Shown one piece after another: positions 1 through 64,000 of a stretch of DNA of 64,000 nt. Made by a program: the position numbers and the translations under genes. The stretch spans positions 10,920 through 74,919 of the forward strand of contig JAGCOW010000048.1 in NCBI GenBank assembly GCA_017642535.1, written 5' to 3'. Position 1 is the stretch's first letter. Every line of letters begins with the position of its first letter. This DNA is from Bacteroidales bacterium. GTDB taxonomy: Bacteria; Bacteroidota; Bacteroidia; Bacteroidales; UBA1715. Below the pieces are notes generated by a model, which saw nothing but the letters and a program-made list of their open reading frames with translations, had not been told where the DNA came from and did not search any database.

Positions 1-1229
1 GGAACTTTAATGCCTTCAGGAGTCTGATAATTTTCAATAATTGAAGCCACAATTCGAGGCAATGCCAACGCACTTCCGTTCAAGGTGTGAGCAAGCACAG
101 TCTTTTTCGTTGCTTCGTCTTTATATCTTAATTTTAATCGATTTGCTTGATATGTCTCAAAATTTGAAACAGAACTTACTTCCAACCAGCGTTTCTGACC
201 AGCCGAGAATACTTCAAAATCGTAAGTCAATGCCGAAGTGAAACTCATATCGCCACCACACAAACGAACAATTCTATATGGCAATTGCAATGCTTGTACC
301 AACGATTCCACATGAGCAACCATTTCGTCCAATGCTTGGTATGAACGAGCCGGATGTTCTATACGAACGATTTCCACCTTGTCGAATTGGTGAAGACGGT
401 TCAAACCACGCACGTCTTTTCCGTACGAACCTGCCTCACGACGGAAACATGGCGTATAAGCAGTACATTTAATCGGGAAATCGCTTTCCTTCACTATTAC
501 GTCACGGAAAATGTTAGTAACAGGAACTTCCGCAGTCGGAATCAGATATAAATTGTCAAGGCCAACGTAGTACATCTGACCTTCCTTGTCAGGCAACTGA
601 CCTGTTCCATAACCAGAAGCTTCGTTCACCATGATTGGTGGTTGATATTCCTTGTAACCAGCCGCGATTGCACGGTCAAGGAAGAACGAAATCAACGCAC
701 GTTGCAATTTTGCACCAACGCCCACATACACGGGGAATCCAGCACCAGTCAACTTGTTTCCGAGTTCGAAATCAATCAAATTGTATTTTTCAGCCAAATC
801 CCAGTGACATTGTAGATTGTCGTTTTCGGGAATCGTACCTCCCATTTTTACAACAACGTTGTCTTCAGCTGTTTTACCTTCGGGAACAATCTCAGCAGGA
901 ATATTTGGCAACAACACAAGCACTTTTTGCAATTCGGCAAGAGTGTTTGTCATTTCTTGATCCAAATTTTTAATGGATTCTTTCAAGACACCCGTCTTTT
1001 CTTTTGCCGCATTTGCTTCATCAACTTTCTTTTGAGCGAACAACGCACCAATTTCTTTTGACAAAGCATTTATCTCTGCTTGTTTTGCATTCAATTCTTG
1101 TTGAATTGACACACGTTTTTCATCTAAGGAAATTATTTTTTCGACTGCCTCTTTTGCGTCGAAGTGCTTGATAGCAAGTCTTTTAACTACAAATTCGGGA
1201 TTTTCCCGAATCAATTGAAGTGTAAGCAT
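1..1229 (-). CDS. serS: Serine--tRNA ligase (3' end runs off the window)
   Basis: Hand-translated ends: starts MLTLQLIRENPEFVVKRL and ends in the same frame with PRIVASIIENYQTPEGIKVP, the typical SerRS C-terminal motif; not in the ORF track because no stop lies in the window. Confidence 0.93.
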   Translation of the reverse strand, partial: MLTLQLIRENPEFVVKRLAIKHFDAKEAVEKIISLDEKRVSIQQELNAKQAEINALSKEIGALFAQKKVDEANAAKEKTGVLKESIKNLDQEMTNTLAELQKVLVLLPNIPAEIVPEGKTAEDNVVVKMGGTIPENDNLQCHWDLAEKYNLIDFELGNKLTGAGFPVYVGVGAKLQRALISFFLDRAIAAGYKEYQPPIMVNEASGYGTGQLPDKEGQMYYVGLDNLYLIPTAEVPVTNIFRDVIVKESDFPIKCTAYTPCFRREAGSYGKDVRGLNRLHQFDKVEIVRIEHPARSYQALDEMVAHVESLVQALQLPYRIVRLCGGDMSFTSALTYDFEVFSAGQKRWLEVSSVSNFETYQANRLKLRYKDEATKKTVLAHTLNGSALALPRIVASIIENYQTPEGIKV

Positions 1230-1321
1230 TTTGATATATATATTTTTGTCGTTACAAATATATATAAAAATATCTATTCTTATAAAAATGTAAGGGCGAA
1301 TAATTATTCGCCCTCACCAAA

Positions 1322-2716
1322 TTAAATTATGTTCTTGACCAATTTGAATAAGCTATATGGCATATAACGGAACGGCAAGTCAAAACTCGTTGGCGTTGCT
1401 ATAACGGATCGTCGATGAGTAAATGCCTCAAAACTCTCCTTTCCATGATAATGTCCCATACCAGAATTTCCCACTCCGCCAAACGGCACATTGGGATTCA
1501 CAATGTGCATAATCGTATCGTTTATGCATGCTCCACCCGAAGAAGTATTTCCGATTGCCTTCCACGCATCTTTTTCTTTTCCAAAATAGTAAAACGCAAG
1601 TGGTTTCTCTCGTTTCGTCACAAAATCAGTAACTTGTTGTAAGAAAGACTGTTCTGGCGTTTCCGTTATGGTAATCACAGGAAACAATGGTCCAAAAATC
1701 TCTTCCGTCATAATTTTCGAATCAACGGAAACATTGTCCAACAATGTTGGTTCAATAAAACGTGTCTCTGCATTCGTTCTTCCACCACAAAGGATAGTAC
1801 CTTCTTGCAGATAGCTTGTGACACGGGCAAACGCCTTGTCGCTAACGATACGAACGTAATGTTTGCTTTCTTCAATATTGTCACCGTACAATTCCTTCAA
1901 ACTCTTTTGAAATGCAGTGACAAAGGCATCTTTCACTTCGGAATGAATAAGAATATAATCGGGTGCGATGCACGTCTGACCCGAATTCAATGCCTTGCCC
2001 CACGCTATTCGTTTCGCCGCTACGGCAATATCGGCCGACTTGTCAATAATACACGGCGATTTTCCTCCAAGCTCCAACACAAGTGGTGTCAGATTTTCGG
2101 CGGCTGCCTTCATCACCGTGCGTGCCAAAGCAGGACTACCAGTGAAGAAAATCAAGTCGAATTTTTGTTGGAACAAATAGCCGTTCACATCTCTATTCCC
2201 TTGTACAACAGCAATATAGTTTTCTTCAAACGTGTCTTGTATCATATGCTCTATCACTTCGGAAACATGAGGCACGTATGGAGACGGTTTCAATACGGCA
2301 GTACAACCTGCCGAAATAGCTCCCACAAGCGGATTCAACAGCAATTGAACTGGGTAATTCCAAGGAGAGACAATCAATGTCGTACCAAGTGGTTCTTTTA
2401 CAATATAACTACTTGAACCAAAGATTGTTAATGGTGTTCTACGACGTTCTTTCTTCGCCCACGACTTCACCGATTTAATATGGTCACGAATCTCGCCTTT
2501 CACCAATGAGATTTCGGTCAAATATGCTTCCTCGTACGATTTATGTAAATCCGTCCAAAGTGCGTCAGCCAACGGTTTCTCCCATTTTTCAAGAGCTGAT
2601 TTCAGTTTTTTCAAACTTGCGATTCTATACGCAACAGACTTGGTATTGCCTTCGTGAAAGAATTGTCGTTGCTGTGCTAAAATAGCGTCAATTCTGATAT
2701 TTGCCGTATTTTCCAT
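1322..2716 (-). CDS. Aldehyde dehydrogenase (ALDH3/CALDH-like)
   Basis: PWNYP, FTGS, LELGGKSP, GQTCIAPDY, EEIFGP, PFGGVGNSG motifs; likely start MENTAN at 2716. Confidence 0.93.
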   Translation of the reverse strand: MENTANIRIDAILAQQRQFFHEGNTKSVAYRIASLKKLKSALEKWEKPLADALWTDLHKSYEEAYLTEISLVKGEIRDHIKSVKSWAKKERRRTPLTIFGSSSYIVKEPLGTTLIVSPWNYPVQLLLNPLVGAISAGCTAVLKPSPYVPHVSEVIEHMIQDTFEENYIAVVQGNRDVNGYLFQQKFDLIFFTGSPALARTVMKAAAENLTPLVLELGGKSPCIIDKSADIAVAAKRIAWGKALNSGQTCIAPDYILIHSEVKDAFVTAFQKSLKELYGDNIEESKHYVRIVSDKAFARVTSYLQEGTILCGGRTNAETRFIEPTLLDNVSVDSKIMTEEIFGPLFPVITITETPEQSFLQQVTDFVTKREKPLAFYYFGKEKDAWKAIGNTSSGGACINDTIMHIVNPNVPFGGVGNSGMGHYHGKESFEAFTHRRSVIATPTSFDLPFRYMPYSLFKLVKNII

Positions 2717-2717
2717 A

Positions 2718-3524
2718 TTATTTTCTTCCTGTAAAATGATCCATTGTATGATAAATTCCGAACACTTCGCCGAAAAACCAGTCAAAAACCTTGGTTGGAA
2801 GCAAACCTTCCATCAATCGAATGAAGTGGAAACTCCACGGAATGCCTTTAAAATCCACATTTTTCTCAATCGCCTTAATAATCTTCTTTGATGTTTTTTC
2901 AGGTTCAAGTATAGGGAAAATCTTTGACGAAACACCATCAAACATTCCTGTATTGATATAGTACGGAGCAACCGTGGTTACGTGTACATTGGATTTCATC
3001 TTCTGCAACTCTATTCTCACCGAATCGGACCAACCGATCACCGCCCATTTGCTTGCCGCATACACGCTCATATTTGGATTCGAGAGCATTCCCGCTGCCG
3101 AAGCTATGGTGCAAATATGACCTTTGTCGCGTGAAAGCATACTTGGCAAAAACGCGTGAGCCACATACATCGGTGCAATCGCATTGATAGTCATAGTACG
3201 GTCAATGTCGGTAACCGTATTTTTGTCAAATGTCTTGTTGCTTGTAACAACACCTGCACATTGAATCACAATATCAACATTGCCACATTCCTTGGTAACA
3301 GTTTCAAACGCAGCCATCACAGCATCGTGCGATGACACATCGACTTTATATCCAGCAACCTTACCTAATTTGCTATGTTCTGCGACAACAGCATTGATAT
3401 TCGCTTCGTTTATGTCCCAAATAATCAATTGTTCAGCACCTTTTTCGAGTGCCATTCTACCCATAATTTTCCCAATACCCGACGCTCCGCCAGTAATGAG
3501 AACCGTATTTCCTTTACATTTCAT
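2718..3524 (-). CDS. SDR family oxidoreductase
   Basis: TGGASGIG Rossmann motif and YAASK catalytic motif. Confidence 0.92.
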   Translation of the reverse strand: MKCKGNTVLITGGASGIGKIMGRMALEKGAEQLIIWDINEANINAVVAEHSKLGKVAGYKVDVSSHDAVMAAFETVTKECGNVDIVIQCAGVVTSNKTFDKNTVTDIDRTMTINAIAPMYVAHAFLPSMLSRDKGHICTIASAAGMLSNPNMSVYAASKWAVIGWSDSVRIELQKMKSNVHVTTVAPYYINTGMFDGVSSKIFPILEPEKTSKKIIKAIEKNVDFKGIPWSFHFIRLMEGLLPTKVFDWFFGEVFGIYHTMDHFTGRK

Positions 3525-3699
3525 TGTATCTGCTTTTAAATTGCGACACAAAAATATACGTACCAATCCACATCATCGTTCAAAAAGTGATAATTGACCA
3601 CCCTTTTGGGGTGAAAAATCCAAAAACAAGACGTAAAATTCCGTTTTATGTGGTGAAATTTTTGAATAGAAAGATATAAAAAGGGGTAAAAAACGCTTT

Positions 3700-4869
3700 T
3701 TATTCCAAAATCAACGACAAGGCAATTCCCAAATATGTTCCCACTGCATATCCAACCAAACCGATAGCCAATCCACTGACCAAAACTTTTTTGTTGCCCA
3801 TAGCACCCACAACGGGCGGAATAAATGGCGGAGAACAAAGCAATCCTATATTTGCCACTACGAACAAATCTCCTTCAACCTTTGCTAACCGACAAAACAA
3901 CAAATGAAGCGTTGTGGCGACAATCAACACCAACAATACAAATTCTATCAAAATAATTGCCGATGACTGCAAGGTGTAGAAATTGAACTGCGAAGCCACG
4001 ACAATGCTGAACATCAGTATCAGAATCATACCCAATTCGAATGTTTTGGGAATAGCACGTATTTTTTCAGAAAACGAAGCAACAATTGCCATCGTGGTAA
4101 CCGATAGGATGATAATCATTTCGTTCAATGCACCCGCCACAAGCAAAGAAATCCCTGCCGCAGCGGCAACGAAAATAATCGCTAATCCCAATCCAATCAA
4201 GGTTTTAGGGAATGTTTCACGACGAAGCATTCCATCATAATTTTCCACATCGGTAATCGCCACTGCAACATCGGCACCAGCGTTCAAGTCCTTTTCCTTG
4301 AAAGGGAGCAAACGACGAAACAAACAAAAACCGCCACCTACAATGAACACAATCAATGGAAAAGTTACAAGCATTTCTATGGTAAGCAGACTTGTCATAA
4401 TGGTAGAGTCCACGTGCAAAGCAGTGCCAAGGGCGGCAAAGTTCATAGTTCCGCCTGTGTAAATGCCTATCATCAAAGCCGAGAGATTCGAGAAGTTGTC
4501 AATGCCACTATTGCGGAAAGTAAAATAACCCACGATTACGGCAATCACAACGGAAACTAAACCACCAATCAAAACGACAATAGTTTTGGGCAAGGAATGA
4601 GCCCAAAGACGAAAATCGCAACTTAACAGCATCAAAGGAATTGCCAAAGGAACCGTAACGTTCATAAACCATTTTTGTATGGCAAGCATTGTCGCCGCAT
4701 CGTTACTGCCACTTTCAAATACTGATACTCCCGAAAGAGAAAGTACTATGCCCACCGCATAGGCAATAATGACAGAACCCACTTTTTGTACCCACTTCCA
4801 TTTTTGAAATGCCATTGCAATCAAAATAGGGAACAATATATATATCGCTGTTATAAAACTGATACGCAT
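3700..4869 (-). CDS. DUF819 family membrane protein
   Basis: Multi-TM protein with AIPLMLL and YTGGTMNFAA motifs; start placed at MRISF, just downstream of a TATCTTTGC box. Confidence 0.8.
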   Translation of the reverse strand: MRISFITAIYILFPILIAMAFQKWKWVQKVGSVIIAYAVGIVLSLSGVSVFESGSNDAATMLAIQKWFMNVTVPLAIPLMLLSCDFRLWAHSLPKTIVVLIGGLVSVVIAVIVGYFTFRNSGIDNFSNLSALMIGIYTGGTMNFAALGTALHVDSTIMTSLLTIEMLVTFPLIVFIVGGGFCLFRRLLPFKEKDLNAGADVAVAITDVENYDGMLRRETFPKTLIGLGLAIIFVAAAAGISLLVAGALNEMIIILSVTTMAIVASFSEKIRAIPKTFELGMILILMFSIVVASQFNFYTLQSSAIILIEFVLLVLIVATTLHLLFCRLAKVEGDLFVVANIGLLCSPPFIPPVVGAMGNKKVLVSGLAIGLVGYAVGTYLGIALSLILE

Positions 4870-4886
4870 ACTATTTGTCTCACTTT

Positions 4887-4895
4887 GCAAAGATA
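4887..4895 (-). promoter_or_regulatory. Bacteroidetes -7 promoter box (TATCTTTGC)
   Basis: Matches TAnnTTTG consensus about 18 nt upstream of the ATG at 4869. Confidence 0.55.
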
Positions 4896-4925
4896 TAAAA
4901 GATATTGTTGATGTTATCCCCTTTT

Positions 4926-5180
4926 TTACCTCACCTCAACCTTCTCCGGTTTTTTGTTTTTGTCGTATGTCAGGTATGGGTCTTCACTTTTACGTTGTAC
5001 GTTATATACATTGCCATGACGTATCGAATAGTGTAATGTATCATTGCAAGAATTATTACAATCGTCACAAGACGATACAGTAGTAGGTTTTGTCATTGTA
5101 ATCCATGTTCTATAAAAAGACCATTCGCTGTTACTTGGTGTCATACTCCAAAATTCGCCATCTTGATACAAATATAGCAA
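4926..5180 (-). CDS. Hypothetical protein or gene fragment
   Basis: 84-aa ORF with no recognised motif. Confidence 0.3.
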   Translation of the reverse strand: MLYLYQDGEFWSMTPSNSEWSFYRTWITMTKPTTVSSCDDCNNSCNDTLHYSIRHGNVYNVQRKSEDPYLTYDKNKKPEKVEVR

Positions 5181-5354
5181 AAAATCACTATGTGGTTTAG
5201 GGAAAATATCTTATATTGTTAAATGCCCTAATCTTGATTCTATCAATTGCTCATACGTCAGTTTCATTTCGTTGTTAACGAAACAAAATCTTACGTGTAA
5301 TGTAACTTTTTGATGATTAAACAGGTCTTATTTTAGAACCTAAAAAATACTGAT

Positions 5355-7685
5355 ATGAGAACCTATGCCTTATTTTTAGCAGCATTGTTGGTGAGAACAG
5401 CAAGTTTGTTTGCACAAACCAACTACACATGTACATTTTCTGCCAATGTGGCAATGGATAGTGTCAAGATAAAAAACATCGCTTCAAACGAAACTAAAAT
5501 ATTACACTACCCCGACAATATCATTACATTACAGAAATTTGAAAAGACAACAGTGCCTGTGGTGAAAAACACCATGCAAACAAGAAAAATTGCCAATGAC
5601 AAGGTAGCGATAAACGTGGGAAAAACAACGCAATTAAACGTAATAATGTTTTCTATCGACGGAACTGTTGTTACACGTTACACAAACTATATGAACGCTG
5701 GACAATACGTATTCCAGATTGGCGCATCTGCAGGAGTATACGTAGTTATGTTTTCTACCGATGAACAAACAGCTTCTGTAAAACTTTCGTTGCAAGAAAA
5801 CACATCAACTGGTATTTTTGAGATAGAAAACAACGAGCAAATACCGTTTTTGAAATCTGCTGATGATATTATCACGTTTTACGAAGGTGATGAGTTCGAG
5901 TTTACGGGATATTATAAAAAGCAGACAGAGATAAAATCGTGTACAATTGCAGAGGACAAAGAAATAATTTTTGATTTTGGTACGGTTGAGATTGAAAATG
6001 GGGCAATAAAAGCGGCTTTTTCCATTTCGGCAAATAATCAGGTGTACTTTAGTCAAGGAAACCTCCAATATCAAGCAACTACAAATACGTGGCGCTTTGC
6101 CGAGCATCAATGGGATTTCATAGGAACTCACTCTGTCACCACTGATGATCCAAGATATGGGGGAACAGTGGAAGGGAGCGACAATTTAATGGTTTCTCCA
6201 ATATATAATGGTTGGATAGATTTGTTTTGTTGGGGCACAAGTGGTTGGTATAGTGGTGCAAACCAATATAAACCATGGGCAAGCTGTCGCAATAATCCGA
6301 AAGATTTTAATGTTGGTGGAACAATTTGTAATAGTTTAACTGGCGCATACGCAAAAGCAGATTGGGGATATTACAATGCTATTTCCAATGGAGGAAATTC
6401 AGCACGAATGTGGCGTACACTTACTAAAGCCGAACTGACATATTTAATTAAGGAAAGACCTAATGCCTCAAAATTACGTGGCGAGGCAACAGTAAACGAA
6501 GTGAATGGGATAGTTATTTTACCTGACAATTGGATCACACCTTCTAATATTACGTTTAATCCAGATTATGGATACGACAAGAACACCTATACTGTATCAG
6601 AATGGGCAAGAATGGAGGCAAACGGAGCTGTTTTCTTGCCATCTTCAGCAGATCGCGATCATGGTGTTCGGGAAACAGTTGATAAATATGGAATCTATTG
6701 GCTTTCAACAAGAGATGGACGCTATGATTTTGGTAATTCATATGCGTTTTATTTTGACCGTAACCATATTTACGACTGTTATAGTATTTTCCGTTGTCTT
6801 GGGGCTGCGGTACGGGTTGTGCAAGATGTGGACTTAACTGAAAGTCATACCTCCGGGGAAAGTTATGAAAATGAAATTCAAACTGTAACCATTGAAAATG
6901 GGGCAATAAAAGCCTACTTTACTGGTGAATACGGGAAAAAAATTTACTTTTCGAAAGGGAATTTGCAATATCAGGCAAGTACAAACACGTGGCGTTTTGC
7001 TGAACACCAGTATGACATTATTGGAGAAGATAACTCAAATATTTCCCCAACCTATGACGGTTGGATAGATTTGTTTGGTTGGGGGACAAGCGGTTGGAAT
7101 AGCGGCGCTAATTCATATTTACCTCATTCTACAAGCACCAACGAATCCGATTACTTTTCTGGTGACACATGCGATAACGACTTTACAGGAAAGTATGAAA
7201 ACGTGGACTGGGGAATATTCAACAATATTTCCAATGGAGGAAACACCATAGGAATGTGGCGTACGCCAACTTTCAGAGATTGGTGTTATATAATATATAA
7301 CAGGACGTATGCATCGTGTCTGCAAGGTGAAGCAACAATAAACGGCATCCCAGGACTCGTTCTATTACCAGACGATTGGACAATGCCTTCCGGTATGACG
7401 TTTAATTCAGGTTATGGATTCGATAAGAACACATATACTGTATCAGAATGGGCAAAAATGGAAGAGTATGGAGCAGTGTTTCTACCTGCCTCAGGTTCTC
7501 GCATAGGTACTAACCTTAGATTTGTTGATAATAAAGGTGTTTATTGGTCAGCGTCAGATTATGACCAATCAAAATTATTATACCATTATGTCTTTTCATT
7601 TTCTTTTGACAATAAAAGTGGTGATACTGACTACTCCTTACCTCATGTAGGGGCATCTGTTCGCCTTATTCAAGATGTAAAATGA
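5355..7685 (+). CDS. Secreted Bacteroidales protein with two tandem ~270-aa domains (probably FISUMP/C-type-lectin-like)
   Basis: Signal peptide; duplicated GNLQYQA..TWRFAEHQ..WIDLF.WGTSG..GAVFLP..YW..GA.VR.VQD; identical DNA attgaaaatggggcaataaaagc at 5991 and 6891. Confidence 0.7.
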   Translation: MRTYALFLAALLVRTASLFAQTNYTCTFSANVAMDSVKIKNIASNETKILHYPDNIITLQKFEKTTVPVVKNTMQTRKIANDKVAINVGKTTQLNVIMFSIDGTVVTRYTNYMNAGQYVFQIGASAGVYVVMFSTDEQTASVKLSLQENTSTGIFEIENNEQIPFLKSADDIITFYEGDEFEFTGYYKKQTEIKSCTIAEDKEIIFDFGTVEIENGAIKAAFSISANNQVYFSQGNLQYQATTNTWRFAEHQWDFIGTHSVTTDDPRYGGTVEGSDNLMVSPIYNGWIDLFCWGTSGWYSGANQYKPWASCRNNPKDFNVGGTICNSLTGAYAKADWGYYNAISNGGNSARMWRTLTKAELTYLIKERPNASKLRGEATVNEVNGIVILPDNWITPSNITFNPDYGYDKNTYTVSEWARMEANGAVFLPSSADRDHGVRETVDKYGIYWLSTRDGRYDFGNSYAFYFDRNHIYDCYSIFRCLGAAVRVVQDVDLTESHTSGESYENEIQTVTIENGAIKAYFTGEYGKKIYFSKGNLQYQASTNTWRFAEHQYDIIGEDNSNISPTYDGWIDLFGWGTSGWNSGANSYLPHSTSTNESDYFSGDTCDNDFTGKYENVDWGIFNNISNGGNTIGMWRTPTFRDWCYIIYNRTYASCLQGEATINGIPGLVLLPDDWTMPSGMTFNSGYGFDKNTYTVSEWAKMEEYGAVFLPASGSRIGTNLRFVDNKGVYWSASDYDQSKLLYHYVFSFSFDNKSGDTDYSLPHVGASVRLIQDVK

Positions 7686-7953
7686 CCTGATTTAAGCAAA
7701 TTGCTATTTAAAATTCTTTACTATTTATTGTCTGTTTGCAGCTCCAATTCATATTCTTCCGCATTGAAATATACGACTTCTCTGTCGGAATATATTTTGT
7801 TACTATGCAATACGAGGGAAAAATGTTGATAGTAGAGATACACATCTTTTCTACGATTCTTTCCCCGAAAAAAAGAACAAAAAAATATTCCGATTTTACA
7901 GATTGGGCTTTTTTTTCTATATTTGAAAGTTTCAAAAATATATTGTTATTATT

Positions 7954-9594
7954 ATGAAATTATTTTATCAATTCCTAGCAGCACTTATTTTTTGTGGAAC
8001 TTTCTCGTTGTTTTCGGAAGCACAAAGCATTACATACGGAAGTGGCTATTCCGGACCATTATGTGGCGAAACAGGAAACGGAACTGGTGCTTACTACACA
8101 GGAGAATATCGAAACTTGTTTGTCGAAATTTTAGGAAAGTCGGAAAAACAAGTTCAAAACAAAATCAACAAAATCTGGGAGCATTTTTTCACCGTAGGTT
8201 CTTCATCGGCGGTCTATTACGAGGACGAACGAGACCACAACATGGCATATATTTATGATGTTGGCAACAAGGATGTGCGTACCGAAGGACAATCGTACGG
8301 AATGATGATTGCCGTGCAACTTGACCACAAAACTGAATTTGACAAACTCTGGCGATGGGCAAAAAAATATATGCAACATCAAAGTGGCGTTTGGGAAGGA
8401 TATTTTGCGTGGCAATGTAAAACCGACGGTTCAAAAATAGATGTTGGTTGTGCACCCGACGGCGAAGAATACTTTATCACAGCTTTGTTGTTGGCTTCAA
8501 ACCGATGGGGCAACGACGGCGACATTGATTATAATGCCGAGGCACAATACATTTTGAAAAGCATTAGAAACAAAGTAGGCAATGGCAGCGTTTACAATAT
8601 GTACAACAGTGACAACCACATGGTTGTTTTTTCTCCTCTGGGTGAAAATATAAAGTTCAGCGACCCGTCGTACTGTTTGCCTGGTTTTATGGAACTATGG
8701 GCTCGTTGGGCTGAAACCGACAATGAATTCTGGTACGAAGCGGCAGAAGCGTCACGTGAGCTTTTACGATTGTCCTGCCACAACGAATCAGGATTGTTCC
8801 CCGAATATAGCTTATTTGACGGAACACCATATCGCCCCAGTTGGCAACAATATGACACAAAACAATTCAAATTCGACGCTATTCGTTGTGCATTGAACGT
8901 GGGCATGGATTACAACTGGTTTCGTACCGACAGCGTAAATCAAGTGGCAATGATGACCCGTCTGCTCAAGTTTTTTGAAAAAGACGAAATGCAACATGGA
9001 TATTTTGACTGGAACGGAGACAATCCTTCGGGACCGTATAATGAAGGACTTGCAGGGACAAACGGCGTTGCTTGTTTTGCCGTTGACGACACAGAACTGA
9101 CAAAACAATTTCTTCAAAAACTTTGGTTTACAACTCCTCCAACAGGGGAATGGCGTTATTTCAACGGCATGGTGTATTTCCTTTCAATGCTCAATATCTC
9201 GGGAAATTTCAGAATTTACAAACCTACTACGGGAATGGAAATAATTGACACAACCGTCAACGATACATATAATAATGTAATCTATACGAAATCGACGGAA
9301 TTTTCATACAACGAAGGATGTAAAATCTATCACGTCCACGTGAATGTAAAAACAAACCTTGCTCCCACATCAGACTGTGGAACAATTTTATACCCCAACC
9401 CGGCAGAAAAAACGACAACAATAGCAACCAACAAGGAAATATCGTCGGTTAAAGTTAGAAATACCATAGGAAAAATCGTAACAACCTCAACGACCAAAAG
9501 CATTGACGTGGCAAATCTGCCCAAAGGCACATACTTAGTCACAATACAATTCCTTGACAAAAGCAGAGAAATTGTGGAATTGGCAATCAATTAA
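7954..9594 (+). CDS. Glycoside hydrolase family 8 (xylanase/Rex-like) with T9SS C-terminal domain
   Basis: DVRTEGQSYGM, APDGEEYF, DPSY, FDAIR motifs; C-terminal LYPNPA...LPKGTYLV sorting domain. Confidence 0.88.
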   Translation: MKLFYQFLAALIFCGTFSLFSEAQSITYGSGYSGPLCGETGNGTGAYYTGEYRNLFVEILGKSEKQVQNKINKIWEHFFTVGSSSAVYYEDERDHNMAYIYDVGNKDVRTEGQSYGMMIAVQLDHKTEFDKLWRWAKKYMQHQSGVWEGYFAWQCKTDGSKIDVGCAPDGEEYFITALLLASNRWGNDGDIDYNAEAQYILKSIRNKVGNGSVYNMYNSDNHMVVFSPLGENIKFSDPSYCLPGFMELWARWAETDNEFWYEAAEASRELLRLSCHNESGLFPEYSLFDGTPYRPSWQQYDTKQFKFDAIRCALNVGMDYNWFRTDSVNQVAMMTRLLKFFEKDEMQHGYFDWNGDNPSGPYNEGLAGTNGVACFAVDDTELTKQFLQKLWFTTPPTGEWRYFNGMVYFLSMLNISGNFRIYKPTTGMEIIDTTVNDTYNNVIYTKSTEFSYNEGCKIYHVHVNVKTNLAPTSDCGTILYPNPAEKTTTIATNKEISSVKVRNTIGKIVTTSTTKSIDVANLPKGTYLVTIQFLDKSREIVELAIN

Positions 9595-9697
9595 ATCTAT
9601 AAAAAACGAATGTTCGTCTATAAATGCAAATTTTGGCAAGATATATGAAATAATCAATTGCAATTAACGTTTTATCTATAAACTAAATTTTAATGTT

Positions 9698-10126
9698 ATG
9701 AATGTAAAAGATTTCTTAATTGGAGCTTGCACAGCGATAGTTGGAGCAGCTGTTGGGGTTGTACTTTGTTGCACACTCTGTTGTAAAAAATGTGATAAAC
9801 CTTGTGACAAACAAATGCCACCGTGTTCTACAGAACAAGTCCGTGGTCCACATCACGATTTTGACGGTCGCAAACATTTTGGGAAATGTGCAATGCAAAT
9901 GGCTGATGAACTCAATTTGAGCGATGAACAAAAAGCACAAATCAAAACATTTGCTGACACGCAAAAAGAAGAGTTGAAACAAATTCACAAAAAATTTGAC
10001 GAATCGTTCCAATCAATTTTGACAGACGAACAGAAAGCAAAATTCGAGGAATTGAAAGCTCAGAAAAAATGCCCGAAAGACAAGAAATGTCCAAAAGACA
10101 AACCTCAAGATGAGGAAGAAGATTAA
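9698..10126 (+). CDS. Membrane-anchored Spy/CpxP (LTxxQ)-like protein
   Basis: N-terminal TM helix; LNLSDEQK and ILTDEQK motifs. Confidence 0.65.
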   Translation: MNVKDFLIGACTAIVGAAVGVVLCCTLCCKKCDKPCDKQMPPCSTEQVRGPHHDFDGRKHFGKCAMQMADELNLSDEQKAQIKTFADTQKEELKQIHKKFDESFQSILTDEQKAKFEELKAQKKCPKDKKCPKDKPQDEEED

Positions 10127-10130
10127 ACCT

Positions 10131-10161
10131 AAAGGGCTGCCTAAAACGACAGCCCTTTTTT
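10131..10161. terminator. Bidirectional rho-independent terminator
   Basis: aaagggctg-N-cagcccttt hairpin with T run, between convergent genes. Confidence 0.8.
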
Positions 10162-10164
10162 GTA

Positions 10165-10824
10165 TCACAATTTTACCGCCCGCAACATTTCCCGCTTTCC
10201 TGGCGGACCATCGGTTCGTTCAACCGAATATCCAACAGATTGCAAAGTTCGACGAACATCGCCTTTGGCACAATAGGTTGTTAGAATACCATTATTATTT
10301 GTATGTTCAAATAAATAGGCAAATATCTCCCTTGACCACATCGATTCTTGTTTATTCGGAGCAAACGCATCAAAATAAATCACGTCAGCTATAGGAATTT
10401 CGGGTAACAAAGTCAAATCGGCACGAAGTTTCTGTAATGAAAACCACGGTGATATTTCCACCAAACTATCCCACTTTGCCGTATGCAGTTTTTCAAACAG
10501 AGCAACTGCACTCTCTCCTATCAAACTCGCATAATTCAGTTGAGAATATTCATCTGGTCCAAGTGGATATTTTTCTATGGAAACATAGGTAGTCTTTCGT
10601 TGAGATTTTTCTGTTTCCAAGGCCGTCAGCAAAGCGTTCAGACCAGTTCCAAATCCAACCTCAAACACCGTTGGTTGAGAAACCTGTGAAAACTGATATG
10701 CTTTTGAAATGTATATATGCAGTGCTTCTTGAATAGCCCCGTTCGTTGAATGATAATGTTCGTCCAGTTCTGGAATATAAATGGTATGAGAACCATCGAG
10801 CGTATATTGTAAGATATGCGTCAT
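10165..10824 (-). CDS. mnmD: tRNA mnm5s2U34 methyltransferase (MnmC methyltransferase domain)
   Basis: DGSHT..EHYHS, EVGFGTGLN, YFDAFAP, GPPGKREM motifs. Confidence 0.9.
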   Translation of the reverse strand: MTHILQYTLDGSHTIYIPELDEHYHSTNGAIQEALHIYISKAYQFSQVSQPTVFEVGFGTGLNALLTALETEKSQRKTTYVSIEKYPLGPDEYSQLNYASLIGESAVALFEKLHTAKWDSLVEISPWFSLQKLRADLTLLPEIPIADVIYFDAFAPNKQESMWSREIFAYLFEHTNNNGILTTYCAKGDVRRTLQSVGYSVERTDGPPGKREMLRAVKL

Positions 10825-12158
10825 TCGTTTTCGCCCTCGTTTTGCTCCATCGTTCCGTTTTCAGTTGTTTCTGCATTGGATTTCACATAATTAATAATGA
10901 TAAGCGGCGAACGGCGTTTGAGCGCGTCAGTATGAACCGACAAAACATCTTCATCTAAAATGATTTCCTTTATCTTTTTTGCGGCATAAAACGGCTGCAA
11001 ATGCTCTATTGGCGTATAACCAATGTTGATTCTCGATAATTTTTCACAATGTTCCATTCCTTCGATTGATGAAATCTGCGTGTGAGAGCAATCAAAATCC
11101 GTCAATGAAATACAGCCAGCCAATGGCGAAACGTCTGTAATCAACGTGTGAGAAATGTTCAACCGTTTCAGTTTATCCATAACCGACAACACCGAAATAT
11201 CGGCAACATTGGTGTAGGAAATATCCAACTTCTCAAGATTGACGCTTGGTTCAAGTTCTGCAACAGAAGATACCTGCGTATGCGACGCATTCAATTCCTT
11301 CATATTGACCTTATTTTTCAAGAATGCGACATTTTTTGCCGAGCTATGCGAAATATCAACTTTTTTCAGTCGTGTAGCACGAATCAACATATCAAAATTG
11401 CCAATAGAATCGCACCCTATGGCATAAAATTCCTGCAAACGCGACGTACTACTATACAAAAATCCCAACGATTTCAATCTGTCACATTCCGAAACGTTCA
11501 CTTTGGTAAATGTGGCAACGTCGGAAAACACGTCCAAAGTAGCATCAGTTGCCTGAGGATTGTACGAAACGTCCAACAGTGTAAGTTGATTGAGAGCAGC
11601 CAACGTATCATAATTTATAAACGTATGCGAACTTCCCGATATGTTTAACTTTTTGAGTTGTTTCATCTTAGCCAAAAATCCCAACGAAGCCAATGGAGAT
11701 TTTTCAAACGACACACTTTCCAAGTTTTGCAATTCACTCAATGACTCATAGTCAATTACATCGGTCGATATTACTAAAAGTTCTTTGAGCGAGGCGACCT
11801 CAGCCAGCGGAGCAAGCGAAATCGGCTCCTGCGTATGACATTTTTTCAATTGAAGAGACTCCAATTCCTTCAGTTTTTTCACTGATGACAAGTCGGTTAT
11901 TTCTTGCGTGTTTTCAACAACTAACTTCTTAATCCACTTAAATTTAGAGCATACCGCATCAAAATCCGACTGCGAAATATCGGTTCCAAACTGTACAAGA
12001 CGATTTTCTATCTCGGGTATTTTCTGGATTTCGTTCAGCACCGAAGCCGATGCGTCATAAATTCGCACACTCACCGTAGAAAGCGAATATCCATTGTATT
12101 GTGCGGAACACACGAAAACCGAACAGATTAGAACAATTACACTGAAAAATTTTCTCAT
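10821..12158 (-). CDS. Secreted leucine-rich repeat protein (internalin-like)
   Basis: Signal peptide; repeated LxxLxIS.T.V.D.S.L units. Confidence 0.85.
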   Translation of the reverse strand: MRKFFSVIVLICSVFVCSAQYNGYSLSTVSVRIYDASASVLNEIQKIPEIENRLVQFGTDISQSDFDAVCSKFKWIKKLVVENTQEITDLSSVKKLKELESLQLKKCHTQEPISLAPLAEVASLKELLVISTDVIDYESLSELQNLESVSFEKSPLASLGFLAKMKQLKKLNISGSSHTFINYDTLAALNQLTLLDVSYNPQATDATLDVFSDVATFTKVNVSECDRLKSLGFLYSSTSRLQEFYAIGCDSIGNFDMLIRATRLKKVDISHSSAKNVAFLKNKVNMKELNASHTQVSSVAELEPSVNLEKLDISYTNVADISVLSVMDKLKRLNISHTLITDVSPLAGCISLTDFDCSHTQISSIEGMEHCEKLSRINIGYTPIEHLQPFYAAKKIKEIILDEDVLSVHTDALKRRSPLIIINYVKSNAETTENGTMEQNEGENE

Positions 12159-12307
12159 CGAAAAAGTTTTTTCAAAGATAATTAGTTTTAGGTAATAACA
12201 AAAAAATGATTTTGTATTTGCATAAAAAGAAAAGAATTGTACATTTACACGATGTAAAATTTATTAATCACGCACGGGCTTTGTTTCGTGCATAAAACGT
12301 AAAATCT

Positions 12308-13162
12308 ATGGCAGAAAAAAAAGAACACAAAATCATTACGAGTGATGCTGCGAAAACAGCAAGTAGCAAGGGTGTAGCGGCACAACAAATCGCCCAATCG
12401 ACAGTAGGCCTTCGTATTGGCTCAGTAGTACTTTGGATTGTAGCTCTTGTAGCGGAATTTCTTGCAATCAAGGCAAGTTTCATCCCAGCTCCGGCAGAAG
12501 ACGAAGAAGCAACTTTATTTATGGGAATGGCTCCATTCACTGCTCTCATCGTTTTCTTGGTAATTGACCTTATTTGCGTCATTGGAGGTTCATTGTTGTG
12601 GAAGAAAGCTAACCACATTCACCCTGCTTCCGAAAAGAATGCTCTCACATTCTGGTTGTGGAACAACTTGGGCGTGATTATGGCTGCTGTAGCATTCATT
12701 CCATTCATCATCTTATTGCTTACTAACAAAAACGCCGATCAAAAGACAAAAACAGTCGGAACAATCGTTGCCGTTGTTGCAATGTTGATTGCCGGATTTA
12801 GCAGTTATGACTATAATCCATATTCAGCAGAAGAACAACAAGAAATCTTGAAAATGGAAGAAGCTACTTCAACAGTATTTTGGACTGAAGGAGGAAAAGT
12901 ATTCCACATTTATGAAGATTGTCAACATTTGAACCAATCAGAGGAATTGCACCAAACAACAACCCAAGAAGCAGAACAAGCTGGTAAGGAACGTTTGTGC
13001 AAGACCTGCTTGAAACGTCACGAAAAAGAAGTTGCCGAAACTCCTGCAGAAGTTTCAGAAGAAGGTCAATCTGCACTTGAAGAAGCCTCAGAAACAGTAA
13101 ATGACGCTGTTGAAGATGTAAAGGAAGTAAAGAACGAAGTTGAAGAAGCAGTTGAAGAATAA
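12308..13162 (+). CDS. Membrane protein with C-terminal His/Cys metal-binding motif
   Basis: About 4 TM helices; FHIYEDCQHL...RLCKTC; acidic tail. Confidence 0.7.
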   Translation: MAEKKEHKIITSDAAKTASSKGVAAQQIAQSTVGLRIGSVVLWIVALVAEFLAIKASFIPAPAEDEEATLFMGMAPFTALIVFLVIDLICVIGGSLLWKKANHIHPASEKNALTFWLWNNLGVIMAAVAFIPFIILLLTNKNADQKTKTVGTIVAVVAMLIAGFSSYDYNPYSAEEQQEILKMEEATSTVFWTEGGKVFHIYEDCQHLNQSEELHQTTTQEAEQAGKERLCKTCLKRHEKEVAETPAEVSEEGQSALEEASETVNDAVEDVKEVKNEVEEAVEE

Positions 13163-13180
13163 TCTTACTCTGTAAAACCC

Positions 13181-13216
13181 AAAATCCTTCCCCGCGATGC
13201 GAGGAAGGATTTTTTA
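13181..13216. terminator. Bidirectional terminator
   Basis: aaaatccttcc...ggaaggatttt inverted repeat between convergent genes. Confidence 0.8.
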
Positions 13217-14062
13217 TTTTGTATCCTCTGTATCAATTGATTTACGGAAACTATTGATGAGCGACGGTGTAAGCAATGTATTAGAAAAACCGCCGTCGTT
13301 ATAAATGGTCTGCATAGTTACTCGTTTGGTGTAGTCGGAAAACATCATCACGCACACATCAGCAAGATCGTCGGCAGTCGCATTGCCCAATGGAGCAAGT
13401 TGATTCGAATACGAGAAAAAGTAAGATTCTTCGTTCCAATGACTACCAGCTTTTGTCGGTACAGGCGACTGTGAAATCGCATTTACACGAATTTGTTTCT
13501 GTTCGCCGAGAATACGACCAAAGTTCCGAACGATAGATTCCAAAAGAGCTTTCGCGTCCGACATATCATTGTAGCCAGCCATACTTCGTTCCGATGCTAT
13601 GTATGTGATAGTCAGCACCGAAGCCCCCCTCTTCAAAACATTAAGACGATGAGCGGTCTGGAGCAACTTATGGAACGACAAAGCAGAAATATCAAGTGTT
13701 TTTTGAAAATACGAATAACAAAGATTATCGTATGATTTACGACGACGCAAATTTAAAGACTGAGCAACAGAATGGAGTATGAAATCTATTTGACCGCCCA
13801 GTAATTTCTGCGATTCGAGCAATAAATGTTCCAAATCATCTTCATTCGTCGCATCACACGGTATAAACGGCATATTGACTGAAGAAGCCAATTTTTCGGA
13901 AGATCCGAGTTTTGCGGCAGCTTTCGTATTAGTGATGACAATATTTGCACCTTCGTCAACACAATGTTTTGCAACAGCCCATGCAAGGGATTTCTCATTA
14001 AACACTCCGAAAATAATACCTCTTTTCCCTGCTAAAATATGTTTTGATTCAGTCGTATCCAT
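13214..14062 (-). CDS. fabI: Enoyl-ACP reductase
   Basis: GKRGIIFG..NEKSLAW, DFILHS, YNDMSDAKALLES: Bacteroidetes FabI signature. Confidence 0.88.
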   Translation of the reverse strand: MDTTESKHILAGKRGIIFGVFNEKSLAWAVAKHCVDEGANIVITNTKAAAKLGSSEKLASSVNMPFIPCDATNEDDLEHLLLESQKLLGGQIDFILHSVAQSLNLRRRKSYDNLCYSYFQKTLDISALSFHKLLQTAHRLNVLKRGASVLTITYIASERSMAGYNDMSDAKALLESIVRNFGRILGEQKQIRVNAISQSPVPTKAGSHWNEESYFFSYSNQLAPLGNATADDLADVCVMMFSDYTKRVTMQTIYNDGGFSNTLLTPSLINSFRKSIDTEDTK

Positions 14063-14101
14063 TACTACTTAATCACAAGGTCGTTATTTTCTTTTTTGGG
14101 G

Positions 14102-15415
14102 TTATTTAAAAAGATTGTCATTGAGAGCTATCAACGCCTTTTCCTTGTTGGCATTATCAATCAAAACGGAAATATTGTGCTCGCTACCGCCATAACTAAT
14201 CATTCGTACCGGAATGTCTTTCAACGCGTTAAGAACCTCAGCCGCGTGACCTTGCTCTTCAGCAATCATATTTCCAACGATACAAATAATAGTCTGATCC
14301 TTGTCAATCTCAACAGTACCAAGTTTTTTGAGTTCATCGGTAATTTGAGCCAAGTAATCGGTTTTGTCAATCGTGAGCGAAAGAGCAACTTCCGAAGTGG
14401 TAATCAAGTCAATCGGTGTCTTATATTTTTCAAAAACCTCGAACACTCTGCATAAGAAACCGTATGCAAGCAACATTCTGCCAGATTTGATTTTAATTGC
14501 CGTCAATCCTTCTTTTGCCGCGATGGCTTTTACGCCCGTACCCGTTGTCTTATTCGTGATAATTGTTCCCTTTGCTTGTGGTTGCATAGTGTTTTTCAAC
14601 AAGACAGGGATATTTTTCACTTTTGCGGGAAGCACTGTCGAGGGGTGAAGAATTTTCGCTCCAAAATAGGCCAATTCTGCTGCTTCGTCAAACGACATTT
14701 CAGCAATTGGATGCGTATCTTTCACGATACGAGGGTCGTTATTGTGAATACCGTCAATATCCGTCCATATTTCTACCGCTTCGGCATTGATGGCTGCACC
14801 AATAAGCGATGCGGAATAGTCGCTACCGCCACGTTTTAAGTTATCAACCTCGCCTTTGTCGTTCGTACAAATAAAACCTTGCGTAATGAACAACGTAGTG
14901 TTGGCGTATTGACTTAGAACCTTTTTCAAACGAGTTTCAATTTCTGACAAAACAGGTTCACCGTCGGCATCTACAATCATAAAATCCAAAGAGTTCAACA
15001 AAACCGAAGAAATGTTGTTTTCCTCGTGATATAACTGAACAAGATTTGTTGACATGATTTCGCCACGAGCCAAAATCATTTTTTCTGCCTGAATGGAGAA
15101 AGGTTTATGAGCAAACGAACGGACAACGTCGCATTCGCGAGCGATTATGGCAGCGGCCTTGTCGCGATATTCTTGTGTATTCAGCAAGCCCTCAATCACG
15201 CCAGCATACTTTTTCTCAAGAGCAGAAATGAGATTTGATGCACCGTCGTCATTCCCTTTTTTATAGTAATCTGCTATTTCAACAAGATTGTTTGTCGTTC
15301 CCGACATTGCAGAAAGGACAACTATTTGTTGCGTTCCGTCAGTAATGAGTTTCGAAACGCTTTTCATTCTTTCAGGAGAACCAACCGAGGTTCCTCCAAA
15401 TTTTAATACTTTCAT
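14102..15415 (-). CDS. lysC: Aspartate kinase
   Basis: KFGGTSVG, RGGSDYSA, WTDIDG, EAAELAYFGAKILHP motifs and ACT domains. Confidence 0.95.
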   Translation of the reverse strand: MKVLKFGGTSVGSPERMKSVSKLITDGTQQIVVLSAMSGTTNNLVEIADYYKKGNDDGASNLISALEKKYAGVIEGLLNTQEYRDKAAAIIARECDVVRSFAHKPFSIQAEKMILARGEIMSTNLVQLYHEENNISSVLLNSLDFMIVDADGEPVLSEIETRLKKVLSQYANTTLFITQGFICTNDKGEVDNLKRGGSDYSASLIGAAINAEAVEIWTDIDGIHNNDPRIVKDTHPIAEMSFDEAAELAYFGAKILHPSTVLPAKVKNIPVLLKNTMQPQAKGTIITNKTTGTGVKAIAAKEGLTAIKIKSGRMLLAYGFLCRVFEVFEKYKTPIDLITTSEVALSLTIDKTDYLAQITDELKKLGTVEIDKDQTIICIVGNMIAEEQGHAAEVLNALKDIPVRMISYGGSEHNISVLIDNANKEKALIALNDNLFK

Positions 15416-15434
15416 ATTGTATGTTTTAAGACGT

Positions 15435-15443
15435 GCAAAAGTA
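15435..15443 (-). promoter_or_regulatory. -7 promoter box (TACTTTTGC) for lysC-fabI
   Basis: TAnnTTTG consensus 20 nt upstream of the lysC ATG. Confidence 0.55.
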
Positions 15444-15494
15444 TAAAAATATCATCAGATTGCTAAAATCAATGTGATATTGTTGCACAAAAAA

Positions 15495-16223
15495 CTATTT
15501 CTTCAATTCAAAATTGCTTCCCAAATATACACGACGAACGTCAGGGTCGTTTGCCAAATCCTCGGCTGTTCCCGATTTGAAGATAGTTCCTTCAAACAAA
15601 ATGTTGGCATTGTCGGTAATTGAAAGCGTTTCGTCAACATTGTGGTCGGTGATGAGAATACCGATGTTTCTATCCTTTAAATTTCGCACAATACGCTGAA
15701 TCTCCTCAACAGCGATAGGGTCAACGCCAGCAAAAGGTTCGTCAAGAAGAATGAATTTCGGATCACTTGCCAGAGCACGAGCAATCTCCGTTCTACGACG
15801 TTCACCACCAGACAATTGAATGCCGAGGTTTTTACGAATATGAAGCAAGTTGAAATCGGTGAGTAACTCCTCCAATTTTTCTTTTTGCTCCTTTTTCGTG
15901 CGATTGGTCATCTCAAGAATGGCCATAATATTATTTTCAACCGAAAGCGAACGGAATACTGAAGCTTCTTGGGCAAGATACCCGATACCGTAACGGGCGC
16001 GTTTATAAACAGGTTCCGATGTGATATCAATGTCATCGAGGAAAATTTTTCCACCATCGGGATTGATAAGCCCCATAACCATATAAAACGACGTAGTTTT
16101 TCCCGCTCCATTAGGACCGAGCAAACCAACAATTTCGCCTTGTTTCACACTAAATGAAACATTTTGTACGACAGTTCTGCTGCCGTACTTTTTCATAATA
16201 TTTTCCGTTCTTAAAATAGACAT
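15495..16223 (-). CDS. lptB: LPS export ABC transporter ATPase
   Basis: [34 protein letters not shown] motifs. Confidence 0.95.
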
Positions 16224-16343
16224 CGCTCAAAAAATGTGTGCCGAAATTAGATTTTTTTTCAAAAAAGTCAAAGTAAAATGAAAAAATTCCGTGAAAAACA
16301 TTTACTTTGCAATAATAGCTATTATAAGAGGTATAAAAAACGT

Positions 16344-19300
16344 ATGCGTTCGTTTATTCTAAAATGTACTATTTGTATTGGGTTACTCTGCAGTTCCCTT
16401 CTTACTTTTTCCCAAGATGACTGGGATGAATGCGAAGATAGTCATGGAATAAATGTTTGCTACAAACAAAACAACCCTCTTTGTCCTGACCCACCTGACG
16501 GTAGTTATGTCGTAAAAGTATCGGGAATACCTCCAACAGCAAACGATATCGTTGTCATTCTTTACAATTTTGACACAAAAGAATATGAGAAGAAGAACAT
16601 TCCTACGGGAATGAGCACATGCGTAGTAACATTTTCAAATCTTGCTTTCAATAATCTTTATCACCCATTGGTAAACATTGACGGTATCGCAAAATGGGAA
16701 GGCATGTCTTTTCAATTAAAAGTGCCTGAATACTCCGCAAAACTTACGAAAGAGCGAGAAGCTGGCTGTACTGGGCAACCTGTCGGTGTTGCTTCAGTAG
16801 AATTTAATGCAGGTATTGGGCCATATACTTGGGAATGGAATAAGAAAGATGACGCTTCTTTTGCAAAACATTCCAACCAAGCACAAATAACTGATATGAC
16901 TCCAGGAGATTATTTTGTGCGTGTAACCGATCAGAATGGGTGTACTATTAATTCCGATACACTCACAATTGCAACGCAAGATATTTCCATTTCTGTTACA
17001 AACACAAAAAACGTTTCGTGTAAAGACACTACGGATGGTGTTATTGAAGTAGCTGTTTCGGGAGCATATGGTGATTACAATCTCTATTGGAACGGCGACA
17101 AAAATCATCTCATCGACAAAAACGCATTAGGGAACAACAGTCTTGCAGCCGATACTTATATGATTCAAGTAGAAGACGAGATTGGCTGTACCGACGAAAC
17201 TGGTCCCGTTGAGATTACAGAGCCAGCTAAAAAAATCGAGCTAAATCTTACCGATTTCAAAGATTTGGATTGCAAAGATATCCCGAACGGACAAGCTACA
17301 TTTTCGGTTGAAAACGCCAACGGAGCGGTATCATATCTTTGGTCCGATGGTGCAGGAAGCGGTTCCTCAAGAAACGACCTTGCCGCCAATATTTCTTATT
17401 CTTTGACAGTGACCGACGCCAAAGGATGCAAAGCAACGAATTCTGTAAAACTTTCCCAACCCGATACCGAAGTTTCCGTATCAGTGCAAGATTTCAAAGA
17501 GCCAAGTTGTTATGGATATTCCGATGGAAGTATCACCGTAACAGCAATAGGCGGAAATTCTGGCGTTTTCGATTACAAATGGAATTCAACATTAGGAGAA
17601 GCCACAAAAAATAATATATCTGCTGGCGATTATGAAATCATTGCCATTGACGGCCTTGGTTGCACCGACACGATACAGTTCAACTTAGAACAACCGAACC
17701 CATTGGATGCATTGTTTACCCTTACTGGTGGTACAGCAGCTAATCCCAATGTACTGCCTTGTAACGGCGAGACACTTTCCGTAGCAATCTCCGTAGAAGG
17801 TGGCATTCCCCCTATTTCATATAAATGGTTCGACGAAGATTATGGTACGAAAACTTCAATGGAAGTGGGAGCCGGGAATGTGAATGTAATGATAAAAGAT
17901 GGTAATGGATGTGAACAACCTGCAACTACTACAATCATTGAACCAGAAAAAATCACAGCTACCATAAGCGAAAAAACGCCAATAAAATGTAACGGAGATT
18001 ATGGAGAATTGATAGTTTCCGTTACCGGAGGTACAGGAAATTACTCGTACAACTGGTCAACTGATTCAAAAACGGAAACTTCTGGTCAAGTTGGAGAAGG
18101 AACGTATTCCATTGAAGTAACAGACGAATATGGCTGTTCCGATAACCAATCGTACAATCTAAAACAACCGGAAACTTTGAATGCTCACATCGTTGTTTCT
18201 GAAGAAGCTTGTAAAGACATTACACAAGGAAACATAACTGTTGAAGTAATAGGAGGTACAGAACCCTTTGAATACCAATGGAATACAGGTGCAACTTCCG
18301 CATCGATAGATAATTTGACTGAAATAGTGTATAAGGTAACGGTAACCGATCAACATGGCTGTACCTCCATTGACTCGGTAAGTATGACAAATGAGAAAAA
18401 ATTTACAATAAAACCAAGTAAATCTAACGTGACATGCCCTGGTCGTGAAGATGGAACAGCAAGAATTCAAACTGTCTATGGAGAAACACCATATACCTTT
18501 AACTGGTCAAATGGGGAATCAATTCAAAACATTAAAAATCTTGCTGTTGGGACATATACAGTTCGCGTTACCGACTCTCGAGGTTGTGAAAAAAATGCAA
18601 CAATTGAAATTGGACTAATGCCACCAATGGTAGTTACTTCGTTAACTACTGAGCCAACTGCATGTTCGTTTCCAACAGGAACGGCGACCATTAAAGTAAC
18701 TGGTGGACAATCAAAGCTTAAATACGCATGGACCAAAGGTTCGGAAACACTGAGCACCAAAAATAAAGTGGAAAAGATTTCTGAAGGAACATACAATATA
18801 CAAGTCACTGATAGAAACGGTTGCGTGTTAGATACGAGTGCCACTATAGAAAAAGAAGCGAACATAAACATTGCCGTATTCAGCGAAGACACAATCATTC
18901 ACTGCGTAAACGGACAATCGGGAGTGGCAAAAGCCATAGCAAAAAATGGAGTTGAACCATATCAATTTCTGTGGTCTGATGGACAAACAACTGAAACAGC
19001 AACCAACTTGTCTGCCGGAACGTACAACGTTACCGCCACCGATGCCGATGGTTGCGATGTGACAACATCAATAAAGTTTTATGAAGATGATGTGTTAACC
19101 ATCATTACTTTAGAGCATAAAGACGCATCTTGCTTTGGTGCCGCGGACGGATATTTAGCCATAGACATTGAAGGTGGTGTGGCTCCATACACTATTTCTT
19201 GGAGTAATGGACCAACAACCTATACAAATCAAAAATTAGCAGCAGGAACATATACCGTAACTGTCGAAGATTCAAAAGGTTGTAGTGTAACTCAAGAATA

Positions 19301-22300
19301 CACCATCACACAACCCAATGCATTGACAATCGCAATTGAAAACCAAACGGGAATAACCTGCGAAGGCGATTGCGACGCATCTGCCGATGTTATTGTCACA
19401 GGTGGAACAATGCCTTACACAATACAATGGTCTTCGGGCGAAACAGGTTCTAACGCAACAGCATTATGCATAGGAACACAACAAGTGACCGTTGAAGACG
19501 CAAAAAAATGTATTGAGACCATTTCATTTGATGTGAATAGCACGCGAGATCGATTGATGGTAAATAATACGATAAAAAAATCCCCTATTTGTAGCGAAAT
19601 TGTACCTTCGGGCGAAATAACAGTGTCCCCTTCGGGTTCTTCAACGGGAGATTATTTCTACGAATGGAAAAATGACGGAACTATTATCTCAACAGCAAAT
19701 TCGGTTACCGGAGTGGAAGCTGGAGCTTATTCCTTACACCTTACCGACGGAACTTGTGCATTCGACACAACAATCACACTCAGCCATGTATTAGACGTAA
19801 CTTCTGAATTTGAATACATAGAATCAACTTGTGACGGAGAATCTTATAAACTGACAATCTCAAACGAAGACATTGCCAACTATTCATACGTATGGGATAA
19901 TGGTAGCACCACCCAAACAGCAACAGGATTAGACAATGGATTACATAGTGTAAAAGCAACCGACAAAGATGGTTGCATACTAACAACGTCGCTTCAAGTT
20001 GAAGAAAAGTATTTAAACTCTCAAGTTTCCGTAACAGATGTAAATTGTTTTGGAAAATCGAATGGCTCAGCTACGGTAACGGCAGAAAACACCAAAGGAG
20101 AGGTTCATTATAATTGGTACAAAAAATCATCAGACGAACTAATCGGTTCTGGAACATCGATTTCAGGATTATCAAAAGGCGATTACTACGTTGAAGTCTA
20201 TGACGATAATCATGCTACATGTGCCGACATAGTTGACGTTACAATTAACGAGCCAGTTGAAATGCAATTGATTATTGCAGAAGAAATGCCCTCGTATTGC
20301 CAAATGCCTAACGGAAGAATTATCGTTGAAATCATAGGTGATCCTATTCTACCTGTAACGTATGAATGGAAAGACAATGAATCCAATATATTGGGAGACA
20401 AAGCTTCGTGTACCGTCGTTCCTGCTGGAGTTGACATCACTATTACTGCCACCGACGCTGTTGGTTGCTCCGCCACCAAACTGAAACAAATTTCCGACAT
20501 ATCAAACTTCTCACTACAAATAATGCCAACCGCTGACATTAAATGTTTCGGGGGAAATGACGCAGCTTTAGAGGTGTTTACTATCAATGGAGAACCTCAA
20601 TTCACATATGCGTGGGATGGGTATCCTGACGTTAATTCCAATACGCTTACAGGACTAGCTTCTGGAACATATAGCGTTACCGTTACTGACGCGAAAGGAT
20701 GTAAAGCAACCGAAAGCTATTTCGTCCCCAATCCACAAGAACTACACGTTGAATTTGACGAAACACCACGTATAGAATGTAAAGGTGGCACTGGCACATT
20801 GACAGCCGTTGCTACTGGTGGTTGGCCTTCTTACACGTACAATTGGTACGATACAAATGACAACATACTCCAATCTTCTTCGCAATCTGATCTAAATTGC
20901 AAAAAAGGATTGTACAAAGTGAAAATCTCCGACAAATACGGGTGTGAAAGCGAAGTATTCTCCTATGAAATGACCGAACCCGACACATTAACAGCCATTT
21001 TCACTGTTGATGTTACCGAATGTGGAAACAACTCAGAAACTGGAAAAATAACGATTGACAAGATTTCTGGTGGGTGGGAAAATTCTCCATATCGTTACAA
21101 ATGGGGAAAACTCTCTGATGACAAGACATGGTTCGACTACGATTCATTAGAGACACAAGCATTGACGAACTTACCTGCAGGAACGTTTGTCTGTACCATA
21201 ACATATACCAAAGATTCCTCGGAATGCTACATTGAAAAGGAACTTTTCACAAACCCGCTTATGCCTGAATCTATAGAAACAGTATCTCAGCATACTCGTT
21301 GTAGTTACTATACTGATACGGAAATAGGAAATGGCGTAACCGACGGTAGCATTGAGGTTACAAAACTAATTGTATCAAAAGGGAATTATGACGATTCTAT
21401 GCAAAGTATCGCCAACATTGCAGATTACACCTTTACGTGGAATGATGCGAAACGACAGACTGGTCCTCTTGCAACTCATTTAAATACAGGTTCGTATGAG
21501 GTTACGGTAACTGGTGCGAACGAATGTTCTAAAACCTTCCAGACCGATACCATCGATTCCTATGTAAAATTGGACGCCGAGATTTATGCAACAGAAGACA
21601 ATACGCTGATTCGAAAACAAATCTGCTTGGAAGACTCATTGAACGTATCGGCTACGTTACGCCCGACATACGACTATGGGTACACTCCTACCGACAATAC
21701 AGTCTCGTATGCATGGTCAATTCTCGAAACGAATAGTTCCGCAACCATTAATACACCCGACGAACCTTCTACGTGGGTTACCCCACAAGCACAATACTAC
21801 GCCGATAGCAGTCAAGTCTTATTCTCTTACAGCATCGACGGATGTACTTCTAAACCCGTCAGTTACACCATCCTCCATTATGATTCCGTGAATTTTGCAA
21901 TCGAGATGTACGATACATTGGGCGTTTACATTGGAATGGACTCCGTTTCGGGATTACAAGGACTGCGGTACCTCTTCATGCCTATTGATGATCCATGGTT
22001 TGTTGACAAAACAGGCGAAAATGGTGTTACATCCATTTTGTGGCGTTCATCCAAACCGAATAAAATGGAAAAAGGATTGTTGGCTGACACTGTCACGAAC
22101 GAAAAGACCTATACCCGTTCTGGCAACACTGGCTTACTGATTCGACTTGAAGAATCCGAATATTTGTATGCAACTGCTACAACAATACACGGCTGTAAAG
22201 AACACGCACAAATCTATGTTGACGTAATGTCAAGTAACTTTGTACCTTCTGGTTTTTCACCTAACGGAGACGGAATCAACGACGAGTGGGTCATCCCCTA

Positions 22301-22511
22301 TTTAAATAATTGTCCAGAAGCCAAAATTCACATCTACAATCGTTGGGGCGTACTTGTATATGAAAATAACGTTGAATACAAGACGCAACCTTGGAACGGG
22401 ACATCGATGAACGGAAGCAAATTGCCTATGGGTACATATTATTATGTAATAGAATACAACGATATAAAAAATACTCCAACAAAAACAGGATCGGTTTCAA
22501 TTATACGATAA
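16344..22511 (+). CDS. SprB-repeat adhesin with type B T9SS (gliding-motility-associated) C-terminal domain
   Basis: Many GG..PY.Y.WS....L.AG.Y.VTVTDA.GC repeats; C-terminal PSGFSPNGDGINDEW..IYNRWG..WNG..GTYYY. Confidence 0.92.
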   Translation: MRSFILKCTICIGLLCSSLLTFSQDDWDECEDSHGINVCYKQNNPLCPDPPDGSYVVKVSGIPPTANDIVVILYNFDTKEYEKKNIPTGMSTCVVTFSNLAFNNLYHPLVNIDGIAKWEGMSFQLKVPEYSAKLTKEREAGCTGQPVGVASVEFNAGIGPYTWEWNKKDDASFAKHSNQAQITDMTPGDYFVRVTDQNGCTINSDTLTIATQDISISVTNTKNVSCKDTTDGVIEVAVSGAYGDYNLYWNGDKNHLIDKNALGNNSLAADTYMIQVEDEIGCTDETGPVEITEPAKKIELNLTDFKDLDCKDIPNGQATFSVENANGAVSYLWSDGAGSGSSRNDLAANISYSLTVTDAKGCKATNSVKLSQPDTEVSVSVQDFKEPSCYGYSDGSITVTAIGGNSGVFDYKWNSTLGEATKNNISAGDYEIIAIDGLGCTDTIQFNLEQPNPLDALFTLTGGTAANPNVLPCNGETLSVAISVEGGIPPISYKWFDEDYGTKTSMEVGAGNVNVMIKDGNGCEQPATTTIIEPEKITATISEKTPIKCNGDYGELIVSVTGGTGNYSYNWSTDSKTETSGQVGEGTYSIEVTDEYGCSDNQSYNLKQPETLNAHIVVSEEACKDITQGNITVEVIGGTEPFEYQWNTGATSASIDNLTEIVYKVTVTDQHGCTSIDSVSMTNEKKFTIKPSKSNVTCPGREDGTARIQTVYGETPYTFNWSNGESIQNIKNLAVGTYTVRVTDSRGCEKNATIEIGLMPPMVVTSLTTEPTACSFPTGTATIKVTGGQSKLKYAWTKGSETLSTKNKVEKISEGTYNIQVTDRNGCVLDTSATIEKEANINIAVFSEDTIIHCVNGQSGVAKAIAKNGVEPYQFLWSDGQTTETATNLSAGTYNVTATDADGCDVTTSIKFYEDDVLTIITLEHKDASCFGAADGYLAIDIEGGVAPYTISWSNGPTTYTNQKLAAGTYTVTVEDSKGCSVTQEYTITQPNALTIAIENQTGITCEGDCDASADVIVTGGTMPYTIQWSSGETGSNATALCIGTQQVTVEDAKKCIETISFDVNSTRDRLMVNNTIKKSPICSEIVPSGEITVSPSGSSTGDYFYEWKNDGTIISTANSVTGVEAGAYSLHLTDGTCAFDTTITLSHVLDVTSEFEYIESTCDGESYKLTISNEDIANYSYVWDNGSTTQTATGLDNGLHSVKATDKDGCILTTSLQVEEKYLNSQVSVTDVNCFGKSNGSATVTAENTKGEVHYNWYKKSSDELIGSGTSISGLSKGDYYVEVYDDNHATCADIVDVTINEPVEMQLIIAEEMPSYCQMPNGRIIVEIIGDPILPVTYEWKDNESNILGDKASCTVVPAGVDITITATDAVGCSATKLKQISDISNFSLQIMPTADIKCFGGNDAALEVFTINGEPQFTYAWDGYPDVNSNTLTGLASGTYSVTVTDAKGCKATESYFVPNPQELHVEFDETPRIECKGGTGTLTAVATGGWPSYTYNWYDTNDNILQSSSQSDLNCKKGLYKVKISDKYGCESEVFSYEMTEPDTLTAIFTVDVTECGNNSETGKITIDKISGGWENSPYRYKWGKLSDDKTWFDYDSLETQALTNLPAGTFVCTITYTKDSSECYIEKELFTNPLMPESIETVSQHTRCSYYTDTEIGNGVTDGSIEVTKLIVSKGNYDDSMQSIANIADYTFTWNDAKRQTGPLATHLNTGSYEVTVTGANECSKTFQTDTIDSYVKLDAEIYATEDNTLIRKQICLEDSLNVSATLRPTYDYGYTPTDNTVSYAWSILETNSSATINTPDEPSTWVTPQAQYYADSSQVLFSYSIDGCTSKPVSYTILHYDSVNFAIEMYDTLGVYIGMDSVSGLQGLRYLFMPIDDPWFVDKTGENGVTSILWRSSKPNKMEKGLLADTVTNEKTYTRSGNTGLLIRLEESEYLYATATTIHGCKEHAQIYVDVMSSNFVPSGFSPNGDGINDEWVIPYLNNCPEAKIHIYNRWGVLVYENNVEYKTQPWNGTSMNGSKLPMGTYYYVIEYNDIKNTPTKTGSVSIIR

Positions 22512-23416
22512 TGAAGAAATGGTTACTTTACATAGTGTTTTCTCTTGCTGCAGCGATGTCGTATGCACAACAGACCCCGTTGTATTCCATGTACACCTTC
22601 AACGAATTTGCATATAATCCAGCCGTTGCCGGTTTGAAAGATTATTATCAGGCACAAGTCAACAATCGCTATCAATTCGTCGGCATTGAAAACGCTCCCA
22701 TTACAGCAACCATTTCGTTGACGGGAAAACTCAGCTCGCATCCTATGGGCTGGGGAGGAATGATTTATAACGATAGTCAGGGGGCCTTCAGCAAATTTGG
22801 AGTTTACGGTGCTTATGCATACCATCTCAGAATAGGCACGTTCTCAAAATTGTCATTAGGATTGAATGTCGGCGTAATACGATATGCAATTGATATGACA
22901 AAAATTCAATTCTTAGACACAGAAACAAATCTTAACGAATCACTCTATCAAAGTACTCGTCCCGATGCATCGTTTGGTGTATACTATGATATGCGACACT
23001 ATTTCATAGGCGTTTCGGTTGACCAATTGTTCAACAATAGAATTGAAATTTACAACGACACACTTGCATTGGACAACACATTGAATCGTTTCAAAAGTCA
23101 TTTGAACATTATGGCAGGCGGGCGATACAAAATGATGCAACATCTTGAATTTGACCCAACCATCTTCGTTAGAAAAGTATATGCATCACCTTGGCAGATA
23201 GAATTATCGGGGCGCATTACGTATAGAGATGCCATTTGGGTAGGAGCTTCGTACCGAAGCCAAGATGCCGTTGTATTATTTCTTGGCTATACCTACCGTG
23301 ATATGCTCTCATTTGGTTATTCCTACGACATAACGTATTCTAAACTACGAAACGGTTCACGAGGAGCTCACGAATTCTTCCTTGCAATTAAATTCAAACA
23401 AACGGAAAAAGAATGA
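22511..23416 (+). CDS. PorP/SprF family T9SS membrane protein
   Basis: QQTPLYSMY..NPAVAG, GYSYD, GAHE motifs; directly follows the type B CTD gene. Confidence 0.9.
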   Translation: MKKWLLYIVFSLAAAMSYAQQTPLYSMYTFNEFAYNPAVAGLKDYYQAQVNNRYQFVGIENAPITATISLTGKLSSHPMGWGGMIYNDSQGAFSKFGVYGAYAYHLRIGTFSKLSLGLNVGVIRYAIDMTKIQFLDTETNLNESLYQSTRPDASFGVYYDMRHYFIGVSVDQLFNNRIEIYNDTLALDNTLNRFKSHLNIMAGGRYKMMQHLEFDPTIFVRKVYASPWQIELSGRITYRDAIWVGASYRSQDAVVLFLGYTYRDMLSFGYSYDITYSKLRNGSRGAHEFFLAIKFKQTEKE

Positions 23417-23784
23417 AAATAACATCTGTTTACATACTATTTTTACTTGCTTTATCCCTGATTTCTTGTTCTTCGCGTAAACCAAAACTCACCGACGAGG
23501 GCATTTTAACAAAAGAATCAATGACCTCTGTTCTTGTAGATATGCATTTAACTGATGCTCTGATATTTACACACAATGCAAACACAAAGTCAGAACTGAA
23601 ATTATCTCAAGAATGTTATGATTCCGCACTTTTCGCAAAATATGACTGCAACGATTCCATCTTTAAGAATAGTTTGGAATACTACACGTTAAACGGCGAA
23701 ATCAAGGACATTTACGACAACGTGCTTGATTCATTGAACAAACAAAAGGTTTTGTTGGAGCGAGGCGAGAAAAAAAATCAATAA
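23413..23784 (+). CDS. DUF4296 lipoprotein
   Basis: Lipobox LISC; M..VLVDMHL.D and F..SLEYY motifs. Confidence 0.8.
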   Translation: MKITSVYILFLLALSLISCSSRKPKLTDEGILTKESMTSVLVDMHLTDALIFTHNANTKSELKLSQECYDSALFAKYDCNDSIFKNSLEYYTLNGEIKDIYDNVLDSLNKQKVLLERGEKKNQ

Positions 23785-23788
23785 CTCT

Positions 23789-24055
23789 ATGCGAAAATTA
23801 TCGGCACACTATATTTATGACGGTTCGCAATTCCATAAATTGGCTGTGTTGATTTTGAATGAGAAAAACGCTGTCATTGCTCTTGAAGAATCCCCCAAAC
23901 CCTACGTGGAACATTCGGGTGTAGAGTTTTACAACGGAGTGATTTGCTATGATCAGACGAAACAATCCAACATTATATTGCTTGAAAATTATGATTTAAT
24001 CAATTTTCAGAAAAACCAAAACACAAAAGAAACCATTTTGATTCATAGAGAATAA
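23789..24055 (+). CDS. Small protein resembling an amidohydrolase N-terminal strand region
   Basis: MRKLSAHYIY...EFYNGVI pattern. Confidence 0.5.
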   Translation: MRKLSAHYIYDGSQFHKLAVLILNEKNAVIALEESPKPYVEHSGVEFYNGVICYDQTKQSNIILLENYDLINFQKNQNTKETILIHRE

Positions 24056-24129
24056 ATTTTCTCGAATATGAAGCTGATTATCTAAGAATTGTAATACATT
24101 TGTACAAAATAATTTAGAAATATAAGACA

Positions 24130-25494
24130 ATGGAACAACAAAAAAGATTTATTTTACCAGAAAACGAGATTCCTACTCAATGGTATAATATTGTTGCGGA
24201 CATGAAGAATAAACCGCTGCCAATGTTAAACCCACAGACAAAAAAACCAATCACGGTTGACGAAATGTCAGGTCTGTTCAATCGTGCGTGTTCAGAACAG
24301 GAGTTGAACCAAACCGATGCTTGGTTCGATATTCCAGAGCAAGTGCGCGACTTATACAAATCGTATCGTTCAACGCCGTTGGTTCGTGCATACGGATTGG
24401 AAAAAGCACTCGACACACCAGCTCACATCTATTTCAAAAACGAAAGTGTGAGTCCTGTGGGTTCCCACAAATTGAATTCCGCTTTGGCACAAGCATATTA
24501 TTGCAAACAAGAAGGTGTAACTAACATTACAACTGAAACAGGTGCTGGACAATGGGGAGCTGCACTTTCGTATGCGGCAAAAGCATTCGGATTGGAATTG
24601 GCTGTGTTTATGGTAAAAGTAAGCTATAACCAAAAACCATATCGTCGTTCGATTATGCAAACATTTGGCGCACAAGTGATTGCTTCGCCAAGTATGAGTA
24701 CAAAAGCAGGACGACAAATCATTACCGAAAATCCTAATTATCAAGGTAGTCTTGGTACTGCAATTTCCGAAGCCGTGGAATTGGCAATGCAGACACCAAA
24801 CTGCAAATATGTGCTTGGAAGCGTGTTAAATCACGTTACGTTGCACCAAACCGTTATCGGTCTTGAAGCAGAGAAACAAATGGCTATGGCTGGCGAATAT
24901 CCTGATATGGTGATTGCTTGTTTCGGTGGCGGTTCGAACTTCGGTGGATTGTCATTCCCATTTATGCGCCACAACTTGGTTGACGGCAAAAAGACAGTGT
25001 TCCTTGCCGCTGAACCAGCTTCGTGTCCGAAATTGACACGCGGTGTTTTCCAATATGATTTTGGTGATGAGGCAGGTTACACGCCAATGTTGCCTATGTT
25101 CACTTTGGGACACAACTTTGCTCCTGCGCACATTCACGCTGGTGGTCTTCGTTACCATGGTGCGGGAACAATTGTGAGCCAATTGATTAAAGACGGAATG
25201 ATGAAAGGTGTTGACATTCCACAGTTGGAGTCGTTCCAAGCAGCTTCGTTGTTCGCACAAACTGAAGGAATCATCCCTGCTCCAGAATCGGCACACGCAA
25301 TTGCCGCTACTATCCGCGAAGCAAACAAATGCAAGGAAGAAGGCGTTAAGAAAACAATCTTGTTCAACCTTTCAGGACACGGATTGATTGATATGACGGC
25401 TTACGACCAATACCTTGCGGGCGATTTAACCAACTACGAATTGCCAGACGATATCATCAAAGAAAATGTTTCAAAACTTGAAAAAATAGTATAG
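24130..25494 (+). CDS. trpB2: TrpB-like PLP enzyme (TrpB2)
   Basis: GSHKLN, TETGAGQWG, GGGSNF, HAGGLRYHG, PAPESAHA, LSGHG motifs. Confidence 0.93.
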   Translation: MEQQKRFILPENEIPTQWYNIVADMKNKPLPMLNPQTKKPITVDEMSGLFNRACSEQELNQTDAWFDIPEQVRDLYKSYRSTPLVRAYGLEKALDTPAHIYFKNESVSPVGSHKLNSALAQAYYCKQEGVTNITTETGAGQWGAALSYAAKAFGLELAVFMVKVSYNQKPYRRSIMQTFGAQVIASPSMSTKAGRQIITENPNYQGSLGTAISEAVELAMQTPNCKYVLGSVLNHVTLHQTVIGLEAEKQMAMAGEYPDMVIACFGGGSNFGGLSFPFMRHNLVDGKKTVFLAAEPASCPKLTRGVFQYDFGDEAGYTPMLPMFTLGHNFAPAHIHAGGLRYHGAGTIVSQLIKDGMMKGVDIPQLESFQAASLFAQTEGIIPAPESAHAIAATIREANKCKEEGVKKTILFNLSGHGLIDMTAYDQYLAGDLTNYELPDDIIKENVSKLEKIV

Positions 25495-25520
25495 GAACAA
25501 TTTTTAGTTTTCAATTTTAT

Positions 25521-25560
25521 AAGAAAAGATGCCACTATTGTGACATCTTTTCTTTTTTTT
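25521..25560 (+). terminator. Terminator after trpB2
   Basis: aagaaaagatg...catcttttctt inverted repeat followed by a T tract. Confidence 0.7.
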
Positions 25561-25566
25561 CATCAT

Positions 25567-25930
25567 TAAACGTAAACCCCGGCACAATATAATTCTTTAA
25601 CTTCCCAATGCCCTTGTTTCTTACCACCGACACGGATTATTAGCCCTTCTTTTTCAGTTTTCGAATATTCCAATTCAGTCCGTCACGTGTAAGTCCGCAT
25701 ATTTCGCACAATTCTTCTATTGTAATAGACGGATTCTATTTCATTAAAGAAAGGATTTTACGTGTAGTTTTATGTGTAGTTTTATGTGTAGCCAAAAATT
25801 GTGGGTGGCAGGGAATATCTATCAAGAAATACGTTCTATTCTCATCTGTTTCTATTGTGGCACGTGGAGAACCATTTTCTTGTAATTTCTGTTGTATGGT
25901 TGGAATACCTGTTGCCCAACCTTCCGACAG
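25567..25930 (-). pseudogene. Remnant C-terminus of an ATP-binding/RecG-C (HATPase_c_4) + HTH protein
   Basis: EGWATGIPTI...RTYFLIDIPCHP, then THKT repeats, an in-frame TAG (LMK*NPSITIEEL) and an HTH-like tail; 5' part is absent. Confidence 0.65.
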
Positions 25931-25994
25931 GTAAAAAAGAAAGGCGTTTATGATTTTTAGTCTCATAAACGCCTTGAAATCAAGGTTTTACCCT

Positions 25995-26038
25995 TGTGAC
26001 CCCGGAGAGGCTCGAACTCTCGACCCATTGATTAAGAG
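25995..26038 (-). tRNA. 3' half of tRNA-Lys(CTT), i.e. att site duplication rather than a functional tRNA
   Basis: Reverse complement CTCTTAA TCAAT GGGTC GAGAG TTCGAGC CTCTC CGGGGTCACA gives anticodon loop, T arm and acceptor 3' strand; no D arm or 5' half upstream. Confidence 0.85.
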
Positions 26039-26103
26039 GAAATGTGTGTTATAATGTAACATACTAAAAATCAATTATTTAATAAATTATATATTATATC
26101 CTA

Positions 26104-26123
26104 CTCACGTTTGCTCACGTTTG
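26104..26123 (+). repeat. Tandem 10-bp direct repeat CTCACGTTTG x2, candidate integrase arm-type sites
   Basis: Exact tandem duplication about 65 bp inside the att core; function inferred. Confidence 0.5.
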
Positions 26124-26125
26124 AT

Positions 26126-26160
26126 AAAAAAAAGACCTAATAACTTTTGGTTATTAGGTC
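26126..26160 (-). terminator. Terminator ending the late operon
   Basis: gacctaataac-N5-gttattaggtc hairpin with poly-U on the minus strand. Confidence 0.8.
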
Positions 26161-26170
26161 GCATTGAAAA

Positions 26171-27547
26171 CTATACATTGATTTCCTCATTGCCACCAAA
26201 TCGGTTTTTGACCGTTTTTGCTTTGAATGATTCAACTTCGATTGTTGTATCGACATCGTGTTCAAATTCTTGCGAGCCACGGAAATTACCATCCTTTGTG
26301 CATTGAAATACATATACGTATGATTTGCTGTTGTCGAGTTTCTTCAAATCTTCGGGTTCGTATTTTCCTGCTGTTACGGAATCAATAAAGATTACGTCAT
26401 AATCCTTAAAACTCGTAGGAAGTGTATCAGTGACGAATAAATTTCGGTGTGCTATGTTATAACGACGCATTTTTTCCTGCAACGTATAACCAAACTTTTC
26501 CTCGTGTGCCACGTAAAGAACTTTTTTACCAAGTTCAGCTAAATGCTGTGCGAATTGAAGAGACAAAGAACTCTTACCGTTACCGCCCTTTCCGTAAATC
26601 ATTATTTTGAATGGTTCCGATGGGTCGCCAATCAATTTTTTGAACTTTCCTTTCAAAGGCAAAATTTTGAACTTTGCTGCAAGAAATTCCGCACTACCAA
26701 CGGCTGAACCACTTTTACAACCTTTTAATTCGATACCACACAATCCGTACAAACCAGCCAACGATTGTGCCGATATTTCGGGAGCGTTACTTTTACCGTC
26801 GATATATTTGTTAAGACTGCGTTTTATTTCTTCTATTTCAGATTTGAAATGGTCGTCTTTAGACGCTTCAATCTTCTTTAACAGGTCTTTCGCTTTCTCT
26901 TTTACGTTTTCTTTGCCTTGAATTGCAATAAACGACTTAACAAGACGAATGTTTGGCATTACGGCAAATCCCTTTACAAGAGTTTTTAGCTCTTCAGCAT
27001 TTTGTATGTTAATTTCGCTATTGCCAGGAGCGTCAAGAATTTTTATGAGGTTTGACTGTAGTTTCATAACTTCGTCTGCATACGGCGATGTTTTCCGTAT
27101 TTTCTTTTCGACTATAGCTTTTTGAAGCGACGCAAGAATACGACGTGCTGTTTCACGTGCCTCGGAAACTTTTTTGCCGTTCAACGCACAATATCTCTTA
27201 ATATGTGCAAGTTCGGGACAAAGTGCCTCTACATATTCTCCCGAAAATTCTTTTTTTACTTTCGGTTGTTTTGGAGCTTTTGACTTCGGCTGTTTCTGCG
27301 TTTTTTGCTTTGATTCTTTTTTCTCCTTTGGTGTTGAATCTGTTTTTTTTGCTTCGAGTTCCTTGTTAACACGGTCGATAAACTTATTCAACAGGTCTTT
27401 TGCCTCGTCGTCGAAAAAGTCTTTCAAATCTTCCCAGTTCTGTGCGGATTCAAGAAAACCATTATCGGTTGCAATCTTGACCGTTTCGGGACTTAATATT
27501 AATTTAATCTCGTCCCATTTTTCGTTGATGTTAGTTATTGTAATCAT
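26171..27547 (-). CDS. Protein with C-terminal RadA/Sms-like (RecA-fold) ATPase
   Basis: Walker A GKGGNGKS, Walker B VIFIDS, FEHDVD and KNRFG; Lys-rich helical N-terminal half. Confidence 0.75.
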   Translation of the reverse strand: MITITNINEKWDEIKLILSPETVKIATDNGFLESAQNWEDLKDFFDDEAKDLLNKFIDRVNKELEAKKTDSTPKEKKESKQKTQKQPKSKAPKQPKVKKEFSGEYVEALCPELAHIKRYCALNGKKVSEARETARRILASLQKAIVEKKIRKTSPYADEVMKLQSNLIKILDAPGNSEINIQNAEELKTLVKGFAVMPNIRLVKSFIAIQGKENVKEKAKDLLKKIEASKDDHFKSEIEEIKRSLNKYIDGKSNAPEISAQSLAGLYGLCGIELKGCKSGSAVGSAEFLAAKFKILPLKGKFKKLIGDPSEPFKIMIYGKGGNGKSSLSLQFAQHLAELGKKVLYVAHEEKFGYTLQEKMRRYNIAHRNLFVTDTLPTSFKDYDVIFIDSVTAGKYEPEDLKKLDNSKSYVYVFQCTKDGNFRGSQEFEHDVDTTIEVESFKAKTVKNRFGGNEEINV

Positions 27548-27576
27548 ATCTTAAAAATTTATGGTTAATACTTTTT

Positions 27577-30500
27577 TTAGATTTTTGCTTTTGCCATTTT
27601 CATCTTCAACATAAGTGCCAATGCACGCTTGCGTTTTGTGTCGGCAGAATCGCTACTGTTAGGTTGCTGTTTTCCTGTCGGAATTTTCGATTTATCTACT
27701 TTTAGCGGTTTCCATTCCCCTTTGTTTGCTTTCGTGTCTTCATTGTCGAAATCATTAGGGAAATAGTGTGCTGCCTGTTGTGCGTCCAATTCCACGTAGA
27801 TATTGTTATTTTCCAAATCCTGTAAGAAATCGTCAAGACTATCGTTAGGGAAACAACCAATAGCCAATACACGCTTGTAGCGATAATATGTTTGCTCAAA
27901 TCCACGACCAGTACCATATTTCAACCAAACAGAGTTTGTTGTTATTTGTTTGAGTTCCTTTTTCTTGGCAATATCGTTGTCTATGTAAACAATCAATTGT
28001 TCTCCTACGCATATCAACTTAAATCCAAAGCTCAATCCAAGTGCAGGTTCTTTTATGCTCTCATTGCGGTATTCCTCAAAAATCTTTTTACATCTCGTTG
28101 GTTTGTATCTTTTGAATGCAACCACAACACCGCCACCGTTTTTGTTTTCCGTGTCTTTCGGCAACAAAACCCCCTTGCGGATAGAGCCGTCTTTCATTGT
28201 AAACGAAATCAGTCTCGATTTTTCGGGTGCTTTCCCAAAACCTTTTAGTATGTTGCCTGTGATAATGTCACGGAGTTCACGGTTTGCAGACGCTTCTTTG
28301 GTAATCTTGTCCCAATCATCGAGAATACGTTTGTCGAGGTCTATGGAACTGCTATTGTTACGCCACAAATCTTCGGTGTAGTTTTGTATTGCCATAAGTT
28401 TTTCGTGTCCCTCGTTGGCAATATTGTAGTCGATTGAACGTGTAGAATTGGCAACGGCAAACGAAATGGTAATGTTGCTCGGAGCCATAGGGTTGTTTGC
28501 CTTTCGGTTCACGTCAGCACCAAGACATATCGCCTTTGTGTTCAAGTCAATCAAGCAACTGCGACCTGCATAGAAATACTCAATGATACGTGACTTATAG
28601 TTCTTTGTGTTCGTTTCGTTCTGCTTGCGTTCCGCCTGTTCCACGTACTTTTGCTCAACCTCACGTTGGATTTCGTCCCAAGTGCGTTCGCCAGATTCCA
28701 CAAGTTTTTGGAATTTTGGCGAGTTACGCATTGATTCAACAGCACGAACCTTTTGTTCCTCTATTTCGGCAAGTCGTTTGTCGCATTCCTTGCGTACTGC
28801 GTTTCTAAACTCGTCAGCAAGTTTCTTTGCCGTTTCCTTTGGCTCGTCCCCTGCTTTTGCAATAAGCGACAAAACAATCTCTTTTGTATATGGCTTGCGA
28901 AGTACATCGCATTCGTACACGCCCTTATATGCTGCATCGGCAAAAACTGACTGCCCACTCGTACGTGCAAGCAACGGAGTCTCACGGACAAACTCGGCAT
29001 TGAGTTTCATCGCTTCCACTTCCAAATCGTATTCGCCACGATTCTTCAACTGATTGATTTTCTGTTTGTAGTTTCCAATCACGTTGTTGTAAAAGTCCTC
29101 TTGTTTGCTCGATTCAAGAATAGCCACACGTCCTGTAACTTTCTTTGCAATATCCTCGTCGGGGACTGATTTTGCAACGGGTTTCGGAGTAAACAAATAG
29201 CAAGGGTCGCCAACTGCCATAGTAAATTCCTCGTTGTCACGCATATATGCTTTTACGACCTCGTCGCCATACTTGTTGATGAAATCGTCTGTGTCAATCA
29301 CGCTCGTCGAGTTCTTTTGGTTTGAAGCCGTATTTGCGTCGAGCGAACGGAGTTTCTTCTGTAACATCATCATCATACGTCGTTCGGCAGGAATAGCCGA
29401 AATAAGGTAGTCGTATGACGGTGGAATTTCGGGGAACTGACCTGTACGGTTGATTCGACCACGTTTTTGAACTTCCGTAGATACGTTCAGTTCATATTGT
29501 GCGATAACCATAACACGTGGCTTCACTTCCTCTCGTTTCAAGTTTGTCCCTTTATTGGTTGCGTGTGCCGACGCTCCTGTCGAGCCACTTGTGTTAATCA
29601 AAAGCACGTCGGATTGAGTGTTTTGGAACTTGGCAAATGCCACGTTTGCCTTTTCACGCTTACGGTTTACGATTCTTCCCCTCGTTCCCTGTTCGTTGGT
29701 AAACTCAATTTTACGTGAACGACCTGTAACTTCGGAACAAGTGAAGCCCTCACGTTCAATCTTACGGATTATTATGTCGATTGGAGAACAAGTGATTCCT
29801 GTCGTTGTGTTCTTTATCTTACGCTCAATGCGTAGATATTCCTCTTGTGCTTCGGGAATGAGTTCATCGAAATTCAAAATTTGCAGTTCCGATTTACCTT
29901 TTGCCACTTTCTTTTGATAGCGTAAAGTAGATTCAAGTCCACGCAACAAAGCAACAGAATAGTCGGTGTTGATTTCCTCGTTTTCAAGCGAATGGCGACC
30001 GTCATCAGCGTGTAAATCGCTAATCATTGATTCAAACGTGGAAGCGAACGCCACAACAACCTTTTTCCCTTCTTTCAATCTTCGTATAGTGTGGTCGGCA
30101 ACGGCTTCCGCCTTGATAGCGAACAACACTTGGTTTACTATGTTGAACACTTTCGAGAAATACGAAGCACGGCTAACGCCCAAATCCTTGTTGGTGCTGT
30201 CGGCTTTTTCTCCCTCGTCGGCAAGTTCCTCGTTCATATCGTCCATTATCGGACTGATGTACGCTTTCTCAAAGCCGATGATTTCGCGAATTAGTTCCGT
30301 AATGTTGTCGCTCATAATTCGGTGTTCTTTTTCGAGATTGGGAACGCCAAATTCCTTTTCTCCGTTCTCGTCGAGGTAAATGTAATTAACCTTGATACCG
30401 TCGTATGTGCGTTCCCGACGGAGCATTTGCCCCTCGTGTACCAATTCCGACGAAATGATTTCCTGTAACGCTTCGCCACCTTTTGAAATGGATTCAATCA

Positions 30501-31590
30501 GTTCAGCGTCGGGAAGTTCGGCTTCGGAAATACAGGTACGCAAAGCGAACAACGGCATATTGTCGGGGCGTTTTGCAAACGTAGCCGACAAGAAACACAC
30601 GTTTTTAGCAAGTTTAACGGCTTGTGCGAACGCTTGGAACGTGTTAGAGCCGACAACCGTAGATTTTCCACCTCTGTCAGTCCCTTTGGAACTACCACCT
30701 GCGTTGTGTGCTTCGTCGAGTATCAACGTGTTCGGCTCACAAATGGCGTGCAAGAAATCAATCTTTGCACCGTCACGCTTTGGCGTTGTGAACTGCGAAT
30801 ATGTTGCAAGCACGTAGTCGTAGCCGTCGGGAACACGCTTTGAGTTGATGATTGAATCGAACTGCTTTTTGTCGGTCATATACTTGTAAACCGTTACAAT
30901 TTCGTCGTTGTCGCCAACTTCTGTAATGTTCGCTTTCGGGTCGTTGTTGATGATGAACGGTTTTAACGAAGCACAGCCAATATCTTTCAAGTCACGGTAG
31001 ATGTCGGTAAACAAGTTCGGTTTTTCCGTTACAAAAACGGCTTTCTGTCCCTGTACGTGTGCGTAGCGGATAAGACACGCCGCCATACGACCTTTACCAA
31101 TACCTGTTTGGTCGCCAATGATGATTGCCTGTTTGCGTGCTTCCATATTGTAGATTGCGAGTGCAACCGAATCAACCTGTTCGGCAAACAGACGGTTTAC
31201 AATATCTTCCTTTGACCATTGCAGACGTTCACAAACAAAGTCGGTAACGTCGCCACCAACGGCAGTTTTCAGTTTAGCCAACGCTTCGTGTGTATCGTCG
31301 CCCATACTGTCGGGGACTTGCGTGTCGAGTTTCGTGATTTGTGACGCTGGTCGGTATGCCATACCAAGTCCTTCTTCAATTTTCTCTATCTTGTTGATTT
31401 CCTTGCCACGTAATTCCTGCGTTTTGGTTGTTTGCCAATTTTCGGGCAATGTCATTGACTTGCTTGCACGGATATAACGGACAACCGTCACGTTCAGTTT
31501 CATATCTGTTTCGGCTTCGGTGCAGAACCAAACCTTGTTCGGTTCTCCTTTAAGACGGAAAAAATGTCTTTGTATTTCAATTAACTTCAT
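27577..31590 (-). CDS. Strawberry-notch-like SF2 helicase (AAA_34 + Helicase_C_4), DarB-like
   Basis: GDQTGIGKGR, ATYSQ, LILDEAHNAGG, FLSATFAKRP, SGSTGASAHA, QKRGRINRTGQ motifs. Confidence 0.88.
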   Translation of the reverse strand: MKLIEIQRHFFRLKGEPNKVWFCTEAETDMKLNVTVVRYIRASKSMTLPENWQTTKTQELRGKEINKIEKIEEGLGMAYRPASQITKLDTQVPDSMGDDTHEALAKLKTAVGGDVTDFVCERLQWSKEDIVNRLFAEQVDSVALAIYNMEARKQAIIIGDQTGIGKGRMAACLIRYAHVQGQKAVFVTEKPNLFTDIYRDLKDIGCASLKPFIINNDPKANITEVGDNDEIVTVYKYMTDKKQFDSIINSKRVPDGYDYVLATYSQFTTPKRDGAKIDFLHAICEPNTLILDEAHNAGGSSKGTDRGGKSTVVGSNTFQAFAQAVKLAKNVCFLSATFAKRPDNMPLFALRTCISEAELPDAELIESISKGGEALQEIISSELVHEGQMLRRERTYDGIKVNYIYLDENGEKEFGVPNLEKEHRIMSDNITELIREIIGFEKAYISPIMDDMNEELADEGEKADSTNKDLGVSRASYFSKVFNIVNQVLFAIKAEAVADHTIRRLKEGKKVVVAFASTFESMISDLHADDGRHSLENEEINTDYSVALLRGLESTLRYQKKVAKGKSELQILNFDELIPEAQEEYLRIERKIKNTTTGITCSPIDIIIRKIEREGFTCSEVTGRSRKIEFTNEQGTRGRIVNRKREKANVAFAKFQNTQSDVLLINTSGSTGASAHATNKGTNLKREEVKPRVMVIAQYELNVSTEVQKRGRINRTGQFPEIPPSYDYLISAIPAERRMMMMLQKKLRSLDANTASNQKNSTSVIDTDDFINKYGDEVVKAYMRDNEEFTMAVGDPCYLFTPKPVAKSVPDEDIAKKVTGRVAILESSKQEDFYNNVIGNYKQKINQLKNRGEYDLEVEAMKLNAEFVRETPLLARTSGQSVFADAAYKGVYECDVLRKPYTKEIVLSLIAKAGDEPKETAKKLADEFRNAVRKECDKRLAEIEEQKVRAVESMRNSPKFQKLVESGERTWDEIQREVEQKYVEQAERKQNETNTKNYKSRIIEYFYAGRSCLIDLNTKAICLGADVNRKANNPMAPSNITISFAVANSTRSIDYNIANEGHEKLMAIQNYTEDLWRNNSSSIDLDKRILDDWDKITKEASANRELRDIITGNILKGFGKAPEKSRLISFTMKDGSIRKGVLLPKDTENKNGGGVVVAFKRYKPTRCKKIFEEYRNESIKEPALGLSFGFKLICVGEQLIVYIDNDIAKKKELKQITTNSVWLKYGTGRGFEQTYYRYKRVLAIGCFPNDSLDDFLQDLENNNIYVELDAQQAAHYFPNDFDNEDTKANKGEWKPLKVDKSKIPTGKQQPNSSDSADTKRKRALALMLKMKMAKAKI

Positions 31591-31601
31591 AGTTTTGAGA
31601 A

Positions 31602-33758
31602 TTAGAGTTTTATTTTAGTCATTTTCATTTTGAGCATTAGTGCTTTAGCCTTTTTGCGTTTATCGTCTGAATTGTCTTGTTTCGTTTCAATAAACGGATA
31701 AAGGCGGTCAAAAAGTTGGTCGAATGTCGTTAAAATAGTGTCTTGATATGGGTCGAAAACGTAGCGAGGTTTGTTTGATTCGTCGTATTCGTGCCTACCG
31801 TCAATCAAAATAACGACTATTGGATAGGTAGTACCTTGCTTTTGATAGATGTGGTCGCCGTCGATATAAATAACGTCAACCACGTTGTATTGGGCATACA
31901 GATACCCAAGAAATGTTTTCCATTGACCAAACAACACCTGTTTGCTTGACCTTTCATTAAGCGGTTTCCAATAGGCATTCCAAAGTTTACCGCCGACAAT
32001 TACAGCCGCCTTTCCGTCGTTGTGCATTTTGTCGAGTGCGAGAACCGCCATTTTATAGTCAAGCGTGTTTATTTTCCAACCGTGACGCTCTATCTTGTCG
32101 TTTTCGTTTAGTTTTGCAAATGGTGGGTTTGTCATTATTCCCCGAAACGCCTTGTCGGGAAATATGGCTAACTCCAAATTGCTTGACGCATTTTGATTGG
32201 TCACGCTTGAGAAGCCAAGATTTTTTAGGTTTGCCACACGAATTTCGTCAAGTTCGTTCACACAAACCTGTTGTGGTGGAAATGCAATGGTAAGCAAGCC
32301 GTTTCCTGCCGACGGTTCCAAAATTTTGCCATTACAAAATTTGTCATTCTTACCGACAAAACGCCCAAGCAGATACGACAATGGGCAGGGCGTTGAGTAT
32401 TGCTGAAGAACTTTGCTTTTTGTATCGAGTGGGCGAATTGTTACCTGTCGCTCGTACAGGTCTTTCATTTCCTCGTATTGCTGACGGAGAGAGTTACCGT
32501 TATTTGCTATACGACGTGCTTCGAGAACAACGCCCAATTCGCACGCCTGCATTATTTCTGTCTCGGTTTCAATATCGAAATCCTTTGCTATCTTCTTTGC
32601 TTTGAGCCAATCAAGTTTTTCGCCTTTGCTGTAAAGTTCTGATAGGTGTTGTGCAAATTTGAATGTGCCAGTTTCTGTTAATTGTTTTGGTTCATTGTTA
32701 TCTTTGTAAACTTTTTTGATAGTGTCAAGTAATTCATTTTCTATATCTAAAAGGTCTATGCCTTTTATGATTCTATATTTTTCAACAATTATGTGAAAAT
32801 CATTACGTATATCATCTTCGTTAAATGCTTTAGTTTTGCCTCCATAAACTGATTTGATTTTCGAAATGAGTCGAGATTCATTCTTTGCTATATAATTGAA
32901 AAAACTTTTTTCGTTAATCAATTTCAATCTCTCATTGTCGTTTTTATCGTATGAGCCTAAATTTTCTTGTGAATCTGTTTGATTTTCAGAATCTTTTTCT
33001 ATATTTGCATTGTCAATCAATGACAAAAGGTATTCAGACTGCACGGAATTGAACCGAGAGCCCCTGAATACCTTTTTTGCTTTATCTTGATTTGCCATTA
33101 GCAAGAATCCATCTTCAACCCATTTAGTAATTTGATTTACTCTTCGTCCGTGAATACTTGCTATTTCGTTGATTAAAATTTTATTCGCTGATTTATTGGT
33201 ATGTAAGGAAACACATAAAACACCCTCGTCATTTGATTTTTCAACAATAATGTTATATGCACCAGCAATTGTTTCTGACTTAAATACAAATATTGGCGAA
33301 TTTATATCTGTATTAAGGTTTTTAAGATGTTCTTTTTTTAATGAATGTAATTCAATTTTCTCAAACAGAGTTCTTTTGTTTATCATTATTGGCAAATTTG
33401 GAATACCGCAATCAAGTAAAATCTTTTTGGGCATTGTTACTCCAATAAATCTTCCTACAAATGTATTTGCAAAGAACTGGTTTAATTGATTTCTAAAATT
33501 GAACTTTATCTTTTCATCAGTTTTCCCCAAATCGCGTGATAACAAGTAGTCATCGTACTTCATTCCGTGTTCTTTCAACGAACACTTGTCACGTTTTGCT
33601 TTTAATTTTTCTAACCGATTGTACAGGTATAGTGGTCTTTTTTTATGCTGCCCATCGTACCTGTCGAAGGCTTCAAAAATTTCATCTATGCCATCATTAC
33701 AGTCTGTAATATCGGTACAATTGGACGCTATGGTATATGGAGATAGTTTTCTTTTCAT
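31602..33758 (-). CDS. Polyvalent protein: PBECR/MuF-C-like domain + N6-adenine methyltransferase
   Basis: QYSTP, LEPSAGNG and NPPF methylase motifs; N-terminal P..L..CGIPNLPI...PIFVFKS...INEIASIHGR resembles PBECR. Confidence 0.75.
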   Translation of the reverse strand: MKRKLSPYTIASNCTDITDCNDGIDEIFEAFDRYDGQHKKRPLYLYNRLEKLKAKRDKCSLKEHGMKYDDYLLSRDLGKTDEKIKFNFRNQLNQFFANTFVGRFIGVTMPKKILLDCGIPNLPIMINKRTLFEKIELHSLKKEHLKNLNTDINSPIFVFKSETIAGAYNIIVEKSNDEGVLCVSLHTNKSANKILINEIASIHGRRVNQITKWVEDGFLLMANQDKAKKVFRGSRFNSVQSEYLLSLIDNANIEKDSENQTDSQENLGSYDKNDNERLKLINEKSFFNYIAKNESRLISKIKSVYGGKTKAFNEDDIRNDFHIIVEKYRIIKGIDLLDIENELLDTIKKVYKDNNEPKQLTETGTFKFAQHLSELYSKGEKLDWLKAKKIAKDFDIETETEIMQACELGVVLEARRIANNGNSLRQQYEEMKDLYERQVTIRPLDTKSKVLQQYSTPCPLSYLLGRFVGKNDKFCNGKILEPSAGNGLLTIAFPPQQVCVNELDEIRVANLKNLGFSSVTNQNASSNLELAIFPDKAFRGIMTNPPFAKLNENDKIERHGWKINTLDYKMAVLALDKMHNDGKAAVIVGGKLWNAYWKPLNERSSKQVLFGQWKTFLGYLYAQYNVVDVIYIDGDHIYQKQGTTYPIVVILIDGRHEYDESNKPRYVFDPYQDTILTTFDQLFDRLYPFIETKQDNSDDKRKKAKALMLKMKMTKIKL

Positions 33759-33770
33759 ATCTTTGTATTA

Positions 33771-34313
33771 TTACAACCACCCATCTTGTTTCAGTTCGTC
33801 ATAGGACACTTCCGACATAATAGTTTCTATTATCCATATACGAGCATTAGGCTTTTTGCTACTATGTAAACACTCATATAGATAATTTGCACATACTGAT
33901 TTTTCAAAATACCTAAATAGTATATCCAACAATTTCGCAACATCAAGTCTGCTCAATGCTTTTTTTAATGTTGTCGAATTAGTTCCCGCCAGCCCTTTCT
34001 TTGCCAACGTCTTTTTAGTAGCGTCAAGTGCCTTTTTGGTTGTTTTATTCGCTTTTTTCTTTGCGTCGTTGAAAATCTTTGTGGTTGCCTTGCGAACTTT
34101 CTTTTTTGTTTCGCTTAATTGCTTGCGTACGGCTTTCTTGGCCGTGGCAGTTGCTTTTGACGATTTTTTAACGGTTTTCTTAACCGTCTTTTTTGCTTCT
34201 GTCGGTTTGTCTTTCTTGCTTTTGAACAAATCTTTCAATCCGTTCAACTTACGTGATTTTGCAAGTTTTTCACGTCCCTTTGCCAATGCAGCTAATTGTT
34301 TTTTTGTTGTCAT
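33771..34313 (-). CDS. Lys/Ala-rich histone-like DNA-binding protein
   Basis: KQLAALAKGR..; dense KKTVKK/KKA runs followed by a small unrelated C-terminal domain. Confidence 0.55.
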   Translation of the reverse strand: MTTKKQLAALAKGREKLAKSRKLNGLKDLFKSKKDKPTEAKKTVKKTVKKSSKATATAKKAVRKQLSETKKKVRKATTKIFNDAKKKANKTTKKALDATKKTLAKKGLAGTNSTTLKKALSRLDVAKLLDILFRYFEKSVCANYLYECLHSSKKPNARIWIIETIMSEVSYDELKQDGWL

Positions 34314-34345
34314 AGTTGTTAATTTTTAGTTAGTATTGTGTTTAA

Positions 34346-34879
34346 TTATGCAAAATAGTAGTTTGCCTCTGCTGTTCTACGACGTGTCAATCCGGCAATT
34401 ACTTGTCCGCCCGATTTGTTCCATTTTGCACATTCAGAACGTATTGACGTGTCGTTAGGGTTTGCGAGAACCTTTCTCAACAAAGTTGATTTTAGAAATG
34501 CCCCTTGACCAATGTTGTAACAAAAACATACAAGTGCGTCGAATTGGTTTTGTTTCAAGTCTTTTGTTATAGTTGCAGTTGCAACCGTTGCCTCATATTT
34601 TGCCAAATCGTTTCTGAACATATTTTCTGCCTGTTCTTTGGTTATCTGCATACCAGCCTTTACGTCGGAGCCATAGTGCCCATAACCGATTGTGTAATAT
34701 TGCTCTGTCGGTAATGCTTTGTATGCCGTAAGTTTCAACGCCTCGAATGATTTAATCAAATTCGCCCCTGCCTCTGAAACTTTCTTGCTGCTAATTGTAT
34801 TTGCTACTTTCATTGTTAAACCTATTAGTGTTAAAGAAAAAGAACATAATAAAAGCCCTATTGTCGTTGATTTGTCCAT
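34346..34879 (-). CDS. GH24 phage lysozyme (endolysin) with N-terminal hydrophobic anchor
   Basis: LIKSFE..LTAY..YTIGYGH, QNQFDALV.F.YNIG, GLTRRR.AE motifs. Confidence 0.93.
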   Translation of the reverse strand: MDKSTTIGLLLCSFSLTLIGLTMKVANTISSKKVSEAGANLIKSFEALKLTAYKALPTEQYYTIGYGHYGSDVKAGMQITKEQAENMFRNDLAKYEATVATATITKDLKQNQFDALVCFCYNIGQGAFLKSTLLRKVLANPNDTSIRSECAKWNKSGGQVIAGLTRRRTAEANYYFA

Positions 34880-34881
34880 AA

Positions 34882-35169
34882 CTAAAATTGTTCGTTGAAT
34901 TTATAGTTTTGGCTTGTGTCGTGTCCTGTCCACGCTTGGTCGAACTTGCGGCTACCTGCCAAATACTTGATTGTTTGTACTGTGCCAGTTGTCCCGGATA
35001 CGGTTTCTGTTTTTATGCGTTTCACAAGCCATTTCTTGTCGTCGAATGACTGTGTGTCGGGCAAACAATAACCAACGTACATTGTGTTATCATCTACCTC
35101 GTGAATGATTGACGGTGCAACACCTTCGTCGTGCATCGCCGTGATTAGTTGATTTACTGCTGGGTTCAT
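34882..35169 (-). CDS. Small putative virion protein
   Basis: YVGYCLP...KWLVKRI beta-rich pattern; lies in the late operon. Confidence 0.5.
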   Translation of the reverse strand: MNPAVNQLITAMHDEGVAPSIIHEVDDNTMYVGYCLPDTQSFDDKKWLVKRIKTETVSGTTGTVQTIKYLAGSRKFDQAWTGHDTSQNYKFNEQF

Positions 35170-35256
35170 AATCGTAAATTTTATTAAAATAAACCGCAAG
35201 ACACTGTTAGAGAAGAATTAAGCAAGCACCCTGTAAGGCTCACGGTTTATTTAGGG

Positions 35257-35787
35257 TTAAAACAATTTTTTAATTCCTTTTTGTCGCAATATTGAGTTAA
35301 TGTAGGTCTCTCGGTCGCTCGCCGATTTAACGTCGTTTTGAATCCACTCGGAAAGCGTTTGTCCGTCGCCGAAAAACGACCACGATGATTTTCTCTTGCC
35401 GAATTTAAGTATGATTAGATTCAAATCATCTTCGTTAACGACAAGTTGCATAACTTCCTTTATTTTTGTTAAGTTAGTACCTGCACCGTCCATTGCTGCA
35501 AATAATTTGTCGGCAGCGGCTAACGCTTGGTCGCCGCTCATAGTAGCATATTTTGTACTGCCTGCTATTTTTTGCACGTCGTTATTGTCTTTCCAACGCT
35601 TATATATCTTTCGCCCGAAAATAATTCCTACTACGACACCGCCTGTAATAAGCAAGTTACGGAATGTTTTATCCACACGGCGTTCGGCACGGTCGAGCAA
35701 TTCGGGATTTTTAAGTACCTCGATGGCTACAACTGCTGCTGCTGGGTTGCCAAGACCTTTTTTAGTAGTTTTTTTTCTTGTTGCCAT
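35257..35787 (-). CDS. Membrane protein with annexin-like repeat
   Basis: One TM helix, then AADKLFAAMDGAGTNLTKIKEVM, resembling annexin A..L..AM.G.GTDE..I. Confidence 0.6.
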   Translation of the reverse strand: MATRKKTTKKGLGNPAAAVVAIEVLKNPELLDRAERRVDKTFRNLLITGGVVVGIIFGRKIYKRWKDNNDVQKIAGSTKYATMSGDQALAAADKLFAAMDGAGTNLTKIKEVMQLVVNEDDLNLIILKFGKRKSSWSFFGDGQTLSEWIQNDVKSASDRETYINSILRQKGIKKLF

Positions 35788-35799
35788 AGCTCCTCCTTT

Positions 35800-35976
35800 T
35801 TATAAGAAATTCAATGCCGTTTTTATGAGTGACGGTTTTTTGATTGCAGCGTTAACCAACTTAACCAAATCGTCGTGATTGATACAATTTGCCGCATTTT
35901 GCAAGGCACATCCTACTGTTTTAACCTCTTCTGTCGTTTCTGCCTCGATTTTGATTTTTACCTCGTATTTAGCCAT
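35800..35976 (-). CDS. 58-aa hypothetical protein (not in ORF track)
   Basis: Hand-translated MAKYEVKIKIEAETTEEVK...IKTALNFL*; fills the operon gap. Confidence 0.6.
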   Translation of the reverse strand: MAKYEVKIKIEAETTEEVKTVGCALQNAANCINHDDLVKLVNAAIKKPSLIKTALNFL

Positions 35977-35988
35977 AGTGATAAAGTT

Positions 35989-36336
35989 TTATTTGTTATT
36001 ATTTTTTTCTGCCGACGCTTTACGTGTTGCACGTGGAGAAGTTGTTTTGAATTTGATAGAAGAAAGACGACGCATCAATTCTTCCTGTCCTTTCTTCAGT
36101 TCTGCATTTTCGTTTCTTACGGCCACAAGTTCCGTTTTGAGTTGCGAGTTTTCAGAACGGAGTTCTGTGACTTGGTTGATTAGGTCGCTGTTTTTGGCAA
36201 CAAGCATATCAATTGTTTCCTGCAATTTGTTAAGTGTTTCGTTGTTGCGTACTCTTTTGGCGGCAAGCCACGATACCACACCTGTAACTGGTGTGAGCAA
36301 ATAACCGCCGATTGTTAGTAATGTTTCAATTTCCAT
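35989..36336 (-). CDS. Holin-like protein (N-terminal TM + coiled coil)
   Basis: Single N-terminal TM helix and heptad coil; close to the endolysin. Confidence 0.5.
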   Translation of the reverse strand: MEIETLLTIGGYLLTPVTGVVSWLAAKRVRNNETLNKLQETIDMLVAKNSDLINQVTELRSENSQLKTELVAVRNENAELKKGQEELMRRLSSIKFKTTSPRATRKASAEKNNNK

Positions 36337-36348
36337 ATCTTTATTATT

Positions 36349-37644
36349 TTATTCGTAACACATATAATTTTTCTTTTTAATGATTCGTGCCGAAAATGGC
36401 ATCAGTTCTTTGTCGTTACTCAATCTGTCCATAATCACTGCAGATTTCGTAATGAATGTATGGAACGTCGGATTATCACAGTTTTCGTCGGCATATATGT
36501 ATTTTACAACAACCTTTTTCTCTTTTTTAATCTCAACTTCCATATAGTCAATAAAAACTATCTCACGTCCCGATTCGCAAAGTGCCATTATACTTTCTCT
36601 TTGCTCCTTGGGTACATCAAACCACGATGGGCGTGGTCTCTTTTCTGATAATTTTTTATATTCTATCATTCTGTCACCTTTTATGGTTTTCAATAAATTT
36701 TTACCGTCGCAGTGCTTCAACCAACCGTAGTAACTCGCCATTTGCATTTTCCACGTATCATCGTCGGCGTTTTTAAGGCGGTTCGACTTCTTCTTGATGT
36801 TCATTTTGATACGCTTACGCAACAAAGTATGCGTAGGATAGAACTTGTAACCTATGAAATCTAAACCACATCTGAACGGAACTATTCTCGCATTTTCCTT
36901 TACCGTCAATCCAAGTGATTCAATCTTATTCGATAGTGTTTCCAATACACTATGTGCCGACTGCTTATCTTTGGCAAAACACACTATGTCGTCCATATAA
37001 CGATAATACCATTTCAAATGAATCTGCTCCTTTGCGAAATGGTCAAGCTCCGACAAAAACAGGTTGCTCAAATATTGACTTGGGAAAACTCCGATTGCAA
37101 GTCCACGACCTTTGGAATCTTCGTGGCGGTCAATGATTTTATCGAGATGTTTCAGAAGCGTTTTATCTTTGAACACACGCCGTATTGTCTGTTTCAGCTT
37201 GTCGTGCGGTATAGACTGGTAAAACTTTTTGCAGTCTATCTGAATATAATACCAATCGGCGAACTTGTGGCGGTTTGTCTTGATTCTATTCGCACACATC
37301 TGCAATCCACGCCCCTTGATGCTCCCGTATGTGTCGTTAGTCATTTTGGAAATTATGTACGGTTTGCAAACGTCCATAATTGCGTGGTGTGCAACCTTGT
37401 CGTACAACGTAGGACAGTGGATAATTCTTTCTTTTGGCTCGTACACCTTGAACTCATACAATTCAGAAAAATCGAACGTGCCTTCCTGCAGCTTCCTGCA
37501 AATTTCGTCAGTATAAAACTCACGATTTTCAATAAACTCACGTTTCTGTGCATTGTTACGCTGGTGTGCGAGTGCGGCACACACCGCTTTCTCTACATTT
37601 CCTCGTGACGCTATTTCGCTCCAAAGATTTCCAAACCGCTTCAT
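36349..37644 (-). CDS. DGR reverse transcriptase with ~100-aa C-terminal extension
   Basis: EPKER.I, D.VAHHA, IDCKKFYQSI, GLAIGVFPSQ, YRYMDD, LDFIGY motifs; adjacent TR with a matching VR. Confidence 0.95.
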   Translation of the reverse strand: MKRFGNLWSEIASRGNVEKAVCAALAHQRNNAQKREFIENREFYTDEICRKLQEGTFDFSELYEFKVYEPKERIIHCPTLYDKVAHHAIMDVCKPYIISKMTNDTYGSIKGRGLQMCANRIKTNRHKFADWYYIQIDCKKFYQSIPHDKLKQTIRRVFKDKTLLKHLDKIIDRHEDSKGRGLAIGVFPSQYLSNLFLSELDHFAKEQIHLKWYYRYMDDIVCFAKDKQSAHSVLETLSNKIESLGLTVKENARIVPFRCGLDFIGYKFYPTHTLLRKRIKMNIKKKSNRLKNADDDTWKMQMASYYGWLKHCDGKNLLKTIKGDRMIEYKKLSEKRPRPSWFDVPKEQRESIMALCESGREIVFIDYMEVEIKKEKKVVVKYIYADENCDNPTFHTFITKSAVIMDRLSNDKELMPFSARIIKKKNYMCYE

Positions 37645-37747
37645 AACCTAACTAATTCAACCAATTTTCACTATTACGTTACTCACAAGTCCTGTCATAT
37701 CGTGATGTTCTGCCTTTCGGCAAAGTCACGGCAACAATTTATACTTC

Positions 37748-37840
37748 GTTATTTGCGGACGCCACGCCGTACACGTTGTTAGCATTGCTGACGTTGTTGT
37801 TGTTGGCACGCCCGACCCCATCGAGACCACCCCCAGCGTG
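37748..37840 (-). ncRNA. DGR template repeat (TR)
   Basis: 93-nt non-coding copy of 39706-39801; AAC-rich; all substitutions fall at TR adenines. Confidence 0.95.
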
Positions 37841-37891
37841 GCATTCTGTCGCCGTAACTTTCAAGTTACTACTATGTCAAAGAACTCTCTA

Positions 37892-38233
37892 TTACTCAAT
37901 TCCGTGGAACAGACTTGCCGAACCTTTGGAATCTGATGCTTTTGTACCTGCACTTGTCGAATGCAACAATACGTTTGATTCGTCAAGCACCTCACTTTCT
38001 GCTATTCTCGCACTCGTTGAGTGAACAAGAACATTTGCCTCGTCCAAAACTTCCGAATCCGCAACCCGAATACTCGATGAGTGAACGGCTATCGTATATG
38101 TTGCGTTCCAATTCGTTCCGTCGTACTCATAGTATGATTCGCCACAAACAACACGTGCCGTTTCGTTCGCCGTAGGTATAAGTAACAGCAAATCATCGTA
38201 TGTGTTAACCGTATATGTCGGATTCAATACCAT
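37892..38233 (-). CDS. 113-aa protein with a 20-aa internal repeat
   Basis: HSSSIRVADSEVLDEANVLV / HSTSARIAESEVLDESNVLL / HSTSA. Confidence 0.6.
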   Translation of the reverse strand: MVLNPTYTVNTYDDLLLLIPTANETARVVCGESYYEYDGTNWNATYTIAVHSSSIRVADSEVLDEANVLVHSTSARIAESEVLDESNVLLHSTSAGTKASDSKGSASLFHGIE

Positions 38234-38235
38234 TT

Positions 38236-40122
38236 CTACTCGTTATAATATTCAACAAACACCGCAAACTGAACGAACGGCATATCAATTATAGACTTGC
38301 GTAGTCTATCGGAATAACCGCCCTGCGAAACTGGCTGCCAAGCCAAGTAGTTACCGCTTGAAATTGGCACGTTATAGTCGTCGTGTGCTATTGCACCGTT
38401 CGTCTTGCCGACAAAGTACTCTCCGAACTGCTGTGCTGGAATCCATTCGGCGTTCTGCACACGTGTATCGTCGAACATCACGCCAATCTCATAATCGGGA
38501 TCCGAATGACTGAAATCGTCTGTGCTGTTCATTGCGACAAAACTTTCGCCTGGCACTATCGTGCGTGAACGATACGTTATGTTTTCATTGCCGACGTTCA
38601 AATATGTAGCACCAGCTTGCAAGCCGTCTCCTTGCTTGATTTTAACCGTTACGGAACGACGGCAGCGGCAATATATCACATCGTTAGTGTTCGATTCGAC
38701 AACAGGTACAAGATATGAACCAGCGTCAATGTCGGTGAACTGCGTTCCTGTTGCCGTAACCATTATGTTTTCGTCTCCGTAATACGTTACGTTGTTGTAT
38801 TTGATTGTTCCGTGAACCTTGTACCAGCTAACTGGAATGTCGGTATTTTGGCTGATATATTCAGAGCTGTCACGAGAAAACATTGTTGTAAGTCCAGTAA
38901 GGTGGATTCTTTTTCGGTTCATCGGTTGTGTAGGCAGTGCGAATATGCCGTTCAACTGAACCTGTGACGGATTTATGCGTACAATCTTCGAATAGATTGC
39001 ACCGCCATTTTCTATGTTCGCTTCGTTCAAACAAATCTTGCCGTTCACAACCTCGATACAGCCCTCTATGCTTCGTTCGTCCCACGTTCCTGCCACACCA
39101 GTTGAATCGTCCATAATCGGAATCGACAGAGCTGGCGGCAAAGCACCCAAATAGAAACAACCCGAACCAGTCGCCGTGTCACGAATAGCGTCACAATCGG
39201 GTTTCAACGTGAAATCCAACTTTTCTGCGTCGTTGAAAATTTCGTCGCTTGTATGCGTAGAAAATATGCAGCCAAAGAACTTGACGCTCAATGTGCCACC
39301 AAGAGCGGCGACACGTTCTACAAGACTTGCATAGCGTTCCTCGCTCGTGCTGCCTGTTATACCTGTAACTTCCGTATATGTGCTGTCGGCGTTGCCGTTG
39401 GCAAAAATGTACCATTTCGTGTCGGCAGTGAATAAACATTCTGTAAATTCATTCGTGTCGTTCACAATCATAGCCGTTTTTGCAAAAATCGTCGTGTGGA
39501 TTTTCGGCGTTCCGTAGCGAACTTTCATTATGTTCGTCACATCAATGTCGTACACGGTGGATTGTCGCAACGTAGGATTGTAGTTGCCGTTTCCATACCA
39601 AATCTTATATGCCGCCGAGTTTGGTATGATTTTGCTGTACACGATTTTTTCGACGGTGGTAAAGCCACCTAAGCATCCAAAATGCAAACAGCAGTTGTGA
39701 ATGAAGTTAGGTGCGGACGCCACGCCGGACACGCTGGCAGCATTGCCGACGAAGTTGCCGCTGATGGCACGCCCGACCCCAACGAGACCACCCCCAGCGA
39801 GAGCCGTGACGTTAATGATTATCATATCGGTCATAGTAACGCCCCAAGTGGTGTATTTGAACTGTCCGTCGAAAACCGAAGCTCCGTAAAAATCGCCGAT
39901 GATTTCTGAACCGTTAGAACCATAATATCCTTGGCCGTTCATATCTTCTGCAAAATAACCGATGCAAACCGCTTTCTTTTTGTTAGTCAATACGCCTGCC
40001 TTTGTAAGCGTCTTGAAAGGTTTTGCCTGTGAACCGTCGCCAAGCGTGTCGGAACCAAGCACGCTGTGAACGTACATAGCACCCGAAATCGTCTTTCTCC
40101 ATTTAATTGGTCTTGTAGCCAT
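38236..40122 (-). CDS. DGR target protein, putative receptor-binding/spike protein with DUF1565/beta-helix-like N-terminus
   Basis: YVHSVLGSDTLGDGSQAKPFKTL motif; contains the VR at residues 108-139. Confidence 0.8.
   Translation of the reverse strand: MATRPIKWRKTISGAMYVHSVLGSDTLGDGSQAKPFKTLTKAGVLTNKKKAVCIGYFAEDMNGQGYYGSNGSEIIGDFYGASVFDGQFKYTTWGVTMTDMIIINVTALAGGGLVGVGRAISGNFVGNAASVSGVASAPNFIHNCCLHFGCLGGFTTVEKIVYSKIIPNSAAYKIWYGNGNYNPTLRQSTVYDIDVTNIMKVRYGTPKIHTTIFAKTAMIVNDTNEFTECLFTADTKWYIFANGNADSTYTEVTGITGSTSEERYASLVERVAALGGTLSVKFFGCIFSTHTSDEIFNDAEKLDFTLKPDCDAIRDTATGSGCFYLGALPPALSIPIMDDSTGVAGTWDERSIEGCIEVVNGKICLNEANIENGGAIYSKIVRINPSQVQLNGIFALPTQPMNRKRIHLTGLTTMFSRDSSEYISQNTDIPVSWYKVHGTIKYNNVTYYGDENIMVTATGTQFTDIDAGSYLVPVVESNTNDVIYCRCRRSVTVKIKQGDGLQAGATYLNVGNENITYRSRTIVPGESFVAMNSTDDFSHSDPDYEIGVMFDDTRVQNAEWIPAQQFGEYFVGKTNGAIAHDDYNVPISSGNYLAWQPVSQGGYSDRLRKSIIDMPFVQFAVFVEYYNE
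39706..39801 (-). repeat. DGR variable repeat (VR), internal to the target gene
   Basis: 96 nt encoding LAGGGLVGVGRAISGNFVGNAASVSGVASAPN; matches TR except at adenines and one extra codon. Confidence 0.95.
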
Positions 40123-40137
40123 ATCTTTTGTTTTTTA

Positions 40138-42867
40138 TTATTCTACGTATCTTGTTGATTCTAACCACCACGTTCCGTCACCGTCGTACAGCAACGTCGC
40201 AACACACGACTGGTTAGCCTCTCCTGTCGAAAAATCAAACTCGCTTGGATTCTTAACGGCAACGGTAGAACCGTTTCCGTCGTCCATAACGATGTAGAGA
40301 TTTCTTCCGCCTGTGGAATCCTGCACGATTTTGAGTTGACAAGAAAATGCGTTGCTTTTCAATGTTTGTATGTTTGGCAATACGATTGTATTGTTGCTGC
40401 CTGTGAGCGTAAATTTCATCATCTTCTTTATGTCGCTCAATACAAGTGTGCCGCTCACATTCACATTGCTGACGTCTGAACTTTTGAATACGCCACCTGT
40501 AGTTATTCCCGTAGGGTCGAATGTCGCACCGCTCTTTGCTATCCAACGCAAAACGTCACGTAAGTTTACCGAATAGAGGAATGTTACTGAATAAGGCGGT
40601 ATATGCTGTGCCAAACCTGTATAAGGATTTTCACTGTATATGGTTGTTCCGAATATGTGCATATCTCCGAAATCCCATACGTTCAACAATCCGTTGAAAG
40701 CAACGTCGCTCGTCTCATATTGAGCAAGCTCGTACATCAGATTCACACCGTCGGTCAGTTGTGCGAGAACTTCGGGGTCTTCATAATCTGCCGTGAAGTA
40801 CAACACGCCATTTTCGTCGGTCTGTGCGTTACGCAAGTGTGATAGAGTGTCGTGTGTGATTGTCGTCGTGCTGCGTTTTATCACGCTTGAAAGCGACGAT
40901 GTTTTATAACCCATAAACTGTTCTTCGTCAGTTTGGGTAGAAGGGTTATACACCGTTTGTGTCCAACGTGACCATTGCAAATCAGCCGTATTCGCAACGC
41001 CTATGCGTTTAATATACTTGCCGTCGCTATTGATTTCATCACAAGCAGAGCCAATGCCATACAATCCATATTCGGAGCATACGGCAGGAAGATTCAACAC
41101 GCTTTCCTCATAATCCACGAAAGAGAATTGGCTCTCTCCATACGACCACGCAAACTGAATAGACAAACAATCTTGTTTTGCGGTAAGTAGTGAAAATACA
41201 ATCCAACCGTTATCGGGAGCGATGTATGTAGAAGCGTTTCCGTGCGTTCCACGTGTAAGAATTGTAACTTCGTCGGTCTCGTCAGTCGGTTGCGGTATCT
41301 GAAATCCAAGATACTCGAATCCTATTCCCGACAATGTTTCGCCACTTTTTACGACTGGTACATATCCATTGTTACCGCCGTCCACGCCTTGCAACACATT
41401 TACAAAAAACAACGTGTACGACGAATCGCTTGTTATTGTTCCGTCGCTATTGAGTTTCTTTCCGACAATGCGTTTTGCTTCGTCTTGGTAATTGAATAGA
41501 TTTGTTCCACGGCTCACAATGTGAGTTGCTGTAAACGGCTTTAATTTGCCGTCGTCTTCGCCAATTAGCGACAAAATAAGATTACCTGTAATCTTTTTCA
41601 GAATGCCTGTTGAAGATTCTGCAATACTGACTTCGCCACCGCTCGTTTGCCAAACAAATGCTGTGTTGTCAATAACAGCGTCGTCCTCGTTTGGCGTTAT
41701 GTCACGTGCAAATCCAACGGACAATGCCGAAAAATAGCCTGCAAGTTCTCCTATAAGCGGTTGCCATTTTTCGCCATCGAAATAATAATGTGTACCAGCA
41801 GGAATGTTGCCGTGTCTGTCCGTAACCTTATATGTTCCGTATGTCGTTTCATTTTCGGGCAATTCTGCGTATTCACATTCCCCTTTGTAACTAAACAAGT
41901 TTGCGATTGCACGGCTTATTTCGCCGCCTATCATCGAATATACGTAGTCTTTATGTATTGTAACATATCCTGTCGTGCTTGAAATCAACGTCTCTGAAAC
42001 GTATGTAGTCACAAAACGACCGTGTATGTGCAATGTAGGCGACGCTAAATTCGTGATTGTGCCTACTGGCACGTGCGAATAGTAGTTATAAATGTTGCAA
42101 GCCTTATCAACGTTTGTTGTAAGAGGGTTTGCTATTGTCGTTCCACCATACGGATTGAATGTAACGACAAAAGACACTTCGTTGTCGAAACGTATGTTCA
42201 ACTCTTTTGAACGATTAAGACTTGTGATTTTCAACTGCCAAATATCCTTAATCGGTTGCCCCGAAATGATTATATCCTTTACATTGGGATTTATATTCCA
42301 TTCCGTATAAGTTTCGGCAGTATGTTCTACGGTCGGTGCGACAATAGGAGTGGAGCAAAATATCTTTATGCTGTCGTCTGCTACTGACAACGCCTGTATA
42401 AGTTCCTCCCACGATTCAACACACACTTGCATACGACCAATGTCATATTTGTATTTTTGCTCTCCATACGCCTGTCTTGCAACTGCAATTTCGTCGCCGT
42501 GTTTTGTGACCGTAGGTAATGGAGACAAACCACTAATTGAATCGTTATACGCTGACACATCGAGAATTTCCTCGTAGCTCCATTCTTCCTCGTTCCACAT
42601 CAACGCACAGAGCGAAGTTGTCGGGAAATTCAACTCGTCGAAATTCACATACACGCCACGCTCCAAGCCCCAAGCAAGATAATACACTTTGCCCTGTGTC
42701 GTGTCGGGAACGGTGTTTTGTTCTGCCATACCCATATACGTATAGCCGTCAAGTATTTCGCTCTTCGCTTCAATCGCCTCTTCAATGTCGGATTCGCTTA
42801 CAGTTGATTCGACAGTTATAATGTCGAATTTTCCCGTAAATGGATTGTATGTGACTTTCTTTTTCAT
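40138..42867 (-). CDS. Large putative spike/fibre-like virion protein
   Basis: N-terminal YNPFTGKFD; beta-rich body; C-terminal IVQDSTGGR...LLYDGDGTW resembles fibre C-termini. Confidence 0.55.
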   Translation of the reverse strand: MKKKVTYNPFTGKFDIITVESTVSESDIEEAIEAKSEILDGYTYMGMAEQNTVPDTTQGKVYYLAWGLERGVYVNFDELNFPTTSLCALMWNEEEWSYEEILDVSAYNDSISGLSPLPTVTKHGDEIAVARQAYGEQKYKYDIGRMQVCVESWEELIQALSVADDSIKIFCSTPIVAPTVEHTAETYTEWNINPNVKDIIISGQPIKDIWQLKITSLNRSKELNIRFDNEVSFVVTFNPYGGTTIANPLTTNVDKACNIYNYYSHVPVGTITNLASPTLHIHGRFVTTYVSETLISSTTGYVTIHKDYVYSMIGGEISRAIANLFSYKGECEYAELPENETTYGTYKVTDRHGNIPAGTHYYFDGEKWQPLIGELAGYFSALSVGFARDITPNEDDAVIDNTAFVWQTSGGEVSIAESSTGILKKITGNLILSLIGEDDGKLKPFTATHIVSRGTNLFNYQDEAKRIVGKKLNSDGTITSDSSYTLFFVNVLQGVDGGNNGYVPVVKSGETLSGIGFEYLGFQIPQPTDETDEVTILTRGTHGNASTYIAPDNGWIVFSLLTAKQDCLSIQFAWSYGESQFSFVDYEESVLNLPAVCSEYGLYGIGSACDEINSDGKYIKRIGVANTADLQWSRWTQTVYNPSTQTDEEQFMGYKTSSLSSVIKRSTTTITHDTLSHLRNAQTDENGVLYFTADYEDPEVLAQLTDGVNLMYELAQYETSDVAFNGLLNVWDFGDMHIFGTTIYSENPYTGLAQHIPPYSVTFLYSVNLRDVLRWIAKSGATFDPTGITTGGVFKSSDVSNVNVSGTLVLSDIKKMMKFTLTGSNNTIVLPNIQTLKSNAFSCQLKIVQDSTGGRNLYIVMDDGNGSTVAVKNPSEFDFSTGEANQSCVATLLYDGDGTWWLESTRYVE

Positions 42868-42871
42868 AGTT

Positions 42872-43987
42872 TTATTGTTGTAAGAGTTCTATCTTCTGAA
42901 TGAGACTGTTGTCGTTGTGGAACGCACCCATAAGTTGCCAAATACGTTCAAAATCTTCGTCGGAAAGTGTTTTTAGGAATTTACCGATTTCAGCAATCTT
43001 TTGTGAACGCTCATCGTCGGCTACTGGTTCTACTTCAACGTCTGTCACGGGTGCTGCAACTGTTTGTTGAGCAACTTCGTTGTCATCGTTATCAAGCATT
43101 TTCTTGAAATCCTCGCCGTTCATACCTGCAAGACTTCCGACAAACGATGCGTGTTTGCGTGCAAGATTCTCGACGATTTTTGTACCAACTCCTATTAGAG
43201 AAACACCTGCGAATGAATGTTCTGGTTTTAGTTTCTCCAATTCCTCTATTTGCTCGTTGAGTTCGTCAATTTCATCTTCAAGTTTTTCAGAATATGCCTG
43301 TTCGTCGGCAAGCTCTTTCTTTACACCCTCAAGTTCAGATTCGAGTTTGGTTTTCTCTATTAGAAGATTGTCGTATCTTTCTTTTTCTTTCTCTCGTTTG
43401 AACTCTTCCCGGATATTATTTTCACGCACAGCCATAATAGTTCCGAAAAGCCCCATATTTTTGTTCTCAAAACCTTCAAGCGACGTATTGACGTCGAATC
43501 CCATTAGTTTGAACACGTCGTTCATTCCTGCCATACTCATACCGTTCTGCGGTTGCTCTTGTTGTGGTTGCGGTTGGGGTTGTGGCTGAACTGGATGTTC
43601 TGTCGTTTCCTCATACCGTTCCTGTTGAATGATTATATTAGTCGGCGTAGTGGCACGTTTGGTTATAATCATCCATTTGCTGTTTTTTAACGGCTGGCCA
43701 GTGGTTTTTTTAATGAGTACTTGTATTGCTATGTTATTGGGATTGCTTAATATAGTCGAAATTGTATTGTCGTAAGACGACATAATTTCGGATTCTTTCG
43801 CTCCTTTTGTCACCATAATGGTGTCCCTCGATTGGAATCCACTACCAATCGTCTCGTTCAAAAATTCAATGTCGATTCTGATTTCTTTTCCTGTCGAAAT
43901 TGCATTCGACACACGTTGTGAGATAACCGAACGTACTTCATTTTTTCGGTTCTCAATTTCTGTAATGCTTAATTCTTCTTGTGCCAT
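42872..43987 (-). CDS. Coiled-coil protein with PQ linker
   Basis: QPQPQPQP tract and a long acidic heptad coil. Confidence 0.6.
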   Translation of the reverse strand: MAQEELSITEIENRKNEVRSVISQRVSNAISTGKEIRIDIEFLNETIGSGFQSRDTIMVTKGAKESEIMSSYDNTISTILSNPNNIAIQVLIKKTTGQPLKNSKWMIITKRATTPTNIIIQQERYEETTEHPVQPQPQPQPQQEQPQNGMSMAGMNDVFKLMGFDVNTSLEGFENKNMGLFGTIMAVRENNIREEFKREKEKERYDNLLIEKTKLESELEGVKKELADEQAYSEKLEDEIDELNEQIEELEKLKPEHSFAGVSLIGVGTKIVENLARKHASFVGSLAGMNGEDFKKMLDNDDNEVAQQTVAAPVTDVEVEPVADDERSQKIAEIGKFLKTLSDEDFERIWQLMGAFHNDNSLIQKIELLQQ

Positions 43988-44009
43988 AATTCTAATTATT
44001 TAGATCTGT

Positions 44010-44372
44010 TTATGTTTTCAGTACCGGGGAGACACGAATAAAATCGAGCCGAAAGTCGGGAACATTCTCATATTTAGTTTTTACTTTAATTATGAGAAAT
44101 GTTTTGAACAGCTTATTGATAGACGTGCCCATTTGCGAAAGTTCCCTTTGTGTACATTCAATAGATTCAGTAGGCGATATGAGTTGCACCGTTGTAGTGT
44201 CTGCTACAAGGTCGTTGTTGCCAATACGGATTCCTGTCATTATAAGGCTTTCGTTAGCAAGTGACAAAACTTTTTCTTTCTCGTCAACTACTATGCTTGA
44301 CGGAGTTACAACAGTGTCATATCCAAGCGAATGCAAACGCTCCTGTTCTATCTGTACAAGTCTATCTATCAT
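44010..44372 (-). CDS. Small beta-rich putative virion protein
   Basis: Lies in the structural cluster; alternating hydrophobic strands. Confidence 0.5.
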   Translation of the reverse strand: MIDRLVQIEQERLHSLGYDTVVTPSSIVVDEKEKVLSLANESLIMTGIRIGNNDLVADTTTVQLISPTESIECTQRELSQMGTSINKLFKTFLIIKVKTKYENVPDFRLDFIRVSPVLKT

Positions 44373-44907
44373 ATTCTATGTATATTTTTACTTTGTAGTT
44401 GTTGCTAACATAGCCCGATTCCATTGGGTGATAGGCACTACGTTTCAAGTTTGGTTCAGAATCACGCTCTTCAACAATAATCGTTAGCGTGCTTCCACCT
44501 TTGAGTTCAATAGATTCAGACAACTCTATTTTGTTGTTGGCGAACGTGCTGTCGTATCGTAGGTTGTTCGCTCCAAGTGTTGTCGATGAGTTCATATTCA
44601 ATGCGACAAGCGGTGTTCCTGCGAGAATTGTCTTTGTGTTGTTTACAGAAATCGATACGTTTCCAATCTGTATGCTGTAGAAATCGTTCCACTCAATAGT
44701 AGTTCCTCCTTGACCGCTCTCCACTTTTTTTCTGTTTCTGTCGGGAAGCATTCTTTTATCGTGCCCCTTTGCCGTTAGACCATTGAGAACGGCGAAACAG
44801 CAAATCGACTTGATATTGCGTACTTTCGACGGAATATTCACAGTGCGTTGGAACACGTTGCCCCACTCACTTCTATTAGGAACTTCTATTTCTGCTATGT
44901 ACAACAT
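44362..44907 (-). CDS. Putative jelly-roll-like minor capsid protein
   Basis: Strand pattern IKSICCF..GNVSISVNN..GSTLTIIVE..YKVKIYIE parallels neighbouring genes. Confidence 0.45.
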   Translation of the reverse strand: MLYIAEIEVPNRSEWGNVFQRTVNIPSKVRNIKSICCFAVLNGLTAKGHDKRMLPDRNRKKVESGQGGTTIEWNDFYSIQIGNVSISVNNTKTILAGTPLVALNMNSSTTLGANNLRYDSTFANNKIELSESIELKGGSTLTIIVEERDSEPNLKRSAYHPMESGYVSNNYKVKIYIEYDR

Positions 44908-44912
44908 ACTTT

Positions 44913-45293
44913 TTATTCGTTTTCAAGCACAACGTATATATTTACTTTTATAGCTTCCGAAGAGCTGTTTGACAACACCAGTTCAAATTCGCTTGAACGT
45001 GCTGGAATGTTATCTTTTGAGAAATCGTACACTACTTTGTCACGTTCCACGTTGCCGTTGAATGTTACAATTGATGCGTCAGTTCCTTTTGGCAATATCT
45101 CGTTTCCTGCAATTTTTAGAAACAAACTGATTGGCGACAAGTCCTTTTTGTTTGCAGCAAAAGGCACGATGAAGAATCCTGTTGCTTTTGCATATTGTTC
45201 TTTCAATTGGTCAGAAATCACAAGTTCGCCGTCGTTGCCGTCGGCACGTGCTGGAACTTCTTGTCCACGCCATATTTGGTAACTCTTTTTCAT
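44913..45293 (-). CDS. Putative jelly-roll-like minor capsid protein
   Basis: EILPKGTD is shared with EILPPNTD of the 417-aa neighbour; all-beta pattern. Confidence 0.5.
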   Translation of the reverse strand: MKKSYQIWRGQEVPARADGNDGELVISDQLKEQYAKATGFFIVPFAANKKDLSPISLFLKIAGNEILPKGTDASIVTFNGNVERDKVVYDFSKDNIPARSSEFELVLSNSSSEAIKVNIYVVLENE

Positions 45294-45294
45294 A

Positions 45295-46548
45295 TCAACT
45301 TAATTTTTTATAGATGAAACACAGGTATAAATCCACGTTTGCGTATTCCAAATCTTTTTCGGTTGCAAGTTCGTCGTCGTTTTTGTTAAGAGTGATGAGC
45401 AATGATTTCTTAACATTACCCTCGAAGTCAAGCAATGCTTTACGCCACGATATTTTTTCGGTAGCTGCATACAGGCATACGTCGGTATTTGGTGGTAGTA
45501 TTTCGCCCTCGGTTCCCGAAAGCGACATATTATAATGTATATCGCTATTGACTACACGTTCAAATTGTTCCAACCAACTGTCGTTGTATTTAGGAGCTAC
45601 GGAGTAAATCGGGAAAGCGAACATTTTTTCCACTATTCCGTCGAATTGCAATGCCTGCTCTACGCCGAACGCAACCTGTGAATTGTCCATTTGTTCGTAT
45701 AAAAGACGATAATCGCTATCTTTATACATATTCCCGCTACCTACTGGTATTTCCAACTCGTAACCGTCGGTGTATGGGTCAACTGGTTCGTCGTATGGTT
45801 CTACGGCTGGTGCAGTTGGTTCTTCGGGTTCTGTTGGTTCTTCGTAGCGTGGAGTTTCGGGTGGTTGCGGCTCTTCGCCCTGTTCTCCTCCTTCTTCCCA
45901 CTCTTGGTGTGCAGTTTCGTAGTCAGCCCACGCTTGTTCGTTGTCAGCCCACGCTTGGTGGTCTATTTCCCATTGTGCGTGTGCAGTTTCCCATTGTGCG
46001 TGTGCAGTGTTGTAATCTTCCCACGCCTGTTGGTTTTCTTCCCACGCTTGGTGGTCAACAACCCATTGTGCGTGTGCTTCACGAAATTTATTTTGTAGAT
46101 ACGTTAGTGCCTCACGTGCCGTATCGAAATATTTTCCTTTAAGTTTGATTTTTCGGGTTTCTACAAATTCGTAACCCGTAGCTTCGTCTATTGTTTTGTC
46201 GGAACAAACGAAAACAATGTTGAAATCGTTTGCGTTTACTTTCGACAGACTATTCTTGACGAAATCTATTTTTATTTCCGAAAAGTTCACATTCAAATTA
46301 ACTTCGAGTGCTACATCTTCCCAACGATGCTTGTGTGTGCCGTATGGCTGGCTCGTCATAAACGGGAGAATCGGAAGATTGCGGCAAATCTGCTTGCCGT
46401 CTATAAGTATTGATACCATATCGATTATTTTCTTGTATTCAAACACAGAATCATTTTTACTCTCGAAAAACACGTGAGTTATTGACTTTGCACCTGCTGG
46501 TGTCTGCGTCAGAATTGTGTCGGTATCGCTTGGTATCGTATAGAACAT
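45295..46548 (-). CDS. Putative vertex/minor capsid protein: two beta domains with an inserted Trp-heptad and Pro/Glu stalk
   Basis: C-terminal half resembles 44913-45293; central (HAQW/HQAW)n repeat. Confidence 0.5.
   Translation of the reverse strand: MFYTIPSDTDTILTQTPAGAKSITHVFFESKNDSVFEYKKIIDMVSILIDGKQICRNLPILPFMTSQPYGTHKHRWEDVALEVNLNVNFSEIKIDFVKNSLSKVNANDFNIVFVCSDKTIDEATGYEFVETRKIKLKGKYFDTAREALTYLQNKFREAHAQWVVDHQAWEENQQAWEDYNTAHAQWETAHAQWEIDHQAWADNEQAWADYETAHQEWEEGGEQGEEPQPPETPRYEEPTEPEEPTAPAVEPYDEPVDPYTDGYELEIPVGSGNMYKDSDYRLLYEQMDNSQVAFGVEQALQFDGIVEKMFAFPIYSVAPKYNDSWLEQFERVVNSDIHYNMSLSGTEGEILPPNTDVCLYAATEKISWRKALLDFEGNVKKSLLITLNKNDDELATEKDLEYANVDLYLCFIYKKLS
45890..46080 (-). repeat. 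21-bp (7-aa) coding tandem repeat
   Basis: cccattgtgcgtgtgc and cccacgcttg units recur at multiples of 21 bp. Confidence 0.85.
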
Positions 46549-46578
46549 TTTTTCAGTCGGTTTGTTGAATTGATAAAT

Positions 46579-46614
46579 AAAAAAGGGCGTGCGGCGTAAT
46601 CCTCACGCCCTTTT
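46579..46614 (-). terminator. Terminator downstream of the putative major capsid gene
   Basis: AAAAGGGCGTG...CACGCCCTTTT stem, U tract on the minus strand. Confidence 0.8.
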
Positions 46615-46648
46615 CGTAAAAACCTAAATTTATTATTATGACGGAAAA

Positions 46649-47239
46649 TTAGGCTTTGTTGGTTTTAACACCGTAGAATACACATTTGATGAATGTGTTA
46701 TTCGTTGTTTCGTCGCAAGGTGCGGCTAAATACAATGTAGGAATAATATCCGACAACGGAGTTACCATTTTTGGAGAATCGAATGCTACATATCCAACCA
46801 ACTTGTCAGAATACTGACTTGTGCGGAATGCTTCGCAAGACGAACGAGGCATTAAAATGCGGTCGCCTTGTTTCAGTTCGATTTCACCATTTGCAATCGT
46901 TTGGTCGATTTTACCGTAATCAGCTGCGGCAACAGCTTCGTCAGTTGTTCCACGTGTTTTTGCAGCTGAAGATTGAAGCAACTGCATACCTGTGAACAAG
47001 GCATATTCGTTAGCTTCCAATTTACGGCTGTTTACGTTAGTTACACCTACTTTCTTTTTGTCGGCGGACTGCATCAACTCGATAGTTGTGTTAGTGCCGA
47101 TGTAACGTGCAGCATACATAGAGTAATCTACGAGTTGCACAACCTTGTTTTTCAATGCCGATTGCATTTCGACCGAAACTTGACCGATACGTGCTGCGAA
47201 TTCTTCTTTTGCAGCTGCTATTTTTACTACGTTTTCCAT
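46649..47239 (-). CDS. Putative single-jelly-roll major capsid protein
   Basis: 196 aa, beta-rich; VGVTNVNSRKL..FTGMQL, NGEIELK and C-terminal CVFYG; followed by its own terminator; fold is inferred. Confidence 0.55.
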   Translation of the reverse strand: MENVVKIAAAKEEFAARIGQVSVEMQSALKNKVVQLVDYSMYAARYIGTNTTIELMQSADKKKVGVTNVNSRKLEANEYALFTGMQLLQSSAAKTRGTTDEAVAAADYGKIDQTIANGEIELKQGDRILMPRSSCEAFRTSQYSDKLVGYVAFDSPKMVTPLSDIIPTLYLAAPCDETTNNTFIKCVFYGVKTNKA

Positions 47240-47275
47240 TGTTTTCTTATTTTTTTGTTTATACTTTTTTTTCTT

Positions 47276-47815
47276 TTACACGAAGTCAAATCCATTAACC
47301 AATGAATAGTCAGCATCACCGACCACGCCCATCATATTGCTTGGGTCGGGATGAACGACCTGCAACTCGTTGTTGTCAGGTAATTGGTCGTAGTTTGTGA
47401 TTTCCACAGTTTCGCCAACACCCGGCATAATCGGAGTTAATGGTTTATCATCATCATTACCGCTCAAAGCGATTTTAGTTTCACCAGCGATTGCGTTTAC
47501 AAGGTTTACACCACCTGCTGCGCCAATGCCAAGAGCAACCGTTTTCAAAGTGTCGTTCTTAACTGCTGCGTGAGTAACCAAGCCAACACCAATCATTGCT
47601 GCTGGAACCACAAACTTCGATGATGTTCCGTCCAAGCCCAAAAGGTCAGTTCCCGAAACAGCATCTTTCTTTTGCACGAATTTTTGTACCATAGTACCGA
47701 CTGCGATACCTGCTACAAGTGCAGCACCTTTTTTAGCATAGTTTGCTACGCCACCCATAGAGAAAGTCTTCGGGCTTTTAGTGCTGCGTCTTTTACGTTT
47801 TTTAGACTCTGCCAT
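47276..47815 (-). CDS. Putative virion membrane protein
   Basis: Basic N-terminus, 2-3 Gly/Ala-rich hydrophobic helices, acidic tail. Confidence 0.55.
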   Translation of the reverse strand: MAESKKRKRRSTKSPKTFSMGGVANYAKKGAALVAGIAVGTMVQKFVQKKDAVSGTDLLGLDGTSSKFVVPAAMIGVGLVTHAAVKNDTLKTVALGIGAAGGVNLVNAIAGETKIALSGNDDDKPLTPIMPGVGETVEITNYDQLPDNNELQVVHPDPSNMMGVVGDADYSLVNGFDFV

Positions 47816-47840
47816 TTTTGTAAAAATTTTATGTTAATAA

Positions 47841-48302
47841 CTATTGTAATGCGAGCACTTTCTTGCCCGATTTCTTACTTTTCTTACTTGTTTTTTTAGA
47901 TTTTTTTGGCTTCTTCGTACCGTTCAATGCAGCCGTTGCTGTTTTGCCCGATGCAGATGAAACACTTTTCTTCTTGTTGCCGTCAATTAACGAGTAAATG
48001 AGACAACCGCCAGCAACAACACCCAAGCAAATTGCTCCGATTTTGATGCCTCTCTTTGCCTTTTCTGATAGATTGATGTTCATAAATCCTTTCTTTTTAG
48101 TTTGACCTGTTATTTGTTTGAATAATTCTTCCGAACAAGTTGTTACATTGTACAGATTCTTCAACGCTGTTTCGGTTGCATTCCAAAACTTTCCGTCTGC
48201 CTCAACGCCTAATGCGGTCTGCAAGACCTTGATGTTTTCGCCCTGCATTCCCTTTGCAAGTGGAAAACTTTCTGCCGTGTACGATGTTGGTGTATTTGCC
48301 AT
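47841..48302 (-). CDS. Peptidoglycan-binding domain protein with TM helix and Lys-rich tail
   Basis: LAKGMQGENIKVLQTALG..ADGKF..ATETAL (PG_binding_1 pattern). Confidence 0.7.
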   Translation of the reverse strand: MANTPTSYTAESFPLAKGMQGENIKVLQTALGVEADGKFWNATETALKNLYNVTTCSEELFKQITGQTKKKGFMNINLSEKAKRGIKIGAICLGVVAGGCLIYSLIDGNKKKSVSSASGKTATAALNGTKKPKKSKKTSKKSKKSGKKVLALQ

Positions 48303-48314
48303 AGTTATAATGTA

Positions 48315-51131
48315 TTAGTTATCTTTATTTCGAGTTAGTAAAATCGCACCACCAATCAGAACCGCAGCACCTATACCTATTCCTAAAATAAGTTTTGTAT
48401 TGTCTTTCGTTGCCGAGTTGTCGGTTTGCTCATTGTTGCCCTGCGTAGCGTCGCCGCCCGAATATCGTTGCGACATATTAGCAACCGCCGTCGTGACGAG
48501 TGCCTTTCCTGTCTCCTTGATGTTCTGAGCCGCTTGGCTGCTTGCTATATTCTTGACTGTATCTTTTGCGTTCGATGTAAAGTTCTTAACACGTTCCTTC
48601 AACGGAGTTTTTTCTCCACTGGCAATCTTCGCTTGTCGGTTTTCCTTGAAATTCTGTATTCTGTTTTTCAAAGGAACTTTCTCGCCACTTGCTATTTTTG
48701 CCTGTCGGTTATCTTTTATTTTTTGTACGGTGTTCTTAACGGCGTTCTTAATCTTGCCGCTTGCAAACACTTTTTTCAAACCACCGAGGATTTTTGCCAA
48801 AATTCCACCTGCCGAAGCTGCACCGCTCGCTACCGTAGCTTCGGTTACAACTCCAAGACCATTTACAATGTAACCGTTCTCGATTAGTCCGAGGATTCCC
48901 TCTACTGCAACTTCAACCTCTTCACGTGTTTCGCTGTACGTAACATTCGGGTCGTTGCTCGATGTTGCACCTGCCTTTTTCAATTCGGCTTCGTCTTGGT
49001 CGTATTCAGAATCAATTGATTTTTTGTTTTTAAGAGCGGCTGCGGTAAGTTCCTTTACAGACAATTCGTCGCTTCCTTTCCAAACTTTTTTAGAACCTTT
49101 TTCGAGATTTTTTTTCAGCTTCGATTCCTTACCGCCTATTTTGGTAAAACTCTTTACAAGTTTATCGTAAGCATCTTTCGACGCTTTATATTGTTCAGAG
49201 GAAAGACCGAGTTTCGCCGCATCCGATTCACTCATAGTTCCCGGATACATACGTTCCGCCATTTTGAACATATTGAGCGAACAAGCCATAAGGATTATGG
49301 CACGTGCCACAAGTGTAACGGGATTGTACTTAACAACAAATTTCACTATCTTCTTTACGGCTTTCTTAACTGCTTGTGCAGTTTTCTTTGCCGCAGTTGC
49401 GACTGCCTTTCCTGTTTTCTTTGCAGCTGTCTTTACAGCATTTCCAGTTTTTTTAGCGGCCGTCTTTATGGCACTGCCTGTCTTTTTTGCTGCTTTCTTT
49501 ACTGCATTTCCAACCTTTTTGAAAAATTTCTTTCCAAGAGAATGTTTTTCCGCTTCGGCAATACGTTGTGCAAGTTTCGCCTTGAGCGTAGTATTTTTAG
49601 CAGCTTTCTGCAAAGATGCTTTCATAGCCGAAAGTTTCTTCGTCTTTTTAATACTTGCCTTACGTGCTTTCTTTACTGGCAATGATATTTTTGCAACGGC
49701 AGCACCAAGACTGTCGGCAAAATTCTCGTATTGCTCGTAATTCATTCCTGTACCGCATAACTTTTCAACGGCATCTGCGTTGTCCCAGTTGTTGATTGCG
49801 TAGCCAAGCAAACCACGAACATTCTCCAATTCGTCGGTGTCTTCAACATACAGTGCTGGATTTTCGTTAACTATTGCAAGCGTGTTTGCAAGAAGCTGTT
49901 TTGTGTCGTCGGTAGAACCGAGACCAACGCCGTTGAGCGTGCGTTTGATTACAGCTTTCTTTACCGCCGCATTGTTATTTACAGGTTTTACCATCGGATT
50001 GATTTTAGCAGCCGTTGGCAACGATTTTCCACCGTCTTTCTTCGATTTCTTCAATGCTTTGAAAAACGAGCGGATGCGACCTTGACGCTTCATAGCTCCA
50101 AGTCCCTGCATAAAATCATAGTATTCGTCATCGTTCATTCCGTCGCCCGAAAGTTGTGAAATCACAACGTCGAACGCTGGAGTTCCGAGATTCAACAACG
50201 CATATTCCAACGCACCAACCGTAACATCTTCGTTGTTGCGTGTCGCAAACAATTCATCGGAATGACGTTCAACGGCACGTGTTGTAGATTGTAGGTAGTT
50301 TTTAATCGAATCTCCGTCAACTCCGTTCAAGTTTTCGTAGAAATCGAGACCAAGCAAAACCGACTGAACATCGTCGTCGAAACCGTTGAGACCGCTCACG
50401 GCAGTTGCTACGTTTTGCGTAATAACCTTTGATTGTTTTGTAGCCTTGTCGGTTACAAGCGATTTCTTTGCTTTGCGGCTTTCCGCAATTTTTTTACGGA
50501 GATTGTTTTTTATCTTGTTAAGATACGGATTCGAGTTTACCACCTCGTTGGCATCTTTCGATATGTTTGCGTTGTTGTTAAGTTTCTTGATATTACGGAA
50601 GAAACCTGTCTTGCCTTTCTTTACCTTAATTGCTTTCTTTATTCCTTCTGTGGTTGCAACCGTACCAATTTCCTCGTATTCATCATTGTCGATAGGTTCA
50701 TCAACGCCAACCAAATCAACATCGTCGGCATCGTCGGCAAGATTTACCTTGATTGCACCAAGTCCAATCAATCTTTCTTCCTCTGCAACCATAGCGTCTA
50801 ATGCAGCCTCACGGTTTGCCGTGTCCCAATGTTGAAGCACGTAGCCCAACATTTTAGAGAAATCCTGCGGATTTTGGTAGTCGCGAATCGACTGCGGGTA
50901 TTTGTCGGCAACAATTTTTGTACGCACCAAATATGAACGGAGTTTTTCGGAATCTTCAACACTTCCGTCGCCTTGGAAACCTGCAAGGTCGTAGCCGTTA
51001 ACCAACGTGTCGATATTCTCTATCGTGTCGTTGTCGTATCCACGCAACACATCGGCAACAAGTTGAACCGTGTTGTCGTCATTATCAACGCCGTGAAGAA
51101 ATTCCAATGGTATGCCGTTTAATTCTTTCAT
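48315..51131 (-). CDS. 938-aa putative internal virion/DNA-delivery protein with C-terminal TM anchor
   Basis: Three YL..T...L.Y....W/L repeats, five 11-aa KxAAKKTG repeats, a 23-aa duplication, terminal LILGIGIGAAVLIGGAILL. Confidence 0.55.
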   Translation of the reverse strand: MKELNGIPLEFLHGVDNDDNTVQLVADVLRGYDNDTIENIDTLVNGYDLAGFQGDGSVEDSEKLRSYLVRTKIVADKYPQSIRDYQNPQDFSKMLGYVLQHWDTANREAALDAMVAEEERLIGLGAIKVNLADDADDVDLVGVDEPIDNDEYEEIGTVATTEGIKKAIKVKKGKTGFFRNIKKLNNNANISKDANEVVNSNPYLNKIKNNLRKKIAESRKAKKSLVTDKATKQSKVITQNVATAVSGLNGFDDDVQSVLLGLDFYENLNGVDGDSIKNYLQSTTRAVERHSDELFATRNNEDVTVGALEYALLNLGTPAFDVVISQLSGDGMNDDEYYDFMQGLGAMKRQGRIRSFFKALKKSKKDGGKSLPTAAKINPMVKPVNNNAAVKKAVIKRTLNGVGLGSTDDTKQLLANTLAIVNENPALYVEDTDELENVRGLLGYAINNWDNADAVEKLCGTGMNYEQYENFADSLGAAVAKISLPVKKARKASIKKTKKLSAMKASLQKAAKNTTLKAKLAQRIAEAEKHSLGKKFFKKVGNAVKKAAKKTGSAIKTAAKKTGNAVKTAAKKTGKAVATAAKKTAQAVKKAVKKIVKFVVKYNPVTLVARAIILMACSLNMFKMAERMYPGTMSESDAAKLGLSSEQYKASKDAYDKLVKSFTKIGGKESKLKKNLEKGSKKVWKGSDELSVKELTAAALKNKKSIDSEYDQDEAELKKAGATSSNDPNVTYSETREEVEVAVEGILGLIENGYIVNGLGVVTEATVASGAASAGGILAKILGGLKKVFASGKIKNAVKNTVQKIKDNRQAKIASGEKVPLKNRIQNFKENRQAKIASGEKTPLKERVKNFTSNAKDTVKNIASSQAAQNIKETGKALVTTAVANMSQRYSGGDATQGNNEQTDNSATKDNTKLILGIGIGAAVLIGGAILLTRNKDN

Positions 51132-52195
51132 AAATCAAGATATTTTGATGTTGTTTTTTCGGTGAAACAAGTGTCGAGAACAGGGTCGCACACGTAGTAA
51201 CCGCCAGTGTATGGGACAATCACATACACGTGCTGGTAGTATGGCTTACCGTTGTATGCCGCAATACGGAACTTGAACGGTATGTTAAGATTCGTTAGTA
51301 TAGACCCAATAAGCGTAGCGTAGCAGTCGCAATCGCCTTTTTGGTCGTAGAGAGTACGCAACGGACGGCGGACTTGTTCTTTCAGTTTGTTATCGGGAAC
51401 ATATTGGATATGCTCGTACACAAAATCGAAAATCGCCTGTATTGTATCTTTCAGATTGTCACGTTTCAAAGTCTTTGCCAATTCCGCTGTGTCGGATGCG
51501 TAGTTTGTTGCTACCTTGTGCATAAGTGCCACGGTGTCGTTCACGGTTGCATCGGGAATAACAATCAGACCTTGCTGTTTAAGTTCCGACTGCGGCGGAA
51601 TAAGGTGCTGGTACTCTTTGAGTGATTTAAGCGTACGCACCTTGTTCGCCACCAATCCCAAACCCGAAACTGTTTTACCGTTATTAGGATTTACCTTGTT
51701 GGTTTCTCCAAATTTCTCTGTAAATTCATACACAAGTGTATTGTTGATTATGCAAGTAACATCAGCGGTTATTTTCTTTACTATCTCGTTGTAGTTTTGA
51801 GTAGTAATGAGCGATTGAACCATTGCACCTGCGACTTGGACAAGATTCGAAAGTGGAATAGACACAACAATGTTCGACAACGTGCTTTTTGCGTTCTTCT
51901 TAATAAGAACCTTTTGCGTATTTGGTTTAAGAGAGCCAACTACTACATTGTTGTACTTTAATATTACATTGGATATTGATATTGTTACTTCCTGTTCGGT
52001 ATTATTCTCGAAATCGAGAGCTACAGGAATATTGAGTGCGGAATTTTTGAAGTTGATTCGTTTTACACCTCCGTCAATACGTGGAGTAATCATCAATTGC
52101 TCTACAAAAGAAACAAGAGACTTGCCTTTGAGTAGCAACCAACCGCCAGCTAATCCAGCTGCCAAAAACAATATTGTTTTAATTCCTTTCCCCAT
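51128..52195 (-). CDS. TM + LEA_2-like domain + transglutaminase-fold cysteine protease
   Basis: IFDFVYEHIQY, GDCDC, HVY and CDP give a Cys-His-Asp triad. Confidence 0.8.
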   Translation of the reverse strand: MGKGIKTILFLAAGLAGGWLLLKGKSLVSFVEQLMITPRIDGGVKRINFKNSALNIPVALDFENNTEQEVTISISNVILKYNNVVVGSLKPNTQKVLIKKNAKSTLSNIVVSIPLSNLVQVAGAMVQSLITTQNYNEIVKKITADVTCIINNTLVYEFTEKFGETNKVNPNNGKTVSGLGLVANKVRTLKSLKEYQHLIPPQSELKQQGLIVIPDATVNDTVALMHKVATNYASDTAELAKTLKRDNLKDTIQAIFDFVYEHIQYVPDNKLKEQVRRPLRTLYDQKGDCDCYATLIGSILTNLNIPFKFRIAAYNGKPYYQHVYVIVPYTGGYYVCDPVLDTCFTEKTTSKYLDL

Positions 52196-52230
52196 ATCGG
52201 GGGCAATGTTACAACTCCCGATTTTGGCGA

Positions 52231-52300
52231 TTTACCTTTTTTTACCTTTTCTTACCTCTTTTTACCTTTTCTTACCTTTTTGGAACTTTTTTTACCTTTT
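52231..52300. repeat. Seven phased 10-bp units (consensus TTTACCTTTT) upstream of the late operon
   Basis: tttacctttt, tttacctttt, cttacctctt, tttacctttt, cttacctttt, tggaactttt, tttacctttt. Confidence 0.9.
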
Positions 52301-52305
52301 ACAAA

Positions 52306-52653
52306 CTAAAGTTTCTCAAAGTAAAATTTTCCACACCATTCATTATGTTTTATTATTCCATATTTCATTGCAAGCCGAGATTGAAATGAATCTACGCACG
52401 TTCTTTGTAATTGATTGAAAATTCGTTTTCTGAAACCTGCAATATCGTTTGTCCCTTTGTAAAAATTACATTGTCGGCAGGAAGGATTTAAGTTTTCAAC
52501 TGAATTATCTATCGGCTTGCCATTTATCATACTTCGGTATTTGGGATTTATGTGGTCTATCTGCATATCCTCAATACGCAACTCGCAACCACAATACGCA
52601 CAATGTCCGTTGTATTTGTCAAATATGGTTTGTCTAACATTCTTGTTTGCCAT
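52306..52653 (-). CDS. HNH endonuclease
   Basis: CAYCG, IDHINP, NLNPSCRQCNFYK motifs. Confidence 0.9.
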   Translation of the reverse strand: MANKNVRQTIFDKYNGHCAYCGCELRIEDMQIDHINPKYRSMINGKPIDNSVENLNPSCRQCNFYKGTNDIAGFRKRIFNQLQRTCVDSFQSRLAMKYGIIKHNEWCGKFYFEKL

Positions 52654-52714
52654 TGTTCAAATCTTTCGTTCAACAATTCTTCAATCATTGTGCCTTATGT
52701 ACCTTCATAACCAA

Positions 52715-53086
52715 TCAAATCAATTTTTCCTCAAAAAGATAACAAATCACATTATATACAGAATCAATAAGTTTTTGTTCACAATATCCAATACCATTTT
52801 CGTTTTTATCTAAATACCGAACATACCAATAACTTTCATATTTATCTATTTTTAGGCATAGTTTATCAACACCCACTTCGATTTCATTTGGTAATAAATC
52901 CATCAATGCTGACAAACTCCACGAAGGAATTGATTTTTCTTGCAATTTGGAATCGGTTGGTATAACTGACGGATATTTGGCAAAACCAAATTTATGCCCA
53001 AAGTGTTGGTATTGCATATCTGCCGTATCGGCACTCAATCCAAATTCTAACAACCTATAACTTTGTTCTATAGTTGTACTTTCCAT
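52715..53086 (-). CDS. Conserved Bacteroidales phage hypothetical protein
   Basis: TTIEQS.RLL..GL..DTADM and PSWSLSALMDLLP pattern. Confidence 0.6.
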   Translation of the reverse strand: MESTTIEQSYRLLEFGLSADTADMQYQHFGHKFGFAKYPSVIPTDSKLQEKSIPSWSLSALMDLLPNEIEVGVDKLCLKIDKYESYWYVRYLDKNENGIGYCEQKLIDSVYNVICYLFEEKLI

Positions 53087-53096
53087 ATTCGTTATT

Positions 53097-53555
53097 TTAG
53101 AATTTATACGAAGTTCCTTTTAGTTCAACCTTTTCTATTCCTGCACGTTCAATAAGTATGACAAGATAGTCTTTCATAGCACGGATTTGTCTGTCATAAA
53201 TTTCTCTCGGACAAGTTGGTGTAAATTCTAATTCACCCTTGTCCCATTTTTCAACCATTCTATTTAAGGAACAAAGTCGTTCCAATAGTTGTTCATACTC
53301 GGCTTCAAATCTTTCTTTATAATCGCTTGAAACCATACGTTCAATCGTATTCGCTAACGGTGTTAGTTTATATAAGGGCATTTCTTTTTCAAATTCACTT
53401 TTTGTACACCACGATTTGCAGCCTTCGTAGGTCAATTCGTAACCCTCACCGTGATAATCTTGCACTAAATCTGCGTAACCCTCTTTCTTTGCCGTTTCCG
53501 AATCCATTGGCTTTGCCGAAACGGGATAAATGCTTATGTATTCCATATATTTCAT
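53097..53555 (-). CDS. Phage protein, crAss001_48-like
   Basis: DYKERF.AEY.QL..R...L..M..KW..G.L.FTP.CP pattern. Confidence 0.6.
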   Translation of the reverse strand: MKYMEYISIYPVSAKPMDSETAKKEGYADLVQDYHGEGYELTYEGCKSWCTKSEFEKEMPLYKLTPLANTIERMVSSDYKERFEAEYEQLLERLCSLNRMVEKWDKGELEFTPTCPREIYDRQIRAMKDYLVILIERAGIEKVELKGTSYKF

Positions 53556-53938
53556 ATTATTTTGTCTTTTTTAAGTTTGTTGTTAAGTTCTTTTATTTTA
53601 ATTTCTCTGTATGCTTCAACCTCTTTCAAAGTAATACACCCAAGTTCACTATATAATTGTTCTGGTGTACTGCCTTTGTATCTTTTTAACATACATTGCA
53701 TCATATAGGCATAAATATATTTACGTGCCTTTGAATTTTCGTTTACCGTGAATATAGTAGTAGTATAATGTTTTTTTAATTTTCTCGGCAATTTCACTAA
53801 ACATTTTGGCAATCTTCTTCCTTTCTGTTTTAGTTCAAGTTCTTTTGCACGTCGAATATCATATGGTGTATACTCCATTAGTTGAATTTTATTACAGAGT
53901 TCTTTATATTCATTACTCTCATTTATTGTTAATTTCAT
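53552..53938 (-). CDS. Hypothetical protein
   Basis: 128-aa ORF overlapping the next gene by ATGA. Confidence 0.5.
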   Translation of the reverse strand: MKLTINESNEYKELCNKIQLMEYTPYDIRRAKELELKQKGRRLPKCLVKLPRKLKKHYTTTIFTVNENSKARKYIYAYMMQCMLKRYKGSTPEQLYSELGCITLKEVEAYREIKIKELNNKLKKDKII

Positions 53939-54012
53939 AGTTCTATCATTTTAGTTTTTATCTTATTGTCTTAAACAGTGGTTTATCCGTTTCTCCAAGA
54001 TAAAATACTGAC

Positions 54013-55002
54013 TTAACTGTTTTTACATTTTTCCCTATACAATGTGCCGCAAGTATTCTTGCTATTGTTGTCTCCGCTGAATTGCTTTGACAGGAATTGC
54101 ACTTTTGTTAAAGCAAAACGATTGAACGTGGTAAGAACTCCACAAGGTTTGTATATTGAAAGTGCAGTATCTTTAGGTGCTACGTCGTTGTATCGTGAAA
54201 GAAACGCTTTTTGTCCACCTGCAACGAACTTAATCAGTCCTGCATAGATTCGTGCAAGCGTTTTTTCCGACAGTGGTTTTTCACGAAAAATTGTATTTCC
54301 CTCGTTATCGAGTTCCAGTACTTGATAAACGCCTTCCCACTTTTTTAGAGCGAACATTCCTTTTGTAGGATTCTTTTCGTGTGTTGGTTCTGGAAATACG
54401 ATTGGTAAATCTCCTTTTGCAAATATTCCAAAAAATCGAGTGCGACTGGTATAAGCACCGAAATCTGCCGAATTGAGCATACGATACGAGAAATCATACC
54501 CACGGCTGCGGACGTTTGAAACCCATCTGATGAACTTCGTCCCTTTGTCTCTACTCAACGGTTTTCCGTTTGCATCCAAATCGCCCCAACACATAAACTC
54601 TTTCACATTCTCAATCTGTATGTAGTCGGGATCAAGAGCGTCTATGTAACGAAACAGATGTTCTGCGAGTGTGCGGCTGTCTGCATCACGGGGTAAACCT
54701 CCCTTTGCATTGCTGAAATTAGTACATTCAAGAGAAGCCCACAGCACTATGAATGCGTTTGGATTTTCTGCACGCTTTTTTGCAACGTGCTTTGTTAATT
54801 CAGTAAGGTCAAGTGTGCGTATATCCTCTGTGTAATGCACGGCATTGGGATGGTTTGCCGCGTGACTTGCGATGGCATTCTTATCGTGGTTGACGCACGC
54901 TATTACTTCGGCACACTTTTCACCGTCGAATATTGCACGTTCAACGCCAGTGCTTGTGCCGCCAGCACCACAAAAAAGGTCGATGTAAAGAAGTTGTTTC
55001 AT
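54013..55002 (-). pseudogene. C5-cytosine DNA methyltransferase, C-terminally truncated
   Basis: DLFCGAGG, SLEC, ENV and R.R motifs present; motifs IX-X (GNAV) absent. Confidence 0.7.
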
Positions 55003-55025
55003 TTTTTATCACTCATTAAAAAATT

Positions 55026-55580
55026 TTAAAACTTGTAATTCATTCCTATCATTACTCCAACGCCAGTTCCAAACTGACGGTGTGAAAGGTCGTAGCCAGC
55101 ATATAAGCCGCACGATGTTCCAAAACCGAAACGCCGCCGCCGTTCTTGTTTCGTAATAGTTTGCACAACGGTGGTATTTCTCCGTGCAACCGAAACAAAC
55201 ATACTGTCCAACGACTGACGGTAACCGCTCACGTATGCCGTGTAGCTCAACGTGTCGGAATCGGTACGGAGCGTATCGACAAACATTTTTTGCGAAATAG
55301 GAATTTCGGCAACAACAGGTAAACTGTCGGCTGACGTGAAAACCGTGTCGGTAACATAACGGACAATATAGCGGTATTTCTCAATCTCTACTGGCTCGCT
55401 GTATAACGTGTCGTGGTGAATTTCGATTATAGTGTCGGTTTCGGTGCGTACTTCAACACGCTCATTGACCATTTCACGCAAAATCAAATATCCGAACGAC
55501 GCAAGCGGAATAAGCATTATTAGCAACAAAAACGCATTCACGCAAAATCTTTTTACCGATTCACTTATTTTTCTTTTCAT
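55026..55580 (-). CDS. Membrane-anchored protein (DUF6808/spanin-like)
   Basis: N-terminal TM; DT-rich linker; IPISQK..YTAYVSGY..LDS; C-terminal beta hairpin ending in Phe. Confidence 0.55.
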   Translation of the reverse strand: MKRKISESVKRFCVNAFLLLIMLIPLASFGYLILREMVNERVEVRTETDTIIEIHHDTLYSEPVEIEKYRYIVRYVTDTVFTSADSLPVVAEIPISQKMFVDTLRTDSDTLSYTAYVSGYRQSLDSMFVSVARRNTTVVQTITKQERRRRFGFGTSCGLYAGYDLSHRQFGTGVGVMIGMNYKF

Positions 55581-55755
55581 TTGCTTGTGTTTTATTGATT
55601 TTACTTGGATAGATACGCTGTGTTAGTTCATATCCTTGGCCACGGTCGCAAAACACGTGCTCGCAATTCGTAGCGTCGGTTATACGAACCATATTGCCGT
55701 CGGACAAAACCGACAGGAAAGGCATCTTCAATATCACATCAGTTCTCAGTATCAT
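55561..55755 (-). CDS. Hypothetical protein
   Basis: 64-aa ORF overlapping both neighbours. Confidence 0.45.
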   Translation of the reverse strand: MILRTDVILKMPFLSVLSDGNMVRITDATNCEHVFCDRGQGYELTQRIYPSKINKTQANEKKNK

Positions 55756-56852
55756 TCGTCCTTTGATTTTGTGATTTTGTATTTCAAATTGAATTTTTTA
55801 CCGAATGTATCTTTAGCTATTTCAACAGCAACATCAATGTGTGTTTCAATGAAATCGTATATTGGTTTCTTGCACTGAAGAATGTATGATGATTGTGAGT
55901 CGTCAAATTTGAAGTCTTCAATCATAGACACAAACGCCGTACGTTGTTTCATTCCTGTCTTCTCAATGAGTTTTGCAATGAAATCGACAAATTTCTTCGG
56001 GAACCTCGCATCCATATCGTCGCATTTCCAAAGCCGAACCGCAGCCGCAACATTTGTAATCTTTTGCCCGTTGCTCTTTCTCCAGTCCTGCGACGAATAG
56101 TGGTCAATGAACCTGCCTGTTTCCTTGTCGGGGTTTTTCCTGTTGAGTAGGAAAAATTGATAATAAATATTCAAATAACCTCTCTCTTTCTCTGTGGCTT
56201 CGCCACCATTTCCCGACGAAAGAGAGGGAGATAAAGAGAGAGAGTTATTATTTAATTTAATATTATCTGATTTAATATTATCTAATATAATTGGTGGTTC
56301 ATTTGATGAACTTGTAGATGTGTTTTTATTATCAAGTGATTTATCATTTGATATATCGCTTGATGAATTATTTTCATCATTTGATATATCATTTGATATT
56401 TTATTACTATCATTTGATGTATCATTTGGTAAATTATTCTTATTATTTTGTTCATCACTTGGTGGTAAATTCATTTCCATCTGTCCGTCGTTCTGCTGTC
56501 TGCGTCGTGCTTCGGCGGCTGCACGGCTCGCCTTTTTGCGTTGCTCTACAAGATTGTTATATTCCTGTATTTCACGGGAAACACGGTTGCTCGAAAGTTG
56601 TCCGTCTTTAATGACGAATAATCCAAAATCCTCGCATACTTTTTTGATTGTGTTTTCATCGACACGGATATTGTACGACAACCTTTTTAGGTTGTATTCC
56701 ACAGTTCCGTTTTGACGGTACAGGCGTTCTACTATTCGCCAGTAGATTCCGTAGCCTTCGTTGCCGAGTTCATAGAGCAAATCCTGTAGTTTGCTGTCCT
56801 CGTCGGCAAGAAAATCGTGTTTGAAATAATGTTTTTCCATATTGAGAGCCAT
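55752..56852 (-). CDS. Phage replication initiator (DUF4373/Lin1244-like N-terminus)
   Basis: YFKHD...D.KL..L...G..GYGIYW.IVE.L; low-complexity SND linker; F..HY...W....G..I.N..AA.R.W. Confidence 0.8.
   Translation of the reverse strand: MALNMEKHYFKHDFLADEDSKLQDLLYELGNEGYGIYWRIVERLYRQNGTVEYNLKRLSYNIRVDENTIKKVCEDFGLFVIKDGQLSSNRVSREIQEYNNLVEQRKKASRAAAEARRRQQNDGQMEMNLPPSDEQNNKNNLPNDTSNDSNKISNDISNDENNSSSDISNDKSLDNKNTSTSSSNEPPIILDNIKSDNIKLNNNSLSLSPSLSSGNGGEATEKERGYLNIYYQFFLLNRKNPDKETGRFIDHYSSQDWRKSNGQKITNVAAAVRLWKCDDMDARFPKKFVDFIAKLIEKTGMKQRTAFVSMIEDFKFDDSQSSYILQCKKPIYDFIETHIDVAVEIAKDTFGKKFNLKYKITKSKDE
56299..56463. repeat. Iteron-like TCATTTGAT repeats inside the rep gene (putative origin)
   Basis: Exact copies at 56299, 56344, 56377, 56389 and 56410; variants near 56357, 56422 and 56455; AT-rich flank. 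Confidence 0.65.
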
Positions 56853-57320
56853 AAATAGTTTACAATGATTCGTAGTATGTAATTATTCTATCGAGAGAGT
56901 TTACAAGAACGCCCATATACACTGCTTCGTCGCTTCGTTCAACGTCGATTCCCTCGGTGGTTATCCGTTCTATAATCTTGTCGTTCATTTGCTACACCAC
57001 GTTCCGCATATCACGGAGCGACTGGATGTCTTTGTCTTGCAATACTCTTACGTGTTCCATATTTCTATTTTTTTATGTTAAAATGACACATCTTGAAGAA
57101 GCTTCGGTGCGTGGATACTCAATGTGTCGCAACTACTTCGCTACTCGTGCTTTTAGACGTCGTATTACACACTTCCGCTTTTCGTTGTCAGTTCAACTAT
57201 TGACACAAGGCAGGGATTCGAACCCTGCAACCCTAACCGCTACTACAATGCATTATTACAGTTGTCAAAGCCAGTAATCGTTACATTTTTGACAGTAGCA
57301 GCAATTATACACGATACCCC

Positions 57321-58124
57321 CTACGTGCTTACTTGTGATGAAAGCGTTCCGCCCGAATTATTATTATGGATATTCAGAATTTCACTCGACAGTAACTTTT
57401 CTTTGCCGGGCGAAACGCTTTTTTTTATGTATTCATTAAATCTTTCCTCCTGTCGTTGATAATAGAAATCGTCAATTTCGCAACCGACGAAATCGTAGCC
57501 AAGTTTCCAAGCCGCAATACGTGAGGAACCGCTTCCCAAATGTGAATCAAACACTCTGAATCCACGTGGGTTTTCGGGTCTGCCGTAATTGTTCAGTAAC
57601 CATTCGTACAGTTCAATTGGTTTCTGATGCGGGTGTATCTTCTTTTTACCACGCTCTCTGCCCATACGGTATCCGTCCCATTCTATGCTTACGAAATTGC
57701 ACGGAATGTGGATGTCGGTGTAGGCGATTTCGCATTTTGAGTAGTGGAATACCTTATTACTACTTGATTGTTTGTCCCAAACAATCAAGTAGTTGGTATT
57801 TCCGAGGTATTGTGTGATATAATTGTAGCCCCATATTATCTGGTGCTTCGACACACGTTTGAGTTCGTCGAAGTATTCCTGTGTCGGCGTTTGTTCGTTT
57901 TGGTACGATGTTTCTTGGAAAACAGCACCCTTATTGCGTTTTTTCCAGTCTTTGCCGATTCCGTATGGTGGGTCGCATATAGCCAAATCAAACTCGTTGT
58001 CGGCACAGTTACGCATAAAATCAACGCAGTCGCCCCAGTACACATTGCTAATCTGACCTTGTTCATCCAATGGCTGAACCAATGTGGAGAATATCGTTTC
58101 TTGTTTTATATCACTTACTACCAT
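57321..58124 (-). CDS. N6/N4 DNA methyltransferase (beta class)
   Basis: DPPY, IVWDK, HPHQKP, DSHLGSGS motifs. Confidence 0.9.
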   Translation of the reverse strand: MVVSDIKQETIFSTLVQPLDEQGQISNVYWGDCVDFMRNCADNEFDLAICDPPYGIGKDWKKRNKGAVFQETSYQNEQTPTQEYFDELKRVSKHQIIWGYNYITQYLGNTNYLIVWDKQSSSNKVFHYSKCEIAYTDIHIPCNFVSIEWDGYRMGRERGKKKIHPHQKPIELYEWLLNNYGRPENPRGFRVFDSHLGSGSSRIAAWKLGYDFVGCEIDDFYYQRQEERFNEYIKKSVSPGKEKLLSSEILNIHNNNSGGTLSSQVST

Positions 58125-58126
58125 AA

Positions 58127-58522
58127 CTACACCGTTAATTTTTTTATAGTTTCAACAATTGATACTGGAAGCACATTTACCGAAAGCATTACTTTCGTCA
58201 CGGGACTTTCAAGCATGTCGCTGAATTGTCGGTACAGCTGCGGTCGGTACTCCTTCATCCAATCAAAGAGCATTTGTATCAACGCCGACAGTTCGCCGTT
58301 GGATATTTGCTCGTCGGTGCGACCGCTCTCGATTATGAGTTTCCGAAGCCGTTGCTGGTATTCCTGCATCATAGACTTGAACTCACGGTCGTCGCCGTTG
58401 TTGTGGTCGGGGTGCAATTTGAACGATAGCCGCCTGTACTCCTTTTTAAGTTCCTGTGCCGTTGTAATGTTGTCGAAATACATAATCAAGTTATTTTTTG
58501 AGCGGATAGCCGCATATTTCAC
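58127..58522 (-). CDS. J-domain protein
   Basis: ELKKEYRRLSFKLHPD...F......Y. Confidence 0.8.
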   Translation of the reverse strand: MKYAAIRSKNNLIMYFDNITTAQELKKEYRRLSFKLHPDHNNGDDREFKSMMQEYQQRLRKLIIESGRTDEQISNGELSALIQMLFDWMKEYRPQLYRQFSDMLESPVTKVMLSVNVLPVSIVETIKKLTV

Positions 58523-58718
58523 AAATTATCTGCACCTGCCGTTGCGTGAGGGTTTGGTCGGTTGTTTTGTATCCAGTAGCTTCAAGCTGTTTCATAACAA
58601 CTCTATTGCGGTGCACACGTGTACGGAACATATACTTGCTCCATTTCATCTTGTCGCAGAACTGCTGCTTGCCTATTGTGCCGAGTTTCTCGAATTCCCA
58701 AACTTCCTCTGTGTCCAT
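58491..58718 (-). CDS. DUF4248-like small DNA-binding protein
   Basis: L.ATGY.....LT.RQV.II....G.P pattern. Confidence 0.65.
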   Translation of the reverse strand: MDTEEVWEFEKLGTIGKQQFCDKMKWSKYMFRTRVHRNRVVMKQLEATGYKTTDQTLTQRQVQIICEICGYPLKK

Positions 58719-58730
58719 AGTGCTTTGTTT

Positions 58731-59159
58731 TTATTGGTTATTGTCCTGTGCCTGTGGTTCCTCGAACTGAATCGTGAACGTATATCCGCATTCAGTGCAG
58801 TAAAAAGTGTTTTCACGGTCAACTACGGAAGCCAGTCGGCTTTGGTGCGTGCGAGGATAGTGGCGTTTTACCTGCTGTGCTATAATTTCACGATCCTTAT
58901 CGTTGAGAACACACTTGTCAATATTGTGTTCTATATAGTATTTCAAATGAGGGCGTGGTTTTTTCACATACTTGTACAGCTCTTTGAGCTTGTCCTGTTT
59001 CATTTTTTGCTCGTATATGAACTGGAAGCTCATTCCTTTGAGCGAACAACCGCACTTTGGGCAGTCGCCGTAAAAAAGGTTGTTGATTGCCCTGTCGAGC
59101 GATTTTGTAGATTTCTTTGCCATACTATTACAGTGTTTTAGTTTTATAAATTTTTGCAT
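58731..59159 (-). CDS. Zinc-ribbon protein
   Basis: CPKC and CTEC pairs. Confidence 0.55.
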   Translation of the reverse strand: MQKFIKLKHCNSMAKKSTKSLDRAINNLFYGDCPKCGCSLKGMSFQFIYEQKMKQDKLKELYKYVKKPRPHLKYYIEHNIDKCVLNDKDREIIAQQVKRHYPRTHQSRLASVVDRENTFYCTECGYTFTIQFEEPQAQDNNQ

Positions 59160-59493
59160 TCTTTGTGCTTACGTATTTATAACCTTCGTTAGGCGATTCC
59201 GACACTGCGACCTGCTTACTCGGTTCTTCGTCGTCAACTTCTACGGAAGGTTGGTCTTGTTCGTCACAAAGCGTTCCGAAGCGTTTAGCGTTTTGGAACA
59301 TCCAACGCTCAACCTCGTCTTTCACGTAGAATGTGGTTCCGAAAACCACAATACTGGGCAGACCTTTGCGTATCAACTTGTTGATTATGTTGTCGCCCAC
59401 GCCGCCCAAGAACGATGACAAACCAGCCTTTCCGTTGATGAATCGTGATTCAACGTTTCGTTTGTTAGCTATTCCTGTAATTGAATTTGCCAT
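59128..59493 (-). CDS. Excisionase-like (HTH_17/AlpA-type) protein
   Basis: L..FLGG....I.KLIRKGLP.....TFY.KDEVERW pattern. Confidence 0.55.
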   Translation of the reverse strand: MANSITGIANKRNVESRFINGKAGLSSFLGGVGDNIINKLIRKGLPSIVVFGTTFYVKDEVERWMFQNAKRFGTLCDEQDQPSVEVDDEEPSKQVAVSESPNEGYKYVSTKNAKIYKTKTL

Positions 59494-59504
59494 ATTGTGA
59501 GAAT

Positions 59505-59921
59505 TTAGTTGTTACTGTTGTCTGTTAGTTTTATATACACGTTGCCGAAGACTGTTTCGGTGTCGTAGTAGCCGTAGTGTTGGTATATGTATTGCTGCAG
59601 TTCGCTCATCTGCCTTGCGTCGATGTCGAGTAGGGTTAATTTTATACCACCGTCGTCCTCGATTTCGGCACCGCCAGCAATACGGTTGATATTGAAGTAG
59701 AGAATAAGGTCACGCACGGTGTTTTCGGGTGTCTTTGGCGTGTGTACGCTGTACATAGTCTTTACGAGCGAAAAATCAACCACACATCCGCACTTTTCGG
59801 CGAGATACTCGTTGATTTGGTCGGTGGCTTGGTCGTACTCAACACGTCCGGGCATTGTAATATTGTACACCGCTCCTGTGAGCCTGTTTGCAACCGTGAA
59901 TGTCGTTCTCAATGTTTCCAT
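59505..59921 (-). CDS. Hypothetical protein
   Basis: First gene after the leftward promoter. Confidence 0.55.
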   Translation of the reverse strand: METLRTTFTVANRLTGAVYNITMPGRVEYDQATDQINEYLAEKCGCVVDFSLVKTMYSVHTPKTPENTVRDLILYFNINRIAGGAEIEDDGGIKLTLLDIDARQMSELQQYIYQHYGYYDTETVFGNVYIKLTDNSNN

Positions 59922-59971
59922 TTTTATCTAATTTTCAGTCAAAAATTTAGTTTTTACAAATTTAATTTTAT

Positions 59972-59980
59972 GCAAATATA
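59972..59980 (-). promoter_or_regulatory. -7 box (TATATTTGC) of a leftward promoter, divergent from the XRE gene
   Basis: TAnnTTTG consensus in an AT-rich divergent intergenic region. Confidence 0.55.
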
Positions 59981-60101
59981 GTTATTACTAAATATAAGTC
60001 AATAGTTTTTTGAAAAATTATTTACATATACCTTAATTTTGCCTGTAATTATTTTGTATCTACAATATATTTTTGTACATTTACGGCAAATATTATAGAG
60101 A

Positions 60102-60353
60102 ATGTTACGTGTAAAAGAGATATTGAAAGCACGAGGTATGACCGCAAAACAACTTGCTCCACTAATTGGGATCACAGAGGGTGCTTTGTCATTGCAAATA
60201 AAAGATGGTGCGAATCCACGTCTCGATAGTCTTGAAAAGATTGCCAATGCGTTAGGTGTCCGTACATCTGAACTGCTTGACGAACCACAGGCACTCAACG
60301 GCACGGTTACCTGTCCGCATTGCGGAAAGCCAATCGAGTTGTGCGTTAAGTAA
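60102..60353 (+). CDS. XRE HTH regulator with C-terminal Zn ribbon
   Basis: RVKEILK.RGMT..QLA..IG...NP.LDSLEKIANALGV; CPHCGK. Confidence 0.9.
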   Translation: MLRVKEILKARGMTAKQLAPLIGITEGALSLQIKDGANPRLDSLEKIANALGVRTSELLDEPQALNGTVTCPHCGKPIELCVK

Positions 60354-60471
60354 AAAGTTCTACCACTCGCATCCCACAATCTTGTTGGACGATTATATGC
60401 AGTTAGGAAGCCGTCGGCTCCTGCAACTTTAACCGTCCTCATATTCCAAAGCCTTGTCCGTAGAACTTTAT

Positions 60472-60705
60472 TCATTTTCCCTGTTTTTCTAATAATTCAA
60501 TAATCTTGTCGAGCTTCTTAATAAGCAAGCTGTATTCCAAACTGCTTTTGGCGTTGTATGAATCGAACGCCTTTGTCACAACCGCTCCCACGATTGCCGC
60601 CGCTGCAAATATGGCTATTGTTATAGTTAACACTTTCATATCCGTATGTCTATCATAGTTATTAGTCTTTAATTTATAGTGGCGGAGCCACCGCACGGCT
60701 CTCAA
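60472..60705 (-). CDS. Small TM protein
   Basis: Hydrophobic helix; true start probably MKVLT. Confidence 0.45.
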   Translation of the reverse strand: MRAVRWLRHYKLKTNNYDRHTDMKVLTITIAIFAAAAIVGAVVTKAFDSYNAKSSLEYSLLIKKLDKIIELLEKQGK

Positions 60706-61181
60706 ACAATGCGGTGTACTCTACGCTCTCCGTCACATATTTTGTTATTAGTTACAGTTTCAAGGAATTGTTTATGTTCGTCGCATAGTTCCTTGTCCTT
60801 TGCAACGAATTGCACTATTGCGTTCCATTGTTCGTCGGAAAGGATTACTATATTTTTCATCTCGCCAATGTACTTGTGATTAAGACCTTTTGAGTAATAT
60901 TCAATATAACCCTGTGGCGTGATTGAGTAGCAAACTCCTTTGAATGCTATGTGGTTGTCGTTTCCCCAATTTGATTTCTTGATGTCGATAACGTCAATAA
61001 AATCGTAAGAATTGTAACGGTCACGTGGAAGTATGCAAATTTTCTTGCCTACAAACTCTTTGCGTGACGTCTTTAATAAGTCTTTTATGAGTTCGATTTC
61101 TTTTTTTGAATTCTGATGCTGGATTTTAAGCAACTCTTTTGTCTTTTTTGTTAATTCTTGTAATTCCATATTGTTAATCAT
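60702..61181 (-). CDS. Hypothetical protein
   Basis: 159-aa ORF; architecture (coil, VGK.I, beta core, IL...W/F..I, coil) resembles 62060-62593. Confidence 0.55.
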   Translation of the reverse strand: MINNMELQELTKKTKELLKIQHQNSKKEIELIKDLLKTSRKEFVGKKICILPRDRYNSYDFIDVIDIKKSNWGNDNHIAFKGVCYSITPQGYIEYYSKGLNHKYIGEMKNIVILSDEQWNAIVQFVAKDKELCDEHKQFLETVTNNKICDGERRVHRIV

Positions 61182-61286
61182 TTTTATTAAAAACGAGAGA
61201 GCACGCTGTTGCGAATATGCTTACTTGGTTCGGAGGTGGTGTGAACCAATCCACTTATCATCTTTCTGCCGTGCTCTCTCATAGGT

Positions 61287-61502
61287 TTATTCATTTTCTT
61301 GTTGTTCGTTTTCGGTATGTTCGCCGTCGGTCTGAACTTCGTGCTCCAAATGCGTCATAGCATCTTTTATAGTGTTGAACATTTGATATGCCTCCTGTTC
61401 TTTTTTCGCTTTCAATGAAAGTAAATACGAATCCAAAACCGATTTTACTATGTAAATCGTCAGTGCGATTCCTGCGAGTGATTGTAATAGTTCCGTTGTC
61501 AT
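61287..61502 (-). CDS. Small TM protein
   Basis: N-terminal hydrophobic helix. Confidence 0.5.
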   Translation of the reverse strand: MTTELLQSLAGIALTIYIVKSVLDSYLLSLKAKKEQEAYQMFNTIKDAMTHLEHEVQTDGEHTENEQQENE

Positions 61503-61506
61503 AGGT

Positions 61507-62055
61507 TTATATTTTTGCTAATTGAAGTCCGTATAGTAGAGTTTTGAATGTGTATGATTCTTCAACAGGTTTAGAAAGATAAATCTCGCAATCAATTTCG
61601 ACGTAAGGATGAAGAAGACGAGGTATTGCAAAGTGGTATATCTCCATTGCATTTCGGAATATCTCGAATGGAACTCTTTGCAAGACGATTAAGTCGCCAA
61701 ATTTTATAGATAGTTCTCCTTCGAACGGGCAGTTACTCGTTACATTGCGATAAGTGTAATAACTGTTTCTTTTACTTTCACGACATAGAAGAGATACTCC
61801 AGTTAAAAGAAAGTGGCTATTTATTTCTACGGTTGCAAAATTCAAATTCGATTCTCCAACTTTTTTTACGATATTGGTGTCGCATACTTTTAATGTCGTG
61901 CGGAAAGTACTTGTTCCTTTTGGAGTCTCAATTGACGAATACTTACAGGTGTCAATCAAACCCAATTGCCCATCATCAATGTATTTTTTTACTTCATCGG
62001 GAAGTTGTTTGAGGAAAAATTCCTCTAATTCTTTTTGTGAATATGGTATAATCAT
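61507..62055 (-). CDS. Divergent paralogue of the putative capsid protein at 46649-47239
   Basis: KKVGESNLN vs KKVGVTNVN; GELSIKFGD vs GEIELKQGD; EIFR vs EAFR; KTLLYGL vs KCVFYGV. Confidence 0.75.
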   Translation of the reverse strand: MIIPYSQKELEEFFLKQLPDEVKKYIDDGQLGLIDTCKYSSIETPKGTSTFRTTLKVCDTNIVKKVGESNLNFATVEINSHFLLTGVSLLCRESKRNSYYTYRNVTSNCPFEGELSIKFGDLIVLQRVPFEIFRNAMEIYHFAIPRLLHPYVEIDCEIYLSKPVEESYTFKTLLYGLQLAKI

Positions 62056-62059
62056 ATCT

Positions 62060-62593
62060 CTATTTTTTTATTTTAATTTGATTTGATAATTTCTTGATTA
62101 TTGTGTTAATACCCTTTTTACACTCTGATTTATATTGCTCCTCAATTTTAGTTCGTGAAAGCTCAATTTCTTTGTTCAGTTTCGTTCTCGTATTGACCAA
62201 ATTTTTCATTATGCTTCTAATTGCTTCGAAATCTGGTTTATCTAAAACGACATATAGTTTACTCTTAAAATCAATATCAACATAAGTAGCGGTATGTTCG
62301 TAATCTTCCACCATATTGTCGGATAAACGATATATTTCTCCAATTTTTGAGGATGGCAAAGTCTGTTTCTTACCGTTAAAAGATTTCGGGCAGAAAAATA
62401 TTTCAACACGAACGTGTATTCTGTTGTCGTTTAAAACATACTGATCATAGGATAATACATACTTACCTGCCAAATCCTTACATTGTTCAGCGTAAATTTG
62501 TTTCTCTATCTCAGATATTTCCCTCCGTATTTTCTGGGCGGTCTTTTCTAAAGAGAGTTTTTGCTCACATAGTTGTTTTATTAACTTTTTCAT
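62060..62593 (-). CDS. Hypothetical protein
   Basis: 177-aa ORF with terminal coiled coils. Confidence 0.55.
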   Translation of the reverse strand: MKKLIKQLCEQKLSLEKTAQKIRREISEIEKQIYAEQCKDLAGKYVLSYDQYVLNDNRIHVRVEIFFCPKSFNGKKQTLPSSKIGEIYRLSDNMVEDYEHTATYVDIDFKSKLYVVLDKPDFEAIRSIMKNLVNTRTKLNKEIELSRTKIEEQYKSECKKGINTIIKKLSNQIKIKK

Positions 62594-62598
62594 ATCAA

Positions 62599-63024
62599 TT
62601 ACATTTCTTTTATTCTGTCAATTTCTAATTGTTTGAGTTCTTCAATACTTGGGGCTACAAGTGTTGCGTAGGATATTATGTTTTTACCTCCAACTGCTTC
62701 TACGATAACGTAACATGAAGATGATTTTCCGATTAAAATACCGTCTATTATGGTATTTTTGTCGATTCCGAAACAATGCCTGTAGGCATTCTTAGTAAAC
62801 ATAGGGTCGTTGTAGTAGCCTATCAGTTGATTTATGACGGCATAATATTCATCTCTTTTCTTTTCGTCGTATTCTTTCGGTGGAATTGTATCTATCGATT
62901 CTTGCAACTGAATGATGCAATCATCTGATTGCATTGAATCAAGGCATCTGCGACTTTTTAGAAATTTAGAGAATAGTACTTCCGTAGCCGTTTTACTTTG
63001 AATTTTAGGTATTAGTCCTTCCAT
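62599..63024 (-). CDS. Hypothetical protein
   Basis: Likely start MEGLIP at 63024. Confidence 0.55.
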   Translation of the reverse strand: MEGLIPKIQSKTATEVLFSKFLKSRRCLDSMQSDDCIIQLQESIDTIPPKEYDEKKRDEYYAVINQLIGYYNDPMFTKNAYRHCFGIDKNTIIDGILIGKSSSCYVIVEAVGGKNIISYATLVAPSIEELKQLEIDRIKEM

Positions 63025-63283
63025 AACCGTTTTACAATAAAAAAGACAAAGGGACGTTGCAGAATGAATGAAAAGAAACATCTGCCCGGAGTTGTGCAAA
63101 CGATTCCACGCCCCTTTTGTCGTTGTTAGTACTTGTTGTTTCTATAGGATAATTCGTTTTCATTTTTTGAATCATTTGCGAGGGTAAAATTATCACAATT
63201 CTGTGATATATCAAACGCAAATTGTGATATTTTTCTAAAAAAAAACACAACTTAATGAATATCAACAACTTAAATTTATTATT

Positions 63284-63601
63284 ATGATGGACATTCAAAA
63301 AAACATTGAGGAAATTCGCAAAAACAAAGGAATCAAGCAATCCGTTGTAGCGGACAAATTAGGAATAAGCCAGTCGGCATATTCAAATTACATATCACGT
63401 AACAGTGATATGAAATTTAGTTTATTGGAAAAAATCGCCGATGCAATAGGCGAGCCAGTCGTGAACATTGTGACATACCCCGACGTGTACATAAAGAACA
63501 CGGAACGCAAAACGGTCTGTCTCGAATGTATAGAGAAAGATAAGACAATTCAGCATCTTAACCAATATATTGAGATACTGGAGAAAAAGATAAAAAAGTG
63601 A
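63284..63601 (+). CDS. XRE HTH repressor (CI-like)
   Basis: IEEIRKNKGIKQSVVADKLGISQSAYS...LEKIADAIG; C-terminal coil. Confidence 0.88.
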   Translation: MMDIQKNIEEIRKNKGIKQSVVADKLGISQSAYSNYISRNSDMKFSLLEKIADAIGEPVVNIVTYPDVYIKNTERKTVCLECIEKDKTIQHLNQYIEILEKKIKK

Positions 63602-63605
63602 AACA

Positions 63606-64000
63606 ATGAAGATTTGGAAACAGATAGTTATATCAATTGCAGTACCGCTTGTTGTTGCACTGCTGATACTTCTAACACAACAGTTTTTTGATACAAAATT
63701 GGAAATTAACGACACGGTTCTGCTGTTTGTCGGTATTCTTGCTACATTCATTGTTGTTGGGAATTATGCACAGGTTGTAAAAATAAAGGATGAGATGCAA
63801 GAGGAATTGCAAAGAGTTACTACAGAAAGAACTGATAAATTTTTTGAGAAGTCACTAAAAACAAAAATAACAGGGACAGAAAGTATTGCACAGTCATATT
63901 ATATAATGGCAATGTCAACCAATGATTTGTTTACTAAACTAAAATTTTTTGAGAAGGCGTCCTCAAGTTGTTTGGATTCCGAGAAAGAACTAAAAGCAAA
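63606..64000 (+). CDS. Two-TM membrane protein (partial)
   Basis: Hand-translated MKIWKQIVISIAVPLVVALLIL...VGILATFIVVGNYAQV; open to the window end. Confidence 0.6.
   Translation, partial: MKIWKQIVISIAVPLVVALLILLTQQFFDTKLEINDTVLLFVGILATFIVVGNYAQVVKIKDEMQEELQRVTTERTDKFFEKSLKTKITGTESIAQSYYIMAMSTNDLFTKLKFFEKASSSCLDSEKELKA

Follow-up and report, generated by a model that had tools for sequence, protein, structure and literature searches.

What kind of particle is encoded by a rumen Bacteroidales provirus that carries a DGR in a long late operon? The original prediction, made from the letters of the DNA, was of a tailless, membrane-containing virus. We analysed the window (the whole stretch of 64,000 nucleotides) and compared its genes with those of relatives and of SSIP-1, a phage of a salt-lake bacterium and, to our knowledge, the only large tailless phage with a membrane known so far. 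We find that the element is a temperate provirus integrated in tRNA-Lys, and that it is probably not a tailed phage but a tailless, membrane-containing virus with a DGR.

Results

Integration site and early region

The provirus starts at window position 26039 and ends in L002, where position x corresponds to window position 63000+x. This numbering places the end at about 66525 and gives a length of 40.5 kb. The element lies between 47-bp att repeats in tRNA-Lys.

25992..26038, no strand: attL, 47-bp copy, 3' part of tRNA-Lys
L002 3526-3603, outside the window: attR and intact tRNA-Lys

Window 25992-26038 matches L002 3526-3572 exactly over all 47 bp, and the latter is the 3' part of the tRNA-Lys(CTT) gene (L002 3530-3603). 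The att site thought to bound the operon is thus real. The 401-aa ORF adjoining the tRNA is an integrase (Phage_int_SAM_5, E 4e-13); the PF00589 profile has no match in it. Beyond position 64000 we find the lysogeny module, this integrase and the intact tRNA-Lys and nothing else, with no head or tail genes among them. An independent bovine-gut run (X7) contains a diverged relative at the same att, which we count as a sign of a real, possibly active virus. The early region adjoins the late operon.

52306..52653, minus: HNH endonuclease, 115 aa
52715..63751, minus: early/replication region, including many ORFs without a match
53097-53555, minus: crAss001_48-like protein
54013-55002, minus: C5 methylase
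55752-56852, minus: Lin1244-type replication protein
57321-58124, minus: methylase

The late operon and its DGR

The co-oriented late operon consists of 22 consecutive minus-strand ORFs of 105-1337 aa that tile window 26171-52195. The main features are given in reading direction.

51128..52195, minus: 355-aa protein with N-terminal anchor, cluster-c9-like and transglutaminase-like domains; homologue of SSIP-1 gp34
48315..51131, minus: 938-aa K/A-rich protein, two hydrophobic segments
47841..48302, minus: 153-aa membrane protein, sub-threshold PG_binding_3 match
47276..47815, minus: hydrophobic protein, 179 aa (cluster c4); homology to the gp44 family of SSIP-1
46649..47239, minus: candidate major capsid protein, 196 aa; homology to the gp45/gp46 family of SSIP-1
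46575..46615, minus: intrinsic terminator behind the 196-aa gene
45295..46548, minus: 417-aa protein with an insert rich in Q/W/E; C-terminal part weakly c2-like (hhalign 32%)
44010..45293, minus: three small proteins of 120 aa (c12, E 0.002), 181 aa (c11, E 0.04) and 126 aa (c2, E 1.6e-10)
42872..43987, minus: 371-aa coiled-coil protein (relatives' cluster c13, E 1.5e-4)
40138..42867, minus: 909-aa protein, no family match
38236..40122, minus: 628-aa DGR target, containing the VR (39706-39801, aa 108-139)
37892..38233, minus: 113-aa ORF lying between TR and target gene; matches neither Avd nor any other family
37748..37840, minus: DGR template repeat (TR)
36349..37644, minus: DGR reverse transcriptase (RT), 431 aa (phrog_1423, E 2e-96)
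34882..36336, minus: three small ORFs (105, 176 and 115 aa), presumed lysis accessory region
34346..34879, minus: endolysin, 177 aa (Phage_lysozyme E 2.6e-40), N-terminal hydrophobic segment
33771..34313, minus: 180-aa lysine/alanine-rich basic protein, no family match
31602..33758, minus: 718-aa polyvalent-type protein with MuF_C domain
27577..31590, minus: 1337-aa Strawberry-notch-type helicase (AAA_34 and Helicase_C_4)
26171..27547, minus: 458-aa ATPase, C-terminal domain RadA/Sms-like (Walker A, KNRFG); homologue of SSIP-1 gp40

Hydrophobic segments (Kyte-Doolittle mean of at least 1.6 over 19 aa) occur in 5/22 late ORFs, namely the 355-, 938- (two), 153- and 179-aa proteins and the endolysin. 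The original prediction was right about several TM proteins and about the endolysin, but several of its finer labels were not confirmed: 'annexin-like' and 'LEA_2' have no Pfam match among the window ORFs, 'PG-binding' goes back to PF09374 at E 0.022, under its cut-off, and 'histone-like' had K/A-rich composition as its sole basis. The coiled-coil product of the 115-aa ORF weakly resembles spanins and a DUF6549 cluster. Paralogy links clusters c2 and c11 (hhalign 93%), and the 417-aa protein has 21 homologues, none of them named. From its size and position, the 909-aa protein is presumed to be a spike or host-recognition protein.

The terminator behind the 196-aa gene was not picked up by a pattern scan, but folding of 46549-46652 (minus strand) revealed a 12-bp G+C stem followed by TTTTTTATTT, with a z of -4.06 that was equalled by 0/200 shuffles. 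This gene therefore has its own terminator, as had been proposed, and a terminator of this strength is a further feature that we regard as a sign of a real, possibly active virus. The DGR is complete, with RT, TR and VR. All 13 mismatches between TR and VR fall at TR adenines, and the VR is 3 nt longer than the TR. We count these adenine-only mismatches, too, among the signs that the virus is real and possibly active. The 628-aa target is presumed to be a receptor-binding protein.

Search for tailed-phage genes

At the curated cut-offs of Pfam and PHROG, terminase, portal, HK97 capsid, tape measure and sheath were found in 0/22 late ORFs, in agreement with what had been noticed at the outset, and in 0/10 further ORFs up to 56852. 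Neither the window nor the region just past it yielded terminase, portal or HK97 genes, and six-frame searches of the whole host genome with Terminase_6N and Phage_capsid gave 0 matches. Below threshold we observed phrog_9483 'tape measure' in the coiled-coil part of the 371-aa ORF (E 0.003), the PF06810 scaffold on the same ORF (E 0.004), phrog_4577 'tail protein' over 27 aa of the 628-aa ORF (E 1.5e-4) and Sheath_initiator inside the lysozyme (E 0.004). In the elements of four relatives, Pfam revealed none of the hallmarks among 78 ORFs, which gave SLT, Amidase_2, RadC, SNF2 and methylase. Three TerL families had a single match in the genomes of five relatives, on a contig other than that of the element. 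One relative (G296) measures about 22 kb in all, integrase counted.

The 196-aa protein family

The family of the 196-aa protein comprises 431 representatives at 50% identity and is present in 20/400 other genomes of the order. The window holds a second member.

61507..62055, minus: 182-aa protein (A2 profile E 4e-23; 27% identity to the 196-aa protein)

PHROGs and Pfam match 0/138 scanned family members, the 196-aa protein and gp45 have no PDB match, and tblastn with the 196-aa and 417-aa proteins gave no match in 50,697 phage records. Profile-profile comparison links the family to gp45/gp46 (hhalign 88%, E 3e-6), and this match grew with profile depth. The small profile c3 rose from 61% with 13 sequences to 88.2% (E 2.9e-6) with 39 distinct sequences. 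Against the same two profiles, the 138-row alignment A2 climbed from 31% to 88.5% (E 2.7e-6, 132 columns). All 21 control clusters stayed at or below 0.8%. The link is detectable at this level alone: with a gp45-family HMM the window's 196-aa and 182-aa proteins were not among the best 10 of 5,787 host ORFs, and among 700 relatives' ORFs the best three were 196-aa family members at E about 0.1. Judged by these profiles, gp45/gp46, a pair of structural paralogues in SSIP-1, are homologues of the 196-aa protein. From their paralogy, we infer that these are the two major capsid proteins of SSIP-1; the 196-aa protein may have a single jelly-roll fold. ESM Atlas clusters of the family bear automatic 'Uroviricota' labels on the few members with known phylum.

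A core shared with SSIP-1

In the SSIP-1 record (JN880423), gp34, gp40, gp43, gp44, gp45 and gp46 are all annotated as 'structural protein'. Among the 50,697 phage records, SSIP-1 was the sole one matched by the transglutaminase protein (gp34, E 3e-7); the family profile reaches gp34 at E 1.3e-16, with no other host-genome ORF at E <=0.01. The ATPase family profile matches gp40 at E 3e-21 and 68.6 bits, compared with 51.2 bits for the host's own RadA, and the best PDB match of the ATPase is RadA (53 bits). Cluster c4 matches the gp44 family (hhalign 85%, E 6e-6), and the order gp44-gp45 equals the order c4-196. The slot of the 1337-aa helicase is filled in relatives by SNF2/methylase giants that match gp43, a protein with methylase and ParB domains. 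The 718-aa and 1337-aa proteins resemble each other at their C-terminal ends, with 16/24 identical positions in the final 24 aa.

ATPase and transglutaminase/938 protein recur in 10/10 fetched loci of relatives, and in most relatives the 938-aa counterpart is fused behind the transglutaminase domain. The 196-aa family was found by BLAST in 7/10 loci; in the other three the ORF runs across the locus edge and was matched in a separate search. The two groups are bridged by SSIP-1-like proviruses from a different Bacteroidota class: in the five that were fetched, genes match both profile sets, namely gp40 and c0 (1e-28 to 1e-35), gp43 and c8 (down to 5e-47), gp44 and c4 (2e-8 and 4e-8), and gp34 and c1. 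Among 120 other profile pairs, values above 10% were reached by syntenic pairs only, barring one 20-column coiled-coil match. Detectable counterparts exist here for only 5/13 SSIP-1 proteins annotated as structural, and none was found for gp47, which is kept in all five SSIP-1-like proviruses.

The protein gp40 has been described as the predicted packaging ATPase of SSIP-1 (PMC4124505). The ATPase here is RadA-like, not FtsK/HerA-like, and in two SSIP-1-like proviruses (L076, L078) it is fused to the polyvalent protein, and thus an injected DNA-handling protein would fit better than a packaging motor. The transglutaminase, ATPase and polyvalent proteins belong to a cargo class that moves between phages and conjugative elements, and could be shared without a common capsid.

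Discussion

We consider it rather probable that the element is a temperate provirus with an SSIP-1-related late operon, whose particle would be a tailless icosahedral shell around an internal membrane. The absence of tailed-phage genes and the homology in five genes speak for the tailless, membrane-containing virus with a DGR that had been predicted. The annexin, LEA_2 and PG-binding labels were not confirmed. Virion shape and internal membrane, and likewise the choice of the proteins that package DNA or are injected, are putative assignments derived from sequence comparison.

The late operon would be read from 52195 to 26171 on the minus strand. Its first products may be the membrane-anchored virion proteins, the transglutaminase-like 355-aa and the K/A-rich 938-aa protein (gp34-like), followed by the 153-aa and the gp44-like 179-aa protein. 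Next would come the abundant gp45/46-like shell protein of 196 aa, with the strong terminator after its gene, then the small paralogous proteins (417, 126, 181 and 120 aa) with the coiled-coil protein, and then the two large putative host-recognition proteins of 909 and 628 aa. RT and TR would rewrite residues 108-139 of the latter by adenine-specific mutagenesis and so vary host recognition. The lysozyme cassette would release the particles. The MuF_C polyvalent protein, Strawberry-notch helicase and RadA-like ATPase at the operon end probably travel with the DNA; in SSIP-1 their counterparts are gp43 and gp40, both virion proteins.

A very divergent tailed phage, with terminase, portal and HK97 capsid beyond the reach of all profiles, is an improbable explanation. 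The MuF_C domain belongs to tailed-phage head proteins and does count against a tailless particle, and the HNH endonuclease adjoining the late operon, the crAss001_48-like gene, the sub-threshold 'tail' and 'tape measure' PHROG matches and the 'Uroviricota' labels point the same way. However, the late ORFs of at least 400 aa are all K/A-rich, repeat-rich, beta-rich receptor-like, helicase or RadA-like ATPase proteins, and those of the G296 module are transglutaminase-anchor, polyvalent and ATPase proteins only, with an amidase endolysin kept. Moreover, no scanned member of the 196-aa family matches PHROGs, and the phage whose virion proteins are matched by five core genes, SSIP-1, has been described as tailless. 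Quite improbable is a satellite or defective element that uses the capsid of a helper phage and shares cargo, not capsid genes, with SSIP-1. It would account for the lack of a recognisable packaging enzyme, and the shared ATPase, polyvalent and transglutaminase proteins are typical mobile cargo. Yet the element brings lysis genes of its own and large receptor-type proteins, one of which is the target of its DGR, along with gp44- and gp45-like genes, which encode structural proteins in SSIP-1; TerL searches gave no match in 4/5 relatives' genomes (three families) or in the host genome (Terminase_6N alone).

A membrane virus that is not icosahedral, for example pleomorphic or enveloped, with the 196-aa protein as a membrane-associated matrix protein, is likewise unlikely. 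Many anchored proteins at the start of the late operon, the lack of an FtsK-type packaging ATPase and a 196-aa fold known from no structure would suit it, but the homology to SSIP-1, for which an icosahedral T=49 capsid has been described (PMC6260650), and a lysozyme cassette suggestive of lytic release argue against it. Very unlikely is a non-viral integrative element, conjugative or another transfer device, that shares cargo genes with SSIP-1. Polyvalent proteins, RadC, SNF2/methylase and RadA-like ATPases are common in conjugative elements and are seen here or in relatives; however, relaxase, VirB4 and Tra families are absent from the window ORFs and the 78 relatives' ORFs, an endolysin occurs here and an amidase in one relative, the DGR is aimed at a surface-type protein, and gp44 and gp45 homology is present.

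The tailless, membrane-containing virus that we favour can be set beside several known systems. Like Hankyphage and other DGR-bearing Bacteroides phages, it is temperate, has a Bacteroidales host and directs its DGR at a protein presumed to bind the receptor. Hankyphage, in contrast, is a transposable tailed phage (PMC12135933), and the 196-aa and 417-aa proteins remained unmatched in the phage records. With PRD1 and PM2, which are double-jelly-roll, membrane-containing phages, the element shares a late operon with many small membrane proteins and virion-type wall-degrading enzymes (SLT in relatives, the transglutaminase-like peptidase here). The nearest Pfam-bearing Atlas clusters carry P2_N/P2_C, which we take to be PM2 coat domains, at a score of 0.75 that often arises by chance, but among the families listed the P2_N/P2_C models were unmatched by the 138 family members. 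PRD1 and PM2 genomes are of 10-15 kb (PMC6260650).

SSIP-1 has been grouped with the Thermus phage P23-77/sphaerolipovirus group of tailless phages with an internal membrane and two capsid-protein types (PMC4958249, PMC5332951). That group has two vertical single-jelly-roll capsid proteins, and the 196-aa family likewise occurs twice in the window. Here, however, the two members lie 14 kb apart and not side by side, no capsid protein of solved structure could be linked to the element by sequence, and the ATPase is RadA-like.

The closest comparison is SSIP-1 itself, described as a tailless icosahedral phage with an internal membrane (PMC6356626, PMC4958249, PMC6260650), with T=49, 44 kb of circular dsDNA and two MCP types (reviews PMC6356626, PMC4958249, PMC5332951, PMC6260650), and listed in the NCBI taxonomy as an unclassified dsDNA phage. 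We found no published description of gut-bacterial relatives of SSIP-1. Genome size class (40.5 kb here, 43.8 kb there), the host phylum Bacteroidota (in the GTDB sense) and the lack of tailed-phage hallmarks are alike, as are the homologues of gp34, gp40, gp43 (by domain and bridging proviruses), gp44 and gp45/46, with gp44-gp45 order kept. By contrast, the similarity of the shell-protein candidate is visible profile against profile only, and 8/13 annotated structural proteins of SSIP-1, gp47 included, lack a counterpart here. The ATPase domain is N-terminal in gp40 and C-terminal here, and the polyvalent protein lies downstream of the ATPase there and upstream here. Unlike SSIP-1, the element is a temperate one that has an integrase and an att site in a tRNA gene; it carries a DGR, and its source is an animal gut, not a hypersaline habitat.

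Results

The window corresponds to positions 10920-74919 of contig C65, in a genome of 2.78 Mb and 96 contigs, and the remainder of that contig was examined as well. Past the window end lies a tRNA-Lys(CTT) gene whose 3' 47 nt are exactly duplicated inside the window, which makes the element a provirus of 40.5 kb. In the following list, L002 is the stretch whose position x equals window position 63000+x.

Features of the provirus and its surroundings
Window 16278-22511, plus strand: 2077-aa ORF in the host flank, immediately left of the provirus
Window 25992-26038: copy of the 3' 47 nt of the tRNA-Lys gene
Window 26039 to about 66525: provirus
Window 26171-52195, minus strand: late operon, tiled by 22 ORFs in a row; more minus-strand ORFs reach 63751
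Window 27577-27648, minus strand: C-terminal 24 residues of the 1337-aa helicase
Window 31602-31673, minus strand: C-terminal 24 residues of the 718-aa MuF_C protein
Window 37748-37840: DGR (diversity-generating retroelement) template repeat (TR)
Window 39706-39801: variable repeat (VR)
Window 46649-47239, minus strand: 196-aa protein, candidate major capsid protein
Window 61507-62055, minus strand: 182-aa second member of the same family
L002 284-1623 (window-equivalent 63284-64623): plus-strand helix-turn-helix repressor-like ORF, then a small HicB/HicA-like antitoxin-toxin pair, as read from translations
L002 3526-3572: 3' 47 nt of the tRNA-Lys gene
L002 3530-3603: tRNA-Lys(CTT) gene

The integrase is a 401-aa ORF beside the tRNA gene that matches Phage_int_SAM_5 (PF13102, E 4e-13). 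The catalytic-domain model PF00589 gave no match on this ORF; in our own reading of the translation its C-terminus reads like an R...H...Y-type motif. Only small ORFs lie between the window end and the integrase, and the host genes past the tRNA look ribosomal-protein-like in translation. The sequence beyond 64000, to which the original prediction had pointed for an integrase, a tRNA-Lys and any head-tail genes, holds the first two and no head or tail genes. Annotation with both Pfam and PHROGs covered 32 ORFs (26171-56852), with PHROGs applied to 10 more.

Gene products with Pfam/PHROGs matches
RecA-type ATPase, 458 aa
Strawberry-notch helicase, 1337 aa
MuF_C polyvalent protein, 718 aa
Lysozyme
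HNH endonuclease
crAss001_48-like protein
Transglutaminase-like domain in a 355-aa protein
Two DNA methylases
Lin1244-type replication protein

Over their C-terminal 24 residues, the helicase and the MuF_C protein share 67% identity (E 4e-4); this stretch may be a common tag that could, for instance, direct the proteins into particles. Hydrophobic segments occur in 5 of the 22 late ORFs, which is suggestive at most for a membrane.

At the Pfam/PHROGs cut-offs, searches of the window ORFs with sequence profiles recognized no terminase, portal, HK97 capsid, tape measure or sheath, confirming the claim of a complete, co-oriented late operon that lacks these hallmarks. The endolysin assigned to this operon was likewise recovered as the lysozyme match, and the terminator placed behind the 196-aa gene is a strong intrinsic one. 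Sub-threshold matches to 'tail', 'tape measure', 'scaffold' and 'sheath initiator' families fall on coiled coils or on about 27 residues. A six-frame search of the whole host genome gave no match to Terminase_6N or Phage_capsid.

Relatives of the provirus share a conserved core. In about 40 kb taken around each of 10 family matches, every locus contains the ATPase together with the transglutaminase and 938-aa proteins, the latter two mostly as one fused ORF. BLAST recovered the 196-aa family in 7 of the 10; in the other three, matched earlier, the ORF is truncated by the locus cut. The window's 179-, 126-, 181-, 120- and 371-aa proteins map in the same order onto the relatives' clusters c4, c2, c11, c12 and c13, of which c2 and c11 are paralogous (hhalign 93%). 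One relative, G296, totals about 22 kb and reads integrase, 166-aa protein, transglutaminase-anchor protein, c4, 196-aa family protein, c2, c11, c12, coiled coil, 371-aa protein, SLT and further genes, continuing after SLT with a 184-aa protein, DUF6549, Amidase_2, methylase, RadC, a 321-aa protein, a 1304-aa helicase protein and the ATPase. An element of this size includes an endolysin but could not also accommodate a terminase, portal, capsid and tail. Pfam on 78 ORFs from four relatives' elements found RadC, SNF2/ResIII, Eco57I and N6 methylases, SLT, transglutaminase, DUF6549 and AAA_24, and none of the tailed-phage hallmarks. Three TerL families gave a single match in five relatives' genomes, located on a different contig. 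DUF6549 (E 1e-44) is kept between SLT and the amidase in relative L034 (5063-5878) and in two others; our literature search found no paper that mentions it.

[quoted passage not shown] Among 50,697 phage records, gp34 of this phage is the sole tblastn match of the transglutaminase protein, and the ATPase has one match only, in an unannotated 636-kb uncultured phage record. Against the SSIP-1 proteome, the ATPase family profile matches gp40 (E 3e-21, 68.6 bits) and the transglutaminase profile gp34 (E 1.3e-16). When the 5,787 host ORFs were searched together with SSIP-1, the host RadA reached 51.2 bits, less than gp40, and the transglutaminase profile had no match among host ORFs outside the provirus. 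The gp40 protein and the window ATPase carry an identical Pfam set (AAA_25, KaiC, AAA_24), and gp43 (2319 aa) contains methylase and ParB domains. The SSIP-1 annotation lists gp34, gp40, gp43, gp44, gp45 and gp46 among the structural proteins.

Further links run through proviruses of another Bacteroidota class. The paralogous gp45 and gp46 match the same ORFs of roughly 203 aa in 11 and 10 of 401 Bacteroidota genomes, respectively, all outside the host's class, and a profile of their family was found in 34 of 361 genomes of that other class, some with tandem pairs. Five SSIP-1-like proviruses from this class, taken at 31-40 kb each, match both SSIP-1 and Bacteroidia profiles: gp34 with the transglutaminase cluster c1, gp40 with the ATPase cluster c0 (1e-28 to 1e-35), gp43 with the polyvalent/SNF2-methylase family c8, for which these proviruses provide the link (down to 5e-47), and gp44 with c4 (2e-8, 4e-8). 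The gp44 family aligns with c4 at hhalign 85%. For the shell protein, a 13-sequence gp45/46 profile reached 61% (E 8e-5) against the 9-sequence relatives' profile c3 and 31% against A2, a 138-row alignment of the 196-aa family, with 22 other profiles at or below 0.5%. A profile of 39 distinct sequences raised this to 88.5% against A2 (E 2.7e-6, 132 columns) and 88.2% against c3, with 21 control clusters at or below 0.8%. The deeper the SSIP-1-side profile, the stronger the link became. Colinearity of the alignment extends across almost the entire domain, and the neighbours gp44-gp45 and c4-196-aa protein stand in matching order.

These two links emerged once families had been built on the SSIP-1 side. 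Taken singly, SSIP-1 proteins showed no similarity to the 196-aa family, by hhalign either, and gp44 as a single sequence reached 0.35% against c4. Among 700 ORFs of the relatives, the top three matches of the gp45-family HMM were family members, at E about 0.1; among host ORFs, the window's two members were not in its top 10. A homologue search with a gp45-like provirus protein returned that protein only. For the other SSIP-1 proteins with a structural annotation, gp1, gp37, gp41, gp47, gp48, gp53 and gp57, there was no match by blastp, phmmer or hmmsearch, and hhalign of gp37, gp41, gp47, gp48, gp53 and of the further SSIP-1 ORFs o33, o35, o36, o54 and o56 gave no link save a 20-column coiled coil between c13 and o33.

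The 196-aa family itself is large. Grouped at 90% identity it forms 16 clusters, and at 50% it has 431 representatives in a library of 1.8 billion proteins. It is found in 21 of 401 genomes of the order (20 of 400 besides the host) and in 11 of 401 genomes of a phylum-wide sample, where all 10 besides the host belong to the host's class. In 138 members, PHROGs matched no family, and the Pfam matches, with E allowed up to 5, were isolated, scattered and below threshold. PDB profile searches with A2, the further profiles A1 and A5, and gp45 had no match, and neither Pfam nor PDB sequences linked the family to a double-jelly-roll capsid of the PRD1/PM2 type. No relative turned up in IMG/VR with either the 196-aa protein or A1 as query, and neither the 196-aa nor the 417-aa protein had a tblastn match among the phage records. 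The ESM Atlas, which has no model for the window's protein, offers a confident one for its homologue P0012 (pTM 0.81), with unnamed clusters of the same family as its only structural neighbours. By features, the closest Pfam-bearing Atlas clusters are P2_N/P2_C at a score of 0.75, a level often due to chance. Atlas clusters of the core protein bear automatic tailed-phage labels. A Chou-Fasman profile of A2, a crude and weak indicator, shows an N-terminal helix followed by about 8 strand-like segments, which a jelly roll would allow.

The DGR named in the original prediction has all its essential parts. Its reverse transcriptase matches phrog_1423 (E 2e-96) and RVT_1 (E 2.5e-20), and TR and VR differ at 13 positions over 93 nt, all 13 at TR adenines. 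The VR is 3 nt longer, with the extra nucleotides within a run of AAC-type codons, and codes for aa 108-139 of a 628-aa target. An Avd-like accessory protein was not recognized; a 113-aa ORF has no family match in PHROGs or Pfam.

The late module is present, whole or in part, in 20 listed runs from 11 animal-gut studies, of which four may represent the source sample; four runs were examined in detail. The VRs of X1 and X3 are identical to that of the window, and both runs may be the source sample. The independent bovine-gut run X7 contains a diverged relative at the same att site, with contigs that leave 39251-40086, including the VR, uncovered. In the RNA library X17, contigs cover several late genes at 90-99% likeness, which is not proof of transcription. 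One X17 contig (window 37174-37838) runs from RT/TR straight into sequence like the VR flank, most likely an assembly across the TR/VR repeat. Loose contig ends at 26038 were considered as a sign of excision; they consist of attR/tRNA sequence only and hence give no evidence of it.

Discussion

Gut and rumen viromes are interpreted almost wholly in terms of tailed phages and small ssDNA phages. A provirus family that is common but has none of the markers by which phages are called and classified would be miscounted or mislabelled in such surveys. We describe here a provirus that carries homologues of gp34, gp40, gp43, gp44 and gp45/46 and in this respect is SSIP-1-like. That it represents a tailless virus related to SSIP-1 is, on these comparisons, the probable reading. 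As far as sequence profiles can tell, the large terminase, portal and HK97-fold capsid by which Caudoviricetes are recognized seem to be missing. The proposal of a tailless, membrane-containing virus stands in its direction, with five core genes homologous to SSIP-1 virion proteins, while the structural specifics, a single-jelly-roll capsid and an internal membrane, are putative. A membrane would be expected by analogy with SSIP-1 and from the anchored proteins that head the operon.

SSIP-1 has hitherto been treated as a salt-lake orphan. One source describes it as membrane-containing, of PRD1-type architecture and with two types of major capsid protein, and states that its genome 'hardly shares any similarity' with GenBank (PMC6356626); a table entry elsewhere gives about 100 nm, T=49, a circular dsDNA of 44 kbp and 'single jelly roll?' (PMC6260650). 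In the NCBI taxonomy it stands under unclassified dsDNA phages. A literature search, to which most subscription journals were out of reach, turned up neither a description of relatives of SSIP-1 from gut or rumen bacteria nor one of a DGR in a tailless phage. We propose, as a view that could equally turn out right or wrong, that SSIP-1 is the sole cultured member of a widespread Bacteroidota lineage with one branch common as proviruses of the class Bacteroidia, Bacteroidales of rumen and gut among them, that these viruses build tailless, membrane-lined capsids from a shell family of roughly 200 aa outside Pfam and PHROGs and use a RadA-like ATPase where other non-tailed dsDNA viruses have an FtsK-type one, and that the present member is the first non-tailed virus seen with a spike-retargeting DGR. 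The link to SSIP-1 gives an experimentally described orphan virus many relatives, alignments deep enough to model the shell protein, and hosts that can be cultured anaerobically. Two-MCP viruses of the sphaerolipovirus type encode two single-jelly-roll capsid proteins next to each other. Tandem pairs of the shell family occur in SSIP-1 and some SSIP-1-like proviruses, and one copy was found in each of the seven relatives' loci where the ORF was recovered (about 40 kb fetched each). The window's 182-aa member shares 27% identity with the 196-aa protein and lies 14 kb away in the 'early' region; it may represent either another type of capsid protein or a recombination relic.

The role of the ATPase can be read in two ways. 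Its SSIP-1 counterpart gp40 is listed as the predicted packaging ATPase (PMC4124505). The window protein is RadA/Sms-like, with RadA structures 5lkm and 8rxc as best PDB matches at 53 bits and a KNRFG motif. In two relatives of one genome it bears an N-terminal RadC-like JAB domain (L036 11016-13559, L038 10797-13238), and in two bridging proviruses a gp40-type ATPase is fused to the N-terminus of a gp43-type polyvalent protein (L076 1390-4854, L078 1284-6464). The polyvalent protein always adjoins the ATPase. Together, the RadA-like class, these fusions and this adjacency fit a packaging motor no better than a protein that travels in the particle and handles DNA. Two mechanistic questions arise: how a 40-kb genome would be packaged with neither a terminase nor an FtsK-type ATPase, and whether a tailless virus can have its vertex spike diversified by a DGR.

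The DGR layout and the ATPase of the provirus depart from those of known systems. The usual DGR layout has a C-type-lectin target with a C-terminal VR and an Avd protein, whereas here the VR lies near the N-terminus of the target and no Avd match was obtained. In viruses of the Varidnaviria or sphaerolipovirus type a packaging ATPase of the FtsK/HerA type is expected, whereas the only P-loop ATPase apart from the helicase is RadA/KaiC-like.
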